Shown: positions 1 through 64,000 of the stretch, piece by piece
Layout of the letters: every line of letters starts with the position of its first letter
Numbering within the stretch: the stretch's first letter is position 1
From: a virus
Reading direction: 5' to 3' (one strand)
Length of the DNA: 64,000 bases
IMG/VR virus record: IMGVR_UViG_3300037042_006682
Span: 1 to 64,000 of that record
Program-made: the position numbers and the translations under genes
The notes under the pieces: generated by a model
Told to the model about the DNA's origin: nothing
What the model saw: only the letters and a program-made list of their open reading frames with translations
Databases searched by the model: none

Positions 1-311
1 TCGTCCGCCAGGGCCTCCGCGTCCCGCAGGCGCCAGCGCGCCGTCCACCAGTAGCCCAGGGGGCTGCGCGTCCACCGCAGGAGGACCCACGGGGTCCCGC
101 CCGCCCAGCGGGGGGCCCGCACCGTGAGGCGCACCTCGCCCCCGCCCAGGCGCCCCCGGATCGGGGCCCGCAGCCGCCCCTGCACCCAGCCCGCCGTGCG
201 CTCCAGGGGCGCCGTCCACCGCGCAGGCGCATTGGGCCGCACGCGCCCCCCGTGCGTCAGCACGGTCAGCACGTGGTCCAGGGCCAGCTGCACGGCGTCA
301 TCGGGGGTCAT
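1..311 (-). CDS. Hypothetical protein, partial (runs off the window edge)
   Basis: ATG at 311 overlaps the stop of 308..712 (ATGA); manual translation MTPDDAVQLALDHVL... stays open to base 1. Confidence 0.55.
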   Translation of the reverse strand, partial: MTPDDAVQLALDHVLTVLTHGGRVRPNAPARWTAPLERTAGWVQGRLRAPIRGRLGGGEVRLTVRAPRWAGGTPWVLLRWTRSPLGYWWTARWRLRDAEALAD

Positions 312-712
312 CGGCGGCGCTTGTCCCGCATGCTATCCGGCGGCCAGTCCATGCGATCCGCCGGGTCGCTCGGCTGCTTGGGCTCCTCATGGCGCACGTC
401 CACCGGGATGCTCGCGCGCCCCGGCAGCGTGATGCGCTTGCCCAGCTGCCCGGCCAGCATCTTCTGGACCTTAGCCGCGGGGACGTCCGCGCGCTCCAGC
501 GCGGCGCGAATCTTCCCCTCGTCCACCGGCCACTGCTCGATGGCGCCCTCGTTGACGTCGTAGATTTCTTCGTCGCTCAGGTCGGCCACCCACCCCTCGT
601 CCGGGTCCAGCACAAAGGCCGTGACCTTGACCCGCGTGTGGCTCGTGACCGTCTCCATGCGCTCCCCGCGCCCCTCGACCAGCGCCCGCAGGCGGCTGCT
701 CAGCGTGCCCAT
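308..712 (-). CDS. Hypothetical protein with N-terminal LRALVE motif (candidate internal head protein)
   Basis: AAGGAGG RBS upstream; N-terminus MGTLSSRLRALVEG. Confidence 0.7.
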   Translation of the reverse strand: MGTLSSRLRALVEGRGERMETVTSHTRVKVTAFVLDPDEGWVADLSDEEIYDVNEGAIEQWPVDEGKIRAALERADVPAAKVQKMLAGQLGKRITLPGRASIPVDVRHEEPKQPSDPADRMDWPPDSMRDKRRR

Positions 713-725
713 CGTCGCCTCCTTG

Positions 726-1334
726 CTACATCCCGCGGCGGTCGCCCGCGGCGTTCTTGCCCGCCGTCGTCAGGCTCAGCGCCCCCGCCTTGTTCTTAGC
801 CAACATCTTCTTGGCCACCAGGGCATCGATCTCGTCCGATGTCACCTTGTTGTCCGCCAACAGCTCCTTCCGGTACGCCGACGTGAAGCCCATCATGGCC
901 AGGATGCGCGCCTCGCGCTCCGTCACGTCCGCGTTGCCCGGCAGCAGGGGCGCCAGCGCGCTCGGGTGCACGTAGATGCTCGCCGAGGTCCCGTGGTAGC
1001 CCGTGGTCCCCACGATCGCCGCCCCGTCCGGCGGCAAGGGGTAGCGCTCCTGCACGGTGTCGATCGACTGGCTCGTGAACATGTTGGCCCCGCCCCAGGA
1101 GCCCTCGGAGGCCTTGTAGACCCCGGTCGCCAGGTTGACGACCACGGCAAAGCCCTTCTGGCCGTCCCCCGCGTAGGGGTTCAGGTCGACATCCGTGCGC
1201 GCCGACACGTGGATGTCCCGGCGCCCGTAGCCCACGCTCTTCAGGGCCTTCTGCAGGGCCTCCGGCAGCTCCTTCACCGCCACCGCCGTGCCGCCGCTGA
1301 GTCCCTCTTCCAGTCGCCGCAACAACGCTCTCAT
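726..1334 (-). CDS. Hypothetical protein, possible C-terminal winged helix; N-terminus MRALLRRLEEG
   Basis: Start reassigned to ATG 1334 (GAGGAAGCC upstream, overlaps upstream stop); C-terminal LVAKKMLAKNKAGALSLTTAG is wHTH-like. Confidence 0.7.
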   Translation of the reverse strand: MRALLRRLEEGLSGGTAVAVKELPEALQKALKSVGYGRRDIHVSARTDVDLNPYAGDGQKGFAVVVNLATGVYKASEGSWGGANMFTSQSIDTVQERYPLPPDGAAIVGTTGYHGTSASIYVHPSALAPLLPGNADVTEREARILAMMGFTSAYRKELLADNKVTSDEIDALVAKKMLAKNKAGALSLTTAGKNAAGDRRGM

Positions 1335-1567
1335 GGCTTCCTCACCACGCGGTCCATCCGGCCGCGCTCCTTTAGCCCCGCCAGCATCTCGTCCTTCGCC
1401 GCCCCCACCCAGACCTGGCCCGTGCTCGGCGACCACAGGATCTCCTCGCCCGCCGCGTAGGCCCCGCCGCTCCCCGTGCCCGCGCGAGGCGCCGGCTTTA
1501 GCTCCAGGGGCAGACCCTCGCGGCGGACCCGGAAACCCTCCTCCAGGTGGGTCAGCAGGGCGCGCAT
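1331..1567 (-). CDS. Small hypothetical protein, paralogue of 1572..1844
   Basis: Start at ATG 1567 (MRALLTHLEEG); core GAYAAGEEILWSP aligns with GLAYKKGEEVLYYP of the neighbour. Confidence 0.65.
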   Translation of the reverse strand: MRALLTHLEEGFRVRREGLPLELKPAPRAGTGSGGAYAAGEEILWSPSTGQVWVGAAKDEMLAGLKERGRMDRVVRKP

Positions 1568-1571
1568 CGCC

Positions 1572-1844
1572 TCAGTAGCCCCCGCCCATGAAGGCCTCGT
1601 CGTCCCGCGCCGCCTGGAACTCGCGCCACGCCTTGTCCTTGTTGGCGCCCGCCAGGATGAGCTTGTCGTTGGGGTAGTAGAGGACCTCCTCGCCCTTCTT
1701 GTAGGCCAGGCCCTTGGCATCGGTCCCCGCAGCCTTCGCCTTCATCAGGTAGGGGTCACGCCCGCGCCCGCCGCTGCGCCCCCCCCACTCCACGATCGTC
1801 CGCAGGTCCGCGGCCAAGGCCCGTAGGTTCCGTGCCATCGTCAT
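1572..1844 (-). CDS. Small hypothetical protein, paralogue of 1331..1567
   Basis: AAGGAG RBS before ATG 1844; MTMARNLRALAADLRTIVEWG. Confidence 0.7.
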   Translation of the reverse strand: MTMARNLRALAADLRTIVEWGGRSGGRGRDPYLMKAKAAGTDAKGLAYKKGEEVLYYPNDKLILAGANKDKAWREFQAARDDEAFMGGGY

Positions 1845-1878
1845 CGCTCCTTGCGCATGCGCGTACGCAGCGCCGTTG

Positions 1879-2310
1879 TCACTTGTCCTCGACCAGCAGC
1901 CCCGGCTTGGGGCCGTCGACCACCGTGCGGTCCGCCGAGGGGCTGGCCTCACGGTCGGCCGCCTCCTGGTCCGCCACGTCCATGGCGCTCGTGTCCGCCC
2001 ACTGGGGCTGCGCCGCATCGGGGTCCCCCGCCGGCACCGCCGCGGGCGCCCGGCTGAGGGCCGCCGTGACCGCCGCCGCCACGGCCTCGCCCTGCTTGGC
2101 CGCCCGGCGCACCGCGATGGCCGCGCCCTGCTGCCCGTGGTCCGCGATGCCCTGCGCGAGGAGCCACGCCCCGACGAGCCCGAGGACCATCAGCATGATC
2201 TCCTCGTCGATGCGCTTCCCCGTCAGCGCGTTGGTCAGGTACGCCGCCACGCTGATGAGCATCACGATCAACTTCCGGCTCTCGATCTTCAGCTTCGCCA
2301 GCCACGTCAT
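1879..2310 (-). CDS. Holin-like membrane protein (2 TM helices)
   Basis: SRKLIVMLISVAAYL and IMLMVLGLVGAWLLAQGIAD hydrophobic segments, holin-like SRK...QG.AD pattern; GAGGTG RBS. Confidence 0.55.
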   Translation of the reverse strand: MTWLAKLKIESRKLIVMLISVAAYLTNALTGKRIDEEIMLMVLGLVGAWLLAQGIADHGQQGAAIAVRRAAKQGEAVAAAVTAALSRAPAAVPAGDPDAAQPQWADTSAMDVADQEAADREASPSADRTVVDGPKPGLLVEDK

Positions 2311-2318
2311 GGATCACC

Positions 2319-2996
2319 TCACGCAGTCTTGATGAGCGCCGCGATGCCCAACCCGATGGGCGCCGCCGCCGCCATCATATCCGACTTGCTGGCCCCCAGC
2401 ACGATCTCCTCGATCGCGTGGGGCTGCAGCTCCAGCTCCATCATGCTCACCTCGGCGCTGTTCGCGTCGAAGTCCGTCCCCGCCTTGTACCGCGTGGGGA
2501 GGCAGTCCCAGAGGACCCAGACGCGCCCCGGCACGAACGAGGCGCCCTCCCAGGTCTCCAGCGGGGCCGGGAGGTCGAGGTTGTAGCCCCCCGCCTCCTG
2601 GAAGGCGTTCACGCCCGTGTAGTGGATGAGGAGCAGGGTGCGCTGCACCATGTCGGAGCCGCGCATCGCCCGCTTCACCCAGTCGTACAGCGTGTCGTCG
2701 TTCATGCGGGCCCCGCGCGTCAGCGAGATCGGCCCGCAGCCGCCCCCCTCGTAGGCCACCGTGGTCCACATGGAGTTGAGCTGCTTGATCTCCCGCGTCT
2801 GCAGGGTGATCTCCGGGGCCGTGATGCTCGCGAACCCGTACATGGGCGAGCCCAACACAAAGAAAGGGAAGGTCGTCGAAGGGATCAGGTCCAGCAGCCA
2901 GAAGCGATGCGTCTGCAACAGGTCGAACATGCGACTCTTGCTGACCGCCTTAAGCGTACCTCGCACATCGCTAGCCGTCTTCCGCACATCGACCAC
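2319..2996 (-). CDS. Tail tube-like protein (gp19-fold paralogue; tube initiator/baseplate)
   Basis: GFASITAPEITLQTREIKQ...ISLTRG...LYDW...WVLWDCLPTRYKAGTDFDANSAEVSMMELEL parallels the adjacent tube protein. Confidence 0.8.
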   Translation of the reverse strand: MVDVRKTASDVRGTLKAVSKSRMFDLLQTHRFWLLDLIPSTTFPFFVLGSPMYGFASITAPEITLQTREIKQLNSMWTTVAYEGGGCGPISLTRGARMNDDTLYDWVKRAMRGSDMVQRTLLLIHYTGVNAFQEAGGYNLDLPAPLETWEGASFVPGRVWVLWDCLPTRYKAGTDFDANSAEVSMMELELQPHAIEEIVLGASKSDMMAAAAPIGLGIAALIKTA

Positions 2997-3045
2997 TGCC
3001 TACCTCATGGCCCGCACCCCCCCCGCCGCGGGGAGACCGCAGGGA

Positions 3046-3564
3046 TCAGACAGCTTCTCCGTTGATAAACAATTGGACCGACTCGACCGCAAGGCCGAAC
3101 TCCGCGATCGACACGTCCCCGCTCGTCGCATCCATGTCCGCCGCGATCTTCACGCGAATCGGCACGCACTCCCGGCAGATGTATGTACGCCACGCGTCAC
3201 TGGCGCCAACCAAGTTCCCTTTGAAGGCCTCTTCTCGTGAGAAGTGCAGGATTTGAAGGTCAGCGCGATACTCACCACCCTTCGCCGCATTCTGGCCCCA
3301 GCGCCAGAAGTCGCTGTCGGACGCCGTGACGCCACGGGTCATGGTGACCTCGCTGAACGTCGGGATGCCGCTGAACTTCTGCGTAAAGATCGTCGTGCCC
3401 TCGCGGTACTCCACGGCGTCCATCGTCAGCTCGGGGATGCTCAGCGTGTTGAAGCCCGCCTGGACCTTGAACGCATCCGGCATCGTCGCATAACCGTCCC
3501 CAGGGACAAGCTGCACATGATAGCGGAAATTCTGATAAAAATCTGTCGAGATTGCCCGTGACAT
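3046..3564 (-). CDS. Tail tube protein (T4 gp19-like)
   Basis: AGFNTLSIPELTMDAVEYREG...KFSGIPTFSEVTMTRG...FWRW...DMDATSGDVSIAE; downstream of sheath. Confidence 0.9.
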   Translation of the reverse strand: MSRAISTDFYQNFRYHVQLVPGDGYATMPDAFKVQAGFNTLSIPELTMDAVEYREGTTIFTQKFSGIPTFSEVTMTRGVTASDSDFWRWGQNAAKGGEYRADLQILHFSREEAFKGNLVGASDAWRTYICRECVPIRVKIAADMDATSGDVSIAEFGLAVESVQLFINGEAV

Positions 3565-3594
3565 GTCTGCTCCTTTTCGTGTCTAGCCCGGCCC

Positions 3595-4050
3595 TCAGCC
3601 CGGCAGCGTTTCCGTCCCGATGACGCCCGGCAGCGTCTGCGGCCAGCCCCTGAACGCGCACACCACCACGCGCCCCAGCGCGGTGCAGGCGAGCGAACTC
3701 TCCACCTTGAGCTTCCACCCCGGCGGCACAAAGACCCCGTTGCTGCCGAAGCGCAAGGAGCCCGTCCCCGCCGCGAGGCTCTCGACCTTGTAGACGTTGT
3801 TGGTGCCGTCCACGAGGCTCACCGTGATCGTCGGGGATCCCCCCGTGGGGAGGTTCCACGCCACGTACTCCACCCGCATGCCGACGCGCGCGTGAGCCGG
3901 GAAGAGCCCGCCCTTGGTCCCCGCCGTGAAGACCTGGATGCGCCCGCGCTCGATCGTCTCCTCCGAGCTGACGCCATCCGTGGCCGTCCCATCGATGTGG
4001 CCCGAGGTCGCCACCTCATGGATCTTCATCACCGCAAATACGTCCGTCAT
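3595..4050 (-). CDS. Hypothetical beta-rich structural protein
   Basis: Clean ORF between sheath and tube genes with RBS. Confidence 0.6.
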   Translation of the reverse strand: MTDVFAVMKIHEVATSGHIDGTATDGVSSEETIERGRIQVFTAGTKGGLFPAHARVGMRVEYVAWNLPTGGSPTITVSLVDGTNNVYKVESLAAGTGSLRFGSNGVFVPPGWKLKVESSLACTALGRVVVCAFRGWPQTLPGVIGTETLPG

Positions 4051-4052
4051 GG

Positions 4053-4955
4053 TTATGCCCTCACCGCCGCTGCCGCCATGTCGGCGACCTCGGCCCGTAG
4101 CTCGTCCACCGTGGTCGCCATGGCGTGGTGTTCATACCACCCGGCCTCCAGCCCCAGCGCCGCCATCTCGGCCGGCCCGATCAGCTTGAGCCGCGCGGCC
4201 TCGCGCGGGTACTGCGCCGCAAACGCCTTCACGCGCTCGATCGACACCGCATCCAACCACCCCTTCACCTCGTGGTACTCCTCGATCCCGTCGACCACCA
4301 CCACGAAGTCCGGGGTGTACTGCACGTGCTGCTCACCCGCGAGCTTGAAGCACCGCGCCTCGTACGCCCACTCGTAGCCCTCACGGTCCAGCCAGCCCGC
4401 GTAGAGCTGGTCCCACCGCGAGCCAAAGAACCAGGTGCGCCCCTGCGCGTCGACCGCGGCGGGGAGCCGCTTGCCCGGCGCCCGCGCCTTCGTGCCCGCC
4501 TCCTGAAGGCAGGATCTCACCACCTCACACGACACGCCGTACGCCCGCTCCAGATCCTGGAAGTTCTCGCCCGCGTGGTACCGGCGCACGAGGTCCGCCC
4601 GCTGCGCCACCGAGAGCTTGTGGCGCTTCACGTTCGCCCGCATCGTCACGCCACGTTGATTGAGGTACCGCAAGACGGTCGACTGTCCGATGCCCATCCG
4701 TTGCTGGATCTGCATCAAACTGAGTTCTTCATCAACGTAGAGCCGCGCCATCTCATCAATGGTCTCTTCCGAGGGCGAGTTGTGCGTCCGCGCCTTCCGC
4801 TGATCCAGCACTACACCGTTCCGCTTGAGCACGTTTCCGGCAGTCGCCACGCTTACTGAGAACCGATCCGCGATGGCCGCGACACGCCACCCCGCTGTAT
4901 GCGCCGCGACCATCGCCGCCTCTAATGCCGGTACTACTTTTTTTCCACGTTTCAA
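4053..4955 (-). CDS. Free-standing putative homing endonuclease: tandem HTH repeats + PD-(D/E)xK domain
   Basis: Three HTH-like units, then GSRWDQLYAGWLD...WAYE...YTPDF...YHEVKGW; AT-rich 5' end; inserted between sheath and tube genes. Confidence 0.75.
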   Translation of the reverse strand: MKRGKKVVPALEAAMVAAHTAGWRVAAIADRFSVSVATAGNVLKRNGVVLDQRKARTHNSPSEETIDEMARLYVDEELSLMQIQQRMGIGQSTVLRYLNQRGVTMRANVKRHKLSVAQRADLVRRYHAGENFQDLERAYGVSCEVVRSCLQEAGTKARAPGKRLPAAVDAQGRTWFFGSRWDQLYAGWLDREGYEWAYEARCFKLAGEQHVQYTPDFVVVVDGIEEYHEVKGWLDAVSIERVKAFAAQYPREAARLKLIGPAEMAALGLEAGWYEHHAMATTVDELRAEVADMAAAAVRA

Positions 4956-4997
4956 CCTTCAACCCTCCGTGGCAAAAAAACAACAACGATCACAACA

Positions 4998-7547
4998 TCA
5001 TACAAGCGCGCGCTGACTAAATCTGAAGACGATGAACTCCGCAGGCTTGTTCGGCGCGAGGCCCACGTCGACGAACATGATGCCCTGGTCCACGGTGTTC
5101 TGCGGGTTGTTGGTCCGGTCGCAGATCACGAAGAAAGCCTCCTTGGGCGAGGTCCCCGCGAAGTAGTTCTGCTGGAAGAGGCCAAGCAGGAACGTGTCAA
5201 GCTGGAGCTTCACGCGGCCCCAGAGCTGCGGACCGTTGTTCTCGAAGACGTGCACGTGGGTCGCGTTGAACACGCTCTTCTCCACGAACTGGAAGAGGCG
5301 CGTCATCTGGATGTAGGGCCACTCGCCGCCCGCGATGTCGAGGGTCTTGGCGCCCCAGATCACGCGGCCCGTCTGCGGCCAGCTCACGAGGCAGTTGAGC
5401 TTGTCCTGGTAGCAGATGCCCACCTGCAACGGGGTGAGGTCGCGCTCCAGGCCGATCTGCCAGCTCAGCGCGCCATCGCCCGTGCCGGCCGGCGCCTTGC
5501 CGACGTTCTTGTTGATGTCGGTCGTCGCGAAGCGCCCCGCCACGTGGCCGCCGCAGGGCAGGTTGATGGCCGCCTGGGTCACGGGGTCGGTCACGCGGAT
5601 GTGCGGGTAGTACACCGCAGCGTACTTCGTGAAGCGGCCCAGGGTGAACTTCTTCCAGTTCACGGCCTCCTGCGGTTCCAGGCCCTCCGGCGCGGTGAAG
5701 ATCGCGAACTTGTCCTTGCGGAGCATGGCGTAGTCGATGACGTCCGTGCAGACCAGCTCGTCGGTTTGGAAGTCAGCGACCACGACGCTCATCATCGCGT
5801 CCACCTGGTCGAGGGCGTAGAGGCCTTTGTAGTCCGCGACGAGCGTGGCGCCCGTCACGTCGCTGCGATCAAGGGCCGAGCCATCCGCGCCGTCGAAGAA
5901 CTGCACGACCACGGCCGCGCCGGGCTGCGTGTAGTAGGTCGCGGTCTGCGGCTTCGTGATCGGGGCCTGGGCGGGGTAGGTGTCCGCCGTGGGGCCCGCG
6001 GCCGGGTTGCCCGCGATCTTCCACGTCAGCGTGCAGGCGCCCGTGGTGTAGTCCACGCGGTTCGTGCCGTTGCTGTTGAGGGCGTAGGCGCCGCAGGGGC
6101 GCTGCAGGCTGAGGTTGCCGTTGCCATCGTCGATCACGACGGGGCCGTAGTAGAGCTGCGTGATGCGCACCGCTGCCACCCCGTCGAACGTATCGGCAAG
6201 CCCGCTCACGTCGAGGGCCAGGGCGCCCGTCAGGTAGTTCACGGTACCCACGGTGTCGCCCGTGCAGTTGCCGGCCACGACCACCTTGAGGTTGCCCGCG
6301 CCGTCGTCGCCCGCGATCTTGGCGCCGTCCCCGTCCAGGGTGAAGCTCACGAGCACGCCCGCCGCCACCGAGGTCTTCGCCGTTGAGGTGTTGAGGTGGA
6401 GCTGGGTCGGCGTCGCCGGGGTCCAGGCCCACGTGGTGTCCGTGATGAGCGGGATCGTCGTGATGATCGGCAGCGGGCTGTGCTTGAAGCCGAGCTGCAT
6501 CGCCAGGGTGGTCTTCGCCACCGAGGTGCCGATCTGGTACACGAACTCCTTGTTGGCGCCGTTGTAGGCCGGGGAGTTGCTGACGTCCCTGGCCGCATAG
6601 TGCGTGCCCGCCAGCTCCGGGGGCAGCTCGCGGTTGAAGGCCACGACCGCGGCGATGTCAGAACCCGCGCTGAGGTCGTTGAGCACCGTGGCGATGAACT
6701 GCGGGCTGCTCGCGTCATCGAGCACCACCCCCTGGTAGGTCTCGATGGTGTTCCAGCCCTGGATCTTCTCGACGTACTCGTCGATGGTCACGTCAAAGCG
6801 CGTGTAGCTCGCCGTCGCGGCCACGTAGTAGTCGGGGGTCCCGCTTACGACGGCACGATAGCTGTTGCCCGCGAGGCCCGGCCACTTCAGGTCGAAGCGG
6901 AAGGTCTCGTAGACCCAGCTCGCTGTGAGGAATTGGCCCGCGGGGAAGTCGGCTGGCGTGCCGAAGGTGAGGAACACCTCGCCGGTCTCGTAGTCGATCG
7001 AGCCCGTGGTGTCTACGCCATCATCGAACCCGCCCGTGCCCGTGATGGCGAAGGTGCCATCGCCGTTGTCGGTGAAGGTCCCGATCTTCGGCACGACCTC
7101 GCCGTCCGTCGTAGTCAGCACCAAGGAGACGGCCAGCGTGTAGGGGCTGGGGCCGTAGCTGCCGTGCGGGACCACGGGGGCCTTGGGCAAGCTGAAGCTA
7201 TAGCTCACCGCGCTGTCGCCCTCCACCACCTCCATGCCTTGGACGTCCTTGGTCAGGAAGCAACGCGCCTTCACGGCATCGGCCTCATGCACCACACGCA
7301 CGAAGTACAGGGTGGAACCGCCATTCTGGAAGAAGGCAAAGGCTTCCGTCGGGGCCAATGAGGCCGCCGTGAAGTCCCCGAACTTAGCCGTAAACTCCTG
7401 GAAGGAGGTCACGATGGTCGGTTTGTTCGTGGGGCCCTTCTTGGAGAACCCGATCAGGCCGAGGTTGCTGGTGCTCACGCCCTGGATGGGGCCCGGCCCA
7501 CTGCTGCGCTCCTCAATGTACACGCCCGGATAGTTACGCTCTGGCAT
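4998..7547 (-). CDS. Contractile tail sheath protein with large internal insertion
   Basis: N-term YPGVYIEE...FF.NGG...YFVRV; C-term YYP...GHVAG...IWGAKTL...VFENN...LW...AFFVICDRTNN...GLAPNKPAEFIVFRF. Confidence 0.95.
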   Translation of the reverse strand: MPERNYPGVYIEERSSGPGPIQGVSTSNLGLIGFSKKGPTNKPTIVTSFQEFTAKFGDFTAASLAPTEAFAFFQNGGSTLYFVRVVHEADAVKARCFLTKDVQGMEVVEGDSAVSYSFSLPKAPVVPHGSYGPSPYTLAVSLVLTTTDGEVVPKIGTFTDNGDGTFAITGTGGFDDGVDTTGSIDYETGEVFLTFGTPADFPAGQFLTASWVYETFRFDLKWPGLAGNSYRAVVSGTPDYYVAATASYTRFDVTIDEYVEKIQGWNTIETYQGVVLDDASSPQFIATVLNDLSAGSDIAAVVAFNRELPPELAGTHYAARDVSNSPAYNGANKEFVYQIGTSVAKTTLAMQLGFKHSPLPIITTIPLITDTTWAWTPATPTQLHLNTSTAKTSVAAGVLVSFTLDGDGAKIAGDDGAGNLKVVVAGNCTGDTVGTVNYLTGALALDVSGLADTFDGVAAVRITQLYYGPVVIDDGNGNLSLQRPCGAYALNSNGTNRVDYTTGACTLTWKIAGNPAAGPTADTYPAQAPITKPQTATYYTQPGAAVVVQFFDGADGSALDRSDVTGATLVADYKGLYALDQVDAMMSVVVADFQTDELVCTDVIDYAMLRKDKFAIFTAPEGLEPQEAVNWKKFTLGRFTKYAAVYYPHIRVTDPVTQAAINLPCGGHVAGRFATTDINKNVGKAPAGTGDGALSWQIGLERDLTPLQVGICYQDKLNCLVSWPQTGRVIWGAKTLDIAGGEWPYIQMTRLFQFVEKSVFNATHVHVFENNGPQLWGRVKLQLDTFLLGLFQQNYFAGTSPKEAFFVICDRTNNPQNTVDQGIMFVDVGLAPNKPAEFIVFRFSQRALV

Positions 7548-7632
7548 CTGTCGATCCCTCCGTCGCCCGCGCCGTCCGGGCGGGCCGTCTTGCTAGTTCC
7601 CCGCGCCTCACGCGCGCGCTGTTGCCCGTCGT

Positions 7633-8076
7633 CTACCGCTTGCGCCGCTGCCCCTCCTCGGGGCTCTCTGCCGCGTCCCCCACCTCCGCTGGCTGCTCCT
7701 GGTTCACCGTATCACCAGACAGCGGGGCAATCACCTTTTCCCCGGCCGCCACAGCTTGCTCTAGGGCCGTGGGCTCAACCACGCCCACGCTCACGGGGGG
7801 CAGATCGGGGTGGCGCGTAATGCCGCGCTCCGAGAAGTAGCCCGCGAACTTCGTGGGGGTCAGCGCCGTGCCGCCCCCCTCCACCTGCCTGGAGTGCACG
7901 CCGGGCTTCACATCCACAGGCTTGCCACAGGGGCGCAGGACCCCGCGCTTCACCATGGACTCCGTGCTCGGCACAAGCTGGTGGATCTCCACCTTGCCGT
8001 ACGGCGGCACCGCCACCGTGTTGCCCATCCCCGTCGCGACCGACTGCACCCGACTGCCCGTATAGAGGTACCACAT
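7633..8076 (-). CDS. Hypothetical protein
   Basis: ATG 8076 coupled to upstream TGA (MWYLYTGSRV...). Confidence 0.6.
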   Translation of the reverse strand: MWYLYTGSRVQSVATGMGNTVAVPPYGKVEIHQLVPSTESMVKRGVLRPCGKPVDVKPGVHSRQVEGGGTALTPTKFAGYFSERGITRHPDLPPVSVGVVEPTALEQAVAAGEKVIAPLSGDTVNQEQPAEVGDAAESPEEGQRRKR

Positions 8077-8792
8077 CAGAACTTCGCTCCTTGCCCGCCC
8101 GCCGCAGGCCGGTAGTTGTACATCGCCAAGTCCACGACCTGCAGCGCCGGCCAGGTCTCCGACTCGCAGAGGTCGATCTCCGCCCGCACCGTCCAGGACA
8201 CCGTGAAGCCCACCGCGCGGTTCGCGATGTCCGTGAGGTCGGACACGTCCGAGATGTTTAGGTCGCCCGTGTCGTAGTGCCGCACATCGCCCTTGCTGTC
8301 GACAACTGACAGGGCAAACCACGGCGGCTTGCACGCCCGCAGGATCTGCATGAGCATCCGCGTGGCGTCCGTGCGCAAGCGCGCAAAGCCCTGCACGTCA
8401 TAGGCAAAGTTTAGGGGGTGCGCGTTCCAGCGCTCCGCGTACTGGTCGAAGCCACGCTCCCCCGTGGGGAGGACCACGGGACGCGCCCCCGGCGCCGCAA
8501 TGCGCTCGGTGCCGTACCACGGCGCCCGATCGTAGGCCACGTCCATGTTGTTGCGCTTGATCACGTATGACGGCAAGAGGTGGTGCTGGTAGGCGTCATC
8601 GGGCGCCCCCCAGTAGATAGGCACGCGCCCCCCGAGGTAGGCGAGGTCCGTGGGGAGGTCGCGCACGGCCACCGCGTAGGCCTGGCGCTGCGTGCCATCC
8701 ACGGCATAGCTCACCAGCTCGCCGCCGAAGGCCCGCATCACGCCCTCATCAAAGGCGCGGATGCCCACGGTGCTAAACGCGCTCTCGCCCAC
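8076..8792 (-). CDS. Putative tail terminator/completion protein (gp15-like position)
   Basis: GAGGAG RBS; RVPIYWGAP...LPSYVIKR...PLNFAYDV...FTVSWTVRAEID; position upstream of sheath. Confidence 0.55.
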   Translation of the reverse strand: MGESAFSTVGIRAFDEGVMRAFGGELVSYAVDGTQRQAYAVAVRDLPTDLAYLGGRVPIYWGAPDDAYQHHLLPSYVIKRNNMDVAYDRAPWYGTERIAAPGARPVVLPTGERGFDQYAERWNAHPLNFAYDVQGFARLRTDATRMLMQILRACKPPWFALSVVDSKGDVRHYDTGDLNISDVSDLTDIANRAVGFTVSWTVRAEIDLCESETWPALQVVDLAMYNYRPAAGGQGAKF

Positions 8793-8832
8793 CTTAACTC
8801 CTCACCGCGGGCCGCGCATGCGCGTGCGCAGC

Positions 8833-9003
8833 CTACTCGTCGTCCTCGTCCTCGTCTTCATCCTCGTCCTCGTCCTCATCCTCGTCCCCCTCCTCGCCGG
8901 TCGCCACCGCGAGCGCCGTCTGCAACGCGCCGTTCTGGCGCCGCAGCAACTCCGTCTCGATGTCCCCGAGCGTGCGATTCAACTGATCCAACTTGTTCGG
9001 CAT
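8833..9003 (-). CDS. Small protein with (DE)n acidic tail
   Basis: AAGGAG RBS; MPNKLDQLN...GEEGDEDEDEDEDEDEDEDDE. Confidence 0.65.
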   Translation of the reverse strand: MPNKLDQLNRTLGDIETELLRRQNGALQTALAVATGEEGDEDEDEDEDEDEDEDDE

Positions 9004-9042
9004 GATGCGCTCCTTGGCTGTGCAACTCGACAACAGTCCGCG

Positions 9043-9969
9043 TTAAAACTTCCGGCGTGGCGCAAACGGCGCGATGCGCCGCGTAAAGGCCTCCGCCGCC
9101 CCGCCCAGATCACTTATACCGAGGGAATCCACCTCGGGCAACGAATGCCCCGTCCAACGCCCCGTTTCTACATAACGCACGTAGGCCTTCAGCAACTTCG
9201 GGATGGCCTTCCCCAGGGCCTCCAGCGCGGGACGCCAGTGCGCCTTGCCCTCGCCCCCGCCCAGCCCGAACTCGGCCCGTAGGACCGCCCACGCCACATC
9301 CTGGTGCACCTCGGCCCCCACGCCCTCGCCCGGCGGCTCGACCTTCGCGTTGATCACGCCCATCGCGCGCAGGCTCGACTCGATGAGATCGGCCTCGCGC
9401 CGACGCTCCGCCACGAAGTATGCTACCTCGTCGGGGCGCGCGGCCCGCGCCACGAGCGTCGCGTCCTGGGGGTCCGGCCGGATCGGCAGCCAGTCCGGCG
9501 GCCAGGGGCTGTACTTGGCCAACACCTCGACAAAGGGCCGCGCGCCGGGCCGCGGCACCACGAACAGCAGCGTGGTCCCCACCTGCTGCTCCGTGAGCCC
9601 CTCGGGCTGCCCCTCGAAGTACACCGCGACGCCCTCCCCCGCATCGACGCCCTCCAACAGGGCGATCTGGAGCTGCTCCGCATAGGGGATCGTCCCGAGG
9701 CTCGGCGCGCGGGCGCGCACCTCCTCGCGCAACACGTCGGCCAGCGCCAACAGGAACAGCGCGCGCCCCTTCACCATGCGCTTGGGGTAGAGCGTGAAGA
9801 ACCGCTTGATGTCCCGCCCCGTCTGGGGGGCCCACCCGAAGACCGGCACGGGCGAGATGGCCGCGCGGGGGGCGTTCCTCGCCTTGGTCCCCGCCGGGGG
9901 GCGGATGCGCTTCAGGGGGACCTTGCGCCCCTTGAACCGCTGCCCCGTACCCGTGAACGCCTTCGCCAC
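9043..9969 (-). CDS. Hypothetical virion morphogenesis/neck protein
   Basis: 308-aa ORF abutting the upstream stop in the structural operon; C-terminal EFG...HWRPAL resembles neck/tail-completion proteins. Confidence 0.5.
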   Translation of the reverse strand: MAKAFTGTGQRFKGRKVPLKRIRPPAGTKARNAPRAAISPVPVFGWAPQTGRDIKRFFTLYPKRMVKGRALFLLALADVLREEVRARAPSLGTIPYAEQLQIALLEGVDAGEGVAVYFEGQPEGLTEQQVGTTLLFVVPRPGARPFVEVLAKYSPWPPDWLPIRPDPQDATLVARAARPDEVAYFVAERRREADLIESSLRAMGVINAKVEPPGEGVGAEVHQDVAWAVLRAEFGLGGGEGKAHWRPALEALGKAIPKLLKAYVRYVETGRWTGHSLPEVDSLGISDLGGAAEAFTRRIAPFAPRRKF

Positions 9970-10659
9970 TTATGCGCCCTGGGCCTGCACTTTTGGCTTG
10001 CGTTTCTTAGGCGCGTGTGCCTGCGCCTTGAGCGCCCGCCGCGTCTCGTGCCCCTTGACCGCCGCCGCGCTGCGCTTGGCCGCCACCTGCTGCACCGCCA
10101 AGGCCTTAGCCGCCTTCTTCTGCGTGCGCTGCGCGCTGATCAGCTTCGCCGCCATCTTGACGCGGCCCTCGCGCTGCTGCTCGGCCGGCTTCAGCCGCTC
10201 CATCCCCATGCGCCGCGAGGCGCCCTTGAGGTGCTGGCGGATGCCCTCCATCATGCTCTGGCGCTTGGTGCGCTTGGGCCGGAAGCCATAGTGACGCTTC
10301 ACCTGATTCTTCCAAAAGCGCATGGCCTGCTCGTAGTTCGGCTTGCCCCTCGCCACGATCCGCCCCTCAGTCGCCATGCGCGCCACCGCGCTCCACCAAA
10401 AGACCGCGGAGTCCGGGAACGGGATCTGCGCGGGATCGATCAGGTACCACGGCGGCTGCAGGTAGCGCCCGTACTTGACCTTGGCCTGCTCCATCGTCAA
10501 CTGCTCGGGCCGCGGGTTGCGCGTCGGCATGCGGGGCTGGATCGCCCGCGCCTCCAGCAAGGCCGCGAGGCGCCCCGCCAGCCCCTCGCTGCGTACACGC
10601 GTACGCAAGCCCCCCGTAATCGCCCGGAGGGCCCCCGCGAGCTGCCCCGCCGTCCTCAC
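9970..10659 (-). CDS. Highly basic protein (K/R/A-rich), candidate internal DNA-binding head protein
   Basis: Histone-H1-like C-terminus; N-terminal ALRAI...LAALLE motif. Confidence 0.6.
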   Translation of the reverse strand: MRTAGQLAGALRAITGGLRTRVRSEGLAGRLAALLEARAIQPRMPTRNPRPEQLTMEQAKVKYGRYLQPPWYLIDPAQIPFPDSAVFWWSAVARMATEGRIVARGKPNYEQAMRFWKNQVKRHYGFRPKRTKRQSMMEGIRQHLKGASRRMGMERLKPAEQQREGRVKMAAKLISAQRTQKKAAKALAVQQVAAKRSAAAVKGHETRRALKAQAHAPKKRKPKVQAQGA

Positions 10660-11030
10660 GACGGCACCGCCGGCATCGACACGTGCGCGAGGGCCGGGCG
10701 CCCATCCGTCCGCGCCTTCGCCACGTACTGGGGCACGAGGGGCTCATGGCCCGCACAGACCCCAATGAGGCCGGGCTGGCCCGCCACACGGATCCCCGCG
10801 TGCGAGGCCGCCCCACACAGGAAGCAGTAGCCCGCGAGGTGCCCGAGGAGCGGCCCACTATACCAAGGGTAGGTGCCCCCGCCCCAGGGCCCGCAGCAGG
10901 CCGCCCCGCGCGCCGTGGCCTCGCAGTAGGGGAGCCCGCGCGCACGCCCCCACCAATAGCGGTCGCACATCGCGCACGCCCAGACGACACCCTCCCGCGT
11001 CGCCGCCCCCACGTCCCGCGCCGCGCTCAC
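10656..11030 (-). CDS. Cys-rich putative Zn-binding protein
   Basis: GTG 11030 overlapping upstream TGA; CAMC, C, CC, CFLC, C..H. Confidence 0.55.
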   Translation of the reverse strand: MSAARDVGAATREGVVWACAMCDRYWWGRARGLPYCEATARGAACCGPWGGGTYPWYSGPLLGHLAGYCFLCGAASHAGIRVAGQPGLIGVCAGHEPLVPQYVAKARTDGRPALAHVSMPAVPS

Positions 11031-11329
11031 GCAAACCTCGCGCTCACGCGGAACCGCGCGGTGTCCCCATGGCCCTGCCAGCCCGCCATCTCCACGTAGG
11101 CCTGCACACGGTAGTCCCCGGCCTGGTCCCAATCCCCCGCCTGCACGAAGTAGGCGATGCTCGTGGTGCCCTCCAGAGCGCCGACCCACGTCACCAACGT
11201 ACCGTCCGGCTTCTGCACATGCAGCGCACGCGTGGTCGCCGCCGTGATGTCCACGCAGGCGTCCACGACGATCTTCGTGCCGATGTCGCCGACGTAATAC
11301 TTCGAGATGCCATCGCAACAGTCAGCCAT
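11027..11329 (-). CDS. BppU-N-like small structural domain protein
   Basis: GDIGT...VQKPDG...YFVQAGDWDQAGDYRVQAYV...FRV pattern. Confidence 0.65.
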   Translation of the reverse strand: MADCCDGISKYYVGDIGTKIVVDACVDITAATTRALHVQKPDGTLVTWVGALEGTTSIAYFVQAGDWDQAGDYRVQAYVEMAGWQGHGDTARFRVSARFA

Positions 11330-11510
11330 CGGCCGGATCCTCCTCTAGCCCGAGCTTCGAGCACATCGCCAACGCAGGCGCCGCACACCCCGCAAGCTGC
11401 AGGGTGAGCGCCATCGGCCCCCGCAATGCCACCAGCGTAGCGCAGGGCGAACACGCGGCCAAGGTTTGCGCCACGCATGAGGTCACGCACAGGAGATCAT
11501 CGCTCGCCAC
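11322..11510 (-). CDS. Small hypothetical protein
   Basis: Coupled ORF in operon. Confidence 0.4.
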   Translation of the reverse strand: MASDDLLCVTSCVAQTLAACSPCATLVALRGPMALTLQLAGCAAPALAMCSKLGLEEDPADG

Positions 11511-11675
11511 CTAGCAGCCCTCCGTGCGCTTAGTCGCACTGACCAGGCCCAGGCGCTGCGCGATCCGCGAGCACAGGCGCACGATCTCCCGCAGGCGCCC
11601 CGTCCAAATGCCCGCGTAGCCCTGCGTCGCCATCAAGCTCTTAGGCCCAAGCCCGCGCGTCACGATGCGGTTCAT
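11511..11675 (-). CDS. Small hypothetical protein (54 aa, below the ORF-track cut-off)
   Basis: ATG 11675 overlaps upstream stop; MNRIVTRGLGPKSLMATQGY..., TAG at 11511-11513. Confidence 0.5.
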   Translation of the reverse strand: MNRIVTRGLGPKSLMATQGYAGIWTGRLREIVRLCSRIAQRLGLVSATKRTEGC

Positions 11676-12145
11676 GCGGGCACCCGCTCGAAGACATTCT
11701 CCATCGTGGGGAGCCCCGCCTGGTCCTTCAGGTCAAACGTCAAGATCGGCGTCACATCATCGGTGCCATAGAAGATCATCTGGTCACCGAGAATGCGCCA
11801 GCGCCCCGTCTCCACCTGCCGCACGAGCGCGAGGTCCGCCTGGAGCGCGAGGTCGTGCACCGTCACGTCCTCGACCACCACGCATAGCACGCCGTTGGCG
11901 TCGACGAGCTGGTACTCCGCCACATACTGCGCCACGGGGAGCGCCGGGGGGAGCCACACGAGGCGCCACGTGCTCGACGCCCCCACCTGCGCGAGGTCCG
12001 TCAGGGGGAGGACCTCAACCTCGCCCCCCCCCACCACGTGGTACACGCGCACCGCGGCGCCCGCCACGTCGAGCTTGGGCGTCCCGTCCAGGTCCACCGC
12101 GAGCACCTGAAGCACCACCTGCGCCGGGTTCGGCCGTAGCAGCAT
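11672..12145 (-). CDS. Hypothetical Ig-like structural protein
   Basis: GAGGAGGTGG RBS; beta-rich sequence. Confidence 0.6.
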   Translation of the reverse strand: MLLRPNPAQVVLQVLAVDLDGTPKLDVAGAAVRVYHVVGGGEVEVLPLTDLAQVGASSTWRLVWLPPALPVAQYVAEYQLVDANGVLCVVVEDVTVHDLALQADLALVRQVETGRWRILGDQMIFYGTDDVTPILTFDLKDQAGLPTMENVFERVPA

Positions 12146-12154
12146 CCCACCTCC

Positions 12155-12637
12155 TCAGCGCGACAGCGCCATCCCTGTGACGATTGCCCCGAGCACCACG
12201 ACAGCCCCACCCAGCACGCCAGAAAAGATCCCCCAGCGACGTGCTCGCGCCTTTGCCGCATCCGCCTTCAACTGTGCGTCGCGCGCCCGTTCATCGGCAA
12301 TCACCTCACGCGCCAACGCCGCATCCGTCGCGCCCTTCTGTACCATGGCCTCCCCCTCATTCAACGCTGCCCGCATCACCTGGGTGGCATACAACGACTC
12401 AGCACGCGGCGCCCACTCAAGCAGCGCCCGGTAGTCCAACACGAGGTGCCCCAAATCCTTCCACTCATCGAGCGTGAAACACTTCTGGTCCACGCTGCCA
12501 ATACGACAGATCGTCCCCGATGGGACCAACCGCTCAGCGTTTGGTCGCGGGGGGAGAACCTCCTGTGCCCACGTGTTCCCGGCCATACAGCACAGTATCC
12601 ACAGCACTAATACTGGTCGCATCATCGATCGCATCAT
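12155..12637 (-). CDS. Signal peptide + coiled coil + C-terminal TM protein (spanin-like candidate)
   Basis: Hydrophobic N-terminus ending TWA|QE; C-terminal WGIFSGVLGGAVVVLGAIV; overlaps upstream gene by ~100 nt. Confidence 0.55.
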   Translation of the reverse strand: MMRSMMRPVLVLWILCCMAGNTWAQEVLPPRPNAERLVPSGTICRIGSVDQKCFTLDEWKDLGHLVLDYRALLEWAPRAESLYATQVMRAALNEGEAMVQKGATDAALAREVIADERARDAQLKADAAKARARRWGIFSGVLGGAVVVLGAIVTGMALSR

Positions 12638-12902
12638 GCCCCTCCTTCGTCTTTCTCACATCCGCCGCTGCGCCATCCCGCGTCGCCGCGTCCACCGCGT
12701 CCAACGCAGCCTTGGCTTCCTTGATCGGCCCCAACACGGGGGTCGGGTCGTATGGGGGCACCCCGGGCGACGGTACCACTGACGTGGGCTTGCGTAATCT
12801 ATGCCTTGCCATCACCGCGATCCATATCCCCACAAACATCCCCCCTGCCGACGCCGTAATCACCTTCCAGTGCCGCTTCGCCCAATCCCATGCCTTCTTC
12901 AT
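12534..12902 (-). CDS. N-terminal TM + coiled-coil protein (i-spanin-like candidate)
   Basis: ATG 12902: MKKAWDWAKRHWKVITASAGGMFVGIWIAVM then an Ala-rich helix. Confidence 0.55.
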   Translation of the reverse strand: MKKAWDWAKRHWKVITASAGGMFVGIWIAVMARHRLRKPTSVVPSPGVPPYDPTPVLGPIKEAKAALDAVDAATRDGAAADVRKTKEGHDAIDDATSISAVDTVLYGREHVGTGGSPPATKR

Positions 12903-13261
12903 GCACGCTTCTCCCGAGGCGGGATCGGCCCCGTCTGTCCCACATTTCCACGTTTCCGCAACAACCACCAGATCGCGAGCCCCCCGAGCGTGTTCGCGAT
13001 CATGTCACGCCAACTGGCCCCGTACCGGAAGCACCCGTCCCAGATGATCTCCCATGCCCCCATCATCACGACCCACGCACACAACGGCCCCAAAATCTTC
13101 CCCCCCCACCGACTGAGCAGCCAACCGAGGAAGAACACCATGAGGAAATGCATCACCTTGTCGGGCAACACGATGTTCCACGACGCGGGCAACCCCAACT
13201 CATCGAGCCGCAACATCTCCCACCAGTAGTCCTCATGTTCCCAACGAAATGCCTGCATCAC
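12899..13261 (-). CDS. VanZ-like membrane protein
   Basis: DKVMHFL...WE...ASWRDMIANTLGG with 3 TM segments. Confidence 0.65.
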   Translation of the reverse strand: MMQAFRWEHEDYWWEMLRLDELGLPASWNIVLPDKVMHFLMVFFLGWLLSRWGGKILGPLCAWVVMMGAWEIIWDGCFRYGASWRDMIANTLGGLAIWWLLRKRGNVGQTGPIPPREKRA

Positions 13262-13764
13262 GCCTCCTTCCCAATGATCTCGAAATCCTCCCCATGCGCG
13301 AGGCAGAAATCCCGGATATCTTGGGGCGTCGTCAACTCACGCGGCAACTCGCCCGCCCAGGCCACTCCAGACGCCCGTAAGAAGATCGCGACCAACTCGG
13401 AACACTTCACCGCCGAGGTCTTCCATCGAATCCGTGTCACCTTGACGCGGAACCACTCCTTGAGGGTGAACACCCACGCGATCACGAGCAAGCCGCCGTA
13501 GTCGTACCGCTGCCCCATCTCGTCGGAGATCGCCGCGAGCCCGGCCCGCGCCCCAAACTTGCACCGATACTCGGCCACTACGTGATGCCGCGCCCGAACC
13601 GACGGCACCATGCGCACGCCCCCGATGCGCGCCTCGGCCACCATGCGCCGCCCCCACACCGGGAACTCGATCAGGCAGTGCGAGACCGGACTACGGGTGA
13701 TCCACCGGATCACCGCGCCCAGCGGCGTCTTCGAGGCGGTCAGTACGATGCGCACGTCATCCAT
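13258..13764 (-). CDS. Permuted papain-like NlpC/P60 amidase/peptidase (YiiX/YebB-like)
   Basis: IRWITRSPVSH...GQRYDY...KCSELVA...TPQDI (His before Cys). Confidence 0.8.
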   Translation of the reverse strand: MDDVRIVLTASKTPLGAVIRWITRSPVSHCLIEFPVWGRRMVAEARIGGVRMVPSVRARHHVVAEYRCKFGARAGLAAISDEMGQRYDYGGLLVIAWVFTLKEWFRVKVTRIRWKTSAVKCSELVAIFLRASGVAWAGELPRELTTPQDIRDFCLAHGEDFEIIGKEA

Positions 13765-13771
13765 GAGGCTC

Positions 13772-14719
13772 CTAGTTCAACGCGTTGGCCCGCGCCCGGT
13801 ACAGCGTCGCCGCCAACTGGATCAACTTCGCACTCGTATTGTGCAGCGTCACCTTGAAGATCCAGTGCGCGAGCACGCGGATCGGCTTCACGGCGGGCAC
13901 GATCAACGGGTAGTGATCCGTCCCGAGCAGCGGCAACTTGGTCACGAACTCGTTGAGCGCGATGTCTGCGTCAAACAGGTGATAGCCCCCTGTGCCCGCC
14001 GCGTTGAGCGTCACGGCCTCGGTCACGGGATCCCAGTCAAAGTAGCCATGCCCGCCCGGTGCTGGTACCGGCCGCACCTTGGTGAACGCCACATTCGCGT
14101 TCTCCTTGGCGGTCAGGTCGAGATCCCAGTTGCCCGTCCCTGGAGTCGCCGGGACGAACACGTGCGCCCCGCCCCCCACCGCCACCTTGTTGTAATCGCC
14201 CGCCCCAAGGTTCTCTACCCCCGCCGTGGCAGGCGCATAGACTGTGAGCGAGACGTGATCGCCGAGCGCAAACCCTATGTGCCCGAGATGCCCGCCCGCG
14301 AGGTACGACCACTGCACGAACTGGAACTCCTGCACGTCGTCGCCCTGGGCGTCCGCCTCGAACGTCAACAGCTCCGTGCCGATGGTCCCCGCCGCCACGT
14401 CATCGCTGGCCCCGCAGAAGTTGGTCAACACGCCCAGCGGGAAGAGGTTGGGCGCCGTGTACTTGCGCCCATCCACATCCTGGGGCTCCACGAGCGCTGC
14501 CAAGGGCACCCCACTGTGCGCCGCTACCAACGCCGCGAGTACGCCCACCTCGCCCTCGCTGAGCGTCGTCTTGAACCACAGATCACAGGCATCTCCCGAC
14601 GTGTCGATCCGCGTCAACGCCACCGTGATCGCACTGGTCGCCACCTCTTGCGTGAGTCGATCCGGTGCCACACGATGATCGGGGAAATCACTCGAGATGG
14701 AAAACTCGTACTTCTGCAT
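13772..14719 (-). CDS. Hypothetical structural protein
   Basis: GGAG RBS; 315-aa beta-rich ORF in the structural block. Confidence 0.6.
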   Translation of the reverse strand: MQKYEFSISSDFPDHRVAPDRLTQEVATSAITVALTRIDTSGDACDLWFKTTLSEGEVGVLAALVAAHSGVPLAALVEPQDVDGRKYTAPNLFPLGVLTNFCGASDDVAAGTIGTELLTFEADAQGDDVQEFQFVQWSYLAGGHLGHIGFALGDHVSLTVYAPATAGVENLGAGDYNKVAVGGGAHVFVPATPGTGNWDLDLTAKENANVAFTKVRPVPAPGGHGYFDWDPVTEAVTLNAAGTGGYHLFDADIALNEFVTKLPLLGTDHYPLIVPAVKPIRVLAHWIFKVTLHNTSAKLIQLAATLYRARANALN

Positions 14720-14750
14720 GAATGTGCTCCCTCTGCCCCGCCCGAAATAA

Positions 14751-15383
14751 TCAGATCTTGCGATCTTCTACCAACAAGGACCCGTGAAACAAAGCAGGCG
14801 TGGTCAACGCCGTAATGCGCGCCGTCCCGCCCGTAGTCTTCCACTGAATCTTTACCGTATGCGAGGCCGCCGTCGCACTCTTCCGCAACACGATCGCCCC
14901 CGAATTCAACTGTGCGGAGGTCACACGCATCTGGATGCCCCGTTGCACCGTCCCATCCACTAGCACCTGAAAAGCAATATCCTGAAGCGTAGAGCAATCC
15001 GCACTTACCGAGAACCAGATGTGCAGGTACCCCGCCGTCTCCACCGTCAACGTCACGCTGAGCGCCGTCAAATCTACGAACGACGTGGAGGTCGTCGTGA
15101 CATCCGTCGTCACCTCGGCGAACCCCACCTGCCGGATCTCCGGCGCCGCGAGGTGGGCATCGATCTGGGCATGCGTGTTCGTCCCCCGATCGGCGATGTT
15201 CAGATGCGAGAGCTGATCCGATGCCCCCTGGGCATGGCTCGCCGCATGCGCCGTCGCCAGCGTCTCCTCGGTCCCATCGTCCTTCTTCGAGTACCAGCCG
15301 CCATCCAGCTTGGGATAGAGCTTCTGGAACCCCGTCGAAGGCGTGGCGTGCGTATCGCTCTTGCTGATATTCAACTCACCCAT
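14751..15383 (-). CDS. Tail fibre/appendage-like protein
   Basis: AGGAGG RBS, ATG 15383; HAASHA and GTNTHAQIDAHL fibre motifs; Thr-rich beta C-terminus. Confidence 0.6.
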   Translation of the reverse strand: MGELNISKSDTHATPSTGFQKLYPKLDGGWYSKKDDGTEETLATAHAASHAQGASDQLSHLNIADRGTNTHAQIDAHLAAPEIRQVGFAEVTTDVTTTSTSFVDLTALSVTLTVETAGYLHIWFSVSADCSTLQDIAFQVLVDGTVQRGIQMRVTSAQLNSGAIVLRKSATAASHTVKIQWKTTGGTARITALTTPALFHGSLLVEDRKI

Positions 15384-15394
15384 CGTGCCGCCTC

Positions 15395-15778
15395 CTACAG
15401 GATGAACACGCGTCCCTCGACGCGTAGCTCCCCCTCCAACGTCAACTGATCCGCGATGATAAACTGATACGGAATCCGCACCCACGCCACTTCATCCGCA
15501 TAGACCCACTCGCGCATGTAGGCGAGCCCCGTGCCCCCGTGCGCCAGCTCCTTGAGCGTCATGGGCTCGGGCACCGCCACATCCTGGAACGTCAGGTTGT
15601 CGTCCGCATCCCGCGTGACGAGCACCTGCGAATCGTTCGAGATGTCGCTCTGGATCGCCACGCCCCGGCAATCGAGGAAGTCCTCGTGCACGTCGATCTC
15701 GGACGGCGACAGATCCGTCTCCGTCCCCCCATGGGCGGGATCCTCCCACTTCAGCGCTTGAGTACGGTCGATCACCAT
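15395..15778 (-). CDS. Hypothetical structural protein (possibly leaderless)
   Basis: 127-aa ORF; -10-like box 6 nt upstream of ATG. Confidence 0.6.
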   Translation of the reverse strand: MVIDRTQALKWEDPAHGGTETDLSPSEIDVHEDFLDCRGVAIQSDISNDSQVLVTRDADDNLTFQDVAVPEPMTLKELAHGGTGLAYMREWVYADEVAWVRIPYQFIIADQLTLEGELRVEGRVFIL

Positions 15779-15784
15779 GCGCCC

Positions 15785-15814
15785 AGCCTATCACCGGGCA
15801 GGGGGGAACTCCAA
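15785..15814 (-). promoter_or_regulatory. Putative sigma70-type promoter TTGGAG-N18-TAGGCT, leaderless geometry
   Basis: Read on the minus strand; ATG 6 nt after the -10 box, no SD. Confidence 0.35.
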
Positions 15815-15817
15815 GGT

Positions 15818-16891
15818 TCAGGCGAGGGATGGTGTCGACTCGTCCGCGATGTGCTGGTGCGTGCGGCGGTTGATGACGTTATAAATAGTCATCGTCGTCA
15901 CCCCAAAGATTTGCGCCAATTCGACCGCAGAATGAGCATCGCAGTGCCTAGCCTTGCGGATGAACCGAACATCCTCATCACTCAAAAACACACGTCGCGA
16001 GAGATCTTGGGCATCACATGCCGCCGTTTGAACCTCTGCTACGTGGCTATAAGTACTACCATGTAAGATCCTATAAATCGTATCAACCGAAACACCGAAA
16101 ATCTTAGCTAGGCTACGACCGCTATGCCCATGACTATGCAAATCAAGTATCTCCACAACGGTGTCTTTGTTCTTGAAAACACAATGCCCCCTGAACTTAG
16201 AAACCATGTCCTGCGCATTATCTACGTGTGTGCCTAAAAACAGGTGTTCTGGATTCACACACGCCGGATTGTCACACCGATGCAGGACATTCTTCCCTTC
16301 AGGAATCGATCCGTGATGGATCTCCCAGGACACACGGTGCGCCAACACCTTCTCCTTGCGCGTCGCATCGTAGATCCGCCCATACGTCACCCCATCCACT
16401 GCCCCCTTCCATAGCCAACACCCCTCCGTCTTCTCCACATACTTCCAGAACCGTTCCTGTATCGGCACCGGCACCGGGCCATTACGCGACCCCATCCTAA
16501 TCTTGGATGCCTGTGTCTTCTGAATACGCTCCTCAGACTGCCTAACCCCCGTGTTCCAGTGCCGATCCCCACTGTAGGTCCGATGCTCCTCGTAGATCCC
16601 CTGGCGCCGCAACTGCGACACAATGCGCCGCTGTGTGGTCCCAAAGTGCTCCGCCAACAATTGCGGAGATCCCCCCGCTTGATACACCGCCGCCAACTCC
16701 TTGGCATCCACCTCCTGCTCACGCGCAACAAGCAACTGTGCTTCCCCCCGCGACCGCACCGGAATCCCCACCTTGGCCAACCGAGCCCGTATAGTGTTCG
16801 ACTTTAACCCCACCTCGTTAGCAATCTCCACCGAGGTCTTCTTTTCCACCACGTACCGCATCCACAAAAACTCACGCGTCAACTCCAGCAT
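15818..16891 (-). CDS. Free-standing HNH homing endonuclease with HTH repeats
   Basis: RFWKYVEKTEGCWLWKG...AHRVSW...VLHRCDNPACVNPEHLFLGTHVDNAQDM; N- and C-terminal HTHs; lower GC than flanks. Confidence 0.9.
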   Translation of the reverse strand: MLELTREFLWMRYVVEKKTSVEIANEVGLKSNTIRARLAKVGIPVRSRGEAQLLVAREQEVDAKELAAVYQAGGSPQLLAEHFGTTQRRIVSQLRRQGIYEEHRTYSGDRHWNTGVRQSEERIQKTQASKIRMGSRNGPVPVPIQERFWKYVEKTEGCWLWKGAVDGVTYGRIYDATRKEKVLAHRVSWEIHHGSIPEGKNVLHRCDNPACVNPEHLFLGTHVDNAQDMVSKFRGHCVFKNKDTVVEILDLHSHGHSGRSLAKIFGVSVDTIYRILHGSTYSHVAEVQTAACDAQDLSRRVFLSDEDVRFIRKARHCDAHSAVELAQIFGVTTMTIYNVINRRTHQHIADESTPSLA

Positions 16892-16968
16892 CGCTTCCTC
16901 CTTGGGTTCGCTGCCAGAGCCAGTATCAGTTTTTCAGATTAAAATCAATACGTGGAGAAAGTCGTGCT

Positions 16969-18363
16969 TTAAGCCAGCTTACGACCATAATCCGCGATGG
17001 CCACGTCGAGGTCCGTCGCGTTCTTGGCGTAGCCCACGCGGATGACCTGCCCCGGCTTGGGCACGTTCGCGTAGGTCACGAGGGCGCCCGTGGTGCCGAG
17101 GTAGTAGGGCTCGCCCACGGTCGCGCCGGACAGGCAGCCCGTGCATACGCCGCTCTTCACGACCTCGGAGGTCCCGGGGTTCGCCGCGCCACCCGTGCGG
17201 GCGATACCGATCGCGCGGGCATGCGGCGCCGTGTCGTTGTCGGCGACCGCGATCTCGTTGTTGGTGCCCGCCCAGCGGACCACCTTGCCCGTCGCCACAA
17301 CCTCGGTGTTGAGGTGCGTGTCCTCGACGCGCTTCGCCTCGTCGACCGCCGTCACGGTGTGCGTGTGCAGGGCATCCGCGTTCGACGCACTGCCCGCCGT
17401 GAGGGTGCCGAGGTTGGTCGCCGTCACGTTCACCGACACCACGCTGTCGTTGATCTTGAACGCCGAGGGCAAGCCCACGACCCGGAGCCCATCCCCGTCC
17501 ACGTCGAGGGTGTCCGGCGATTCGTCGAGCTTGACCGAGACACCCGCCGCGACCACCTGGAGGCCGCCCAGCGGCGCCGCGAGCACCGACACGGCCTTGG
17601 TCGGCGAGGTGCCCGTGAGCTGTAGGCCCGGATCGGTCGCCAGGGCCAGGCTGATGGCATCCGATCCGATCGCGATGCCGTCGCCCGCGCCCACGCCGAG
17701 GAGGTTGCCCGTCTTGTAGAGACCAGGACCGGCATTGATCTGGCCCGCGCCGGAGAACTGGACCCAGGTCGTACCGTTGTAGGTCCACGCGGTGTCTGCC
17801 CACATGCCCGCATCGCCGTTGATGAGCGCGGCCCATCCGTCGGTCGGCACCTCAAACGACCACGTATTCGCCGTGGCGTTGTAGGTCGCGATCTGGTTGG
17901 CCTTCGCGCTGAACGATCCCGTGGCACCCGTCGCCTTCACGATCACGCGCGTGTTGTTAGCCGGTTCACCCGCCGTGTTCGCCTGGACGATGACCCACGC
18001 GGTGCCCGACCACTCCACGATGTCGCCGTTCGCGACGGTCCCCGTGAGCCAGTTCTTGACCACGTAGCAGTCACCCGCCGCGGCCGGCACGGGATCCGCG
18101 CCCAAGAAATCCGCGTCGCTGACCATGTTGAGCACTTTGGCCGGGGCACGCCACGTGAGGCCGCTGACCATGTTCTCCAGGTACTGCTTGGTGACCGCGT
18201 CCTGGGCGTTGTCGGGATCGGCCAGGCCCGTGATCTTGTGGGACGCCATGGCGATGTTGCCGCCCATGGTGAGCCCGAACAGCGACAGGGTGTCAGATGC
18301 GGTATTCTGTTCCTCGTGGTAGCCGTAGGTCTCGTTGAAGAACAGGAACTTGCGCTCGGTCAT
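16969..18363 (-). CDS. Fibre/decoration structural protein
   Basis: KITGLADP..AQDAVTKQY fibre motif, Trp-rich WSG/WTYNGTTW repeats, C-terminal cement-like domain (ARAIGIA...G.PYYL..TG...RVGYA). Confidence 0.7.
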   Translation of the reverse strand: MTERKFLFFNETYGYHEEQNTASDTLSLFGLTMGGNIAMASHKITGLADPDNAQDAVTKQYLENMVSGLTWRAPAKVLNMVSDADFLGADPVPAAAGDCYVVKNWLTGTVANGDIVEWSGTAWVIVQANTAGEPANNTRVIVKATGATGSFSAKANQIATYNATANTWSFEVPTDGWAALINGDAGMWADTAWTYNGTTWVQFSGAGQINAGPGLYKTGNLLGVGAGDGIAIGSDAISLALATDPGLQLTGTSPTKAVSVLAAPLGGLQVVAAGVSVKLDESPDTLDVDGDGLRVVGLPSAFKINDSVVSVNVTATNLGTLTAGSASNADALHTHTVTAVDEAKRVEDTHLNTEVVATGKVVRWAGTNNEIAVADNDTAPHARAIGIARTGGAANPGTSEVVKSGVCTGCLSGATVGEPYYLGTTGALVTYANVPKPGQVIRVGYAKNATDLDVAIADYGRKLA

Positions 18364-18417
18364 TGAGATCCTCCTGGGTTAGCCCGCTGCACGCGGCGCG
18401 GGCTTCTAGCGCCGGCC

Positions 18418-18897
18418 TCAGCCGACGAGCGTGCCCTCTACCGTGATCATCACGCGCGCCGTCGCGGTGGTGTCCGCACTGGTCACCGTGCCATGCAGCG
18501 TCGCGTCGCCCGCGATGGCGGGCATGACCCCACTGACCGGCGCTAGGGGCAAGCTCTTGCCCGCCGCCGTAACGCCCGTCAGCGCCGTCGCCGCGAGGAG
18601 GTCCACCCCGCTGACCGTGGTGCCCACAGAGACCTCGGCATCGCCCGTCCCCGCGGTCAGGCCCGTCGCGATGATGCGCGAGGGCACGAACTTGCGCCCC
18701 TTCTCGCCCTTGAGGGTGAGCGTGAAGGCCCCGGTGCCGCCCGTAAGGACGCTGACCGCGACGGCCGCGACCTCGATGGCCATCTTGCCGCCCACGCTGG
18801 GGACCTCGAACAGCAGCTTCTCCGCCGCCGCCGTGGGGTCCGCGTCGTCGCTGAAGTGGTGCGTCGGGTTGAAGAAATTAAACTGCTTGTCTGGCAT
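18418..18897 (-). CDS. Hypothetical decoration-like structural protein
   Basis: AAGGAGG RBS; T/A/G-rich beta protein; N-terminus FNFFN resembles FLFFN of 16969..18363. Confidence 0.6.
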   Translation of the reverse strand: MPDKQFNFFNPTHHFSDDADPTAAAEKLLFEVPSVGGKMAIEVAAVAVSVLTGGTGAFTLTLKGEKGRKFVPSRIIATGLTAGTGDAEVSVGTTVSGVDLLAATALTGVTAAGKSLPLAPVSGVMPAIAGDATLHGTVTSADTTATARVMITVEGTLVG

Positions 18898-18934
18898 GGA
18901 TGCCTCCTTCGCCCCCGACGCCCGCGACGCCGGG

Positions 18935-19345
18935 TCAGTTGTCCGTGGGGGCCGGCACGAGCCGCCCCGAATCCTGCACCAAATACTCGTCCAGGCTTAC
19001 GCCCAGGCGCCCTTGGATGCGCTCCCGCAGCGCGTTGTACTCACCCCGGATCCGCTCGATCGACGCCGTGTTCTCCGTCTGCTGCTTGCGGAACTGGTCG
19101 CGCTTTTGCTGATACTCGATCATGAGCAGCTGCTCCTGCACCGCCAGCTTGTCCCGCACCGCCACGTTCATCTCGATGCGCGCCGTGTGCAACTCGAGCA
19201 GCGCCATCTCCTCGCCCGTCATGTACAGGGCCTCCGTCTCGGGGCTCTCGGGGCTCTCGGGAGTCTCGGAAGCCGCCGCTGCCGTCACTGCCTTCAACGC
19301 CTTCGCCGCGCGCCGCACACCCTTCTTCATCTCATCGCTCATCAC
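18935..19345 (-). CDS. Coiled-coil hypothetical protein
   Basis: AGGAGGAG RBS; short (PES/PET) repeat then coiled coil. Confidence 0.6.
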   Translation of the reverse strand: MMSDEMKKGVRRAAKALKAVTAAAASETPESPESPETEALYMTGEEMALLELHTARIEMNVAVRDKLAVQEQLLMIEYQQKRDQFRKQQTENTASIERIRGEYNALRERIQGRLGVSLDEYLVQDSGRLVPAPTDN

Positions 19346-19365
19346 AACGCTCCTCCTTCAGCTTG

Positions 19366-19797
19366 TCACATCTCAGCCATAGCCCGCTTCGTCAAAGGGC
19401 CGATCTCGCCCGTCAAAAATAACACGTCAACCGCGATCGGCGTACCAAATCGCTGGATAATTACCGCCCCAGCGTCCGACCAGGGACAGGTCTGCGTGGG
19501 GCGCCCATCAAGCCCCACCCACACGGGGCGCGCCGGATTCAGCCCTGCAAAGAGCCCGCGCACGAGCCCCACGCGCTGCATGATCCCCGTAGTCGGGGTA
19601 TCCTTGCGCACGAGCACGCCCAGGGCGGGCATACGCGCGTCCTGCGCGGGATCCGCCCGCGTCACGCGCCAGCGCCCCGTCCCCGTTGCCCCATCGCGCA
19701 GCGCTAAGCAATCCCCCACAGCATCACCTGCAAGGCAGGCCACTGGGATGGCCTCCTCCGCGTCGGTCCCAAAGCCGAAGCGCGCAACAACCGCCAC
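19366..19797 (-). CDS. Capsid cement/decoration-like protein
   Basis: RAD...MPALGV...GL.P..PVWVG.DG...IQRFG pattern similar to the C-terminal domain of 16969..18363. Confidence 0.5.
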   Translation of the reverse strand: MAVVARFGFGTDAEEAIPVACLAGDAVGDCLALRDGATGTGRWRVTRADPAQDARMPALGVLVRKDTPTTGIMQRVGLVRGLFAGLNPARPVWVGLDGRPTQTCPWSDAGAVIIQRFGTPIAVDVLFLTGEIGPLTKRAMAEM

Positions 19798-19821
19798 ACT
19801 GCGCCCCTGTCCGCGCCCGCC

Positions 19822-20325
19822 CTACGGCAGGCGGCGCTCCGGCGCGAAGTGCTCGCGCCGCTTGACATTGATCGTCCATGCCACCGTCGTGGGGGTGTCC
19901 AAGACGTTCCCACTTCTTCCCACCTTCACGACGTCCCAGTAGTGCTCGAACACCGCCACCACGTCGTCCTCCTTGGGAGTCGCGCCTGCGGGGGCCGCCT
20001 GCTCCCACGCGAGGGCCGCCACGCGCATAATCGCGTCGTACTCGACCTCCTGACCCTCCTCGCGCACGCTGGGCTCGCGGTTCTCGCTCTCCTGGTACTC
20101 GATCAGGCACACCACGTCGAAGGGCGCAAACCACCCCCACACCTCGCGGCCCGGCGCGGGCCCCCCACCATACACGGGATCGCTCGGCTCGTTGTAGAGC
20201 GCATCCACGTGGGCCCCCCGGTTCAAGCGGTAATACTCCGCCGTCGGGCCCGTCATGGCCTGCCGCTCGGCCTCCAGCTTCTTGAGGTAGGCCGCATCCT
20301 CCGCGCCCCGGCACTTGATCGGCAC
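19822..20325 (-). CDS. Putative neck/head-closure protein (gp14-like)
   Basis: YYRL...DALYNEP...PKEDDVV...WDVVKV; position in the head-neck block. Confidence 0.55.
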   Translation of the reverse strand: MPIKCRGAEDAAYLKKLEAERQAMTGPTAEYYRLNRGAHVDALYNEPSDPVYGGGPAPGREVWGWFAPFDVVCLIEYQESENREPSVREEGQEVEYDAIMRVAALAWEQAAPAGATPKEDDVVAVFEHYWDVVKVGRSGNVLDTPTTVAWTINVKRREHFAPERRLP

Positions 20326-20334
20326 GCCGTCCCC

Positions 20335-20790
20335 CTATGCGTCGATCAGGTCTTTGGCCAGCCCGGTAAGGCGCTGCACCACGTCCGGGCGATCCCGCAA
20401 CACCGCCGGCATCACGTGGACCGAATACTGCCCGTGCTCCGGCACCAGCATCAGTTGCACCTCGCCCGGCAACAACCAGATCAGGGCCGTGCTGTAGAGC
20501 ATCTCCGCCTGCTGCCCCGTGGGGAAGCGGAAGACCAGCTCGCCGTCCGCCCACTTGCCCTGCAGGTTGGGCATCGGCTTGGCCTGCACCAGCTTGTTGT
20601 CACCGTGCCAAAACTGGTCGCTCTGGGGCGCGCTCTCCAACTCCTGCAAGAGGCGACTTGGCCCGCCCCGTTCCGCGCGCTCCGCCGGGGCCACGCCAGC
20701 CCCTAACGCTGCCCGGACGTCCGGGGGCAGCGCCGCGTAGGTGGCCTCCACGTCGCCCATCCAATCATGCACCGGCAATACCATGGTCAC
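20335..20790 (-). CDS. Hypothetical protein
   Basis: 151-aa ORF, GAGGT RBS, palindrome motif upstream. Confidence 0.55.
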   Translation of the reverse strand: MTMVLPVHDWMGDVEATYAALPPDVRAALGAGVAPAERAERGGPSRLLQELESAPQSDQFWHGDNKLVQAKPMPNLQGKWADGELVFRFPTGQQAEMLYSTALIWLLPGEVQLMLVPEHGQYSVHVMPAVLRDRPDVVQRLTGLAKDLIDA

Positions 20791-20823
20791 ACCTCGCTCT
20801 GCGCATGCGCATGCGCAGCGTCG

Positions 20824-21534
20824 TCATCCCATAAAGAGCGGGATCGGCGGGGCCAGCTGGCGCGCCTTCTCCTCGCACTTGTCGATCAGTTGCTGCGCGT
20901 TGCTCAGCAGCGTGTCGCCGTTCATCGTCGTCGATCCGCTCGCCGTCGGGATCTCTGCAAACTTCGTGCGGATGTACCCGAGCGTCTCCATGGCCTGCGC
21001 CAACGCGTAGTCCAGGAGCAGCTGCTGCTCGTAGCCCTTGAGGTAGCTCAGCGCGATCGTCGACGCGAGGTAGAACACCATCACGCGCTCCCCGCTCGCC
21101 GGGGCCGGGCTCACGATCAGCTTGCGCCGCGCCCGGTCGTAGTCCCACGCGCGCTCCGCGCTCAACAGCCGCTTACCCATCTCTAGGTACTGCATGCGCT
21201 GCGCGATATCGACGTAACCCTGGTTGGGGGACAGCGCCATGAGGTCCGTCGCGTTCACCTCGACGCCCGCCCAGCGAAACATGTCAAAGAGGCTGTCGCT
21301 CTGCGCCTCGAACACGACCTCTACGGGGACCTCGCAGTCCGCGGGGAGGTCCACCTCCGACCCGTTGGTGAAGGTGATCACCGTCGCCTTCTGGTGCCCC
21401 ACCCACTGCTGGAGCCACAGGGAGGCCCGCATCACGGCATCCGCAAGTTGATCGTCGGTCAGCTCCACGCAGACCACGCCGTCGCCGAGCTTGCGCTTGA
21501 TGTAGTCGTGCACGGCCTGCTCGGTGAGTGCCAT
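20824..21534 (-). CDS. Neck/head-tail adaptor protein (T4 gp13-like)
   Basis: DYIKRKLG..VVCVELTDDQL...YALAQAMETLGYIRTKF..IP...TTMNGDTL. Confidence 0.8.
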   Translation of the reverse strand: MALTEQAVHDYIKRKLGDGVVCVELTDDQLADAVMRASLWLQQWVGHQKATVITFTNGSEVDLPADCEVPVEVVFEAQSDSLFDMFRWAGVEVNATDLMALSPNQGYVDIAQRMQYLEMGKRLLSAERAWDYDRARRKLIVSPAPASGERVMVFYLASTIALSYLKGYEQQLLLDYALAQAMETLGYIRTKFAEIPTASGSTTMNGDTLLSNAQQLIDKCEEKARQLAPPIPLFMG

Positions 21535-21543
21535 GGCGGTTCC

Positions 21544-22200
21544 TTATTGGGCGCCCAGTGCGTCCATCGCTGCGGCGGCATCGGACACGGCCCCCTCGGC
21601 CTCCGGGGCCTCCGCATCGGTCGCCTCTTCGGCATCCGCCTCCTCGTCCCCAGCCGCATCCGCCGCAGCCTGCGCCGCCTCGTCCGCGACCTTGGCCGCC
21701 TCATCGGCATACTTGCCCACGACGCCCATCACAGCCTGCTGAATGGCGTCCACAATGCCATAAAGATCCTCGGCCGGCGCGCCGCCCCGCTTGAGGGCAC
21801 CCATCGCCGCCTCGCCCACGGCCGCGAGCACGAGCTGCACGCCCTCCTCGCCGAACTGCGCCTGCGGGGAGACCGCCTGCTGAATGTCGGCCGGGAGATC
21901 CTCCGCCGAGACGGGGCTCTCCCCCTCCGGCGTCTCCTTCGCGCTCTGCTCGCGCAGCACCGCGCGATCCACCCAGAGGTGGCGCGGGACTTCCCCCTCG
22001 GGCGCGCGCGGCAGAAACAGGTAGACGTCCTCCCGAAAGAAGGCCGCCCCGTTGCCGCCCCGCACCACGAGACCCACAGGGGAGGACATCGCAACAATGC
22101 CCTCCGCTACGGGGTACCCGAGCCGTGTCACCACGGTTACACGCTCACCAGCCCCGAGCGTCGCCGCCGCCACGGCCCCATCCATGCGCCTGCGCCCCAT
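21544..22200 (-). CDS. Hypothetical protein, acidic Ala-rich C-terminus
   Basis: 218-aa ORF directly after the upstream stop. Confidence 0.55.
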   Translation of the reverse strand: MGRRRMDGAVAAATLGAGERVTVVTRLGYPVAEGIVAMSSPVGLVVRGGNGAAFFREDVYLFLPRAPEGEVPRHLWVDRAVLREQSAKETPEGESPVSAEDLPADIQQAVSPQAQFGEEGVQLVLAAVGEAAMGALKRGGAPAEDLYGIVDAIQQAVMGVVGKYADEAAKVADEAAQAAADAAGDEEADAEEATDAEAPEAEGAVSDAAAAMDALGAQ

Positions 22201-22203
22201 CGC

Positions 22204-22611
22204 TTATCCCCTACGCCGCACAGCCCGCACCGCGGCCTTCGCCAAGGGCGCCGCATCGCCACCCTCGCTCGGGGCATCGCCCTCCTCGCTCGGGGCATCG
22301 CCATCCTCGCTCGGGCTCCCCATCTCCTCACTGGGCGCAGCCTCAGGGGTGGGCATCGGGGGGGGCTCCGGGATCGGGGTAGGGGCCGGGACTGGCAGCG
22401 CCGCCTTGAACTGCGCCGCCGCGTCGAACACCTCGACCACGAGCCCCGCCTTGACCCACGCACTCAAATCGTGCTCCGTCTCCACCACCTCGCCAGGGCG
22501 GACGATCACGTCCTGCCGTACCGTCACCGCATAGGAGAGCCCCGGCCGCCGCTCCAGCACGTTTACGGCAAGCGCCTGCGCCTTGACCCCCTCCGCCAGC
22601 TTGTACTTCAT
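22204..22611 (-). CDS. Hypothetical protein with Pro-rich linker and PSE(E/D/G)GDA repeats
   Basis: GGAGGAGGAG RBS before ATG 22611 (MKYKLAEG...). Confidence 0.65.
   Translation of the reverse strand: MKYKLAEGVKAQALAVNVLERRPGLSYAVTVRQDVIVRPGEVVETEHDLSAWVKAGLVVEVFDAAAQFKAALPVPAPTPIPEPPPMPTPEAAPSEEMGSPSEDGDAPSEEGDAPSEGGDAAPLAKAAVRAVRRRG
22252..22335. repeat. 21-bp tandem repeat, about 3-4 imperfect copies (coding)
   Basis: gcatcgcc(a/c)(c/t)cctcgctcggg units encoding PSEEGDA. Confidence 0.7.
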
Positions 22612-22659
22612 CGCTGCTCCTCCTCCGTGCGGCCCCGCACGGGGCCTGCGTCTGGCCTC

Positions 22660-22688
22660 ACTATAGCCGCCCCCACGCGCCTTGTCTA
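22660..22688 (-). promoter_or_regulatory. Putative sigma70-type promoter TAGACA-N17-TATAGT
   Basis: Intergenic after the capsid gene, ~50 nt upstream of ATG 22611. Confidence 0.55.
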
Positions 22689-22782
22689 ACAAGCACACAG
22701 CGCTGCCGCGCCCCCGCGGGGGGGCGGGCACCCTGGCTGGATCGATCGAGGAGGATCACGCCGCAAGGGGCGTGCGGAGGGA

Positions 22783-24375
22783 TCAGAAGGTCGAGGAGAC
22801 GCTCGGGAGCCCGCTGACGGTCACGACACCGTAGTACTCCGGGCGGAGCAGCTTGGTGGCGAAGCGCGACGCGAAGCCCTTCTTGAACGTGAACGTGTGC
22901 GGATCCTGCCAGGTCGGGGTGACCTGCAGCGGGATGTACGGCGCGAACACGTAGCCCGCGTCGAGGAAGTTCGAGCCGCGGAGCCCGACGAGCACCTTGT
23001 TGTCGTCCAGGAACGGATCCTGGTAGACCGTGAACTTCCGCATCATGGTGCCGACCATCTGGATGCCGTAGTCGCTCGTGAGCGGGCCGTAGCTCGGCGG
23101 CACGATCTGGCTGGCGCCGTTATCGAAGTCGTGGTGCGACGTGAGCTGGCCGAGCAGCGACACGACGGCCGGACTGGCGACGATGAAGTTCGCCGGGGCG
23201 CGCAGTGTGGTCTTGTGGATCTTCGCGGCCACCGCGTCGATCTGGGTCAGCAGGGCGCGGATGCTCTCGATCTCCCCCGGCACCGTCGGGCTGTAGCTGT
23301 AGGTCGCCTGGTGGGCGGCGCCAGCCACGAGGTCCGTGATGACCTTGCGGTCGATTTCCAACGCGATCTCGTTGGAGAGGCCGGCGACCAGCTCGGCCTC
23401 CATGTTGAGGCCGTGGAGGGCCCGCAGGTCGTCCATGGCTTCCTGCGACCACGAGGCGCGCAGCTTGTAGGGCTCGGCCGTCACGGTCGACATGGCCATG
23501 TCCATGCTGATGCCCGGCACCGCGGCGCCGGAGGTCGTGTTCACGAGTTCCCAGTTCACGTAGTACTGGACGTACACAACGTGATTCGCACTGAAGTTGC
23601 AGGGCGCGCCCGCAGCGGTCTGGGGCGTCAGGGCCCAGGCGCCCGTGCTGGTTGTGAACGTCCCCACGGCGTGACCGTGGTTGTCCGTGAGGGTGGTGCT
23701 ACCACCCGTCGGATCGAGCGTGGCGACCTTGTTCTCGGCGCCCGCCTCGACCGTGCGGTAGTAGAGCTTCACCGAGAAGGTGCGCTGGCCGCTGGTGCCC
23801 GGCGTGCGGATCGGCTTCCAGGCCGGGATGCGGCAGTTGCCCGCGCCCTGGTTCAGGGTGCCGGTGGCCGCACCGGTATCCGTGCAGAGCACGTCGTAGT
23901 CCACGAACTCGGAGGCGTAGTTCTTCGCGAAGTTGCGGATGAGGGCGTCGCCCGCGCTCAGCTCGCCGTCGTAGCCCTGGCTGTAGGGGTAGTCCGTGAT
24001 GCCGTTGGCCGGGATCTTCGCGCCCTTGCGGCCCTCGTACTTGTAGTCCCAGGTGAAGACCGCGCCGACCGGGGCCGACAGCGGCTGGACCGACGTGATC
24101 TGGTTGGCGATCAGGTTGGGGAATACCCGGCGCAGAACCGGGAAGATGTACTTGGTGAACGAGCCGACGTTCGTGCTCAGCGCATCCTCGCTGAGGTTCT
24201 TCATGTACGTGGCCTGGTTCTCCAGGAGGATGGCGGCGACGCCCTTGGTGTAGGGGTTGCGCACGCCGTCGGTGCCCTCCAGCAACTGGCCCCACTTGCG
24301 GCTGAGCTGGGAGACGTAGGACTTGTCAGAGATGGTCTTGCCACCATTCTCGGTCAGGATGTTGCGAGCTTCCAT
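22783..24375 (-). CDS. Major capsid protein (T4 gp23-like)
   Basis: AILLENQ...IFPVLRRVFPNLIANQITSVQPLSAPVG...KLRASWSQEAMDDLRALHGLNMEAEL...EIALEIDR...DAGYVFAPYIPL. Confidence 0.95.
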   Translation of the reverse strand: MEARNILTENGGKTISDKSYVSQLSRKWGQLLEGTDGVRNPYTKGVAAILLENQATYMKNLSEDALSTNVGSFTKYIFPVLRRVFPNLIANQITSVQPLSAPVGAVFTWDYKYEGRKGAKIPANGITDYPYSQGYDGELSAGDALIRNFAKNYASEFVDYDVLCTDTGAATGTLNQGAGNCRIPAWKPIRTPGTSGQRTFSVKLYYRTVEAGAENKVATLDPTGGSTTLTDNHGHAVGTFTTSTGAWALTPQTAAGAPCNFSANHVVYVQYYVNWELVNTTSGAAVPGISMDMAMSTVTAEPYKLRASWSQEAMDDLRALHGLNMEAELVAGLSNEIALEIDRKVITDLVAGAAHQATYSYSPTVPGEIESIRALLTQIDAVAAKIHKTTLRAPANFIVASPAVVSLLGQLTSHHDFDNGASQIVPPSYGPLTSDYGIQMVGTMMRKFTVYQDPFLDDNKVLVGLRGSNFLDAGYVFAPYIPLQVTPTWQDPHTFTFKKGFASRFATKLLRPEYYGVVTVSGLPSVSSTF

Positions 24376-24436
24376 GGATCAGTTCCTCTCGTTGCGATCA
24401 AGGTCGTTGTTGCGATGCCGCGTCCCGCGCCCGCCC

Positions 24437-27202
24437 TCATGACAGGCCGGAAAGTTGCCGCATCGTTGCGGGGTCCAGGCCGAAGTCGGCCAAGTCGCCC
24501 GCGCCCGCCGTGCCTGCCCCGCGTGGGGCCACGGTCTCCTCCTCCAGCGTCGCCGGACGCCCCTGACCACGCGTCAACTGCGCGCGCATGCGCTCCAGCT
24601 GCCCGTCGCCCATCGTCGTCCGTCCCCGCTGCCGCACCAGCCGATCGACCTCATCTATGCTCGCAACACCCTCTAGCAACCCCATCAACTCGCGCCCGTT
24701 CGTCAACCCTGCGACGCTCTCGGCCTTGTACGCCGCGAGGTCTGCCGCGGCCCGCGCCTCGGCTAGATCCCGCTGTAGCGTGGCGACGCGCTGCTCGGAT
24801 CCCCGTGCGCGCGCCTCCAGGCCCTCGCCGCCTTCAACAGCCAGCTTCAACTGCATCTGCTTCTCGGCCAGTCTCTCGTGCAATTCCTGCGACTCCGCGA
24901 GGAGCCGCTTGCGCTCGCCCTCCCACCGCCGCGTGGCCTCGGCCAGCGGGTTGGGGGCAAGGGGGAGCTTCTCTAGCTGCCGCAGCACGCCACGCACGCG
25001 CGTACGCACCTCGGCCTCGTCTTCTAACAGCCCGGCGTCGGCCAGCAGCTCGCGCGCCATCGCCGCGTGCGGGTGCGTCCCCACGAGGCGCTCCGCGAGC
25101 AGCTGGAAGCCCGCCTCACGGGCCACCCCGCGATAGGCCTCCGCCTGCTCACGCAAGCCCGCGATCTCCGTGCGCTGCGCCTGCAGAGCCGCCGCCACGT
25201 GGTCCTCGGGGACCGCCGGCAGGTAGGGCCGCAGGAGCTGCGCCACCGTGGCCAGCACCGCGCCCGCACCGTCCGCCTCGGCCTCCTCCCGCAGCTCCGC
25301 GCGCACCTCGGCCCGCAGCCCCTGCAGGGCCTCGATGAGCCCGTGCTCGAAGCGCTCGCGCTCCTCCTCACGGGCCGCCGCCACGGCCGCCTCGACGTCC
25401 GTGCTCGCCGCCGCCTGGAGCGCCGCCTGCGCCTTCGCCAGGGCGCGCTCCATCAGCCCCTCCTCTAAAGCCGCCAGGGCCTCGGGGATCTGCGCCTGCA
25501 GGACGTCGGTCGCGTAGGGCGTGTTCACATCCTCATTGAAGATCTCGGGGTACGCCGTCTTCATCGCGGGGTCCGCCACGAAGTCCCAGGTCTTGAGATT
25601 GTAATCCTCGCATACGTCCTCGCCGTCCCCGCTCTCGCTCGGCTTCGTGCTCCCAAAGCCCCGCGAGCTGACGCCGATCTCCACCCCGTGGCGGATCAGC
25701 GCCGCAAGCGTACGGCCGTTCGGCGTATCGAGAATCTCCGCAGCCCCCAACACGAGCCCATCATCAGCGATGGATGCCTCGGTGATTAGGGCCGCCGCGC
25801 GCTGTAACATCGTCTTGCCATCGCTATTGCCCGTCCAGAACGCCTTACCCGCACGCTCCATGTAGAAGTTTCCGTGCATCACCGTCAGGCAGTAAATGTT
25901 GCCTTCGTGGTGGACCTCCTCGATGCCGAGGAAGCGCGGATCCAACCAGATATTCTCCGAGTTACTCAAGTGCAACTGGTACAGCGGCACCTTATTCTCG
26001 GCCTTGATCGTGTGCCCGGCGTACTCATAGTCCTTGTCCGGATCGATCCGCGACAGTGTCCCGGCCCCGCCATAGCGCACCGTGCACTCGTGTAGGTCAC
26101 GAATGAGGCGCTCGGAGACGGAAAAGACGTCCTTGCGCGAATAGGTCGCGTTCGACTCGCGAAGCGCCGTGGCCCACGCCTGTTTGTGCGTGATGCCTTG
26201 CTCCTCTAGCGCCGCGTCCTTCTTGTGCGCATTGACCATGCGCCCGTCGCCGATGCCGAACCAGAAGACCAGCTCACGCAGGGCGTCTGGCCCCAGAGCC
26301 TTGACGCCCTCGGGGATGTACCGTTCATAAGCGTTGCCAAGCCCCTTAAGATAAGTGTGGAAGCGCTTGTCCGTCATACGGAAACCCTTCTCATACTCAT
26401 CCCAGCGCAACTCGCTCGGGAACTTGTCCAGAATCTCGGCCTTCACGTACTCGCGCACCCACGGCGTCGTCAGGCTAATCACCACGCCATAACGACCGTT
26501 GTCCTCCGGCGTGCAGAACCCCTCAGCAAGGTAGATACCCATGAAGGCCGAGAACAAGTTGGCATCCATGCGCACGGGCTGCGTCACGTCGTTGTGGAAG
26601 CGGTTCCCGCCCTCTACGCTCGGGATGACGACCTCGGTCGGGGCCTCGACGCTATCCCACCGCGCCGTCTTCGGCACAGCATACTTTGCATACTTTCCGG
26701 GATCATCGGCAATCTCAGCAATCGTCGCGTAGTGTTCCTTGTCAGGATTCCCCTTGCGGGGCTTCTGCTGCAGCAAGAAACGATGCGCCGGAGTGAAAGT
26801 CGCATCAATCGATCGCCCCTGTACGTGGTAGGCAGGACCGCTATACGGCTGGTCCACGATGCCATCGACCGTCGAGAGCACCGCCTGGCCATCAATACGC
26901 GACCATACGCGATCGCCCACTGCCACATCGCGGAAGGCCTTCCATCCGCTGGCCGTAAGTACGCGGAAGTCATCCGAGGTCAAGCAGGGGTGGTCCAGCT
27001 CACTGAGCACGCGCCGCCGCTTGATGTTCTCCTGAAGCTTCTTGACCTCGCGCTCATAGATCGCACGGGAATAGCGCCGGCCATTCTGCGTCGGGGTGTC
27101 GTAGCGCCCAAACTCGCCGCGGGCCACGAGCTTGCCCGTGCCCTTGTCCTCGGTCAGGGTGAACGTCGTGGTGATCGTCTCAGTCAGCAGCTTGCCGCTC
27201 AT
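24437..27202 (-). CDS. Prohead maturation protease (T4 gp21-like) fused to a coiled-coil scaffold; contains 1 intein
   Basis: NGRRY...ELDHP|intein|S...EILDTPNG...GVSSRGFGS...DFVADPA, then ~350-aa Ala/Glu/Arg coiled coil. Confidence 0.9.
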   Translation of the reverse strand: MSGKLLTETITTTFTLTEDKGTGKLVARGEFGRYDTPTQNGRRYSRAIYEREVKKLQENIKRRRVLSELDHPCLTSDDFRVLTASGWKAFRDVAVGDRVWSRIDGQAVLSTVDGIVDQPYSGPAYHVQGRSIDATFTPAHRFLLQQKPRKGNPDKEHYATIAEIADDPGKYAKYAVPKTARWDSVEAPTEVVIPSVEGGNRFHNDVTQPVRMDANLFSAFMGIYLAEGFCTPEDNGRYGVVISLTTPWVREYVKAEILDKFPSELRWDEYEKGFRMTDKRFHTYLKGLGNAYERYIPEGVKALGPDALRELVFWFGIGDGRMVNAHKKDAALEEQGITHKQAWATALRESNATYSRKDVFSVSERLIRDLHECTVRYGGAGTLSRIDPDKDYEYAGHTIKAENKVPLYQLHLSNSENIWLDPRFLGIEEVHHEGNIYCLTVMHGNFYMERAGKAFWTGNSDGKTMLQRAAALITEASIADDGLVLGAAEILDTPNGRTLAALIRHGVEIGVSSRGFGSTKPSESGDGEDVCEDYNLKTWDFVADPAMKTAYPEIFNEDVNTPYATDVLQAQIPEALAALEEGLMERALAKAQAALQAAASTDVEAAVAAAREEERERFEHGLIEALQGLRAEVRAELREEAEADGAGAVLATVAQLLRPYLPAVPEDHVAAALQAQRTEIAGLREQAEAYRGVAREAGFQLLAERLVGTHPHAAMARELLADAGLLEDEAEVRTRVRGVLRQLEKLPLAPNPLAEATRRWEGERKRLLAESQELHERLAEKQMQLKLAVEGGEGLEARARGSEQRVATLQRDLAEARAAADLAAYKAESVAGLTNGRELMGLLEGVASIDEVDRLVRQRGRTTMGDGQLERMRAQLTRGQGRPATLEEETVAPRGAGTAGAGDLADFGLDPATMRQLSGLS
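25826..26986 (-). mobile_element. Intein (387 aa) with LAGLIDADG endonuclease in the prohead protease
   Basis: Starts CLTSDDFRVLTASGW, block B TPAHRF, GIYLAEG and FGIGDG motifs, ends YCLTV..GNF...WTGN|S. Confidence 0.9.
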
Positions 27203-27345
27203 CGCGTCCCCTTCTTCAGCCCGGCCTCGCGCCGGAGCGCCATCCGTACCACCTGCCCGAACCGCACTCGCCGGCTGGTCTTACGCGGCCCGCGGTCGGT
27301 CAAGCGAAGGGCACGGTCAGCGGGCCGCACTCCCATGAGCGCCAT
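27199..27345 (-). CDS. Possible small basic protein (48 aa)
   Basis: MALMGVRPADRALR...KKGTR; stop overlaps the protease ATG (ATGA). Confidence 0.35.
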   Translation of the reverse strand: MALMGVRPADRALRLTDRGPRKTSRRVRFGQVVRMALRREAGLKKGTR

Positions 27346-27401
27346 CCGCTGACCGGCCGTCCGTCCCTTCCACTGCGGGCCCTCTAACAGGCCAGCCCGC
27401 G

Positions 27402-28460
27402 TCAGTTTCCCGACTCGTCCTCGTCGTCCTCGCCGTCCTCGTCGCCGAGGTAGTCGAAGTCGATCTCGCCGTCCTCGATCGACTCCATGATGCGCGTCAC
27501 GAGGTTGAAGCACGGGGCCAGCGTGGCCACGAACTCGTCCTCGTTCAGGGCGTCCTCGACCAGGGTGCCCGCGTTGGCGCGATCGATCACGGGGATCAGG
27601 GCCTCTTCGAGCACGGCGTCAACCTCGGGGGAGCCGTACATCTCGCTCATGAGGGAGAAGATGTTATTCAGGCGCTCGACGATCTCCGCCCGGCTGCCGG
27701 CCTGCACGCGGCTCTCGTGGAGCACGCTGCGGAGGTCGTTCGCGATCTCGCTGTCGGCCGAGGCCCCGAGGCTGCCGAAGCCGCTGACGGGCCCGCGCTT
27801 GCCAGCGCCTAGGAGCTTGCGGATCGGCTTGGCCGCGATCCGGGCCGCGAGCTTATTGCCCTTCGCGCCCAGCTTGGACGCGCGGACCTTCTGCACATTC
27901 TTGTACCAGGCCTTGGCCTCTCTCCTTGTTGCCGAACGCTTGAGTTGAGACTTATGGGTCGCACGGTATTTCCGCCCAATGATGCGCGCGGCGGCCCTGA
28001 TCCCAGCCGACCGGCGTTTTTTCTTCTGCCTCTTGCTGCCGCTCTTCGCAGCGAAAGTGAAAAAAGTTCCCTCTACGAGCTGCCCCTTGGTCCGCAGCAG
28101 CATCTCGACGACCTCCTGCGCACGCGCGGCCAGCGCGGCGTCGCCCTCGGGGAGGTCCTTCTTGCCCAGCTCCTCGAGGAGGGCGTCGATGTCCCCGGCG
28201 TCCATGCTCTCGAAGGGGAGGGCCGCGATCCTGTTGAACAGCTCGCGCGTCACCACGGGGCCGTCGATCGGGTCATGGTCCTCGGTCTGCGTTGTGCCGC
28301 TCACCGCGATGGTGTCGAGGCGCTTGACGCCGCCGCCCACCACGCTGTCCTCGGTGAGGACGTTCATCCCCGCGAGGGTGCGCTGGTCCTCGACCATCGT
28401 CGAGAGCCCCAGGGCCGCCATGTCCTGCTCGAACGTGCTGTCAATGATCCGCTGTGCCAT
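27402..28460 (-). CDS. Prohead core/scaffold-like protein (acidic-basic-acidic)
   Basis: Between portal and protease; central K/R-rich block; several L-x-E sites (LTE, LVE, LHE, LVE). Confidence 0.65.
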   Translation of the reverse strand: MAQRIIDSTFEQDMAALGLSTMVEDQRTLAGMNVLTEDSVVGGGVKRLDTIAVSGTTQTEDHDPIDGPVVTRELFNRIAALPFESMDAGDIDALLEELGKKDLPEGDAALAARAQEVVEMLLRTKGQLVEGTFFTFAAKSGSKRQKKKRRSAGIRAAARIIGRKYRATHKSQLKRSATRREAKAWYKNVQKVRASKLGAKGNKLAARIAAKPIRKLLGAGKRGPVSGFGSLGASADSEIANDLRSVLHESRVQAGSRAEIVERLNNIFSLMSEMYGSPEVDAVLEEALIPVIDRANAGTLVEDALNEDEFVATLAPCFNLVTRIMESIEDGEIDFDYLGDEDGEDDEDESGN

Positions 28461-29328
28461 CGTCGCCGTCTCCTTGTTCGTTGGGGTCGCGGCCCCGCCC
28501 TGCGAGGTAGCCCGCGACGATCACCATGTGCCTGGCCCGCTCCGCGCACGTCCCATGCGCCCTTGCCATCCGCGCGACATCCCGTGGGACGTCCTCCAGC
28601 ATCAACCGTTCGGCACGTGTGAGCGCGGCCACCATGGCCTCCGCCTCGCCGATCAACGAACTCCTGATGGCGTCCAGGTCCGCTTCGCCCTTATCAAATC
28701 GCACGGATCGGCCCTCGTCAAGGATTTGGGCGTACGCCGCCTTGAGCCCCTCGACGGCCATCCGCAATTCGCCCACTGGGATCCCCGTGTCGGGGCGCCC
28801 CGCGAAGGTCGCGGGATCGGGGACGCGCGCCTCGCGCGCCCGCACCTCGCCCCACATGCGCCGGCGGATGCGCTCCGCGTCCACGAGGTACCAGCGCTGC
28901 CACGCCGCATCCTGCGCGGCCTCGATCTCCGCCACCGCGTCCACGAGCCAGTAGCGCTCCCCCGCCTCGACCAGATGGGCGAGGTTGCGCATGCGCATGC
29001 GCGAGGCCTCCCCCGCACACCGCCCCTCCGCGACGTCCCGCACGAGGGCCCGCACCTGCCCCGCCACGTAGCGCGGGACCTCGGCCTCGCCGATCGCCGC
29101 CACCGCGTAGGGCCCGTGCCCCCGCAGGGCCACCGCGCCGCCCACGCAGTCGTAGTCCACGCGCTCGAAGCGCTCCTCGTCGTCGACGACCACCGCGCGG
29201 TCCACCCACGTCGCGACGGCCCGCACGGGGCGCTGGAGCGCCGCGCTCGCCGCCCGCTCGATCTGGTCGATCAGCGCCTCGTAGCTCCCCGCCCGCATCT
29301 CCGCGAGCTGCGCCTCGGTGATGTACAT
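28441..29328 (-). CDS. Hypothetical head-assembly protein
   Basis: 295-aa ORF immediately after portal; GGAGG RBS. Confidence 0.6.
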   Translation of the reverse strand: MYITEAQLAEMRAGSYEALIDQIERAASAALQRPVRAVATWVDRAVVVDDEERFERVDYDCVGGAVALRGHGPYAVAAIGEAEVPRYVAGQVRALVRDVAEGRCAGEASRMRMRNLAHLVEAGERYWLVDAVAEIEAAQDAAWQRWYLVDAERIRRRMWGEVRAREARVPDPATFAGRPDTGIPVGELRMAVEGLKAAYAQILDEGRSVRFDKGEADLDAIRSSLIGEAEAMVAALTRAERLMLEDVPRDVARMARAHGTCAERARHMVIVAGYLAGRGRDPNEQGDGDDGTADH

Positions 29329-29331
29329 CGC

Positions 29332-32300
29332 TTAATCCCTCCGCCCATGGCCCGCCGCCCGCCGATCCCGACGCGCCTGCCGAGCCTGTGCCTCTAGCGT
29401 CCGATCGATCCCCTCGACCCGCGCCGCCATGCGCTCCGTGAGCCGCGTGACGCGCCCGTGCTCGCTCAGCAAGCGGTCCAGCCGCGCCTTTACCGCCGCG
29501 TCGCCCTCCAGGGCGCGCCCGCGGGGCTCCTCCGCCTCGGGGACCGCCCCCTCGGCCGCCCCCATCTCCGGCGGGAGCCCGCCCTCGGCGCCCATCGGCC
29601 CCATCACGGTCTCCGGGTACTCCCGGATGATCTCCGCCTGCGTCGCCGCATCGCCCTTCATGGCCCCGCGCTTGTCCTTGCGCGCCTCGTCCGTCACGTA
29701 GATGGCCTCGTCCTGGGAGAAGCCAAACACGTGCTGGAGGATCCAGGGCTGCGGCACCAGCTCGCCAAGGCCCTGCGCGAGCTGCGCCTGCTGCAACCGC
29801 ACCTCCAGCTGCGCCAGCTCGAAGATATACGAGGGCACCGTCATGTGGAGGTCGAAGGCCACCGCATCGGGGTCGATCCCCAGCGCCGCAAGGTGGACCC
29901 GGCAGACCTGCTTCATGCCGTTGCGCACCTCGCGCTGCACCCGCATGGCCGCCCGCGCAAACCGCACGTCATCCCCGCTCGCGATGCGCCCCGTGGTCTC
30001 CTCCATCCCGAGGAGGCGCTTGGGGGTCTGCGCCGCGGCAAGCACCTTGTTGCGGAAGTACTCCAGGATGTCGAGGTCCTGGTTGTCCACACCCTGCAGC
30101 ACGTCGACGCGCGTGCTGTCCTTGCCCCCGCGCGTTGGCAACCACAGATCTTCCAGATTGGAGTTGCACACGAAGATCCCCGCACTGAGTCCGAAGGTGT
30201 GAGCCCCCTCAACGGTCAGCGTGTAGGTATCCTCGCGTTCCGCAATCCGATCTACAGCCACAACCTTGTGGTTATGCGCAATGGCCGACTGCCGGAAAGC
30301 CGTGAAGCTATCAAATCCGTGCTGCCGATAAGCGCGCAGCATTGAATGTCGGCAAACATTGGTCACCGGCTGAAAGCTGGCACCGTTCACCTCGGCCATG
30401 AGCTGTGGCGTCGTCTTAACAAACTGCGCCACCACATCCGCGCTAGCCGTTGGATGCTCCCCTAAGAACAATGCCACTTCAGCCATGAACAATGAGCTGT
30501 ACTGGATCGTGCGAAGTTTGATCACCCGCTGCTTGTTCTGCTCATCTCCCCAATAGGATCGCGCCGCCTCACTGCGAATCGCGTTGTCCTGTTTGTGCTT
30601 CTCCGAGACATTGTATGCACGTAAGTACTGACCACTGTCACGCAGACGATTGCTCTCGCTTACTCCCTTGGAAATACGCGCGCGCACCTCGGGTCTACGC
30701 CCCGCATCGACCATTAACCTCGCCGCATGCTGCTGCTGCTCGCGCATGCGCTGATCAAAGATCGGATCATCGGCACGCTTGCGCTTGATGGCCGTGTTCC
30801 CATCTTCCCCCCGCGCCGCATGCCAGGCTATGTGTTCCCCTGGCGTCAAAGCGCGCAAGGCCCACGGGGCATTGTTCCCACGTCCGAAATCGTGATGGAT
30901 GTGCATGCCCTCTGTCTTGAAACCACACTCACGCGCTACCACGCGATGCGTCACCACATACCTGCGCGTGTCCGGGTCGTAGAGGTGCTCGTACTTCCCG
31001 GACCTGCTATGCCACTCCCGCTCCGCAGGCTTAACCCGCAAGGGCATGAGGGCATCCCCAGGCTTGAGATCTTGCGCCTCGACCCGCTCCCCGCTGCGCC
31101 GGATGCACTTATGGTCCGGCGTCAAGCGTACCGTCTCGCCATTGTCGAGCGTAAGCTTGATCAGCTCGGCGTTTTGTCGCGTCTTCCCCGCCCACGCGAC
31201 CTTGCCCGGCACGAACTTCCCGTTGCGCGCCAGATCTACGGAATAGACCCACTGTTCCTCGCCACGCTCATGTGCCTCGGCCATCGCGACCAATGACCGC
31301 TCCGTCCCATCCAGCAATCGCACGCGCGTGTCCCCAGTGAGGCACTGCACATTATACCGAAAATCTATCTGATTAGTCGTCGGGTTAAAGACCTTCTTGC
31401 GCGAGTACTGCTGCTGGATCTTCTTGACGTGCGCCCAGCCCTCGGCCGGGGGCAGATCGCCCGTGTCGATGTAGAAGGCGTTCCGCGAGGGCCCGCGCGT
31501 GAGCTTTGTCACCAGCGCGGTGTCCTCCATCATCATGAGCCGCTTCCACGCCCAGCGCCCGCCGTCCAGCACGCTCACGCCGTAGACCGCCGTGGTGTCC
31601 TTCTGCCGCAGGCGCCAGTGCACGATCTCCCAGGGCTCGAACACCACGCACCCATTGACGGGCTTACGCTGGTCGCGCGCCACCTTCAGCGCCGCGTCGA
31701 ACTCGCGCTGCGTGAGCTTGAACTGCCCCGTGGGGTCCTGGATGAAGCCGAGGGTCGTCCCGTGGTTGTCCTGCACGCGCCGCATCGTGGGGGGCGCCAG
31801 GAAGTTGATCCCGACGACGCCCTGCTTGCCTACGAGGACCTCCCCGAAGCGATTGCCGTACTTGCCCAGCGTGCGGGCGAGCCCGTGGACGTCGTCCTCC
31901 AGGCGCAGGCGCCGCGTGAGAAGGTCCTCCAGCACGTCGCGCACGAGCTTGTCCTTCGAGGAGGCCCAGATGCTGCGCCCCGTGTTGCTGTCCGGGATCG
32001 AGGCGTCGTCCGCGTAGAGCGTGAAGATCGACGAGGTGAGGTCGTAGTCGTCCATGTCCTCAGCATCGCGGTACCGCTGCATGAGGTCGTCAGAAAGCTG
32101 GAGGGCCTGCGCGACGGGGCTGTTCGCGTCGAAGTTGCCGCCGGTCTGCAGGGCCAGGGCCCCCGTGTAGCCGTCCTTGGCGAGGAGCGGGTTGTCCTGG
32201 TGCTTGCCCGCGATCACGGCGCCCTGGGTCACGCCGCGGGGCGCCGTGGGGCCCTCCTGGGCCGGCCCGCTCCCACGCCCCAGCCAGCCCCGGATCTTGT

Positions 32301-32364
32301 CCCAGAGGCCCCCGCCCTTGTTTTCGGCCCCGGTTGGCTGCTGCTGCTGCTTGGGATCCGCCAT
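29332..32364 (-). CDS. Portal protein (T4 gp20-like); contains 1 intein
   Basis: IVHWRL...YGVSVL...WKRLMMMEDTALV.KLTRGPSR.AFYIDTGDLP...|intein|SNLEDLWLPTRGG...VDVLQG...YFRNK...DVRFAR. Confidence 0.92.
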   Translation of the reverse strand: MADPKQQQQPTGAENKGGGLWDKIRGWLGRGSGPAQEGPTAPRGVTQGAVIAGKHQDNPLLAKDGYTGALALQTGGNFDANSPVAQALQLSDDLMQRYRDAEDMDDYDLTSSIFTLYADDASIPDSNTGRSIWASSKDKLVRDVLEDLLTRRLRLEDDVHGLARTLGKYGNRFGEVLVGKQGVVGINFLAPPTMRRVQDNHGTTLGFIQDPTGQFKLTQREFDAALKVARDQRKPVNGCVVFEPWEIVHWRLRQKDTTAVYGVSVLDGGRWAWKRLMMMEDTALVTKLTRGPSRNAFYIDTGDLPPAEGWAHVKKIQQQYSRKKVFNPTTNQIDFRYNVQCLTGDTRVRLLDGTERSLVAMAEAHERGEEQWVYSVDLARNGKFVPGKVAWAGKTRQNAELIKLTLDNGETVRLTPDHKCIRRSGERVEAQDLKPGDALMPLRVKPAEREWHSRSGKYEHLYDPDTRRYVVTHRVVARECGFKTEGMHIHHDFGRGNNAPWALRALTPGEHIAWHAARGEDGNTAIKRKRADDPIFDQRMREQQQHAARLMVDAGRRPEVRARISKGVSESNRLRDSGQYLRAYNVSEKHKQDNAIRSEAARSYWGDEQNKQRVIKLRTIQYSSLFMAEVALFLGEHPTASADVVAQFVKTTPQLMAEVNGASFQPVTNVCRHSMLRAYRQHGFDSFTAFRQSAIAHNHKVVAVDRIAEREDTYTLTVEGAHTFGLSAGIFVCNSNLEDLWLPTRGGKDSTRVDVLQGVDNQDLDILEYFRNKVLAAAQTPKRLLGMEETTGRIASGDDVRFARAAMRVQREVRNGMKQVCRVHLAALGIDPDAVAFDLHMTVPSYIFELAQLEVRLQQAQLAQGLGELVPQPWILQHVFGFSQDEAIYVTDEARKDKRGAMKGDAATQAEIIREYPETVMGPMGAEGGLPPEMGAAEGAVPEAEEPRGRALEGDAAVKARLDRLLSEHGRVTRLTERMAARVEGIDRTLEAQARQARRDRRAAGHGRRD
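30163..31344 (-). mobile_element. Intein (394 aa) with HNH-type endonuclease in portal
   Basis: Starts CLTGDTRVRLLDG, block B LTPDH, HRVV...IHHD...NN...L HNH-like motif, ends HTFGLSAGIFVCN|S. Confidence 0.9.
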
Positions 32365-32382
32365 GCCTCACGCTCCTCGCGC

Positions 32383-35300
32383 CTAACCCATCAAGAAGGG
32401 CAACATGGGGACCTCGGCCTCGCCCTCGGGGCCCGGCTGCCCGGTCACCCACGCGAAATCCTCGGCCTCGGCGCGCCCCTCGCCTGGTTGTAGCACCCCG
32501 AGGGGCACCCTCGGAACTTTTTTCAAAAGCCCCGCTACAACGCCCGCTACCGCATCGGCACAGTTGTGTACAAAGACCCCCACCGCCAGCGCGAAGTTAT
32601 GATGAATATCTACGGTCATGTCAAAGACCGGCGCCGCCTCCAAGGGCTCCACGTGGGCCACGCAATACTCATGGGGCTGCCCCGGCGGCTGCCAAGACAG
32701 GGGCATCAACAGATCCCCTGGCCTCAAGGCATGCGCTTCACAGAAGGTCCCCGCCCACAGCATAACCTCATGGTCAGGCGTGCAATCAAAGAACAGCCCC
32801 GTCTCCAGCCAAACGCGGAGCATCTCGCACTCCCCCACTAGGTGCACATTGCGCGCCCACGCGGGCACCACGTCCCCATTGGCATCGCACGCATAGCTCC
32901 AAAACTCGCGCCCCACCAGCTCACGTATGGGCACCGCCCTCCCATCCAGCATGGCAATCTTTGTCTCCCCAGAAAGGCAATCCTTCCCACCCGCCACGGG
33001 ATGGTCGATCTTGCCGCGGAGGCGATCGTGCTCTAGGGCCCGCAGCTCCCCGAGCAGGGGCGCGTGGGGGTACAACTCGATGCGCCGCTCGTAGATCGCC
33101 GAGCGCAGGGCCTCGTAGGGCACCATCGTCGCATCCACGCTCAAGATCTCCGAGGCCACGCCGCGCCGCTTCATATGCTGCAGAGTATCGACCGCTTGGT
33201 ATTGATCTGTCGAGAACCCGATCAACACAAACCCGTGTGCCTGGATGTCATAGATCACTGCCCGGATGTCGGCGAGCTGAATCTGCTCCCCCGGCGGGGG
33301 CCGCACCTGCAGCACGAGGTCGATCACGAAGGTCGGCGCGAGGTCCGTGTAGTGATCGCCCTCAGGCGTCCGCCGCACGACCTCCACCCAGCGCTCTATG
33401 TGCCCGCACGCGATCCCCGTGGCATCTCCTGACAGCGAGGTGTCGATGTGGACATAACGCAGGGCCCGCGGATTGCGCAGGGGCGTCCAGGCCTCCTCCG
33501 TAAACCCGCCCGGCAGGCGCCGCACCGAGGCCCTGGCCAGCTGATACCAGTGGATCACGAGGGGCTGCCCATACTGCCACGTCTGGTGATCTGCGGGGTG
33601 GCGCCGCGCCGGGTTCACAGCCTCCTGGATCTTCTCCGTGCGCTGGATGAACACGCTGATGGCCGTCGTGGGGACGCCCGCGATGTCGCGGATCGCATCC
33701 TCCAAGTTGGACTCGAAGTCCACGCGGTACTCCTCGGGAACCGCGATCACGCGCGCCTCGTCGGGGAGGGTCGCAAGGACCACCTCCTCGCCGGGGGGCA
33801 AGATGCGGCTGCGCAGGGAGCTGCCCCCGCAGAGCACCTGGAAGGTGCGCCCGCTGAAGGAGCCCGGCGGCTTGACCTCCCACGTGGCCATCTCCATCGC
33901 GTAGATCGAGGGGTCGTGGTGGGCCGCCGCGAGGCGCCGATCGATGAACGACCCCACCGTGTTCGCGCTCGACACCATCACGATCATGCCGGGGAGGTCC
34001 CCGCTCGCCTGCACGAAGCGCGACTTGATGCGGCGCTCCAGGGAGCGGTACGTGACCTCGGCGTGGTCGTAGTGCGCGAGGCTCTTCTGCTGGCCGTCTG
34101 CCGTGCGGATCTTCTGCTTGGTGGAGCGCACAAAGTTGGTGTTATGCACCACCACCCCATCCGCCACGAAGGTCTGGAACTCCGTCTCGATCGCGTAGGT
34201 CTGCTCGGGGGGCAACGGCGTCACCGCCGTCACGCGGGTCAGGCGGAGGTCGACGGGGAGGTCGGTGACGCGACAACGCTCGGGTCGGACGCCCCAGGCG
34301 GAGTCACGCATACCAGCAATCGCTGCCGCACGCGCCGTTGGGCAAGCCCATCCATGAATGCCTGGTTGATGAATGGTCCATCCCACACGGACGGGATGGT
34401 AGATCCGTTGATAACGATAAGGAACGGCTGCTGTTGCCGTTGGCAGTGCCCCCACATCGCCAACAACCGCGCTCTTGTTCGAGGCGCATAGAACGATGTC
34501 TTGTCCTTCCCCTCGACCACCACCGTCACCCCGTCGGCGCGATCCACCTCGAAGTCCGCCACCGTCAACCGCTGCTGTCCCCCGATCTCGTATGACACAA
34601 ACGGCAGTTGATCCTCGCCCCGGATCGCCACCACCCCCTCCTGCGCCATCAGGGCTTGCACCAGCACCAACTCCGCATCCGACCGACACGGTATCCGCTG
34701 CCCATCCGGCCCCGTCACCCAGTGCGTGTATGTCCGCTTGCGATCTCGGATCGCCTGCGCGTTCCCCGCGGAGATGCGCGTCCGCGACGCCTCCGTGTGC
34801 GGCGTCCCCGGCCTCCCCAAACGCGCCTCGCGTAGACGCCGCCTGTGCGCCTTGCTGAGCGGCTTGCCATAGCGTGGATTGTCCGCCCCCCACATCACGG
34901 GCGGCAATGCCATGCACCCCTCGGCAACCGCCTGTTTGGCCCTCTCTGACATTCGTTCTCGGGCGGCCGGATCCTGCATGAGACGCTTGTGCGCCTCGGA
35001 CATCTTGATCCGCGTCTCCTCGCTCACCGGCTTCTGAATACGCCCTCGCTGTGCCTCGGACATCTTGCGCCGCGTCTCCGCGCTGTGGTGCCATCCCGTC
35101 CGCAGCTTGGCAATCTCGCGCCTCCGCTGCCGCTGCTCCTCGTTCGGCACCCACCCCTTGCAGCCCCGCCGCGCCTCGGACATCTTGCGCCGCGTCTCCG
35201 CGCTGGCCGTCCGCCCCGTGTTGATCTCGCTGAGCTTCTTGCGCGTCTCCTCGGTATGCGTCCGCCCCGTATTCGCCTCGGACATCTTGCGCAGCTCGTC

Positions 35301-37818
35301 TTCGGTATGACGCCGCCTCTTGCCCGCCTCGCTGAGCTTTCCTCGTGTCTCCACTGAGACCTCGCGGCCTGCACACGCCTCGCGCATCTTCTGCTTGGCC
35401 TCCTCCGTATGCTTCTTGCCCTTGCGCGCCTCGCTGATCTTGCGCCGCGCCTCCTCGCTGAACACACGCCCCTTGCCTGCCGCACTCAACTTCTCGCGAT
35501 GTTCGTCCGTCAACGGCTTCCCACGCTTCGCCGCGCTGACCTTCGCCCGCGCTTCTGCACTCAACGTCTGCCCTTTCCTCGGCATCCCGCACCTCAACGA
35601 CCAGTTCGTCCCCGACCCGCACGTCCCGCGCGTAGCGGTACACCAGCCACGCGCCCTCCCGCACCAACACCGGGTGGTCCAGCGAGGGCGCCACCGCGCC
35701 CCCATCATAGGCCAGCTCCACTAAAGGCTGGACCGTCGAGGGGCGGATGGCAAAGCGACCGTACCGCACGCGCTGCGTCGCGTGATCGAGGCACTTTACC
35801 CGCCATCGAGATCGCTCTTCTGGCGCCATTGCCACAAGCGCGCCCACTGACAGATTTGTCTGTAACACGCCGCTTTTACAATGTAAAGCAGAAGTTGATC
35901 GAACACACTCGTCGAGGGCCGCGGCGAAGGCGTTAGTGCCCATGGAGCGCTCGGCGAGGTAGCTCGCGACGATCATCTGCACGTTGTAGGGGAAGTACGT
36001 CGCCTCGGTGTGGACGTCCGGTTTGAAGTGCTCTTGGAAGTACGGGCTGATCGCGAGCTTGTTGTCGATGGCCGACTTGAGGACCTGGCGCGCGAGGACC
36101 AGGTTGCGGCTCACGAGCACGATGCTCATCTCGGAGCCCGGCGACATGCCGTAGGAGGCCTGCGGGTTCACGAGGCAGCTCAGCTCGTAGAGGAGGCGGC
36201 ACATGGCGATCGAGAGGGCGGTCGTGTTGTGTACCACCACGCCATCCGCCACGAAGTTGCGCGGCCCCGGCACCTCCACGTCGTACACGTCCTCCAGCTC
36301 CCCGCTGCCCGGATCGTAGGACACCACCTGGTCCCAGAACAGATCGCCCCACCACGCGCACCACGGCGGCAGCGTGAAGGCCTGCTGCATGCGCACGAAC
36401 TTGGGGCGCCCCTGGTAACGAGACGCGCGCCACGGCGACCAAGCCTCGTTCCGCATCGGCCCCAGCTCCCGCCGTAGGCGTCGCAGCACAGCCGCGTTCA
36501 CCGGCATGATGTCCACGTTGGTGTTGCTGGCGGTCGCCCGCGCCGTTGCGAGGATCGTCGCGCAGCGGTCTTCCTTGCCCAGCACGGGTCCCACCGCCGT
36601 CAGGAAGCGCTCCAGGTTGTCAGCCTCCGTGACGAACAGGCGCCAGGCCGGCTTGGTGCGGAGTTCCCCCTTGTGCGTGTAGGTCTTCTGGCAGGGGTAG
36701 ATCCGCGAGTGTACGCCGAAGCGCAGGAGCAACTGCCCCACGTCGCGCACGAAGCCCTCGCTGGCCAACGTCAGCTCTGCCTTGCACGGCGCCTTGGGCT
36801 CCAAAGAGCCATCCGTCGCCCACAACCGATTGAGGAACAGCCCCAACTGCCGATCGGAAAGGCCAAAGAAGGCGGAAGGCACACGCTTGTCTCGCGATAG
36901 ATGGGCAAGGTCGTATTTATCTCGCACCCACGTCGTCCCGCAAGCACGCCACTCCTCACACTGACGTCCTCTGGTATCACGCGAGGTATCCTGTGCCACG
37001 CTCTGCACCACCAAGCGCATCGCGTCGGAGACCACATGAAAGCGCTCCATCACAGGTCCTGGCTTGTTGCAGAACGTCCAATTACTGCTTGTGCAACTAC
37101 CGTTTGCCAGCATGAACGCCACGAACTCGACCTCGGCGTCCGTGACCTTCAAAGGGTGCTCCGGCGGTGGCAGCGTGCGCGCCGTCCCCACTAGGGATCC
37201 GGGCTGCATCTCGCCCGCGGGCCGATACCCGTCCGGCGTCAGCACGGGGTGGTCCGGCGTGACCTCCACCCGCTTGCCGCTCAGCAGGCGCAGCGTCCCC
37301 ACGGGTTTGCGCCCCGCACATGTAACAATTGCTGGGCGCGTAACGGTACATCCCCTGTCCTGATCATAGGCCGCCACGTGCACCGCCCCCATCTCGTTCA
37401 GGGGCACCTCGCTGATCACACGCTGCTGCCCCAGATGGGGATCGTACAGCGTGCTCCGCGCACCCAGACACTTCCCCCACCCCGTGCTGCCCCCCAGGAT
37501 GACCTCGCGGTAGTGCGCGCCCGGCTCGAAGATCTCGATGAGCTTGCGCCGCAGGACCGGGTAGAGCGTCTGGCAGGACTCCCCCAGGTAGTAGGGATCA
37601 TCAATGAAGGTCGCCATGTCGACGGGGGCCACGCGGTACCGCTTCGCGTAGCACTCGTTGACGATCTCGGGGCGCCCCGCCTGCTCCTCATACAGGAGGG
37701 CCTCGAAGAGGCGCCGCTCATCGGGGGGCAGCGCCGCGAAGCGCCGCAGGAGGGCCGCCCGGCGCTCGGCCGGCGTGCGAACCGTCCGCGCGCGCCCCTC
37801 GGGGGTGCGGACGATCAT
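32383..37818 (-). CDS. terL: Terminase large subunit; contains 3 inteins (spliced product ~668 aa)
   Basis: Walker A GSTGWGK|T, Walker B AALDE|T, RNase H-like YVHIDTSLSGDATG, STDQYQ, KIDHP..GGKD|CADAV. Confidence 0.93.
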   Translation of the reverse strand: MIVRTPEGRARTVRTPAERRAALLRRFAALPPDERRLFEALLYEEQAGRPEIVNECYAKRYRVAPVDMATFIDDPYYLGESCQTLYPVLRRKLIEIFEPGAHYREVILGGSTGWGKCLGARSTLYDPHLGQQRVISEVPLNEMGAVHVAAYDQDRGCTVTRPAIVTCAGRKPVGTLRLLSGKRVEVTPDHPVLTPDGYRPAGEMQPGSLVGTARTLPPPEHPLKVTDAEVEFVAFMLANGSCTSSNWTFCNKPGPVMERFHVVSDAMRLVVQSVAQDTSRDTRGRQCEEWRACGTTWVRDKYDLAHLSRDKRVPSAFFGLSDRQLGLFLNRLWATDGSLEPKAPCKAELTLASEGFVRDVGQLLLRFGVHSRIYPCQKTYTHKGELRTKPAWRLFVTEADNLERFLTAVGPVLGKEDRCATILATARATASNTNVDIMPVNAAVLRRLRRELGPMRNEAWSPWRASRYQGRPKFVRMQQAFTLPPWCAWWGDLFWDQVVSYDPGSGELEDVYDVEVPGPRNFVADGVVVHNTTALSIAMCRLLYELSCLVNPQASYGMSPGSEMSIVLVSRNLVLARQVLKSAIDNKLAISPYFQEHFKPDVHTEATYFPYNVQMIVASYLAERSMGTNAFAAALDECVRSTSALHCKSGVLQTNLSVGALVAMAPEERSRWRVKCLDHATQRVRYGRFAIRPSTVQPLVELAYDGGAVAPSLDHPVLVREGAWLVYRYARDVRVGDELVVEVRDAEERADVECRSAGEGQRGEAWEAVDGRTSREVECGRQGACVQRGGAAQDQRGAQGQEAYGGGQAEDARGVCRPRGLSGDTRKAQRGGQEAASYRRRAAQDVRGEYGADAYRGDAQEAQRDQHGADGQRGDAAQDVRGAAGLQGVGAERGAAAAEARDCQAADGMAPQRGDAAQDVRGTARAYSEAGERGDADQDVRGAQASHAGSGRPRTNVREGQTGGCRGVHGIAARDVGGGQSTLWQAAQQGAQAASTRGAFGEAGDAAHGGVADAHLRGERAGDPRSQADIHALGDGAGWAADTVSVGCGVGAGASPDGAGGGGGDPGRGSTAVCVIRDRGTAAVDGGGLRGGSRRRGDGGGRGEGQDIVLCASNKSAVVGDVGALPTATAAVPYRYQRIYHPVRVGWTIHQPGIHGWACPTARAAAIAGMRDSAWGVRPERCRVTDLPVDLRLTRVTAVTPLPPEQTYAIETEFQTFVADGVVVHNTNFVRSTKQKIRTADGQQKSLAHYDHAEVTYRSLERRIKSRFVQASGDLPGMIVMVSSANTVGSFIDRRLAAAHHDPSIYAMEMATWEVKPPGSFSGRTFQVLCGGSSLRSRILPPGEEVVLATLPDEARVIAVPEEYRVDFESNLEDAIRDIAGVPTTAISVFIQRTEKIQEAVNPARRHPADHQTWQYGQPLVIHWYQLARASVRRLPGGFTEEAWTPLRNPRALRYVHIDTSLSGDATGIACGHIERWVEVVRRTPEGDHYTDLAPTFVIDLVLQVRPPPGEQIQLADIRAVIYDIQAHGFVLIGFSTDQYQAVDTLQHMKRRGVASEILSVDATMVPYEALRSAIYERRIELYPHAPLLGELRALEHDRLRGKIDHPVAGGKDCLSGETKIAMLDGRAVPIRELVGREFWSYACDANGDVVPAWARNVHLVGECEMLRVWLETGLFFDCTPDHEVMLWAGTFCEAHALRPGDLLMPLSWQPPGQPHEYCVAHVEPLEAAPVFDMTVDIHHNFALAVGVFVHNCADAVAGVVAGLLKKVPRVPLGVLQPGEGRAEAEDFAWVTGQPGPEGEAEVPMLPFLMG
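32563..32979 (-). mobile_element. TerL intein 3, mini-intein (139 aa) in the nuclease domain
   Basis: CLSGETKIAMLDG...CTPDH...VFDMTV..HHNFAL..GVFVHN|C. Confidence 0.92.
34141..35907 (-). mobile_element. TerL intein 2 (589 aa) at Walker B, carrying an out-of-frame endonuclease gene
   Basis: CVRSTSAL...SLDHPVL (block B)...low-complexity middle...TYAIETEFQTFVADGVVVHN|T. Confidence 0.88.
34239..35585 (-). CDS. NUMOD3-repeat + PD-(D/E)xK (TnsA-N-like) endonuclease nested in the +1 frame of TerL intein 2
   Basis: GAGGT SD 6 nt before ATG 35585; ~10 repeats of (H)S/T.E.R.KMSEA..G; C-terminal RSDAE...VADFEV...VVVEGK. Confidence 0.85.
   Translation of the reverse strand: MPRKGQTLSAEARAKVSAAKRGKPLTDEHREKLSAAGKGRVFSEEARRKISEARKGKKHTEEAKQKMREACAGREVSVETRGKLSEAGKRRRHTEDELRKMSEANTGRTHTEETRKKLSEINTGRTASAETRRKMSEARRGCKGWVPNEEQRQRRREIAKLRTGWHHSAETRRKMSEAQRGRIQKPVSEETRIKMSEAHKRLMQDPAARERMSERAKQAVAEGCMALPPVMWGADNPRYGKPLSKAHRRRLREARLGRPGTPHTEASRTRISAGNAQAIRDRKRTYTHWVTGPDGQRIPCRSDAELVLVQALMAQEGVVAIRGEDQLPFVSYEIGGQQRLTVADFEVDRADGVTVVVEGKDKTSFYAPRTRARLLAMWGHCQRQQQPFLIVINGSTIPSVWDGPFINQAFMDGLAQRRVRQRLLVCVTPPGASDPSVVASPTSPSTSA
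36226..37470 (-). mobile_element. TerL intein 1 (415 aa) with LAGLIDADG endonuclease at Walker A
   Basis: CLGARSTLYD...VTPDHPVLT; AFMLANGS and RLWATDGS; ends VYDVEV...NFVADGVVVHN|T. Confidence 0.93.
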
Positions 37819-38591
37819 AAGGCCGGGGCCTCAGCCTCCCCCTCCGCCCCCACAATGTCGATGGTCTCGCCCCCATAGAGGTCCCCGTCATCGTCCGTGG
37901 CCAGGACCTTGAACTCCTCCAGCAGGGCGAGGACGCGCCCCCGCGCCGCGGGCCGCTGCAGCACGGCCGCCACCTCGTCCCCGAAGCGCTGCTGCACGTT
38001 GACCACGACGCTCTGCGTCATCACCACGGAGGCCCCCTTGCTGCCGTGGTTGAAGCCGTAGGCCTCCTTGACCATGTGCATGCGGCAGATGGTGTCGACC
38101 ACCTGCTGGGCCGCCTGCCCCACGGCCGGAAGCGGGATCCCCGCCTGCTGCTCGTAGGCCAGGCCCATATCCACCCGGCCCTTCAAGACGCGGTACATCT
38201 CCTCCAGCCGGCTAAACTCCAGCTCCTGGTCCTCCATGCGCTGGCGCAGCCACCCCGCCATGCGGAGCTGCGCGGCCCCCACGAACAACGCACTCGGCAT
38301 GTAGTTGACACGATATTCCTGGAGCTGGTTCTCCAGGGATCTGCGCGTGATCTCCAAACGCTCCTGCGCCTCATTATGGATGAAGGCTGCCGTCGCCTGA
38401 CACGAGTACCCCTCCGAGAGCATATCGCGCACCTGGGGCCAGCACGTGAGGGACTCCAGCTTACGCGCCGAGGCCGTCTTCGTCTTCCACCCACTCTGGG
38501 CGGGCAATACGGGTCGTTCGCGCTTCGAGACCGTAGGGGTCGCTTTGGGCTTCGGGTTCCCCTTCTTACCGACTGATCCAGCCGTCCGCAT
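37815..38591 (-). CDS. Putative terminase small subunit
   Basis: Directly upstream of and overlapping terL; basic N-terminus, HTH-like segment, helical oligomerisation region. Confidence 0.55.
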   Translation of the reverse strand: MRTAGSVGKKGNPKPKATPTVSKRERPVLPAQSGWKTKTASARKLESLTCWPQVRDMLSEGYSCQATAAFIHNEAQERLEITRRSLENQLQEYRVNYMPSALFVGAAQLRMAGWLRQRMEDQELEFSRLEEMYRVLKGRVDMGLAYEQQAGIPLPAVGQAAQQVVDTICRMHMVKEAYGFNHGSKGASVVMTQSVVVNVQQRFGDEVAAVLQRPAARGRVLALLEEFKVLATDDDGDLYGGETIDIVGAEGEAEAPAL

Positions 38592-38666
38592 CGCTCCGCT
38601 CCGCTCGCAACATCAGCTGTCCACCTACAACGGGGCCGCGCATGCGCATGCGCAGCGCGCGCCCAC

Positions 38667-39221
38667 CTACTCGCCGCGTCCCCCCGCGATCCCCAGCTTC
38701 TCCCGGATCGCCGCGAGATCCGAGCGCAGCCCGCTCAACTGCTCCCGCATCGCGTCCAACTGCGGCTGAATGCGATCCCCCGCCAGCCGCAGGGCCGTCA
38801 CATGCTCCTGCATCACCCGCGCATCCGACGCCATCGCGCTCACACGATCCGAGACAAGGCGCACCTGCTCCTCCATGGCATCCTGCCGCGCCACCGTCGC
38901 CTGCAGGTTGAAGTACAAGGTCCCCGTCATGAAGACCAAGGGCACGATCCAGATGATGATCCGCACCCAGGTGTCCCGCGTGAGCCCCCCCGGCGTCGCG
39001 GGCGGGGGGGGCGGCGGGGGGCCATAGCCCTGCACCGGCCCATAGTACGCAGGCCCCTCGGGCACCGCGAACTGCCCCGTCACATCCTCGTAGGCCCCCA
39101 CTTGGCCGGACCGCCCCACGGGGTGCTCGGGCCCGCCCGAATTGGCGGGGCCCGGCCCATAGCCCCCTGGGCTCGGGGGCGGGGCCATGTGCGGGGGGCG
39201 CGGTCTGCGGCGGTCCATCAT
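38667..39221 (-). CDS. Membrane protein: Pro-rich N-terminus, 1 TM, coiled coil
   Basis: WVRIIIWIVPLVFMTGTLYF TM; heptad C-terminus; start at ATG 39221. Confidence 0.6.
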   Translation of the reverse strand: MMDRRRPRPPHMAPPPSPGGYGPGPANSGGPEHPVGRSGQVGAYEDVTGQFAVPEGPAYYGPVQGYGPPPPPPPATPGGLTRDTWVRIIIWIVPLVFMTGTLYFNLQATVARQDAMEEQVRLVSDRVSAMASDARVMQEHVTALRLAGDRIQPQLDAMREQLSGLRSDLAAIREKLGIAGGRGE

Positions 39222-39227
39222 GCTGCC

Positions 39228-39257
39228 AGCGTACCCGAACGCCCCGCATCTCCGCAA
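39228..39257 (-). promoter_or_regulatory. Putative promoter TTGCGG-N18-TACGCT, leaderless geometry
   Basis: ATG 39221 lies 6 nt after the -10 box; no SD. Confidence 0.4.
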
Positions 39258-39290
39258 GGATCGCGTCGATCGCGCCGCGCGGGCGCGGGC

Positions 39291-39357
39291 AAAAAAAAGG
39301 GGCCGGCGACAAGCTAGGACCAGGGGGGGTGGTCGCGTTGCTCAAGTCGCCGGCCCC
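39291..39357 (-). terminator. Intrinsic terminator-like hairpin (12-bp stem, structured 35-nt loop, U8)
   Basis: GGGGCCGGCGAC...GTCGCCGGCCCC-TTTTTTTT on the minus strand. Confidence 0.7.
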
Positions 39358-39385
39358 ACAAGCCATCATGGGAGCCAACGCCATC

Positions 39386-39415
39386 ACCGTAGCGGGCCAC
39401 CCCCGCTGCTGTCAA
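39386..39415 (-). promoter_or_regulatory. Putative sigma70 promoter TTGACA-N18-TACGGT
   Basis: Perfect -35; same -35/-10/spacer length as the 43916..43945 promoter. Confidence 0.65.
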
Positions 39416-39425
39416 GGGAGAAGCG

Positions 39426-40454
39426 TTAGGGCTTCGCGTTGCCGATGTCGGCCAGGGTGGTCTCGCCGAAGAGGATCTCCGGGGCGCCCCCCGCGAAGGC
39501 CACGAGGCGGACCTGCGTGAGGTCCTGCAGGGCCTTGAGGTGCCCGGCCAGGTCCAGCGTGGGATCGGGCAGCGCCGCGGCCGGGGCCTCCGGGGCCTCC
39601 GCGCCGGCCTGCTCCGCCGCCTCCAACAGGGCCCCGCCGTAGAGGACCTTGCCGTCCTTGGGGTCGACCGCCACGATGCGCCAGCCCGTCGCGTGCTCCA
39701 CCTGCGCGAGGTACTCCGCGGGCTCGTTGCGGTTCATGTTCGTCGCCAGGAACTCCGTACAGATCATCGCCAGAGCGTGCGGCTCGCTCTCCGAAGCCGC
39801 CATGTCGCACGCCTTCTTGATCGCCCGCTCCACCGTGTCGACTTGCGACCGCATGAGGTTCCGGCTCCACTTGACGGGCTTCTGCTGGATCTGGAGCTTC
39901 TCCTCGTCCTCGTCCGCCGCCGCGCTAGTCCCCAGGCCGTTGAGGCGCTCCTGCTCCGCGTCGACCTCGCCCCGCACGAGCTTCTGCACGTCGCGCGTGC
40001 TCAGGCCCTCCACGCGGCCCAGCCAGTGCTCCGCGTTCTCCGCCGTGACCACCGGCGCGAGGTCGCGCGCCTTCGAGGCCCCCAAGCGGTCGATGCGCTC
40101 CTGCAGGGGCGCCGGGAGCGTGCGCCTCCACGCCCAGATCTGCACGAGGTACTGGGCCTTGCGCAGCTCGAAGTCGACCTCCGACTCCACGTACTCCTTC
40201 CACGAGGCGAACCCCCACGTCTGGTACAGCACCTTGTCGTACACGTGCCAGAGGGCCTCGCTCAGCTTCCAATAGTTGCTCTCGACGTTCGCCCGCAGGC
40301 GCTTCACGTCCTTGCGCACCTTCTCGGGCGCCCACTCGGCGAGGCGATCCTCGATCCCCACCTCCGCCGCGGGTTCCCCCACGCACGCCAGCTCCGTGTG
40401 CAGCCGCTCCGTCAAGACCTCCAGCACTGCCAACTCATCCTGCTTCTTCGCCAT
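39426..40454 (-). CDS. Putative DNA-binding protein (DUF3102/ParB-HTH-like)
   Basis: LSEALWHV...LYQTWGFASWKEYVESEVDFELRKAQYL...LGASKARDL; start ATG 40454 with GGAG RBS. Confidence 0.55.
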   Translation of the reverse strand: MAKKQDELAVLEVLTERLHTELACVGEPAAEVGIEDRLAEWAPEKVRKDVKRLRANVESNYWKLSEALWHVYDKVLYQTWGFASWKEYVESEVDFELRKAQYLVQIWAWRRTLPAPLQERIDRLGASKARDLAPVVTAENAEHWLGRVEGLSTRDVQKLVRGEVDAEQERLNGLGTSAAADEDEEKLQIQQKPVKWSRNLMRSQVDTVERAIKKACDMAASESEPHALAMICTEFLATNMNRNEPAEYLAQVEHATGWRIVAVDPKDGKVLYGGALLEAAEQAGAEAPEAPAAALPDPTLDLAGHLKALQDLTQVRLVAFAGGAPEILFGETTLADIGNAKP

Positions 40455-40471
40455 CACTCCACTCGCTTTCC

Positions 40472-40491
40472 TTGCGTACGCGCGTACGCAA
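40472..40491. promoter_or_regulatory. Perfect 20-bp palindrome TTGCGTACGCGCGTACGCAA (member of the dispersed 18-bp family)
   Basis: Intergenic, 17 nt upstream of ATG 40454; the identical 18-mer also occurs at 44953 and 56749. Confidence 0.6.
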
Positions 40492-40509
40492 CCCGCCGTC
40501 TGCCTGCCG

Positions 40510-41073
40510 CTAGAACAGCTTCTCTTGCTTCCACTCAAACGATCCTACGTCAACCGCCCCGCCCGTTAAGCGGTGTAGGTGCAGGGCCGCCACCGCCCAG
40601 GCGTCCGCCTGGTTGTGGTCCGCCACGGGCACCCCTTGCTTTAGCACGTGGGGCAGGATCTTGTCCTTCTTGAGGTTCCCCTTGCCGAAGATCTCCTTGC
40701 GGATCTGGCTCACGATGTAGAGCGCGGGCTCCACCCGGCACGCCAGCCACAGCTGCGTCTTCACGACCCCGTGCAGCTCCCCGAGGTCGTTCTGGGCCCC
40801 GCGTGCCCCCCAGGCGAACTGCTCGATGGCCACCCCGCAGGGGGCCGGTGCCGCCCGGTAGGCCCGCACCACCGCCGTCGCGATGTCGAGCATGCGCTCC
40901 ACGCGCTCCCGCGTCGTGGCCGTGCGCTTCAGCGCGTACCCCACGGTCTCCGCCGCCCAGACAGAGCCCGTGGCCCCGTCGAGCGTTACAAGGCCGGCCC
41001 CCCGATCCGAAAGATCGAGCCCGAGCACGCTCCCAAGGGTATTGTCTTGCCCGTTGTGCATATTCAAAACCAC
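40510..41073 (-). CDS. ruvC: RuvC-like Holliday junction resolvase
   Basis: VLGLDLS..GAG...VAIEQ...LGELHGVV...GKGN..K...HNQADAWAVA. Confidence 0.85.
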   Translation of the reverse strand: MVLNMHNGQDNTLGSVLGLDLSDRGAGLVTLDGATGSVWAAETVGYALKRTATTRERVERMLDIATAVVRAYRAAPAPCGVAIEQFAWGARGAQNDLGELHGVVKTQLWLACRVEPALYIVSQIRKEIFGKGNLKKDKILPHVLKQGVPVADHNQADAWAVAALHLHRLTGGAVDVGSFEWKQEKLF

Positions 41074-41128
41074 CTCTGACTAAAACTCCCTAGGGAGTTG
41101 TGCATAAAACACGCATAAAACGATCATT

Positions 41129-42277
41129 TCAAGGGCATTCAAACAATAAGGTCTGCCACGCCAACACCACGCACGCGGGCACCTGGCCATTGCCCAGGGC
41201 GCGAATGCGCGCCGGGCGCTTGTCACATTTGACGATCACGCGCGGCACCTGCGCCGCACCAGCGGCCTCGGCCGGGTCGGCCGCCCATTGGGTCCCCGTA
41301 ACGTGAGCCTCGCGCCATGCCGCCAGTGCGGGCGCGGCCAGCGGGCCCGGCGCAGTCCAACCCGGCACCCAGCCCATCAACCACTCAACCCAGGCGGGGT
41401 TCAGGGCTCCGCCCACCGATTGAGGGTATGCTCTAGCGATTTCCTCCTCTAAGTCTCCGTGTCCTCCATTCGCCTGCCTAGCGTGCGCAGAAGAAGCTAC
41501 ATTTCCGGGGTATAATCTAGCCTCCAGTTGCTGCACCTCTGTCCGCAGGTTGTGACCGCCCTCGCGGCCGCTATGCCCCGGCCCACCCCGACCATCGGCC
41601 CGCGTAGGCGTCGGGAACATCTGAAAGTGCTTATTGGCGTTGCCCCGCACGGCCTGGATCGGGTCGCCCCGGCCCCCGCGCTCTCCATCGGTGGCGCGGA
41701 TCGTCGGGAACCGCCGCACGACCGTCGCCAGCCCGTCCCCGCTCGTGGGGGAGAGGCCCGCCCGGTTATCATTCCCGCAGACCGTGATCGTGGGCCACAG
41801 CCCCACCGCCGCCATGCCGTCCAGGGAGTTGATCCCACCCCACTTCTTGACGTTTCCCCCGCCATTACAGTGCTTCTGGCCCGCCGTGTCCATCGCGCAC
41901 GGCGTCGGATACGTCGCTTCCAACGATCCAGATCCGCTCGCGGCGATGGGGCGCCCCGGCGTCGAGCGCGCCCAGCACGCCCCAGCACGCATCGTACCCC
42001 AGCGCGGCCAGATCTCCGAGTACGACATCAAGCCCCCGCCCAGTAAGCATTGGGCTGTTTTCCACGAGCACGTGACGGGGTCGTACCTCGCGAAGGATGC
42101 GAGCGAACTCCCGCCAGAGGCCAGATCGGGCTCCAGCGAGACCGCGCCCCGTCCCCGCGGAACTAATGTCCTGGCAGGGAAAGCCGCCCGAAACGACGTC
42201 AACAACGCCCCGCCACGGGCGTCCGTCGAAGGAACGAACATCATCCCAAATAGGGAACGGTGGCAGGTGCCCATCAT
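41129..42277 (-). CDS. C5 DNA methyltransferase second subunit (TRD repeats + motifs IX and X), overlapping the first subunit
   Basis: Repeats YPTP/WPTI/FPTI/FPTP; LNPAWVEWLMGWVPGWT (IX); RIRALGNGQVP (X); start uncertain. Confidence 0.7.
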   Translation of the reverse strand: MMGTCHRSLFGMMFVPSTDARGGALLTSFRAAFPARTLVPRGRGAVSLEPDLASGGSSLASFARYDPVTCSWKTAQCLLGGGLMSYSEIWPRWGTMRAGACWARSTPGRPIAASGSGSLEATYPTPCAMDTAGQKHCNGGGNVKKWGGINSLDGMAAVGLWPTITVCGNDNRAGLSPTSGDGLATVVRRFPTIRATDGERGGRGDPIQAVRGNANKHFQMFPTPTRADGRGGPGHSGREGGHNLRTEVQQLEARLYPGNVASSAHARQANGGHGDLEEEIARAYPQSVGGALNPAWVEWLMGWVPGWTAPGPLAAPALAAWREAHVTGTQWAADPAEAAGAAQVPRVIVKCDKRPARIRALGNGQVPACVVLAWQTLLFECP

Positions 42278-42434
42278 TCTGTCGCTCGCAAAGTCGTCGG
42301 ACGCAAAAGGCGTCCAGCTCCACGGCGCAGACGGTCCGCCAGCCAAGGAGGGATCCCCCGAGGATGCCTCCACCAGCGCCGGCAAAGAGGGCAAGTTCAC
42401 GTAAGCCGTCAACAGCGCATTTGATAGATGCCAT
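41865..42434 (-). CDS. C5 DNA (cytosine-5) methyltransferase catalytic subunit (motifs I-VIII)
   Basis: LFAGAGG (I), GGFPCQDIS (IV), VENS (VI), HRRERIWIV (VIII), stop shortly after. Confidence 0.85.
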   Translation of the reverse strand: MASIKCAVDGLRELALFAGAGGGILGGSLLGWRTVCAVELDAFCVRRLCERQNDGHLPPFPIWDDVRSFDGRPWRGVVDVVSGGFPCQDISSAGTGRGLAGARSGLWREFARILREVRPRHVLVENSPMLTGRGLDVVLGDLAALGYDACWGVLGALDAGAPHRRERIWIVGSDVSDAVRDGHGGPEAL

Positions 42435-42440
42435 GACACT

Positions 42441-43427
42441 TTATGGCTCCTTGCACGCCTTGGCGATGTCCCGCGCGAAGCACGCCGCGCGCTGCGGGCA
42501 CCACTTGGCCTTCCGATCCCCCTTGTAGCGGCACCCCGGCACGCAGCGCGCGGGCCACGGAGGCTTGGGGCCTGCGCATCCCGCCGCCCACCAGGCCTCC
42601 TGCGCGGCCAGCGCGGTCCGCACGTCCGCCACCGTCGCATGCACCTCGGCCACCGCCTCGGGGTCCGGGCGCACGAGGTGCTCCGCAAGGGCCCCCACCG
42701 CCGCGTCGGCCTCCTTGCGGATGTAAATGAGGCGCCCACGCGCGAGCCCCGCCCAGTGCATGTACATCCGCACCTGCAGCGTGTGCTCGCGGAACGGCGC
42801 CCCGCCCACGGCCGGGTCGATCATGGCGAAGGAGCGCGGGCTCACCGTCTTCAGCTCCACGACCTCTAAGGCCCCGTCCGCCCACCGCAAGATCCCATCG
42901 CAGTGCCCCGTGAGGTTGTGGGCGCAGTCCTGGAAGGCCAGCTCCACGTAGCGCCACCCCGCGCCAGAGGGGCAGGGGATCCATCCGTGGGCCAGGGCGG
43001 GTACCGGGGCCCTAGCGCCCACCACCCGCTCGACCGCACGGAACGCGGGCCCCCCCTTGATGATGGCCACATCCCGCTCCCACCACCCCAACAGGGTGAC
43101 CCCCGGCAGCAGGGGCAGCAGCTCCTCCTGCCACGCGCGGTGGTAGGCCGTGCCCACCGCCGTCGCCCACACGTCCTTGGCGTCGTCCTCGCGGACCACC
43201 ATGGGGGGCTCATCGGGCAGCAACACGGCGTGCGCCCGCCGCGCCCCCTCGGCCGCGATCACGGCCCCGCGCGGGCAGAGCCGCCCCAGGCCGCTCGCGC
43301 GGAAGGGCCCGTCGCTCGTGGGGATGGGGTGCCGCTCGCGCCGCACGACCCCCGCGAGGGCGCGCTGCACGGCGTCATCGGGGATCGTGGGACGGGCCCA
43401 CGCGTGGTCCGTAAAAGTCGCGAGCAT
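42441..43427 (-). CDS. Cas4/RecB-like PD-(D/E)xK exonuclease with Fe-S cysteines
   Basis: ASGLGRLCPR, GTAYH, GHCDG, VVELKT, QVRMY, C-terminal C..GC...WC...C. Confidence 0.8.
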   Translation of the reverse strand: MLATFTDHAWARPTIPDDAVQRALAGVVRRERHPIPTSDGPFRASGLGRLCPRGAVIAAEGARRAHAVLLPDEPPMVVREDDAKDVWATAVGTAYHRAWQEELLPLLPGVTLLGWWERDVAIIKGGPAFRAVERVVGARAPVPALAHGWIPCPSGAGWRYVELAFQDCAHNLTGHCDGILRWADGALEVVELKTVSPRSFAMIDPAVGGAPFREHTLQVRMYMHWAGLARGRLIYIRKEADAAVGALAEHLVRPDPEAVAEVHATVADVRTALAAQEAWWAAGCAGPKPPWPARCVPGCRYKGDRKAKWCPQRAACFARDIAKACKEP

Positions 43428-43436
43428 GGCCCCCGC

Positions 43437-43811
43437 CTATCGCTTGAAGACCTCATCAACACGCATGGTGAGACGGTGGACGGGCGTCATGTCGTTCATG
43501 GGGCCGTACATCTGCTGAAAGTGCACATACCAGGCCCGCGCATGCTCGAACCCCTCCAGGATGGCCTTGCGGTCGTCCTGACGGCGCTCCCCGAGGCCGG
43601 TCTTGTCCACGGTGGTGATGGTGGCGCGGGCCACGGGGACATCAGGACCGAGATCGACGCCCGGCAGGGGGCTCGCATGGGGGCTCGCCAGCATGACGAC
43701 GGTCCCCGGCGTGTGAGGGCATCCGCTGTCTTTATCGTAGAGACGGGAGATCGCAGTGGCTTCGCCGGCAAGGATCTTGCCGGTCTCGTAGCGGTCGAGG
43801 GTCACGGGCAT
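43437..43811 (-). CDS. ASCH-domain protein
   Basis: ILAGEATAISR...ARATITTV...AILEGF...FQQMY; AGGAG RBS. Confidence 0.6.
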   Translation of the reverse strand: MPVTLDRYETGKILAGEATAISRLYDKDSGCPHTPGTVVMLASPHASPLPGVDLGPDVPVARATITTVDKTGLGERRQDDRKAILEGFEHARAWYVHFQQMYGPMNDMTPVHRLTMRVDEVFKR

Positions 43812-43915
43812 CGGGGACTCCTACGGGGGGGAGGACACTGAGAGGCGACGCGGTCCAGGGATCCCCCCCGTGGGGCCGCGGCCCACCCAGAGCGCGACAT
43901 GCGCGGGGCCCCAGC

Positions 43916-43945
43916 ACCGTACCGCGCAGGCCACAGATTTGTCAA
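43916..43945 (-). promoter_or_regulatory. Putative sigma70 promoter TTGACA-N18-TACGGT
   Basis: Intergenic; matches 39386..39415. Confidence 0.65.
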
Positions 43946-43949
43946 CCGC

Positions 43950-44243
43950 TTAAACGGGGGGCGCGAGGGCAACGCGCAGATCGGCGAGCGCGCCCTCCCC
44001 AGCCGCCTCGTGCATATCCAAGCCGATCCCCACGGCATCCCGCAGCAGCAAGGGGTGGATGCGGAGGCCCCCGGGCACCGCGGTGACGAGCGTGCCACGC
44101 CCCTCGTAGGTCACAAGGGCGGCGACGTGCCCCTCAAAGGGGCCATGCCACAACACGGTGGCCCCGACAGCCTCCAGGAGGGACACGAGCGTGGAGGCGT
44201 GCGGGGCACACCCCGTGAGATCTTGGATATGCGGGATGGACAT
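43950..44243 (-). CDS. Hypothetical protein
   Basis: AGGAGG RBS. Confidence 0.6.
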   Translation of the reverse strand: MSIPHIQDLTGCAPHASTLVSLLEAVGATVLWHGPFEGHVAALVTYEGRGTLVTAVPGGLRIHPLLLRDAVGIGLDMHEAAGEGALADLRVALAPPV

Positions 44244-44258
44244 GGCAATCCTCCTAGG

Positions 44259-44486
44259 CTACTCGCCGCGTGGGGCGAGGGTCGTATTGACCTCAGTATA
44301 CCAACACGCACAGACGCGCTGCCCGCTGGGGGTCCGCCCCACCGGGGCACTCCCCGTCAGGGCGGGATACGTCCGCGCACAGGCGACCTGGCATTGCTCC
44401 ATGCCCAGCGTGGGGGGCCGCACCCCGCAGGCCCCTGCCCCCACCAACAGGCCCCCCGCCAGCAGGAGCCCCCAGCGCTCACCCAT
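44259..44486 (-). CDS. Small putative lipoprotein
   Basis: Hydrophobic signal LLLAGGLLVGAGA|C; additional Cys pairs. Confidence 0.5.
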   Translation of the reverse strand: MGERWGLLLAGGLLVGAGACGVRPPTLGMEQCQVACARTYPALTGSAPVGRTPSGQRVCACWYTEVNTTLAPRGE

Positions 44487-44829
44487 GCGGCACCCCGCCC
44501 TCAACAAGAACCGCGAGGGCCCCCTCTGCCGCCATGAGGGCCCGCGCCCAGCGCCCCGCCTCGGGGTTCACGATGAGCCCATTGTCGCACACCGGGCAGA
44601 TCGGCTCGCAGAGCCGGCACTGAGGTTCGTGCACCTGCGGCGGCCCCTCCGGACACTCCATGCACCCCACGCACCCATGCGAGGCATCCCGCAAGGGGCC
44701 CGTGTAGCCACACTCCGCACAGGTGCCCGGCTCCACGGTCTGCCCATCAGGCTCCTCGCCGCGCAGATGGCGGATCACCTCGCACAGCGCGCACTCCACG
44801 ATCGCTAGGCGGTTCATCGCGTCATTCAT
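44479..44829 (-). CDS. Cys-rich Zn-binding hypothetical protein
   Basis: Multiple CxxC motifs. Confidence 0.55.
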   Translation of the reverse strand: MNDAMNRLAIVECALCEVIRHLRGEEPDGQTVEPGTCAECGYTGPLRDASHGCVGCMECPEGPPQVHEPQCRLCEPICPVCDNGLIVNPEAGRWARALMAAEGALAVLVEGGVPHG

Positions 44830-44836
44830 CTGTCCC

Positions 44837-45130
44837 TCAGCGCCGCGTCCCGTCGTGCGGCTCGATGATCGCCTGGACCCGCGCCTGGAGCTGCCGCTCC
44901 TCGGCCGGGGTCCACCCGCTGGCCCGCGCGACCGGCGTCGGGGGGGGCGCCTTGCGTACGCGCGTACGCAGCTTCGCGTCGCAGGCCTGCTCCTGGTGCA
45001 GGCGCCGCGTCAGCTCCGCCGCGACCCCCATGGCCTCGTGGCTCACCACCACGAGGAGGGTCGCCAGCAGCACGACGAGGCCGCTCATCACCGCGATCCA
45101 GATGCTCCGCACGTACACGCTCGTGTTCAT
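44837..45130 (-). CDS. Small single-TM protein
   Basis: IWIAVMSGLVVLLATLLVVV; start at ATG 45130. Confidence 0.55.
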   Translation of the reverse strand: MNTSVYVRSIWIAVMSGLVVLLATLLVVVSHEAMGVAAELTRRLHQEQACDAKLRTRVRKAPPPTPVARASGWTPAEERQLQARVQAIIEPHDGTRR

Positions 45131-45495
45131 GGCCGGGGCACCCCCTCGATCGTGGCGTAAAAGGCCGCCACGCCGCGGTGCGCCGTGCAGGCGAGCCCCC
45201 ACCCCGGTATCTGCACCACCTTGTCGTCGCCCACCTGCGGGGCGTCCGTGGTATCTCCTAGCCGCACCACGCGCCCGCAGATCCGGCAGGCCCCCACCCG
45301 CATCGCGGGGTCCGCGGGCCGCGGCGCGTAGGCCTGGTCCTCCCAGAAGGTCGCCCCGCAGGGGCATCGGTAGGCCAGCGTGGTGTTCCCGTTGGCCAGC
45401 AGGGACTGCCCCACGTCCGCCGGGATCGCCCAGCGCCCCGTGTCGGGATCCCGCACGGGGATCCCGCAGACGCTGCAGGTGCAGGGCTCCGTCAT
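45127..45495 (-). CDS. Zn-ribbon hypothetical protein
   Basis: CSVC, CPC, CRIC, C..H; ATG 45495 coupled to upstream stop. Confidence 0.55.
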   Translation of the reverse strand: MTEPCTCSVCGIPVRDPDTGRWAIPADVGQSLLANGNTTLAYRCPCGATFWEDQAYAPRPADPAMRVGACRICGRVVRLGDTTDAPQVGDDKVVQIPGWGLACTAHRGVAAFYATIEGVPRP

Positions 45496-45980
45496 GGCGC
45501 CGGGGGCATCCAGGAGCCCGTCTCCAGGCGCGCCCCGAGGTAGCGCGCCACCGCGTCCAGGGGGCTGCTCACGATCCCCGCGACCTGGGGGCAGACCCCC
45601 GAGGGCTCGAACTTGGTGCCCCGCCACGCCGCCGTGAGGTCGTCGAGGCCCCACGCCCCGAGCTGCAGGAGCGTGCTCGCCTGCCGGCAGATCACCTCCA
45701 GCTGCGCCCGCGCATCGTCCACAATCTGCGTCGCCAGCTCGTCCGCCACGGGGTCCGCGTAGCCCTCCACATTTGCCCCCCGGCTAATGGTGATGGTGAT
45801 GTAGATCGGCCGATCCTCCGCAAACGCCATCTGCGCGTAGAGGTCATGCGCGCCGATCGTTAGCTTCGCGGTGCGCCCCACCGCCCCTCGCGCAAGACAC
45901 GCCTCACCCTGCGCCCAGACATCGCGATGTGGATACGCTTCCATGCGGGCAATACTACCACGGATCGCCACCCAACTCAC
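45492..45980 (-). CDS. Hypothetical protein
   Basis: Coupled ORF. Confidence 0.5.
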   Translation of the reverse strand: MSWVAIRGSIARMEAYPHRDVWAQGEACLARGAVGRTAKLTIGAHDLYAQMAFAEDRPIYITITISRGANVEGYADPVADELATQIVDDARAQLEVICRQASTLLQLGAWGLDDLTAAWRGTKFEPSGVCPQVAGIVSSPLDAVARYLGARLETGSWMPPAP

Positions 45981-47098
45981 GCTTCACAACGCCCCAAAAG
46001 AATCGCCAAGTACTCATCTGCAATCGCACGATCACTATTCTTCTCCGGCTCAGGCAGCTCTGCATAGGGGGTCTTGGCCTGGCGGTACCACTGCGCGATG
46101 GCCTCGTGCCCCCACGCGAGCCCCGCCCCGCCCTCAGCATCGGTCGTCAGCGCGATGAGCCCCGCGTGCTCCCCCTGCCACGCCATCCAGCGCGCCCACA
46201 CCATGTGGACGTGATCCGCGAGGGCCTCCCGCCGCTCGCGCATGCGCATACGCAGCGCCGCGTCCGCATCGGTCAGGATCCCGATGGCCCACCCCACGTC
46301 CGCCCGCAGGAGGGACTCCAGGACCCGCCGCGCCCACTCCGCCAGCGTGGATGGGGGCACATGTAGCCCCGCCTCGCCGGTCAACAGGCACAGCGCATCG
46401 AACACGGCGAAGGCCGCGGTCTCCTGCGCATCGGCCCGCAGCGCCTCGGCCGGCGGGGCACCCGCCGTCAGCTGGGCCCGCTCCGCCTCGCGCTCCTGCC
46501 GCTGCTTCGTCAGCAGGAAGTCGTGCATGGCCATCATGGCGTTGGCGAACCAGCCCCGCATGAGGTCAAGGTCCGCCGTGGGATAGTGCGCGCAGTAGAG
46601 GCGCGCCCAGGCGTCCGCATCCGGGTTGCAGTGGATGCTGTGGTCGTAGTCGGCCACATCGACCGCGTCCTCGGGCTGGCCCTCGGCGGGCTGGTCGGGC
46701 GTGTCGTCACAATACGGCGCCACGGGGCCCAGGCACCGCGCGGCCAGCCCCTGCGTCACGCGCACCCCGTGCCCGCCCTCGTCGGTCCAGAGGCCCCCGC
46801 TGCCGTCCCGCACCACGCGGCGCACCACGCGCTTCTCGGCGCCATCCGCGCCGTCCTCCTCGAACCAGAAGTACCCCTCCACGCCCGGCTGCACGCCCTC
46901 GAACGTGGCCAGCAGGGCCCGGTCCACGGCCGCCCCGATCGCATCACTCAGCGCATCGTCGTGGTAACTCCGCGAGCCATCTGGGTGCGTCGTCCACCCC
47001 TCCACGGGACCCAGGGCGTCAATCGTCCGGTCCAGGGCCGCCAATCCCTCCGCTGGGGCCGACGTCCCCCCGCTATGCTTTGCCTCCTCACGCATCAA
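45977..47098 (-). CDS. Mosaic hypothetical protein with a C-terminal RyR-like motif
   Basis: ALADHVHMVWARW...TPYAELPEPEKNSDR. Confidence 0.55.
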   Translation of the reverse strand: MMREEAKHSGGTSAPAEGLAALDRTIDALGPVEGWTTHPDGSRSYHDDALSDAIGAAVDRALLATFEGVQPGVEGYFWFEEDGADGAEKRVVRRVVRDGSGGLWTDEGGHGVRVTQGLAARCLGPVAPYCDDTPDQPAEGQPEDAVDVADYDHSIHCNPDADAWARLYCAHYPTADLDLMRGWFANAMMAMHDFLLTKQRQEREAERAQLTAGAPPAEALRADAQETAAFAVFDALCLLTGEAGLHVPPSTLAEWARRVLESLLRADVGWAIGILTDADAALRMRMRERREALADHVHMVWARWMAWQGEHAGLIALTTDAEGGAGLAWGHEAIAQWYRQAKTPYAELPEPEKNSDRAIADEYLAILLGRCEA

Positions 47099-47504
47099 GA
47101 TCCTCCTGATACGTCTCGTACCACTCTAGCATGTCCGCCGATGGCCAGGACATGGACGCATCACTGGGCAGGACAACCGATCCGCGGGCATCGCTGCAGA
47201 TCTGCTTGGCCATCGCCGCCGCCTGCTCGTTCGCCGCGTCCTCGTCGAGCGCCTCAACCCGGAACTCCAGGTCCACCGTCGCCGTCGCGCGTACCTTAAA
47301 CTTCGCCATGATCCGCTCCTTCTGTGGCGTCCTCGCCACGTAGCACTCGCAGTCCGCCGCGCCAGGGTCCGAGGCCCGCTGAAAACGGGCATACCCAGCG
47401 TGCTTCTCAAACGCCAAAAATGGCGCTGTTGCCCGGCACTCGCCATGGTTGGCATCCCCAGGGAGACACCGCCGCCAGTGCCCACACGTCCCGCACGTCC
47501 TCAT
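47088..47504 (-). CDS. Hypothetical protein (Cys-rich N-part; internal in-frame start at 47309)
   Basis: MRTCGTCGHW... coupled start; AAGGAG SD before MAKFKV at 47309. Confidence 0.5.
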   Translation of the reverse strand: MRTCGTCGHWRRCLPGDANHGECRATAPFLAFEKHAGYARFQRASDPGAADCECYVARTPQKERIMAKFKVRATATVDLEFRVEALDEDAANEQAAAMAKQICSDARGSVVLPSDASMSWPSADMLEWYETYQEDLDA

Positions 47505-48127
47505 CGCGTCACCCCATGCCACGCTACCGCGATGGCGTCGTAGATCACCTTCCGCTGGGCATCGGTGAAGGCCCACCGCACCCCCACGTTTGCGTCCGCC
47601 CACTCCACCGGAGACCCTCCACGCTCCTCGCTCACCGCGCACCAGTCCGCGACCATCTCGTACAGGTAGAGGTCGAGCATCCGCGTCGCATCCACGATCT
47701 TGGCGGGCGGCGCATCTCGGTCCTGCGGGTTGATGCACGCCGCGCGGATCCGCACGTCGGGATCCCAGTGCTCGGGGTGGTGCGGGTTCACCCGCACGTG
47801 CAGCTCCGTCGCTGCCCGCATCCGCCCCTCCATTCCCGGAGGCGGATCGAAGGGCACCCCGAGGTCCCGGCAGCGGTACTGCCACGTCACCCAGATATAG
47901 GGCTCGCGCTCGGGCTCGCGCAGCTTGCTCTGGTCGTGCACCTCCATCCGGCATATCAGCTGCCCCGCCATTGTGTCGGAAAGCGCATCCGCCAGCCGCC
48001 GGCAATACTTCTGCACGAGGTCGATGTGCCGGTAGGTGCGCCGCTCGAAGTGCGCCACCATCTCGTCCACCCGCTGCTGCCACGCCAGCGTCGGCACGTT
48101 CACGCCCTTCACGTCAATCGGCATCAC
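47501..48127 (-). CDS. HD-domain protein (DUF5662-like)
   Basis: RHIDLV...HDQSK...HVRVNPHHPEHW...EMVADW. Confidence 0.75.
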   Translation of the reverse strand: MMPIDVKGVNVPTLAWQQRVDEMVAHFERRTYRHIDLVQKYCRRLADALSDTMAGQLICRMEVHDQSKLREPEREPYIWVTWQYRCRDLGVPFDPPPGMEGRMRAATELHVRVNPHHPEHWDPDVRIRAACINPQDRDAPPAKIVDATRMLDLYLYEMVADWCAVSEERGGSPVEWADANVGVRWAFTDAQRKVIYDAIAVAWHGVTR

Positions 48128-48719
48128 GCTTCTCCTCCGCGTAGGCCAGGGCCTGCGCCAGCGCCCGTCGCCGCACGTAGCGGAAGTCCGGCTGTTGGTA
48201 TCCTTTGTCGTGCGTCCTCAAGACCACGAACCCGTAGCAGCGCAGGTTCATAAAGATCGCGCCGTCCCAGCCCGCCATGGGCTCGCAGCAGGCGTTGCGC
48301 ACCGCCACCCGCACATACCACGCGATCTCCTGCTCAGACACCGCCGCCGTGGCCTCCCCCACCGCGTCCAGGGCCTCCCGCAGGCGATCCGCCGACGCCT
48401 CGCCGTCCGCATAGGCCCGCACCACCCGCAGGGCCTCGGCGCAGGCGGGGTGGGCGTCCTGTGCGCTCTCCCGCGTCCACTGCGCGAGGTCGGCCGCCAG
48501 ATGGCGCCGCCGCCGCTCATCCAACACGTGCTCCACGAGCAGCCACGTGAGGTCGCGGATATCCACGTCGGGGTCCTTCGCGAGGGCCGCCACCTCGGCG
48601 GGGGCCAACTCCGCGCGCCCCGCCCAGAACTTGGCCACCCGCTTGGGGGTCCATACCCCGCTGGGCTTGCGGGCCAGCACCATTGCCTCCGTGAGGCCCG
48701 TCGGGCGCTCCGCGCTCAT
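48114..48719 (-). CDS. Helical hypothetical protein (Imm5-like)
   Basis: LAADLA...ACAEALRVVRAYADGEAS; ATG 48719 coupled. Confidence 0.5.
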   Translation of the reverse strand: MSAERPTGLTEAMVLARKPSGVWTPKRVAKFWAGRAELAPAEVAALAKDPDVDIRDLTWLLVEHVLDERRRRHLAADLAQWTRESAQDAHPACAEALRVVRAYADGEASADRLREALDAVGEATAAVSEQEIAWYVRVAVRNACCEPMAGWDGAIFMNLRCYGFVVLRTHDKGYQQPDFRYVRRRALAQALAYAEEKRDAD

Positions 48720-48979
48720 CGAGGCTCCCCCTCCTGCTGCTGCCCCTCCCAGCGAAACGTCGGCTCGCGCACGGCCCACTCGTGATCCGCCGGGCATCGC
48801 CCCACGAGGCGCTCCGAGAGGCCAACCTCCGGCACCATGAACCCTTGGTGCCGCACCGCATCCACGCGCCGCCCGCACCACGGGCACACGGCCATCCGCA
48901 GGGCCTCCTCGACATCCGCCGCCTTCTGCGCCCCGATCGCACTCAAGGTCGCGCTAATCTGCCCGATAATCCCGATCAT
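48716..48979 (-). CDS. Small Zn-ribbon protein
   Basis: AGGAG RBS; CPWC...CPADH. Confidence 0.55.
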   Translation of the reverse strand: MIGIIGQISATLSAIGAQKAADVEEALRMAVCPWCGRRVDAVRHQGFMVPEVGLSERLVGRCPADHEWAVREPTFRWEGQQQEGEPR

Positions 48980-48988
48980 ACCGTTCTC

Positions 48989-49354
48989 CTAAACTGACCC
49001 ATACAAGGACAAGCATGGCCTCACCCCCACCATCTTGCCAAAACACACGCCCGAGCACGCGGGATGCACCCCGCTCCAGTGCGCCTCAATCTCGGGCACC
49101 TGCCGCCCGCACTGCTCGCAGACCACGCACTCCCCCAACGGCACGTAGTCCCCGTGCCCCTGCGTGGGGAACTGCGCCGCGGTCGGGTCATCGACCGTCC
49201 CGTCCGGGCGCACGCACCACCAGTGAGGTTGTTTGCCCCACGCCGCATCGTGGTAGTACCCCCGCACGAGACGCAAGGAGGGGTCCGCCTGGCAGCGCGC
49301 CTCGGCCAGCGCCTGGCAGCGCCCGCGCAACGTGCGATCAATCATCCCCGTCAT
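48989..49354 (-). CDS. Hypothetical protein (papain-fold-like C...HWW...DPT, C-terminal Zn finger)
   Basis: GRC...LVRG...HWWC...DPTAAQF; CEQC...CS..C. Confidence 0.55.
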   Translation of the reverse strand: MTGMIDRTLRGRCQALAEARCQADPSLRLVRGYYHDAAWGKQPHWWCVRPDGTVDDPTAAQFPTQGHGDYVPLGECVVCEQCGRQVPEIEAHWSGVHPACSGVCFGKMVGVRPCLSLYGSV

Positions 49355-50388
49355 CGGTCCTTCATCTCCAGCATCCTCTTCGTATCCGCTGCTATCACCG
49401 CCCGCGCCCGATCCCGTTCCGCATACGCCGTCCGCAGGATCGCGACCAACGCCGTGATCTTCTCGGCCAAGGTATCACCCGCCGGTCCCCTGGGGACCAT
49501 CTCGCCCACGGCCTCCAACGCCCGATACGCCGCGTCGATGCGCGCCCGCAAGGCCCCCGCCTCCCGCTGCCACTTATCCACCTTGGCGGCCAAGCGCGGG
49601 ATCCCCTGCACGATGTGGCTCCGCCCCACGTCGCAAGGGCAGTGCACACGCGCAACCTCGCAGGCTTCCGTCCACAGCCGTTCGGTGTCCGCTAGCCGCT
49701 CCCGCAGGGACTCCGCCTCGCATTGAGCGGCATCGTAGTGCCGCTTGGCGATTAGCTCCTCGCCAGGATCTAAGAGCACCAAATGGTCGGCATAACCCGT
49801 GTCTATCACTTCACACGAAACGCGCCCAAAGTCCCCACTGGGACCTGTATCCGGATCATGGGTACACACCTCATGCTTCCAGGTGTCCTTGCCCACACTT
49901 TGTTGAAGCGCGTCCACCTCCCGCTTACACCGATCCAACGCCATCTCCAGATCCCGCCGCTGTCCCAGCAGCGACGCGGCAAAGGTCTCCAACCGCTCCG
50001 ACAGGGTCTCCAGGTCCCCCATCTCCCCGCCGTACCCGAGCGCCCGGAACGCCTCGCACACGGCGTGGACGATGCCCTTGTAGGCATGGGCCTTCGCCCA
50101 CCAGTAGTCGACCGAGTTGCCCTTGTAGATCATCGACCGCGCGAGCGGTTCCATCTGCGCCTCGACCGCCTCCAACTCCTCGCGCGCCGCGTCCCGCTCG
50201 GCGGTCAACCGCGCCACCACCGTCCGGTGCAATAACTGGGGGACCGTGGGCGCCGGGGGATCGAGCGGCCGGGCCACCGGCAAATCCGCCGCATGCAGGT
50301 GGTGCCCGCAGTCGAAGCACACTTCTTGCGAGATGTTCACATGCCCCGACCCGCAGATCGGACACGTCACCCAGGCACTTGTGCTCAT
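49351..50388 (-). CDS. Coiled-coil protein with N-terminal Zn ribbon
   Basis: CPICG...CFDCG; GGAGG RBS before ATG 50388. Confidence 0.6.
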   Translation of the reverse strand: MSTSAWVTCPICGSGHVNISQEVCFDCGHHLHAADLPVARPLDPPAPTVPQLLHRTVVARLTAERDAAREELEAVEAQMEPLARSMIYKGNSVDYWWAKAHAYKGIVHAVCEAFRALGYGGEMGDLETLSERLETFAASLLGQRRDLEMALDRCKREVDALQQSVGKDTWKHEVCTHDPDTGPSGDFGRVSCEVIDTGYADHLVLLDPGEELIAKRHYDAAQCEAESLRERLADTERLWTEACEVARVHCPCDVGRSHIVQGIPRLAAKVDKWQREAGALRARIDAAYRALEAVGEMVPRGPAGDTLAEKITALVAILRTAYAERDRARAVIAADTKRMLEMKDR

Positions 50389-50582
50389 TGCGTGGCCTCC
50401 TCCTCCAGCAGCGCCACCACCCACCCGAACAGGGCGAGCTGCTCGTCGAGGTCCGCCTCGCCGTACCAGTCGGCCAGCACCTCGGAGTGCGCCCGCAGGG
50501 CCGCCTCAAACCCCACCAGCGCCGCGTAGTGCCCCTGCTCGGCCTCGTGCGCCTGGATCCAGCGGTCAATCACCGTCGACAT
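50385..50582 (-). CDS. Small hypothetical protein
   Basis: AAGGAGG RBS before MSTVIDRW. Confidence 0.5.
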   Translation of the reverse strand: MSTVIDRWIQAHEAEQGHYAALVGFEAALRAHSEVLADWYGEADLDEQLALFGWVVALLEEEATQ

Positions 50583-50889
50583 CGCGCGCCTCCTTGGGAT
50601 CCAGGCCGTACCGCCCCAGGATCTCCCGGCGCAGGGCCCGCGCCTCCCGGATCTGCCGGTTGACCTCGACCAGGACCGCCCAGTCCGCCGCCTCTGCGCG
50701 GGGTGGATCCTCCACCTCATCTGGTGGGCAGATGCAGTAGGAGTCCCGGCGCGCCCCCTCGGGCCACCGATCCCGGCATTGGGGGCACTGGCGCTCGTAG
50801 GGCCACCCGATCGCGCAGAAACACCCGGAAACGTGCTTGTGGCAATACGCCCCCGCCTCGACCTGCCGCTCGTCAATCTCTACGCTCAT
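50566..50889 (-). CDS. Cys-rich hypothetical protein
   Basis: GGAGGAG RBS; coupled. Confidence 0.5.
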   Translation of the reverse strand: MSVEIDERQVEAGAYCHKHVSGCFCAIGWPYERQCPQCRDRWPEGARRDSYCICPPDEVEDPPRAEAADWAVLVEVNRQIREARALRREILGRYGLDPKEARDVDGD

Positions 50890-51158
50890 GGCTCCTCCTC
50901 CGCGAACAGCAGGTCATAGCCGATGGCCGACATGCTCAGGCCCACTAGCGTCGCCAGGTCGCGTCGGCGGTTCTGCCGATGCCGCTCCGTGCGCCGCACC
51001 GACTCCCGCTGCTCCGGGGTGAGACCCTCCCACCAGGCCGCCCGCTCGATCGCGTTGCGCTCCCGCAGCGCCTCCTGCTGCGCCCGCAGGGCAGCATCCC
51101 GCTCGAACGCCTGCGCCCGCCGCTGCCCGAGGTCGCCCCGTCGCCGTGCCTCGCCCAT
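50886..51158 (-). CDS. Small hypothetical protein (MGEARRRG N-terminus)
   Basis: GAGGAGG RBS; coupled. Confidence 0.55.
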   Translation of the reverse strand: MGEARRRGDLGQRRAQAFERDAALRAQQEALRERNAIERAAWWEGLTPEQRESVRRTERHRQNRRRDLATLVGLSMSAIGYDLLFAEEEP

Positions 51159-51448
51159 CAAAGGTCCTCCTCAAACAGCAGCAACCCGCGCGCCGGGATG
51201 CGATCATCAAACCCACGCTCGTACTCGTACACGCACATCTCGTGGATGTACTCAACGCCGTCCGTGTGACGAATCGCAATCATGGTCTTGTCCTTAATCT
51301 TGGCCCCGCACCCCGGAGCGCTGCACCGCTGCGTGGGCGGCATCCCATTAGGCACGACCCACGCCGGGTAGGTCTGCAACCCTGGCGTGTTGTTCTCAAA
51401 CTGGTTCATGGGATCGCATAAAGACGCTTGTTCACGCTTGCTGCTCAT
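51158..51448 (-). CDS. Small hypothetical protein
   Basis: Coupled ORF, C....C...H..C. Confidence 0.5.
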   Translation of the reverse strand: MSSKREQASLCDPMNQFENNTPGLQTYPAWVVPNGMPPTQRCSAPGCGAKIKDKTMIAIRHTDGVEYIHEMCVYEYERGFDDRIPARGLLLFEEDL

Positions 51449-51673
51449 CTATTGCGCCCCCTTATCGCGCGCTAGCCCCTCACCCACGTGGGCGGGGCAG
51501 TAATCCCACAATCTCTCCCCACCATCGATCACCACCCAGATTCCATCCCTTGCGGGCCAACCACGATCACCTATGTGCCGAGCCCTCTGCTTCTCGCATC
51601 CTGGATAATCGCACCCCACCTTGACGAGGACACACTCTTCAGACCCCTCTCGCACCGCGTAATGGCGCGTCAT
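51449..51673 (-). CDS. Small Zn-binding hypothetical protein
   Basis: CDYPGC...DYCPAH. Confidence 0.5.
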   Translation of the reverse strand: MTRHYAVREGSEECVLVKVGCDYPGCEKQRARHIGDRGWPARDGIWVVIDGGERLWDYCPAHVGEGLARDKGAQ

Positions 51674-51839
51674 GGCCGCACCACCCCCATGTCATGCGCC
51701 GCCAGCCTATGGCGTGCGTACTCCGTCACATCCTCGCAGAGCGGATCGCCCGGATCCTCCCCCTCGGGAAGCCAGAAGTAGCAGTCGCTCTCGGGATGCA
51801 GCCACAGCCTGTATTCCATCGTCAGCGGCTCACTCAAAG

Positions 51840-52388
51840 TCAAAGTCCCAGGTTCCCTGCGCATCCTCCGTGATGTTGCATAGGCCCTTCCCCAGCCGCA
51901 GGGCCTCGGCCTGCTCCGCCAGTTGCCCCGCCGTGAGGGCCGCCCATCGTAAAGACGGGGCACTCTGGGATCCCCGCAAGCTCCACATGCTCCGCGCTCC
52001 CCGGCTGGATCAGCCGCTGCTTGATGTCGTACTCCCACAGACAGCCATGCCCCGTCGCCGCATCGAAGTTCCAGCGGTCCCAACGGTCATAGTTGCCCGT
52101 CGTGTAGATCTGCCCCTTGCGCCGACTCGTCATGCGGCGCTCACAGAGCGCGGCGGGCTCATGGTCGAAGATGACCACCGCGTCCCCCGACCGGAGCCCC
52201 GCGAGCCACGCCTGGTATTGCGCGTCCCTCATGACGCCACCCTCCGCTCGCTCCCCCGCGGGGATCCGGGGCACCCCCATCTGGCAGAGCACGCACCGCT
52301 CCTCCCCCGCATGCTCCCCCGCGACGAGGGGCCGCGCCGCAACAACGCGGTGCAGGTAGAAGCCGTCAATCTCCGTGGGCTCGCTCAT
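51840..52388 (-). CDS. Hypothetical protein
   Basis: ATG 52388 coupled (MSEPTEIDG). Confidence 0.45.
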   Translation of the reverse strand: MSEPTEIDGFYLHRVVAARPLVAGEHAGEERCVLCQMGVPRIPAGERAEGGVMRDAQYQAWLAGLRSGDAVVIFDHEPAALCERRMTSRRKGQIYTTGNYDRWDRWNFDAATGHGCLWEYDIKQRLIQPGSAEHVELAGIPECPVFTMGGPHGGATGGAGRGPAAGEGPMQHHGGCAGNLGL

Positions 52389-52711
52389 GCGCGCTCCCGC
52401 TTCTCCATCTCCACGATGGCCGTATCGCGCCGCACCCGCAGGGCCTCCTGCAGGGCCCGCTGGCACCCTGGGCAGATGGCCGCGAGGGACTCCGCCGTCC
52501 ACGCGCCCTCCGTGAGCCCCACCGTCGTGTGCATGAAGCCGTGGGCCGTGCCGTGGAGCCACGACACGCAGACCGCCGTCAGCGGGGTCATCCCCGTGGC
52601 GAGGCGCGGGAGCTGGAAGACCGCCCGCTCGCGCCGCTCATAGCCCCCCTCCGCGGAGAACTGCTCCCCGCACACGTCGCACAGGTAGGTCGTCGCCAGG
52701 GGGGTGCTCAT
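52385..52711 (-). CDS. Zn-ribbon hypothetical protein
   Basis: CDVCG...ICPGC; coupled. Confidence 0.55.
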   Translation of the reverse strand: MSTPLATTYLCDVCGEQFSAEGGYERRERAVFQLPRLATGMTPLTAVCVSWLHGTAHGFMHTTVGLTEGAWTAESLAAICPGCQRALQEALRVRRDTAIVEMEKRERA

Positions 52712-53049
52712 GACGCCACCCGGATGCGCGCGGGGCGCCCGTCCACGACATCCCGCAGGGGGTGCAGGGGGCTCACGTCCACGAGCTTCACGAGGTGGCC
52801 CGTGCTCCCCCGCATGTCCATGTAGGTCCCCGCGTCCAGGTTGATGTAGGCGCGGGAGAACTCGTTAAACAGCACGCCCACGGTGCCATCCTGCTCGATC
52901 TTCAAGGTGCGCAGCCCGCGCTCCTGCCCGTTGCCCTCCGTGACCCAGATCGCGAAGGTATGCTCCGCGCGCAAGGCCAGGGCCGCCCCGCGCAGCCGCT
53001 CGATGACCATCCGTAGATCCGCCCACGATGCCGTCATCTGTTGTGCCAT
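52708..53049 (-). CDS. Hypothetical protein
   Basis: GGAGG RBS; first gene after a putative promoter. Confidence 0.6.
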   Translation of the reverse strand: MAQQMTASWADLRMVIERLRGAALALRAEHTFAIWVTEGNGQERGLRTLKIEQDGTVGVLFNEFSRAYINLDAGTYMDMRGSTGHLVKLVDVSPLHPLRDVVDGRPARIRVAS

Positions 53050-53111
53050 GTCGTCCTCCGGGCGCAGCGCCCACCGGCCGGGGGCGCGCCATGCGCACCG
53101 GGCCTCCTGGA

Positions 53112-53141
53112 AACATGCGCACGATCGCCCAGGTTTGTCAA
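53112..53141 (-). promoter_or_regulatory. Putative promoter TTGACA-N18-CATGTT
   Basis: Perfect -35 in a GTTGACAAA context, intergenic. Confidence 0.45.
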
Positions 53142-53151
53142 CACAAAAGCA

Positions 53152-53892
53152 TCACCCCACCCCGTCGATGGGGTGCAGGCGCAGCGCCCGCCCATCCTGC
53201 TCCAGGCGCACCCCCGGCACCTTGCCCTCCTGGATCCACGTCCGCAGGCTGCCGATCGCCGTGGCCTCCGTGCGGTAGTGGTGCTTGATGCCCGCGAAGC
53301 CGATGTCGGTGAGCGTCGGGACCCGCCCCCCGATGGCCTCCTTGAGCGTGCATCCGGGGTGGGCCCGCACCACTTGGGCGAGGTTGCGGCAGGTCTCCTT
53401 GAACGGGGTCCAGCCCCCGCCGCAGGGGCTCCCCGCCGCAAGAAAGGTCTTCTGCTCCTCACAGAGCCACCGCCGCAGGTGGACCGCGCGCCCATGCCGG
53501 TGGAGGCGCGGGGGGTAGTGCGTGTTGTCCACGAGCTTGTCGATCGCGCTGCCCCCGTAGAGGGCCTCCAGGGGCCGCACCCCGATGACCCCGAGGCCCC
53601 ACGCGCGCACGATGTGGTTGAAGGCCGGCCCCAGGTGCAAGTAGTGGTAGGGCACCGCCACCGAGGCATAGTGCGCGTACTGCCGCCACCACTGGGCCTG
53701 CTCCAGGACCTCGACGTTGAGGCGGACCTTGGCCTCGACCACCCACACGAGGGGGCCCCGCGTGGCCACGATGTCGCAGCTCCGCTCGCCGCCCTTGCCG
53801 TTGCGGACCTCCTGGTACACATCCCAGCCCCCCGCGCGCAGCCAGGCCACCACGGGGGCCGCCACGTCGACCTCGGCGAGCCGGGGCTTCAC
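53152..53892 (-). CDS. PD-(D/E)xK nuclease (MmcB/restriction-endonuclease-like)
   Basis: WDVYQEV...CDIVA...VVEAK...LEQA...GLGVI. Confidence 0.7.
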   Translation of the reverse strand: MKPRLAEVDVAAPVVAWLRAGGWDVYQEVRNGKGGERSCDIVATRGPLVWVVEAKVRLNVEVLEQAQWWRQYAHYASVAVPYHYLHLGPAFNHIVRAWGLGVIGVRPLEALYGGSAIDKLVDNTHYPPRLHRHGRAVHLRRWLCEEQKTFLAAGSPCGGGWTPFKETCRNLAQVVRAHPGCTLKEAIGGRVPTLTDIGFAGIKHHYRTEATAIGSLRTWIQEGKVPGVRLEQDGRALRLHPIDGVG

Positions 53893-54101
53893 GGGCCATC
53901 CCCGTCGAGACAATCACAGATGTAGTCAAGCCGCCTGGCATCCACTTGGTATCCGTGGGCCCGCGCCTCATCTCGCAGAAGAACCACGCGCTCCCGCAAG
54001 TCCGCCAAGGCCCCCGCCCAGCGCCGCACCCGTTCCTCCTCCTGCTCTGCCGCAGACAAGGGCGCCGGAAGGTCGGGAAAGATCACCATCTGCATGCTCA
54101 T
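53889..54101 (-). CDS. Small hypothetical protein
   Basis: GGAGG RBS; coupled. Confidence 0.5.
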   Translation of the reverse strand: MSMQMVIFPDLPAPLSAAEQEEERVRRWAGALADLRERVVLLRDEARAHGYQVDARRLDYICDCLDGDGP

Positions 54102-54631
54102 GGCTGGGCCTCCCAGTGCCCGTGGCTCCCGTCCTCGACGCCCACGTAGCCCCGCCCGCAGTCCGGGCACACCAGGGGCCATCCCGCCCGCACCACGAGG
54201 GGGGCCCGCACGCGCTCCCCGCAGGCGCACTCCATCTGGCCCCACCCGTGGTGGGGACAGGGGTCGTCACAGAAATCATCGCAGGTGCAGCGCCCCGCGA
54301 CGGCGAGCGGCACAGGGGCCTCCGGGGGCCGCACCACCCCCGCCAGCGTCCGCCACGCCCCCTCGACCCAAGGCGCAAGCGTCTCCCGGCCCGCCATGGT
54401 CAGCGAGGCCTGGGGGCACGGCACGAAGGCCCCATCGTCGTCGACCTCCCCCGTCACCGCGAGCAGGGCATCCGCCGCCGCGCGCACCCGCGCCAGCTCC
54501 GCCCGCAGGCGCTCCAGCTCCGCCGCCAGCGCCCCCGCGATGGACCCGTCTTCGACCAGCGCCATCACGCGGTCCGCCGCCGGCTGGGCCAGCCACCCGC
54601 GTACCACCCGCTCGTGCGTGCTCGTGCTCAT
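54098..54631 (-). CDS. Hypothetical protein with Cys-rich C-terminus
   Basis: AAGGAG RBS; CTC...CP.H, C.CG...CPDCG. Confidence 0.5.
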   Translation of the reverse strand: MSTSTHERVVRGWLAQPAADRVMALVEDGSIAGALAAELERLRAELARVRAAADALLAVTGEVDDDGAFVPCPQASLTMAGRETLAPWVEGAWRTLAGVVRPPEAPVPLAVAGRCTCDDFCDDPCPHHGWGQMECACGERVRAPLVVRAGWPLVCPDCGRGYVGVEDGSHGHWEAQP

Positions 54632-54882
54632 GGCTTCTCTCCTTGCGCACGCGCGTGCGCCGCGTGGACCTCGCGGAAGGCCGCCCCCACGCGCCCCATC
54701 CACGCCGTCTCATCCGCGTTGAGGGGCCAGACCTTGATCTCCACCTGGACGCCCCCCACGCGCTCGATCAACTTGTCGAGGGCCGCCTGGACCTCCGTGA
54801 TGGCCCCCTCGGGGACCCCCGGCCACGGCGTCACGACCCCGTGCGCCGAGCGCCGCTTGTTCCAGCCCCGCTCCTCACTCAT
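54628..54882 (-). CDS. Small hypothetical protein
   Basis: Coupled ORF. Confidence 0.5.
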   Translation of the reverse strand: MSEERGWNKRRSAHGVVTPWPGVPEGAITEVQAALDKLIERVGGVQVEIKVWPLNADETAWMGRVGAAFREVHAAHARAQGEKP

Positions 54883-56179
54883 GGGGCACCTCGCGGATCG
54901 CGCCGTCCTCGATGATCACGGCCCCCGGCCCCCGGTCGCCGACGACCTCGATCCAGACCTGGGCGTCCGCCTGCTCGGCCATCGCGACCACGGCCGCCAG
55001 CGAGGCGTCGTCGAGCAGCGCGCCCTCCCGCAGCAGCACGACGCGGATCTGGGGGTTGGACGCGAAGCCCAGCCCCACCGCCACGCGGAGCTGCTCCGCC
55101 GAGGAGCACTGCGCCAGGGGGATGCCGCCCCACGTGACCCCGCGCTCGTCGAGGCCGAGCCCCACGAGCCCCACCTCGGCCACCGCCGCGGCGACCTTGG
55201 CCTCCCGCGCCGCGTCCATCGCCGCGAGCTGCGCCGTGAGGTCCCCGCTCGCAGCCTCCGCCTGGGCGAGGGCCGCCTGGCTCGCCGCCCACGCCGCATG
55301 CGCGTCCCGCTTCCGCACCACCTCGTTGGCCGCCCGGATCTCGTCCTGGATGTCCCCCACCGTCCGGCGCCCGCGCAACCGCTCCTGCGCCTCTGCGACG
55401 GCCAGCTTCTTCTGCTCTGCGACCTCGCGCAGCCGATCCGCCTTGGCCCGCGCCTCCCCCAGCTTGGCCTGGAGCTGCGCGATCTCGGCCTCCAGCTCCC
55501 GCACGCGCGTGGCCATGGCGTCGGCCTCCCACCGCGTCCGCCCCGCCTCGGCATCGGCAGCCTTCACCATCTCCGTCGCGGCATCGAACGTCCGCAGCTC
55601 GGCCAGGAGGGCCTCCGTGTCGCGCCCCTCCGCGGGCACCACGGGCTCCGCCCCGAGCGCCGCCCGCAGCCGCCCGACCTCGCGGTTGACCTCGGTCCGC
55701 TGGTCGAAGGTCCGCTTGCGCTCCGCGTCGAGGGCCGCCACGTTGGTCCCGAGAATACCCTCCAGCTGCTTGACCTGCCCCTTCACGTCTGCCCGCACGA
55801 AGTCCAGGGGGTCAAAGGTGAGCGCCCCCACCATGCGGTCGAGGATCTTCTGAGGCGACTGCAAGGCGTCCCCCTCCGCGTTGCGGACCACCAACGTGGC
55901 CCCACCGGGCTTGATCACGCGCTCGACGGTGAGTCCCCCGAGGTCTACGCGGATCGTCGCGCGCTCCTCCCCCGCGCGGATCGGCATCTCGGGCAGCGCC
56001 CGGCCCCCGCCCAGAGCGTAAAACAGCGAGTCGAGCAGGCTGCTCTTCCCCTGCGCGTTGGCCCCCCCAATGATCACCGCGTGCTTGGCGGGGTCGAAGG
56101 CGACCGCCCGCAGGCGCTTCACGTTCTCCGCCTCCAGCCGCACCACGCGAAACGTCTTGTCCGTCTGCTCAGCTTCCAC
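54875..56179 (-). CDS. SMC/Rad50-like AAA ATPase
   Basis: LEAENVKRL, Walker A GANAQGKSS, coiled coil, signature SSAEQ, Walker B/D-loop VVLLREGALLD. Confidence 0.85.
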   Translation of the reverse strand: MEAEQTDKTFRVVRLEAENVKRLRAVAFDPAKHAVIIGGANAQGKSSLLDSLFYALGGGRALPEMPIRAGEERATIRVDLGGLTVERVIKPGGATLVVRNAEGDALQSPQKILDRMVGALTFDPLDFVRADVKGQVKQLEGILGTNVAALDAERKRTFDQRTEVNREVGRLRAALGAEPVVPAEGRDTEALLAELRTFDAATEMVKAADAEAGRTRWEADAMATRVRELEAEIAQLQAKLGEARAKADRLREVAEQKKLAVAEAQERLRGRRTVGDIQDEIRAANEVVRKRDAHAAWAASQAALAQAEAASGDLTAQLAAMDAAREAKVAAAVAEVGLVGLGLDERGVTWGGIPLAQCSSAEQLRVAVGLGFASNPQIRVVLLREGALLDDASLAAVVAMAEQADAQVWIEVVGDRGPGAVIIEDGAIREVPHE

Positions 56180-56191
56180 GCGCCACTCCTC

Positions 56192-56734
56192 TCAGCGGTC
56201 AAGCCCCAGCGTGAGGCCATCCGCCCACTGCTTATCAGCCCTCTGTTGGTCTACAAGCGCATACCAGCCCGCGTCGATCGCCCGCACCGACACCAGGTAG
56301 GCGCAGTCCTCCGCGTGGCGGTTCAGGTGGGCCTCGGCCAGGCCGCACGTGCAGGCCCGCAGCTCCCCGTGGCGGCGCGCGCGGTAGGCCTCGTAGGCCG
56401 CCAGCTCTTCTTCTGACCACTGCGTAATTTGTCGATCCATCATTCCACCTTCCCGAAGCTTGCGATGTCGAAGGAAAACAGCAGGCACGGCTGCACCTGC
56501 CCCTCCTCGCACCACGCCCGGATCGGGCACGTCCCGCGCCGCCTCACGCGCCAGGAGGCCCTCATCACGTATCACGCCCAGGCGCCAGAGCTGCGTGCAG
56601 GCGTCATCGAAGGCCCCCCGCGCCGCCGCCGCCCACAAGAGGTCCGCCGCCTCGGGGGCCATGGGCTGGTGCACCGCCGCCGCCGTGTACTGCGCAAAGA
56701 TCGCGACCAAGGCTTCCTTCGGATTCACCGCCAC
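56192..56734 (-). CDS. Hypothetical protein (internal in-frame start near 56443)
   Basis: GAGGT SD upstream of GTG; second SD GGAAGGTGG before MMDRQIT; start uncertain. Confidence 0.45.
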   Translation of the reverse strand: MAVNPKEALVAIFAQYTAAAVHQPMAPEAADLLWAAAARGAFDDACTQLWRLGVIRDEGLLAREAARDVPDPGVVRGGAGAAVPAVFLRHRKLREGGMMDRQITQWSEEELAAYEAYRARRHGELRACTCGLAEAHLNRHAEDCAYLVSVRAIDAGWYALVDQQRADKQWADGLTLGLDR

Positions 56735-56779
56735 CGTGCACCTCTCGCTGCGTACGCGCGTACGCAATATCGCCCGTCG

Positions 56780-57322
56780 CTAGAACGGGATCTCATCGTT
56801 TGGATCGCCTGCCCACGCCCCGGCCGTGCCCGCGGGGGGCTCTGCCGCCGGCCCCCAGCACGCCGCGGCCTCCCCCGCCGGGGCGAATCCCGGCAACGCC
56901 TCTTGGCCCGAAGACGAGGCACTCCGCTCCGCCCGCCGCGCCTCGGGAGGGCTCCAGTCCTGCCAGTTGATGATCCCGCGGCACTCAGGGAAACTCGCGC
57001 ACCCCCAGAAGGGCTTGCCATCAGCCTTGCGCATCCGCCGCACCATCTTCCCCCCGCACAAGTGACACGGCGGCCCTACCGCGTCCTCCGCGCGAGGGGC
57101 GGGCGGGGTCGGCACGGGGGCATCCACCCTAGCGGGGGAGGTCGCCTGTGCAGTCTCCCCCCCGCTGCGCTCGAATACGCCCACGACGACAACGCCCTCC
57201 GCACACGCCGCACAGCCCAGCGCCCCCACGGGATCCCAGCCCTCGGCCACAAGGGCTTGCAGGCGCCGCTCCACGAGCACCGCTGTGTCCGGCCCCAGGA
57301 CCACCGCACGCCGATCACGCAT
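56780..57322 (-). CDS. Topoisomerase-I-type C4 Zn-ribbon protein with an SSB-like C-terminal tail
   Basis: CHLCGGKMVRR...KPFWGCASFPECR; ends DPNDEIPF. Confidence 0.7.
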   Translation of the reverse strand: MRDRRAVVLGPDTAVLVERRLQALVAEGWDPVGALGCAACAEGVVVVGVFERSGGETAQATSPARVDAPVPTPPAPRAEDAVGPPCHLCGGKMVRRMRKADGKPFWGCASFPECRGIINWQDWSPPEARRAERSASSSGQEALPGFAPAGEAAACWGPAAEPPAGTAGAWAGDPNDEIPF

Positions 57323-57962
57323 CGTGCTGCCCGTCGCGCACCTTGTTGAGCATGGCGATCGTCTGCGTCATCTTCACGCGGTGCTCGCACTCCTTGTCGC
57401 AGGTCTCGCACGCGCAGGCATGCCCCGGATCCCCATCCGTGCGCACCATGCGCAGGTGCCCCCCGAGCGCCCGCTCCGCGTCAGCGAGGACCGCCTGCTC
57501 CGCCAGCGAGAGATCCGCGGGGTCGACCACTTCCTCGTCGTCCTCGCCGTACTCGCAGGTCATGCACTCCGGGCTCTCCCCGCACATGCCATCGCACGCG
57601 TAGGGGCAGTCCACGCCCTCCGCGTCAAACCCTGCGCGATAGGCCTCGATCACGTGCGCGACCAACGCGGCCCCATTGGCCTCCGCGGAGCCCACGTCCG
57701 CCGCCTCGACCTGCTCCGCGGCCGAGATCTCCGCCAGCTTGAGCCCGACGGTCACCCCGAACGCCCGCTTCGCCGCAGCGAACGCCGCCTCCCGCTGCCA
57801 CCGCCCCAGGTTCGCCTCGTCGATCGCATCGGGCCCCTCGATCGCCGGGTGGTCCTTGGAGTACTCTATAAACGCCGCGGCAAACGCCGCCGCGAAGACC
57901 AGCTTGTCCCCCATCGCCATGGGCTCTACCGACGCCTTCTCATGATCGCGTGTCATTCTCAC
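57315..57962 (-). CDS. Hypothetical protein, Cys/acidic-rich
   Basis: 215-aa coupled ORF. Confidence 0.55.
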   Translation of the reverse strand: MRMTRDHEKASVEPMAMGDKLVFAAAFAAAFIEYSKDHPAIEGPDAIDEANLGRWQREAAFAAAKRAFGVTVGLKLAEISAAEQVEAADVGSAEANGAALVAHVIEAYRAGFDAEGVDCPYACDGMCGESPECMTCEYGEDDEEVVDPADLSLAEQAVLADAERALGGHLRMVRTDGDPGHACACETCDKECEHRVKMTQTIAMLNKVRDGQHDA

Positions 57963-58183
57963 TCCACTTCTCGCAACTGCTTCCGCAGCCCTAGTAGGCG
58001 CGCGTGGATCCGCTCCCGCGCGCGTCGCACTTCAGGGGCCGGCAACCATCGGGAATACCGCCCCGTAAACCGTATCCTCCGCTCCTGGTCCACGTCGCGG
58101 TCGATTGCCGCCTCCGCATCCTCCAAGAGCGCGATCCACGCCCGAATCCGGGCCCGCTCGATCCGTTGCGTTGTCGATCCCAT
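57959..58183 (-). CDS. Small hypothetical protein
   Basis: MGSTTQRIERAR...; stop overlaps the next start. Confidence 0.4.
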   Translation of the reverse strand: MGSTTQRIERARIRAWIALLEDAEAAIDRDVDQERRIRFTGRYSRWLPAPEVRRARERIHARLLGLRKQLREVE

Positions 58184-58358
58184 CGGTCGGAGCGGCCGGC
58201 CTCGAACCGGCCCCCCGCGGGCGCCAGAGGAATGGCGCGTGGTCGTGTATCCGACGCCCGCGGGCGGGTCCCAACCCCGCCCCGAAAGCCCATGCCGCCC
58301 ATCCACAAGAGTTTGGCCATTAGTGGTCGAACGCTATAAACGGCATGGGCACGAACTC

Positions 58359-59063
58359 CTACTGCGGATCGCCAGCCCCCAGCTCGGCTTCCGCCTCGCG
58401 CACAATCAACTCCAGGGGGCGCCCCCCCAGCAGCGAAAACAGGTACACCGTGCTCGCCACACTGAGGCCCCGCCCCGCGCGCAGCGCCAAGCGAGCCTCC
58501 TCGCGCATGCGCACGCACGCCTTGTCGGGCAAGCTCACCGTACCTTCCCCCGGCAACACCAGCGGCAACTGGCGGGTCGCCTCCGGGACCTCCGGGGCCT
58601 CCGGCATCGCCGGCGCAAAGGGTACCCCCATGACGGCCTCGATGGCCCGCCGTAGGGGCAGCGTCCACACCTGGGCCCCGCCCAACTGCCGCGACAGGGT
58701 GGCATGGCTCACCTTGAGGCCACTCCGATCGACCTCGTCCCGCAGCCGCTCGTACGTCCACTTGCGCCGCTTCAGCTCCGCGCCGACCGCCGCGCGGAAC
58801 GCCACCCCCTCCGCGGTCTCGCCCCGGCGCAGCATCGCGCGGTCATAGCGGGACCGCCACAGCACCACGTCCCCCATGATGTCCTCCCACCCAGGGATGC
58901 TGTTGAGCCGCTCCACCGTGGCATCCCAGGTGACCTGGCGCGCCGCATCCTCGTCGCGCATCGTGATCATCGTCGCCATCCGGGGATCGCTGGGGAGCAG
59001 GTGGTCCGCCCGCCGTGGGGCAGTTCCCCGTCCATTGTTCGTCTTGCTCTTGCTCTTGCTCAT
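58359..59063 (-). CDS. Putative XRE-like HTH DNA-binding protein
   Basis: AAGGAG RBS; LKRRKWTYERLRDEV...VSHATLSRQLGG. Confidence 0.55.
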   Translation of the reverse strand: MSKSKSKTNNGRGTAPRRADHLLPSDPRMATMITMRDEDAARQVTWDATVERLNSIPGWEDIMGDVVLWRSRYDRAMLRRGETAEGVAFRAAVGAELKRRKWTYERLRDEVDRSGLKVSHATLSRQLGGAQVWTLPLRRAIEAVMGVPFAPAMPEAPEVPEATRQLPLVLPGEGTVSLPDKACVRMREEARLALRAGRGLSVASTVYLFSLLGGRPLELIVREAEAELGAGDPQ

Positions 59064-59108
59064 CGCCTTCAGCTCCTTACCGCAGCACTCAGCTGTCATC
59101 CGAGGCCA

Positions 59109-59489
59109 CTAGGCCTGGGGCATCGCCCCCAGCATGGCCCGCAGCCACCCCCCAAAGGCGCGCGCCTCGGTCTCCGAGAGCCGCGCCCCGTGGCCCTCCA
59201 CGTTCAGGCGGAGGGTCAACTCGTCACACGCGATCCCGAACCCGCACGTCACGGCCCCGTCATCGGAGGCCCACCCCAGCGCATCCACGAGCTGGAGCGC
59301 CTGGACGTGCTCCTCGCGCTGCTTGCGGGCCGCCTGCGCCGCGCGGTCCGCCGCGCGCCCCTGCGCCGCCACGTCCCGCAGGGCCTCGACCGCGATCCCG
59401 CGCCGCGCCGTTGCCGTAGAAGCCACAGCCGTCGGCGTCTCGCTCGACCGCAGCTTGCGCACCTTCGCCACCTGCTTCTTACTCGCCAT
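59109..59489 (-). CDS. Hypothetical protein
   Basis: AAGGAGG RBS. Confidence 0.6.
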   Translation of the reverse strand: MASKKQVAKVRKLRSSETPTAVASTATARRGIAVEALRDVAAQGRAADRAAQAARKQREEHVQALQLVDALGWASDDGAVTCGFGIACDELTLRLNVEGHGARLSETEARAFGGWLRAMLGAMPQA

Positions 59490-60222
59490 TAGATGGACCC
59501 TCCTTGTTTGAAACAGATGCTTCTGCTTTCAAAGCACATCTCCGCTTTGCGGAAGCACGCATCTTTATCTTTGTTTCTTCTGAAATAACCCGTCCCTTTA
59601 ATGCAGCACTAAGCTTGTTCTTTGTTTCATCAGAAAACACCCTTCCCTTATGAGCATCACTCATTTTTCGCTTTGCATCATCCGAGTGGCGCTTACCAGT
59701 GTTTATCTTTTTAAGCTTATCTTTCGTTTCATCAGAAACCTTCTTTCCAGCCATGCTCTTTCCAAGTCGTCTGGCACGTTCACGCTGCTCATCAGTTGTA
59801 ATACATTTCAACAATTCACTGTGACGAGTGCGCATCTCATCTGTCCAAACACGATTTCTATTTGCCGCAGCTACAGCCTCTCCAATATAAGCAGGCCGCT
59901 TTCTCCATCCACCGCGTCCACTAACAGAAGGAAGATGGTTATATCGAAGATCAACCGGAGTATTATCTATAAACTCCTGTTCTGCTTCCCTCAAACCATC
60001 AACATCATCAACACGTCTAAGGATTAAGAAATCAAAGCTATCAGCACCAAAAATAGCAAAGTCATGGGTGAGCAGGCTGTTTGAACGTCTGCCCGTTGAT
60101 AAGCAATACAAGTGCTGGGAAATCCTTCTCTTCATGTTCTTTGTTGATCCAATATAAATCATCCAGTTTGTTTTATTTTTAATGCAATAAACACCAGGCC
60201 CTCTGTCGAATACATCACTCAT
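59479..60222 (-). CDS. GIY-YIG homing endonuclease with NUMOD3 repeats
   Basis: GVYCIKN...IYIGST...RR..QH...EQ..I..YN; C-terminal HSDDAKRKMSDAHKG repeats; strongly AT-rich versus flanks. Confidence 0.9.
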   Translation of the reverse strand: MSDVFDRGPGVYCIKNKTNWMIYIGSTKNMKRRISQHLYCLSTGRRSNSLLTHDFAIFGADSFDFLILRRVDDVDGLREAEQEFIDNTPVDLRYNHLPSVSGRGGWRKRPAYIGEAVAAANRNRVWTDEMRTRHSELLKCITTDEQRERARRLGKSMAGKKVSDETKDKLKKINTGKRHSDDAKRKMSDAHKGRVFSDETKNKLSAALKGRVISEETKIKMRASAKRRCALKAEASVSNKEGPSNGE

Positions 60223-60631
60223 CTAGATCCCGTCCCGTAATAGCAACAAAGCAGCTCAAAGGCATCATCACCCAATCTAACTCGACGTCCGCCGCGGGCG
60301 CCCCCCCGGCGATTGCCACCGCCAGCGCGGGCCGCTTGCCCTGCACGAGGGCCTCCCGCGCGACCTTCACCAGCCAGGCACGCTTGAGCGCCAGGCTGGC
60401 CTTCTCCGTCCGCTTGCACTCGAGCAGCCACCCCACGCCCCCGCCGTGCGCCTCGGCCACGACGTCCCCCTTGGCGTAGGGCGAGCACCCGCTTCCCTTG
60501 ACGCGCCGCCCCCGCATGGCCGCCGCCACGCGCCGCTCCTGCGCCTTGGGCGCCCCCACGTGCGCGTGGTCCCGTCCCCGGTCCTGACGGTCCACGGCGT
60601 CCTCCGCATAGCGCTGGGGCAGGTGCCGCAT
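60215..60631 (-). CDS. PD-(D/E)xK nuclease (Holliday-junction-resolvase-like)
   Basis: QERRVA...GSG...KGDV...LLECKRT. Confidence 0.7.
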   Translation of the reverse strand: MRHLPQRYAEDAVDRQDRGRDHAHVGAPKAQERRVAAAMRGRRVKGSGCSPYAKGDVVAEAHGGGVGWLLECKRTEKASLALKRAWLVKVAREALVQGKRPALAVAIAGGAPAADVELDWVMMPLSCFVAITGRDLDE

Positions 60632-61971
60632 CAGACCCCCTTAGCCACGCCGTCGATCATGGCGGCCAGCAGGGCCTCGCGCACGCGCCACCGCGCGCCC
60701 TCCGCAAAGAGCTTCTCGGTGGCCGCCGTCTTCGTGGGGCAGCGCACCGTGTCCTCGCCAGGGAGCCGCACAAACCACTTCGATCCGTCCTTGCCGAAGA
60801 GCCCGTGGCGCTCCGCGAGGTCCAGGACGAAGTCCCGCTCGTCGACCTGCCCCGCCTGGGGCCCCCGCACGATCAGCGTGTAGGCCCCCGCCGCGCGGCT
60901 CGCGAACGTCTGATTCTTCTCGCTCAGGAAGTTGACCCGCACGGACTCCCCCAGCTTGATCTGGCCGTCCGCGCTCACGTCGCCCTTCGCAAACACGTCC
61001 TCCGCCTCCCAGCCGCTCGCCCAGAGCTTGATGCGCAGCATGGCCATGAAGCGCGGGGCGTGCCCCCCAGTCGTCTTCGTCTTCGGCGCCCAGGGGTCCG
61101 TCGCCATGCTGTCGCGCATCTGGTTGATCCAGATCTGGGTCAGCTCGCGCCCCCGGTAGCGGTAGAGGTCATTCGTCGCGGAGACCATGCGCCGCACGAG
61201 CCGCCCGATCAGGGCTGAGGACCCGCCCCGCTTGCCCTCCTTCTCGGCCGCCTCCTCGATCTCCGCGCTCGGGATCATCGTGGCCAGGCTGTCGAGCACC
61301 ATGAGGTCCACGGCCCCCGTCAGCGCCGTGGCGCAGTACATGTCGATGGCCTCCTCCGCGGAGGTCGGCTGGCTGTAGTGCAGGATCCGCGCGTCCACCC
61401 CCAGCTTGGCCGCCCAGGCCCAGTCGATCTTGCCCTCGATGTTGTACAGGGCGCAGCGCAGCTCCTCGTAGGAGTTCTCGCGCATGGCCGCGATGCGCTC
61501 GCGGTACTCCACATCCGTCTCCTGCCGGTCCTTCTTGCCCGCCTCCTGGAAGTACAGGCGCCGCGGGCGATGGGCCCCGGACCGCACGCAATCGCACTCC
61601 CCCTCCACCGCGTACTCCGCCGGCTTCACCAGCTCCCCCGACAGGGGATCGAAGACGTCCTCGGAGATCTGCACAACCCGACGGCTGCGCGGGGGGCAAT
61701 AGCAGTTCGCGCAGAGCTTCTGCGCCTCCCCGATCGCCCGCAACGCCGTGACGGTCTTCCCGCTGTTCTCCATGCCGAACAGCTCGGTCTCGCCCCCCAC
61801 CGGGATGCCCCCGCCGATCGCGAAGTCGAGCGCGAGGCTCCCCGTAGGGATGCGCCGGGTGCCCGGCGGCCGGATGGCCGTCGCTAATCCAAAGGCCCCT
61901 TGGCCGTGTTGCTTGACGATCTGCGCCTGCAGCGCCTTCAGCGCCGCGAGCCGGCTGGTCCCCTCCGCCAT
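60631..61971 (-). CDS. recA: RecA/UvsX-like recombinase with a Cys-rich insertion
   Basis: IPTGSLALDFAIGGGIP.G, Walker A GMENSGKT, LGVD, Walker B LMVLDSLA, WINQMR, TTGG.A..F, KNQT. Confidence 0.88.
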   Translation of the reverse strand: MAEGTSRLAALKALQAQIVKQHGQGAFGLATAIRPPGTRRIPTGSLALDFAIGGGIPVGGETELFGMENSGKTVTALRAIGEAQKLCANCYCPPRSRRVVQISEDVFDPLSGELVKPAEYAVEGECDCVRSGAHRPRRLYFQEAGKKDRQETDVEYRERIAAMRENSYEELRCALYNIEGKIDWAWAAKLGVDARILHYSQPTSAEEAIDMYCATALTGAVDLMVLDSLATMIPSAEIEEAAEKEGKRGGSSALIGRLVRRMVSATNDLYRYRGRELTQIWINQMRDSMATDPWAPKTKTTGGHAPRFMAMLRIKLWASGWEAEDVFAKGDVSADGQIKLGESVRVNFLSEKNQTFASRAAGAYTLIVRGPQAGQVDERDFVLDLAERHGLFGKDGSKWFVRLPGEDTVRCPTKTAATEKLFAEGARWRVREALLAAMIDGVAKGV

Positions 61972-61978
61972 GGTGCCC

Positions 61979-62548
61979 TCACTTCACCTGCAGGCAGGTC
62001 TTGTTCGTGATCAACTTCGCGCCCTCGACGGGTTTGCCCGCCTTGAGGCGGTCGCCGATGGCCTTCTTGTTGAGCTTGGGCTCCCACGTCACGATCTCCG
62101 CGTCGTCCTTGTGCAGCTTGGCGAAGACGTCCGGCTCCTCGATGTCGACCGAGGCCGGGTTCTTCTTGATCAGGACGCTCGCGTAGTTCTCGGTCTCCAG
62201 CTTCTGGACCTTCGCGATCTCCATCGCCGCCTTCACGTAGTCGTAGAGCCGGTCCTGCTGCGCCTCCAGGGCGCGCGCGTGCTCGGTCAGGGACTTTGCC
62301 CGGTCGCGGAACATGCGCGCCCGCGTCCCCGCCTCGTCGCCCACCCAGAGGCAGCGGTCGATCTTCGTGGCGAGGTCGCCCTCAGCCGCCTGCAGCTCCA
62401 CGAACAGGGCGTCGGTGACCTCGCCATCCAGCTCGTCGATCGCGAACAGCACCTCGCGGAACCGCGCCACGATCTCCATCAGGCTCGACTTCTTGCTGGG
62501 GACAACAGTGGTTTCTGTGCTTGCTTGCGTTGCGTCCATGACATCCAT
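61979..62548 (-). CDS. Siphovirus Gp157-like protein
   Basis: Coiled coil...IKKNPASVDI...PKLNKKAIGDRLKAGKPVEGAKL...LQVK. Confidence 0.8.
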   Translation of the reverse strand: MDVMDATQASTETTVVPSKKSSLMEIVARFREVLFAIDELDGEVTDALFVELQAAEGDLATKIDRCLWVGDEAGTRARMFRDRAKSLTEHARALEAQQDRLYDYVKAAMEIAKVQKLETENYASVLIKKNPASVDIEEPDVFAKLHKDDAEIVTWEPKLNKKAIGDRLKAGKPVEGAKLITNKTCLQVK

Positions 62549-62571
62549 CCTTCCGCGCCCCTTGGGCGCTG

Positions 62572-62626
62572 GTTGACAAATCCGCCGACCTGATCTTGTC
62601 TACACCCCGCAAGGGTGTTTGTCAAC
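62572..62626. promoter_or_regulatory. Intergenic control region with inverted GTTGACAAA boxes and an internal hairpin
   Basis: GTTGACAAA (62572-62580) and TTTGTCAAC (62618-62626); minus strand TTGACA-N17-TAGACA; ACACC-C-CGCAAG-GGTGT hairpin. Confidence 0.5.
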
Positions 62627-62631
62627 GCCTT

Positions 62632-62919
62632 TTAGCGGGGATCGATCGCCCGCACGGCCCCCGCCGTCAGCTCGCTCGTGCGCACCAAGTAGGCCACAAT
62701 GTCGTCCTCGCGCGGGTCGCATCGCTCGACCGCCACCCAGTCCCGCGAGCGGAACGCGAGCACGCGATGGGGCCGCCCCCGCCACCCCACGAGCTGCCCC
62801 ACGCGGAGCCCCGCCACCCGCCGCCGGGCAGGAGGCGCCATGGCCTCGGCCTCATGCTGGGGCATAGGCACCAGGAACAGGAAGGGCTTGATTCGGTGGT
62901 CTGGCTTTGTTCGGTTCAC
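62632..62919 (-). CDS. Small hypothetical protein
   Basis: GGGAG SD before GTG 62919; overlaps the MTase 3' end. Confidence 0.4.
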   Translation of the reverse strand: MNRTKPDHRIKPFLFLVPMPQHEAEAMAPPARRRVAGLRVGQLVGWRGRPHRVLAFRSRDWVAVERCDPREDDIVAYLVRTSELTAGAVRAIDPR

Positions 62920-63508
62920 GGCTCCCCAGGACCGCGCGGATGTCGCGGCCGTCTCCTGGCAGATCCAAGCCGATCCCATGCCACCCGTCAACCTTCTCGC
63001 GCGCGAACAGTTCCACACGGCGCTGCGGCCCGTAAAGGCGCTGGATGCGTTTGGCCACCTCATAGGGCTTCGCACTGTGCAGCCCCACAGGCCCCGTCAC
63101 CTCCGCCAAAATCCCCGCATCGACCCGCTTACACCCCTTCCCCCGCACCCCCTCAAGGACAAACTCACAGTTGCCCCGCGTACCATGCCCCATGCCCATG
63201 AACGGCTGGCCCGACCGCGCATAAACCTTGCGCCACACAAAGGCGATCCGACGATAGGAAAAGCCCCACGCCGCCAAAACCTGCACGGCCTCCAGCAACA
63301 GCGGACTCGTCGCCCATAGAAAGCAATTAGCATCGGGGGCACAGATCGCCGCAACGTCGAGCGCACACAGATCCTCTACTGTCAACAAAGGATACTTGTG
63401 CGCTACCCCGCGCTGGCCAGCCCGCGCTTTGTCTTTATATGTCCAAGGGTTGTCTGACAAAACAATACCAAAAGACCCCGCATCCTCGGGGCGCGCCATG
63501 GGGCCCAT
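62852..63508 (-). CDS. MT-A70 family adenine DNA methyltransferase
   Basis: IVLSDNPW...Y...FLWAT...AWGFSY...FVWRK...GMGHGTRGNCE...HSAKP...VELFAR...GW..IG; TGATG coupling. Confidence 0.85.
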   Translation of the reverse strand: MGPMARPEDAGSFGIVLSDNPWTYKDKARAGQRGVAHKYPLLTVEDLCALDVAAICAPDANCFLWATSPLLLEAVQVLAAWGFSYRRIAFVWRKVYARSGQPFMGMGHGTRGNCEFVLEGVRGKGCKRVDAGILAEVTGPVGLHSAKPYEVAKRIQRLYGPQRRVELFAREKVDGWHGIGLDLPGDGRDIRAVLGSREPNKARPPNQALPVPGAYAPA

Positions 63509-63891
63509 CACCCGCACCGCACCGCGTAGCGGCGTCGTGGCCCCGCCCGCCGCCCCTGCGCCGCGCCCCCAGCCGCCAGCTTCGCCCGCGCCCGCACCGC
63601 CGCCCGCCCCGCCTCGCGCGTGGCCTGCCGCGGAACGTCCACCTCCGCGCACGGCGGCGCCAGGTAAGCCACCCCCTTGTGCGGGGTCTCTGCCGCCACG
63701 AGGTAGCGATCCTCCTGCGGGCTCATGGGCGCCCCATGCAGGGCGCTCATGCACGTCCCCACTGGCAAGTAAATGTAAGCAGATCGCCCCGCCGGCACGA
63801 CCGCGACCACCTGCCCCTCGCGCGCCTCGCCACACCCACGTGGCACCCAACGCACCACGTCCCCTACCGCGTGCTTATGCAAATCCATCAC
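63508..63891 (-). CDS. Hypothetical protein (SH3/KOW-like N-terminus)
   Basis: AAGGAG RBS; VGDVVRW...GQVVAVVPAG. Confidence 0.55.
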   Translation of the reverse strand: MMDLHKHAVGDVVRWVPRGCGEAREGQVVAVVPAGRSAYIYLPVGTCMSALHGAPMSPQEDRYLVAAETPHKGVAYLAPPCAEVDVPRQATREAGRAAVRARAKLAAGGAAQGRRAGPRRRYAVRCG

Positions 63892-64000
63892 AACTTCTCC
63901 TTGTTGGGCGCCTTCCGTGCCCGCTTGGCCGCGATCTTCGCGGCCAACTTAACGGCTGTCTTGACAACCCGCGCCCGCGCCGGCTTAAGAACCGCCACAG

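Follow-up and report, generated by a model that had tools for sequence, protein, structure and literature searches.

Dispersed palindromes in an uncultured T4-like phage as candidate docking sites for a dimeric phage-encoded protein

Palindromes in the analysed window

The window analysed here comprises 64,000 nucleotides from the genome of an uncultured T4-like phage of about 165 kb. The corresponding record is 161,208 bp long and 88% complete; since the relative G001 bridges both of its ends, the record would be short of only about 3.3 kb. G000 designates the phage under study and all other G and L codes designate relatives. All genes in the window are located on the minus strand. They are interspersed with copies of an 18-bp palindrome, some of which lie within coding sequences (Table 1).

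Table 1. Palindromic sites and genes encoding candidate or neighbouring proteins. Positions refer to the window unless stated otherwise.
Feature	Position	Strand	Context
Palindrome	1852..1869		Coding strand TGCGTACGCGCATGCGCA; 9 nt past stop codon, 13 nt before start of gene 1572-1838
Palindrome	8813..8830		2 nt past stop codon, 20 nt before start of gene 8076-8792
Palindrome, intragenic	10590..10607		In gene 9970-10659, L-R-T-R-V-R-S; centre departs once (GCGT)
Palindrome, perfect	20800..20817		Between gp13-like gene 20824-21534 and gene 20335-20784
Palindrome, degenerate (1 mismatch), intragenic	24991..25008		Prohead protease gene, V-R-T-R-V-R-G
Palindrome, intragenic	28986..29003		Head gene 28441-29328, S-R-M-R-M-R-N
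Palindrome	38637..38654		12 nt past stop codon; upstream of 258-aa gene 37815-38591, which precedes the large terminase gene
Palindrome, perfect, 20 bp with flanks	40473..40490		Gap between RuvC-like gene and candidate binder gene, 15 nt before start of the latter
Palindrome, perfect, intragenic	44953..44970		Gene 44837-45130, L-R-T-R-V-R-K
Palindrome, intragenic	46237..46254		Gene 45977-47095, L-R-M-R-M-R-E
Palindrome, 1 mismatch	54644..54661		Last codons of ORF 54628-54882; 12 nt before start of gene 54098-54631
Palindrome, perfect	56749..56766		13 nt past stop codon, 14 nt before start of gene 56192-56734
Palindrome, weak (2 mismatches)	58502..58519		Inside gene 58359-59063; doubtful member of the site family
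Candidate binder gene, 343 aa	39426..40457	-	ParB/KorB-type domain model
RuvC-like Holliday-junction resolvase gene	40510..41073	-	Directly upstream of candidate binder gene
RHH protein gene, 68 aa	157768-157974 of the record	-	Outside the window; Pfam RHH_1

A first-pass annotation had described at least 11 dispersed copies of the palindrome. The consensus YGCGYAYRCGCRTRCGCA occurs exactly at 10 positions of the window and the remaining listed copy, at 54644 (plus strand TGCGCACGCGCGTGCGCC), deviates at one position; the degenerate copies at 24991 and 58502 come in addition. As annotated, the copies at 40473, 44953 and 56749 are one identical perfect palindrome, TGCGTACGCGCGTACGCA, and the copy at 20800 is the perfect TGCGCATGCGCATGCGCA. 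Seven sites (1852, 8813, 20800, 38637, 40473, 54644 and 56749) had been placed within about 50 nt upstream of a start codon, and the actual distances are 12 to 45 nt. The peptides RMRMR and RTRVR attributed to the four listed intragenic copies (10590, 28986, 44953 and 46237) were found as well, and the copy at 24991 behaves likewise: all five intragenic sites use a single frame, which reads R-(T/M)-R-(V/M)-R.

The proposed comparison with a Markov background revealed a number of sites far above expectation (less than 0.01 by chance). With the centre of the site restricted to GCGC, models of order 0 to 5 predicted 0.0005 to 0.003 sites for the window and 0.001 to 0.008 for the whole record, compared with 9 and 23 observed sites, and matches to YGCGYAYRCGCRTRCGCA appeared in none of 100 dinucleotide shuffles. 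The whole record contains about 28 sites, i.e. one per 4 to 6 kb.

The sites are family-wide, under selection, evenly spaced and symmetric without polarity

Every relative examined in the uncultured T4-like clade has its own palindrome of 14 to 16 bp, with GCG-N10-CGC common to all and CG-nAnn-(C/T)G-nnTn-CG to most of them. Using unbiased word counts, the palindrome was the top or a near-top repeated 10-mer in G000, G006, G007, G008, G009 and G015; in G014 this place was taken by a related word.

Positions are conserved in relatives as well, an expectation of the first-pass annotation that was borne out. The sites at 1852 and 10590 are retained in G001 and G003, G004 has a copy at the position of 40473, and the prohead protease orthologue of G007 also carries a site within the gene. 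At the junction equivalent to 8813 G009 has the palindrome of its own lineage, and in L055 (63% capsid identity) the gap orthologous to that of 20800 holds a different palindrome, CGGCACACGTGTGCCG. The site in the head gene is kept at its position in four lineages including G007, G006 and G009, and each lineage reaches its own palindrome there via synonymous changes. A comparison of 14 orthologous site pairs showed that only 2 of 168 bases were changed at the 12 fixed positions, versus 11.6% in the flanks. At the six Y/R positions 30 of 84 bases were changed, all by transitions; the flanks contained 71 transitions and 58 transversions.

The sites are spaced more evenly than by random placement, for which the coefficient of variation of the gaps is about 0.95. 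The values for three genomes were 0.63, 0.76 and 0.40 (P = 0.007, 0.045 and <0.0002, respectively). Most sites follow a stop codon by 0 to 20 nt and immediately precede a Shine-Dalgarno sequence; some are located in 5' UTRs. Cassettes bounded by promoter-stem-loop elements have been proposed for T4-type phages and provide a model in which the palindromes would be selfish or recombinogenic repeats flanking exchangeable genes. The location at gene junctions and the identical copies, which could support recombination, fit this model, and repeats of Cluster O mycobacteriophages have been linked to indels (PMC4351075). However, the genes adjacent to the sites are not enriched in accessory genes and tend to be more conserved, the positions are stable between lineages, and breaks in the alignments of G000 with its relatives do not fall at the sites, which makes this explanation highly unlikely.

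An association of the sites with sigma70-like promoters was found only in G007, which argues against a general role at the promoter level; in G000 one of 11 promoter-bearing gaps holds a site. This distribution also bears on the question of whether a host protein such as LexA reads the sites. The palindromes of some relatives contain the SOS core of Gram-positive bacteria and actinobacteria, CGAAC-N4-GTTCG, so that the phage might detect or titrate the host repressor: GCGAAC-N4-GTTCGC is present in G007, G009, G008, G015 and others, the LexA motif of Streptomyces is the 16-bp tCGAAC-N4-GNNCGa (PMC9380542), and the phage itself encodes no LexA. But GAAC is not kept in the motif of the window (CGYAY-GCGC-RTRCG) or in that of G006 (CGCAC), each phage has a fixed centre of four bases where SOS boxes are free to vary, and the drift of the motif between close relatives goes together with phage proteins. 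The combination of a GAAC half-site, a free centre and a promoter location that marks SOS boxes was not found, and the sites lie mostly away from promoters. We therefore regard a host reader as very improbable.

The first-pass annotation had considered binding sites of a dimeric phage protein, either as operators or as a parS-like network, next to RNA hairpins or processing sites and a propensity for Z-DNA. The symmetry of the element resembles that of a duplex read by a two-fold-symmetric protein, and only the first of these proposals held up computationally. The two half-sites of G007, GCGAAC and GCGCAC, are combined 10, 9 and 20 times, exactly as expected for independence. The asymmetric centre of G015 occurs in both orientations on the single coding strand, as TG in 14 copies and as CA in 9. 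The bases at positions 7 and 10, which would form the loop of a hairpin, can pair with each other in all lineages (G..C, A..T, C..G or T..A). Together with the loss of the purine/pyrimidine alternation in relatives, these observations suggest that the element is recognized as duplex DNA by a protein with two-fold symmetry. A hand tally for G000 counts against independence, with matching halves in 19 of 27 sites versus about 8.7 expected, and its mismatches at positions 5/14 (hand tally: U.G six times, C.A once) would suit an RNA stem.

If the element acted in RNA, it would be a GC-rich intercistronic hairpin serving as processing site, 3' stabilizer, terminator or attenuator. Every site is transcribed, the usual position between stop codon and Shine-Dalgarno sequence would be appropriate, the predicted hairpins have energies of -5 to -13 kcal/mol, and T-runs follow two of the G007 copies; the excess of U.G over C.A in G000 points in the same direction. 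However, C.A and U.G mismatches are about equally frequent in G001, polarity is absent in G015, and the independence of the half-sites in G007 leaves half of the copies with an A.G or C.U mismatch. A tetraloop does not need the pairing at positions 7/10, and the variation occurs in fixed sequence classes and not as free compensatory changes. The compensatory pairing and single polarity of T7 RNase III-type hairpins were thus not found, and no Rfam family matches the element. An RNA function is improbable on these grounds.

It is even harder to believe that the alternation itself matters, as Z-DNA, supercoil sink or topoisomerase site, with no sequence-specific reader involved. In the G000 lineage the alternation extends over all 18 positions and all 30 changes are transitions which keep it, but 12 positions are fixed as exact bases and not just as R or Y. 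Moreover, the relatives keep the element and lose the alternation (GCGAAC.., ..CCCGGG.., ..TCGA..): the orthologous elements of G007 (A-variant), G009, G008 and G015 do not alternate. The Z-DNA idea fails for this reason.

Candidate DNA-binding proteins

The product of gene 39426-40457 had been named the best candidate binder because of its helix-turn-helix-like sequence and the perfect 20-bp copy in front of the gene. In the AF2 model residues 40 to 165 are predicted with a pLDDT of about 90 and residues 1 to 33 are disordered. The top Foldseek matches of the model were mostly ParB/Spo0J/Noc domains on parS or NBS. VIA-align yielded Z scores of 9.6 to 4umk (rmsd 3.3 A, 108 aligned residues), 8.9 to 6t1f, 8.4 to 6y93 and 6.8 to the KorB-operator complex 1r71; for a helical domain, values of 8 to 9.6 are within the range for which the tool warns of a common arrangement. 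In a search independent of Foldseek 8 of 48,161 chains reached Z 5, and all of them were ParB/Spo0J/KorB domains or the Raf1 N-domain. The ParB-type matches cover 106 to 111 residues of domains of 114 to 121 residues, and the unbiased list consists mostly of ParB, KorB, SopB and VirB. At the sequence level the protein showed no similarity to ParB or KorB and no Pfam match. The N-terminal CTPase domain of ParB (PF02195) was not matched across the 161-kb record, whereas control genomes were, and the record, at 88% completeness, contained no match to a ParA partner (PF13614).

Prediction of a homodimer resulted in a score of 0.42 with a symmetric interface at residues 172 to 240; the best control scored 0.00. 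Contact agreement in these runs was at least 62% and pLDDT at least 66. Of 30 solved homodimers 20 reached the mark of 0.42, as did 1 of 23 single chains; these counts hold only roughly because our own alignment was used. Each of the eight larger genomes searched encodes the protein, and the RuvC-like gene is located directly upstream in G000, G006, G007, G014 and G015. Changes in the helix G-W-(T/S)-K-A-(R/K)-x-L accompany those in the half-site; this covariation follows the clades and may reflect shared ancestry. The palindrome in front of the gene is confined to the G000 and G004 lineage and is absent in G006 and G007, so the suggested autoregulatory geometry applies to this lineage alone. 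A second suggested binder, the product of gene 58359-59063, had only a sub-threshold match to DUF6471.

The domain model and the homodimer prediction strengthen the original choice, but a conserved ribbon-helix-helix (RHH) protein of 68 aa is a live rival, which could read the sites in place of the ParB-fold protein or alongside it. Its beta-ribbon dimer would read a palindrome, as in Arc, CopG, ParG and MatP. It is the sole match to Pfam RHH_1 in the record (23.9 bits, cut-off 20.5). Of 79 relatives anchored on the baseplate-hub gene, about 46 carry an orthologue with a recognizable RHH start immediately upstream of that gene. Among solved structures the centromere-binding protein ParG is closest (E = 4e-7), and the RHH domain of MatP was listed too. 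In four lineages the gene has its own sigma70-like promoter, but no palindrome is present there. In lineages with W instead of E/D at position 6 of the strand, the palindrome is a different one (GACC-N4-GGTC) or copies are few. However, four lineages with differing palindromes share the same DNA-facing residues R2, N4 and E6, and the motif classes do not map cleanly onto the strand variants. The usual layout of RHH operators (Arc, MetJ, CopG) is also unlike a fully conserved perfect palindrome of 16 bp. We consider this protein an unlikely reader, though one to be taken seriously.

Proposed role and comparison with known systems

Taken together, we moderately favor the view that the palindromes are double-stranded DNA docking sites for a dimeric phage-encoded DNA-binding protein, most likely the product of gene 39426-40457; the identity of this reader we infer from the models and comparisons above. 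The 343-aa protein would consist of a helix-turn-helix domain followed by a dimerization domain, without a CTPase clamp, and two copies would each read one half of a palindrome. About 28 sites would mark the genome at gene junctions and at a few tolerated in-frame positions within genes, and the bound dimers may constitute a genome-wide operator network. What binding achieves is a guess: most probably the network would hinder or time transcription across gene junctions, like KorB operators or mycobacteriophage stoperators. Alternatively, it may organize or mature the phage DNA, a role with which the consistent pairing of the RuvC-like resolvase gene and the binder gene would be compatible.

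We know of no published description of such a system for T4-like phages. The stoperators of mycobacteriophage L5 (cluster A) are present in many copies in short gaps of co-directional operons, where the bound repressor hinders passing transcription. They are asymmetric 13-bp sites, all facing the same way with respect to transcription, and serve lysogeny, whereas the sites described here are symmetric and without polarity. In E. coli, dispersed matS palindromes (23 sites in 800 kb) are read by the RHH dimer MatP and organize a stretch of the chromosome. Such a system would agree with both the even spacing and the rival RHH binder; the sequence of matS is different, and the link to the MatP RHH domain (4d8j) is one of weak profile similarity only (E = 0.15).

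The sites of Noc (NBS) and ParB (parS; 6y93, 6t1f, 4umk) are likewise perfect palindromes, of 14 to 16 bp, and those of Noc are dispersed over the chromosome. The centres of parS (CACGTG) and NBS (CCCGGG) recur in the motifs of G007 and G009. The phage differs from these systems in the lack of a CTPase domain and a ParA partner and in its half-site, GCG.A.., as parS and NBS have the half-sites TGTTTC or ATTTCC. Cluster O mycobacteriophages contain more than 30 copies per genome of a 17-bp dyad, TGTTCGG-N3-CCGAACA, in short gaps between genes and within some coding sequences, with unclear orientation and with positions kept between relatives, and a dimeric binding protein was suggested by the authors (PMC4351075). 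The dyad differs in its sequence, its free 3-bp spacer and the unrelated phage type, and a fold-based binder, family-wide motif drift or even spacing were not reported in that study (PMC4351075).

KorB of the IncP-1 plasmid RK2 (PMC11790492; 1r71, 8qa8) has an N-terminal CTPase domain and acts as a sliding clamp with KorA, while the phage candidate has neither this domain nor detectable sequence similarity to KorB. The phage sites also differ from the KorB operators in belonging to a virulent-type T4-like phage, where most of them are located within transcribed junctions between genes. The KorB operator OB is a 16-bp palindrome in many dispersed copies, both near to and distant from promoters, and its reader is a dimer that carries a ParB-type helix-turn-helix domain, the part for which the phage protein is the candidate. 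With 16 to 18 bp and about 28 copies, the element described here corresponds to the dispersed or clustered palindromic binding sites of 13 to 16 bp that are typical of ParB/KorB/Noc-type systems.

Distribution of the palindromic sites

The palindromes that the first-pass annotation had listed at eleven positions are real, since ten of the 11 match their consensus exactly and the remaining one carries one mismatch; two extra weak copies were found (see the table of coordinates). Comparison with a Markov background, which had been proposed as a check, demonstrated a clear enrichment: models of orders up to 5 expect fewer than 0.01 sites, and dinucleotide shuffles of the window gave zero matches. 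The whole record contains about 28 sites, about 18 of them in minimal gene junctions, where a stop codon is followed by 2-20 nt, the palindrome, 12-26 nt with the ribosome-binding site and the start codon. Of the 28 or so, six are truly intragenic and use a single frame throughout, which reads R-(T/M)-R-(V/M)-R.

The IMG/VR virus record comprises 161,208 bp (68% GC) with all genes on the minus strand, and the window is its first 64 kb. The fragment G001 (L011-L013) from a relative spans record position 146911, the record end, about 3.3 kb of extra sequence and record position 5. It bridges both ends, so the record lacks only about 3.3 kb and is nearly complete; the genome, either circularly permuted or with terminal redundancy, measures about 164.5 kb. 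In the window lies a T4-like virion module with a sheath, a capsid protein of the Gp23 type, a prohead protease, a portal and a large terminase rich in inteins. The replication genes (DnaB-type helicase, Toprim primase and SNF2 helicase) are not T4-like. Close cultured relatives were not detected by megablast, and no cultured phage exceeds 32% capsid identity. Five IMG/VR fragments (G001-G005) share 80-96% DNA identity with the record, and the relative P0002 has 76% capsid identity. About 70 proteins were compared with Pfam and PHROGs, mostly without a match, and no Rfam family matched within the window.

Some further features were observed. A tmRNA gene with the unusual tag AKQQEYQAAA is located outside the window; a palindrome copy precedes its 5' end by about 9 nt and directly follows a terminator-like hairpin with a T-run. 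A 12-bp short form, TGCGCATGCGCA, is present in an intergenic gap and may be a decayed or minimal site. Three DNA methyltransferase genes (PHROG 1008 type, N6_N4 type and D12 Dam-like type) indicate that the phage DNA is probably heavily methylated. Among the invariant bases of the palindrome are three CpGs, 6 bp apart.

Coordinates of features in the record (W, window; R, record; L-handles are DNA pieces with their own numbering)
Feature	Position	Strand	Remark
Palindrome site	W 54644		one mismatch
Weak palindrome copies	W 24991; 58502		
Palindrome copy near tmRNA	R 70630-70647		outside window
Short palindrome form	R ~115954-116017 (L153)		intergenic gap, outside window
Head gene with internal site	W 28441-29328		
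Candidate binder	W 39426-40457	minus	343 aa
DNA methyltransferase genes	W 41129-42739; L152:14702-15562; L152:15764-16801		
tmRNA gene	R 70272-70620 (L151:6272-6620)	minus	outside window
Gaps with sigma70-like promoters	W ~53050-53151; 43812-43949; 62549-62631; 39120-39425	coding strand	
GACAC(A/T)CAAGGAG motif	R 157975-158033; 158964-159175 (L155); 134477-134536; 137327-137386 (L154)		
RHH protein gene	R 157768-157974		68 aa, outside window
Antirepressor-like gene	R 158034-158963 (L155:14034-14963)	minus	Bro-N + KilAC
Tandem RHH protein gene of relative G012	L185, upstream of hub gene at 6071-6799		~210 aa

Selection and lineage-specific versions

Conservation in related phages, a further check proposed by the first-pass annotation, was evident: each site of the record's own phage (G000) that is covered by a relative is retained in place. 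In 14 orthologous site pairs the twelve fixed positions showed 2 changes in 168 (1.2%) versus 11.6% in the flanks. At the six Y/R positions there were 30 changes in 84, which were transitions only, versus 71 transitions and 58 transversions in the flanks. The palindrome sites are under selection.

Each of the capsid-anchored and hub-anchored loci (found by way of the capsid or the baseplate-hub gene) and each of eight whole relatives with 42-64% capsid identity possesses its own repeated palindrome. In unbiased word counts the palindrome ranked highest or close to it among the repeated 10-mers of every genome examined, and the outer GCG..CGC was universal among these genomes. A scan of 2.9 million viral contigs for the motif of the window revealed multi-site contigs in its own lineage only, with single hits at chance level, and literature searches retrieved no published account of the element.

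Palindrome versions in relatives
Relative	Palindrome	Copies
G006	GCGCACGCGCGTGCGC	22
G007	GCG(A/C)ACACGTGT(G/T)CGC	42
G008 (35% GC)	GCGAACTCGAGTTCGC	3 exact (5 of 14-bp core) in 30.5 kb
G009	GCGAACCCGGGTTCGC	7 in 58 kb
G011	TGCGTCCATGGACGCA	6-8
G012	GCGACCACGTGGTCGC	7-9
G014	GCGAACT(CC/GG)AGTTCGC	about 26
G015	GCGAACT(TG/CA)AGTTCGC	26
Several other lineages	GCAAT..ATTGC	varies

In three genomes the sites were spaced more evenly than by chance (gap CV 0.63, 0.76 and 0.40; P = 0.007, 0.045 and <0.0002). Some site positions persist across lineages with differing motifs, most clearly the one inside the head gene, which encodes R-T-R-V-R (R-M-R-M-R here) in four lineages. In each of the four, the synonymous positions have been retuned to the lineage's own palindrome, which shows that selection acts on the nucleic-acid element itself. 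Even spacing and synonymous retuning show selection on a genome-wide layout, which has rarely been documented in phages. Palindromes as cassette boundaries were rejected, because the neighbouring genes are not preferentially accessory.

Duplex DNA, RNA and promoters

From the sequence patterns we favour the interpretation that the palindromes are duplex DNA, which would be read by a two-fold-symmetric protein. The first-pass annotation had offered RNA hairpins or processing sites as an alternative, and three observations speak against it. The half-site variants of G007 combine as 10 A/A, 9 C/C and 20 mixed, exactly the expectation for independence, and a hairpin with mixed half-sites would have A.G or C.U mismatches in its stem. 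All genes of G015 lie on one strand, and its asymmetric centre is TG in 14 cases and CA in 9; with respect to the transcript the element is thus without polarity. Positions 7 and 10, the would-be tetraloop bases, are complementary in every lineage. The degenerate variants of G006 are also symmetric. As a caveat, RNA of the sites would still fold (-5 to -13 kcal/mol), and in G000 matched halves are in excess and U.G mismatches outnumber C.A, so a secondary effect at the RNA level is conceivable beside the duplex DNA reading. A Z-DNA reading of the sites did not survive the comparison, because the purine/pyrimidine alternation is complete in this lineage and absent in several relatives.

The coding strand contains no T4-type late promoter (TATAAATA), and sigma70-like promoters of the TTGACAAAC type are present in non-structural regions. 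Palindromes and these promoters share gaps in G007, not in G000 or G006, and the capsid and sheath genes lack an upstream palindrome. The sites were therefore rejected both as late promoters and as general promoter operators.

Each promoter in the window combines an extended -35 element (gTTGACAAAC) with a TA-rich -10 element that follows after about 17 nt, and these promoters occur only in the non-structural genome part; in G007 the same promoter word is found 31 times. The promoter at ~43.9 kb heads an operon of exonuclease, methyltransferase, RuvC-like protein and candidate binder. Several genes of the tail/baseplate region are preceded by another short motif, GACAC(A/T)CAAGGAG, of which the ribosome-binding site forms part.

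Candidate binding proteins and possible role

The first-pass annotation had proposed the HTH-like protein 39426-40457 as the best candidate binder. This protein has no Pfam match, and its sole PHROG family is of unknown function. An AF2 model built from 17 homologues contains a confident domain (residues 40-165), whose top Foldseek matches are dominated by DNA-binding domains of ParB/Spo0J/Noc in complex with parS or NBS. VIA-align Z values ranged from 6.8, for the KorB-operator complex, to 9.6 (rmsd 3.3 A, 108 aligned), and in a Foldseek-independent search Z 5 was reached by only 8 of 48,161 chains, all ParB/Spo0J/KorB domains or the Raf1 N-domain and followed by SopB and VirB, with the caution that such Z values can come from common helical arrangements. 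To our knowledge, all characterised members with the ParB-type fold read perfect palindromes of 13-16 bp as dimers. The homodimer prediction passed (0.42 versus 0.00 for the best control) at a mark that 20 of 30 solved homodimers also reached, as did 1 of 23 single chains; these counts are only rough because our own alignment was used. The predicted symmetric interface (residues 172-240) lies just after the DNA-binding domain. The half-site class and the putative recognition helix, G-W-(T/S)-K-A-(R/K)-x-L, vary together, a covariation that follows clades.

The proposal gains from the fold match and the homodimer prediction. A search for sequence-level similarity to ParB/KorB-type proteins found none, and a second conserved candidate exists. 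The protein lacks the ParB CTPase domain, and ParB_N, ParA, a phage-encoded LexA and S24 peptidase were not found in the record. A recent paper describes phage ParB partners of thymine dioxygenases; these lack a DNA-binding domain and therefore have no bearing on 39426-40457.

The second candidate is a ribbon-helix-helix (RHH) protein, the sole RHH_1 match in the record (Pfam score above the cut-off), with ParG as its closest solved structure. Its gene has its own sigma70-like promoter, and in about 46 of 79 relatives the gene directly upstream of the one for the baseplate hub is a recognisable orthologue. The DNA-facing residues are identical in four lineages with different motifs. As predicted palindrome binder we rank 39426-40457 above the RHH protein. 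Directly upstream of the RHH gene lies an antirepressor-like gene, an arrangement that recalls the arc/ant region of P22; relatives do not conserve the antirepressor-like gene. In the distant relative G012 the position of the small RHH gene, upstream of the hub gene, is occupied by a protein with a zinc-ribbon-like CxxC pair and two tandem RHH repeats, which would form a single-chain pseudo-dimer.

With low confidence, we suggest that the sites could be a genome-wide operator network which modulates transcription across gene junctions. The candidate binder gene was found in all eight larger genomes searched, always directly after a RuvC-like resolvase gene; alternatively, the sites may serve DNA organisation or maturation together with this paired resolvase. 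A link to the terminase was rejected, because the gene adjoins terminase genes in G000 only. A wider picture covering both roles is possible, though on balance doubtful. In this uncultured T4-like clade (35%-71% GC) a clamp-less ParB-fold dimer, possibly with the RHH protein, would read a set of 20-40 palindromes at even spacing as a ruler for the whole genome. Such a ruler would divide the single-strand-oriented genome into units whose transcription is timed, or would bring in the resolvase to mature the DNA. The sites would co-evolve with the protein, giving each lineage a private code.

If the sites are docking sites for 39426-40457, a conserved unannotated phage protein would gain a DNA target and a role, and large phages of the virulent type would have put ParB-type DNA reading to new use without its CTP clamp. 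The clade would then offer a natural series of co-evolving protein-site pairs, useful for studying drift in DNA-binding specificity. The nearest published parallels to the phage sites are the 17-bp repeats of Cluster O (PMC4351075) and the KorB operators, which are 16 bp long and lie near or far from promoters (PMC11790492).

Follow-up and report, generated by a model that had tools for sequence, protein, structure and literature searches.

The window, meaning the whole 64,000-nucleotide stretch analysed here, covers positions 1 to 64,000 of a viral record of 161 kb that is 88% complete and is present in sediment metagenomes. On the minus strand lies a gene for the terminase large subunit (TerL), directly upstream of a T4-like portal gene. 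No other TerL match was found in the 161-kb record, and the gene forms a single ORF of 1811 codons, open over its full length. The extein shows 31-35% identity to cultured phage terminases. Three intein sites are found in TerL (Table 1), and among the window and its relatives they vary independently of one another. The Walker A site holds a full intein in the window and a mini-intein in the related locus L002, and is empty in L001. The site in the TerL nuclease domain holds a mini-intein in the window and a long intein with an HNH-like middle in L007, and is empty in L001, L002 and L009. An intein with an in-frame HNH-like middle was also seen in the portal gene (30163-31317, minus strand), the portals of L001 and L002 being empty. 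A further intein-like match, inside a 784-codon frame, is located outside the window (G000:C1:74739-75137, minus strand).

The second TerL intein is inserted in frame in the conserved Walker B motif. Empty alleles join the flanks exactly, as LDE/TDF in L007 and LDE/MNF in L008 and L009, the slash marking the insertion point. The splicing ends that the original prediction assigned to this intein, Cys638 following LDE and a terminal HN/T, are both present and are those of a class 1 intein (Cys1, HN/T). The block B residues S75 and H78 are invariant in 11 inteins. The block-F position, usually Asp, is Ala in the window and Ala or Ser across the intein relatives, which may bear on how efficiently the intein splices. 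An AlphaFold model of the intein was confident for residues 1-108 and 544-589, and these two ends together form an intact HINT fold (Z 19.6 to NpuDnaB, rmsd 1.8 Å over 136 residues). Residues 109-543 had a pLDDT below 50, and as a protein this filler shows no conservation until about residue 539. No Pfam family was matched by the in-frame middle, in agreement with the predicted lack of a nuclease motif there, and the element is in this respect not a canonical bifunctional intein. The Walker B element is best regarded as a contiguous class 1 intein, which presumably splices itself out, because only one TerL copy is present in the 88% complete record.

Table 1. Features of the terL locus and of the element inserted at Walker B (window positions).
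Feature	Position	Strand	Remarks
TerL (terminase large subunit) gene	37818..32383	minus	1811 aa precursor, three inteins
N-extein flank, Walker B ending LDE; 5' half of presumed homing site	35908..35931	minus	empty alleles
Second TerL intein	35907..34141	minus	589 aa, Cys638 to ...VVVHN, then Thr; inserted at Walker B
Intein N-terminal splicing region, residues 1-108	35584..35907	minus	Cys1, block B SxxH, pLDDT ~90
Shine-Dalgarno-like GAGGT	35595..35591	minus	5 nt before nested ATG
Nested endonuclease gene	34239..35585	minus	448 aa, +1 frame, ATG to TGA
NUMOD3 repeat array and linker, nested residues 1-261	34803..35585	minus	Pfam
TnsA-like PD-(D/E)xK nuclease domain, nested residues 262-415	34341..34802	minus	fold; Pfam matches of relatives
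Intein-frame filler, residues 109-543	34279..35583	minus	stop-free, predicted disordered
Intein C-terminal splicing region, residues 539-589, blocks F and G, ending His-Asn	34141..34293	minus	
C-extein flank from Thr(+1); 3' half of presumed homing site	34117..34140	minus	empty alleles

The coherent 448-aa ORF that had been predicted in the +1 frame of the same DNA (35585..34239) is present. Profile searches of both frames, proposed with the prediction, returned NUMOD3 in the nested frame and no family in the intein-frame middle. The Pfam NUMOD3 match had an E value of 1e-29 and covered seven stretches, and 11-13 short repeats were counted by eye. The domain that follows had been described as a TnsA-N-like PD-(D/E)xK nuclease, and its structural model (pLDDT 89) agrees with this. 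The best fold match was Tn7 TnsA (Foldseek E 2.9e-6; Z 11.0, rmsd 2.5 Å over 111 residues) and the next match had a Z of 7.1. Vsr (1cw0, Z 6.8) and I-Bth0305I (3r3p, Z 6.0) lay within the background range. PF08722, the TnsA-like Pfam family, was not matched by the nested protein of the window itself; it was matched by 5 of 14 aligned relatives, with a best E value of 1.1e-5. The nested nuclease gave no Pfam match to Vsr, HNH or LAGLIDADG, and a sequence search of the PDB with the nuclease alignment gave no significant match. The Atlas clusters nearest to the domain are viral TnsA-like proteins, some of them with NUMOD3. Residues E305, D344, E358 and K360 are invariant in all nine aligned nested copies. 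By its modelled structure, the domain is a relative of the TnsA fold and not a transposase subunit.

The predicted GAGGT precedes the nested ATG, at a spacing of 5 nt and not the 6 nt first given. Its anti-Shine-Dalgarno duplex of -9.3 kcal/mol ranks fifth of the 78 ATGs within terL. In the predicted RNA fold the Shine-Dalgarno sequence is partly paired. A hairpin over the Shine-Dalgarno sequence is a feature of T-even homing genes; here such a hairpin is only weakly predicted, for the window and part of the relatives, and is not common to all. No sigma-70 promoter was found inside the element. At its other end the nested gene had been said to stop before the C-terminal splicing blocks. It ends at intein residue 556, ahead of blocks F and G, so this is correct for the blocks and not for the splicing region, since the last ~18 codons of the nested gene coincide with the conserved intein residues 539-556.

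Relatives were collected by searches with the nuclease domain, which gave 12 proteins at E <1e-10; P0015 and P0012 were left out of the locus comparison. Ten relatives, in which a TerL intein ends HN/TNF or starts LDE/C, share the insertion site, the +1 nuclease frame and the open TerL frame, down to 44% nuclease identity. They are L001, L002, L014, L020, L021, L023, L024 and L025 and the partial loci L029 and L030. Where the start is visible (the window and eight relatives), the nested ATG lies in nine of nine at the same point, the end of the N-terminal splicing region. It is preceded by GAGG or GGAGG in all eight relatives with a visible start. The nested N-terminus is M-[PA]-x-K in nine of nine, L024 having M-M-P-R-K. 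The length of the nested proteins, 216-470 aa, changes with the number of NUMOD3 repeats, and both frames are kept. No relative of the nuclease domain was found in cultured phage records or in GTDB genomes. A free-standing relative of the nuclease domain with 45% identity was found in L026 (3001-3714), near DNA methylase and SNF2 helicase genes. Its catalytic motif is degenerate, it lacks a NUMOD3 array and has an additional segment at the C-terminus, and both its other frames are full of stops. In the nested ORF of L030 (1-612) the nuclease domain is repeated in tandem, with two copies or more; the TerL frame is open across both, and the last copy is without the catalytic Asp and Lys.

Selection was compared between the two frames by dN/dS, as had been suggested, and purifying selection was found in the nested frame and not in the intein-frame middle. 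For the nuclease core in the nested frame, dN/dS was 0.15-0.24 in the three closest pairs, 0.23-0.36 in three further pairs and 0.62-0.64 in two distant GC-rich pairs, and the differences were concentrated at nested-frame third positions. In the TerL frame dN/dS was above 1 in every pair. Positive selection in the TerL frame was considered and rejected, since values above 1 arise there as a by-product of synonymous change in the nested frame. Conservation changes over to the intein frame at about intein residue 539. By the pattern of substitutions, amino-acid selection acts on the nuclease frame, and over this stretch the terL frame is selected only against stops and frameshifts.

The stop-free host frame of the original prediction was also found, with selection against stops in the TerL frame. 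A stop arises in the TerL frame only if a nested codon ends in T and the next one begins with AA, AG or GA. Across the nested gene no TerL-frame stop was observed against 9.4 expected from synonymous codon shuffles, and none of 20,000 shuffles gave zero. Third-position T was absent from all 91 sites where it would make a TerL stop, and was present at 39 of 247 positions elsewhere (Fisher p 3e-6). In the remaining frame the number of stops was about as expected. The expected number of TerL-frame stops was 9.4 for the window, 10.7 for L001, 17.0 for L002, 8.2 for L014, 16.4 for L020, 23.6 for L021 and 12.9 for L023, with none observed in any, and in 5,000-20,000 shuffles per locus a zero-stop outcome did not occur for these seven loci. 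In the short, GC-rich relatives L024 (p 0.05) and L025 (p 0.025) stop avoidance was marginal when each was taken alone. The prediction carried the caveat that an alternative frame is easily kept open in GC-rich DNA. This applies to the most biased genes of the genome: one of 20 native long genes, with a GC3 of 0.96, has a -1 run of at least 449 codons, so that long open runs can arise from codon bias alone in this genome. It does not apply to the nested gene, where GC bias does not explain the open TerL frame, because the synonymous shuffles never reach zero stops, nor to the less GC-rich relatives, for which 13-24 stops would be expected and none is seen. The stop-free -1 run of the native gene (GC3 0.96; G000:C1:116537-118975, minus strand, outside the window) is 489 codons long. 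A free-standing GIY-YIG-like gene with NUMOD3-like repeats is located at 59479-60222 of the window (minus strand); it has a GC3 of 0.35 in a genome of ~67% GC, and its 33 stops in the -1 frame make it a useful control.

An assembly artefact, in which compensating frameshift errors had put an in-frame nuclease out of frame, had been named as a finding that would overturn the prediction. The source contigs match the window without an indel, and an independent sample, 99% identical, also shows none. Ten other loci have the same layout, and their samples and assemblers differ. In addition, no longer form with the nuclease fused in frame to the intein was found among the matches listed, which is weak evidence. 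Assembly error was rejected on the indel-free reads and contigs and on the diverged relatives of the same layout, and its probability is regarded as negligible.

Several types of allele were found at the Walker B site. Empty alleles are present in L007, with Thr at +1, and in L008, L009 and L010, with Met at +1. These last three may be closed to this intein, because Met at +1 cannot support splicing. L016 (3338-4000) and L018 (3359-4000) have mini-inteins of 221 and 214 aa. In both, most of the nested gene is deleted, and the ATG region and the last ~55 codons are kept as a linker; the remnant in L018 carries a stop in the nested frame. These mini-inteins are deletion derivatives of the full element and not uninvaded ancestors. 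An ancestral, never-invaded mini-intein was not found among the alleles. Empty, full and mini alleles make up the three classes expected of a homing cycle.

The intein and the extein are discordant in these alleles. L014 and the window have 57/64% identity in the extein and 81/82% in the intein, while the empty L007 is much nearer to the window than L014 in the extein, with 74/80% identity. The exteins of L001, L002 and L016 are identical, and their inteins are only 74-90% alike. A C-extein tree was made from 10 sequences, L014 being used without part of another intein. A first extein tree, made under a mixture model, was poorly resolved. A single clade of intein-bearing alleles was rejected on the C-extein tree (p-AU 0.012), as was a single clade of the four alleles with close inteins (p-AU 0.0002); with 10 sequences, these AU tests fit gains as well as repeated precise losses. 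Taken together, the empty alleles, the deletion-derived mini-inteins and the intein/extein discordance are consistent with homing. Mosaic alleles were also observed, involving the window (34293-34505), L002 and the runs X4 and X5. In these, the C-terminal part of the nuclease is swapped for a diverged 220-nt segment that adds 9 nt and keeps both frames, the alleles being otherwise ~98% identical. The segment is perhaps a swap of specificity.

The reading preferred here, at a probability of about 0.8, is that of a contiguous class 1 intein that carries a separate homing endonuclease gene in the +1 frame, made from an internal start and driving the spread of the element. Ribosomes on terL would read through the 435 filler codons, and the intein ends would then fold as a HINT domain and splice out the 589-aa segment to leave a working terminase. 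Other ribosomes would start at the internal Shine-Dalgarno sequence and the ATG at 35585 and release a free nuclease of ~50 kDa. In a co-infected cell this nuclease would most likely cut intein-free terL at the Walker B codons or close by, and repair of the cut allele would copy the whole element across. Alleles losing the nuclease would shrink to mini-inteins. The element may have originated when a free-standing nuclease gene invaded a mini-intein; that order of events, the mini-intein before the invasion, is inferred because the mini-inteins found are deletion derivatives. At the computational level the interpretation offered by the original prediction held throughout, in the separate frame, the conserved start, the selection on the nested frame, the stop avoidance, the HINT fold and the signs of mobility.

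Other explanations differ from this mainly in how the nuclease and the terminase would be made. The nuclease could be produced without its own start, if ribosomes on terL shifted into the +1 frame, giving a fusion of TerL-N, intein-N and nuclease. In the window, the 45 codons that precede the ATG contain no +1-frame stop, and the partial pairing of the Shine-Dalgarno sequence in the folded RNA would also suit such a mechanism. The positions of the ATG and the Shine-Dalgarno sequence are nevertheless constant in nine of nine, and no conserved slippery site was noticed by eye in the flanks of L025, L020, L023 and L021. A frameshift origin is considered quite unlikely because in these four relatives the +1 frame has a stop 1, 4, 5 and 6 codons ahead of the ATG, respectively, so that hardly any space for a shift is left. 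Alternatively the locus could be a fractured gene, with a split intein around a free-standing endonuclease, the C half being translated from an internal codon such as the ATG at 34311 and joined in trans. This arrangement is known (Dassa et al. 2009, PMC2677866), and the in-frame ATG at 34311 is used by gene callers in L014. On the other side, the N half is without a terminating stop in 11 of 11 loci. A split intein is held to be very unlikely because stops are selected against and because ATG 34311 has a weak Shine-Dalgarno sequence (-4.9 kcal/mol) and is absent in L002, L020, L021 and L023.

The filler might never be translated, if it were removed with an RNA intron or bypassed by the ribosome. 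Phage homing genes are often found within group I introns, and the filler is without a fold, both of which favour this possibility. Selection against TerL-frame stops would be senseless in a segment that is not read, and a contig from an RNA library (X4) crosses the element without a skip; the contig is weak evidence, as it may be DNA, and it says nothing on transcription, strand or start. An RNA intron is highly improbable because there is no non-coding flank, intein codons lying on both sides of a segment that codes for the nuclease from end to end, and because Rfam gives no intron family up to an E value of 1. A last explanation accepts separate expression and supposes that the nuclease is not, or never was, the homing enzyme here, being a passenger or serving another phage function. 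TnsA-like viral proteins are common outside inteins, and decayed forms occur in L016, L018, the last domain of L030 and the free-standing relative in L026. Opposed to this are the invariant catalytic residues in nine of nine copies, the purifying selection, the one fixed insertion site and the discordance with the extein tree, and a passenger is thought unlikely. A homing role is thus argued from context, since neither a TnsA-like homing endonuclease nor a NUMOD3-TnsA nuclease in such a role was found in the literature search, within the limits of the library.

The layout does not amount to a new principle, since homing endonucleases encoded out of frame within inteins have been published before, as has the invasion model (10.1101/2025.01.02.630785; 10.64898/2026.09.14.751524). 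Gosselin, Arsenault and Gogarten described actinobacteriophage inteins with an endonuclease VII-like homing endonuclease in frame 3, as well as phage inteins with antisense LAGLIDADG or Vsr-like genes, and proposed invasion of the intein by a free-standing homing endonuclease (bioRxiv 10.1101/2025.01.02.630785). As in their set, a contiguous phage intein has a same-strand endonuclease ORF in another frame between its splicing regions, with unstructured filler, and many of their non-canonical inteins are in TerL. Unlike theirs, of at most 385 aa, the present intein is 589 aa long, uses the +1 frame and carries NUMOD3 with a TnsA-like PD-(D/E)xK domain; NUMOD is absent from their main text, and TnsA and NUMOD from their supplements. 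Phillips, DeSimone and Gogarten described a cyanobacterial dnaX intein with an out-of-frame LAGLIDADG endonuclease, for which they cite Gorbalenya 1998, and proposed invasion of a mini-intein by a free-standing gene (bioRxiv 10.64898/2026.09.14.751524). Shared with the dnaX intein are a disordered in-frame middle, an overlapping ORF with a putative Shine-Dalgarno sequence, an omega that is under 1 in the frame of the nuclease and exceeds 1 in that of the host gene, and the co-occurrence of empty, mini and full alleles. A host-frame omega above 1, as found here for TerL, is described as a by-product for dnaX (10.64898/2026.09.14.751524). The dnaX element differs in residing in a cellular gene with a LAGLIDADG enzyme, whereas a TnsA-like enzyme with a variable NUMOD3 array is found here in phage TerL at Walker B; TnsA and NUMOD are absent from the text of Phillips et al.

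Other known systems share parts of the arrangement. In the fractured genes of Dassa et al. 2009 (PMC2677866), a split intein is combined with a free-standing GIY-YIG or Vsr-like endonuclease. The likeness lies in a separately started endonuclease gene between the intein halves, its 3' end overlapping C-intein codons, and, in two of theirs, in NUMOD3 repeats N-terminal to a restriction-type (Vsr-like) domain. In none of the 11 loci was the host gene split by a stop and a new start; unlike in the fractured genes, the host frame is unbroken, the intein is contiguous and trans-splicing is not needed. The ShiLan element, an out-of-frame HNH gene in a phage methylase (Arsenault, Gosselin and Gogarten 2025, PMC11855218), likewise keeps the host frame free of stops where it overlaps a concealed endonuclease gene that has its own start, and differs in its HNH enzyme and in having no splicing domain. 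The N-terminal domain of Tn7 TnsA (PDB 1t0f, 1f1z; PF08722) is similar in fold and, compared as a pattern, in its E...D...ExK-type arrangement. It differs in its identity of only 19-23% and in its Tn7 context, which is missing here, and the N-terminal NUMOD3 array replaces the TnsA C-terminal domain. [quoted passage not shown] It is set apart by its NUMOD3 and TnsA-like enzyme, by the length of the overlap and by the depth of its conservation; the nuclease is of none of the types of that class (endonuclease VII, LAGLIDADG, Vsr-like), TnsA being the best match at Z 11.0.

The element is considered a fairly probable example of an old and still mobile lineage of overprinted inteins, whose active homing endonuclease combines a TnsA-like PD-(D/E)xK domain with an expandable NUMOD3 array. 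If so, it would represent a subfamily of homing endonucleases not found in the literature search and would suggest that TnsA-like domains can serve as homing enzymes. A dual-frame stretch longer than 1.3 kb would then have been stable in the long term without turning into an in-frame fusion or a split intein, which bears on how inteins acquired endonucleases. In the published model, out-of-frame nucleases are rare intermediates that decay or shift into frame. The out-of-frame state can also be a stable end state, because it is kept in relatives whose nucleases are 44-55% identical, and because alleles of all three kinds (empty, full and mini) are present. The two frames should be separable by mutation: a change that is silent for the nuclease should be able to abolish the terminase, and one that is silent for TerL should be able to abolish homing. 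In annotation, elements of this kind easily escape notice, since gene callers at these loci give either the nuclease or a cut TerL.
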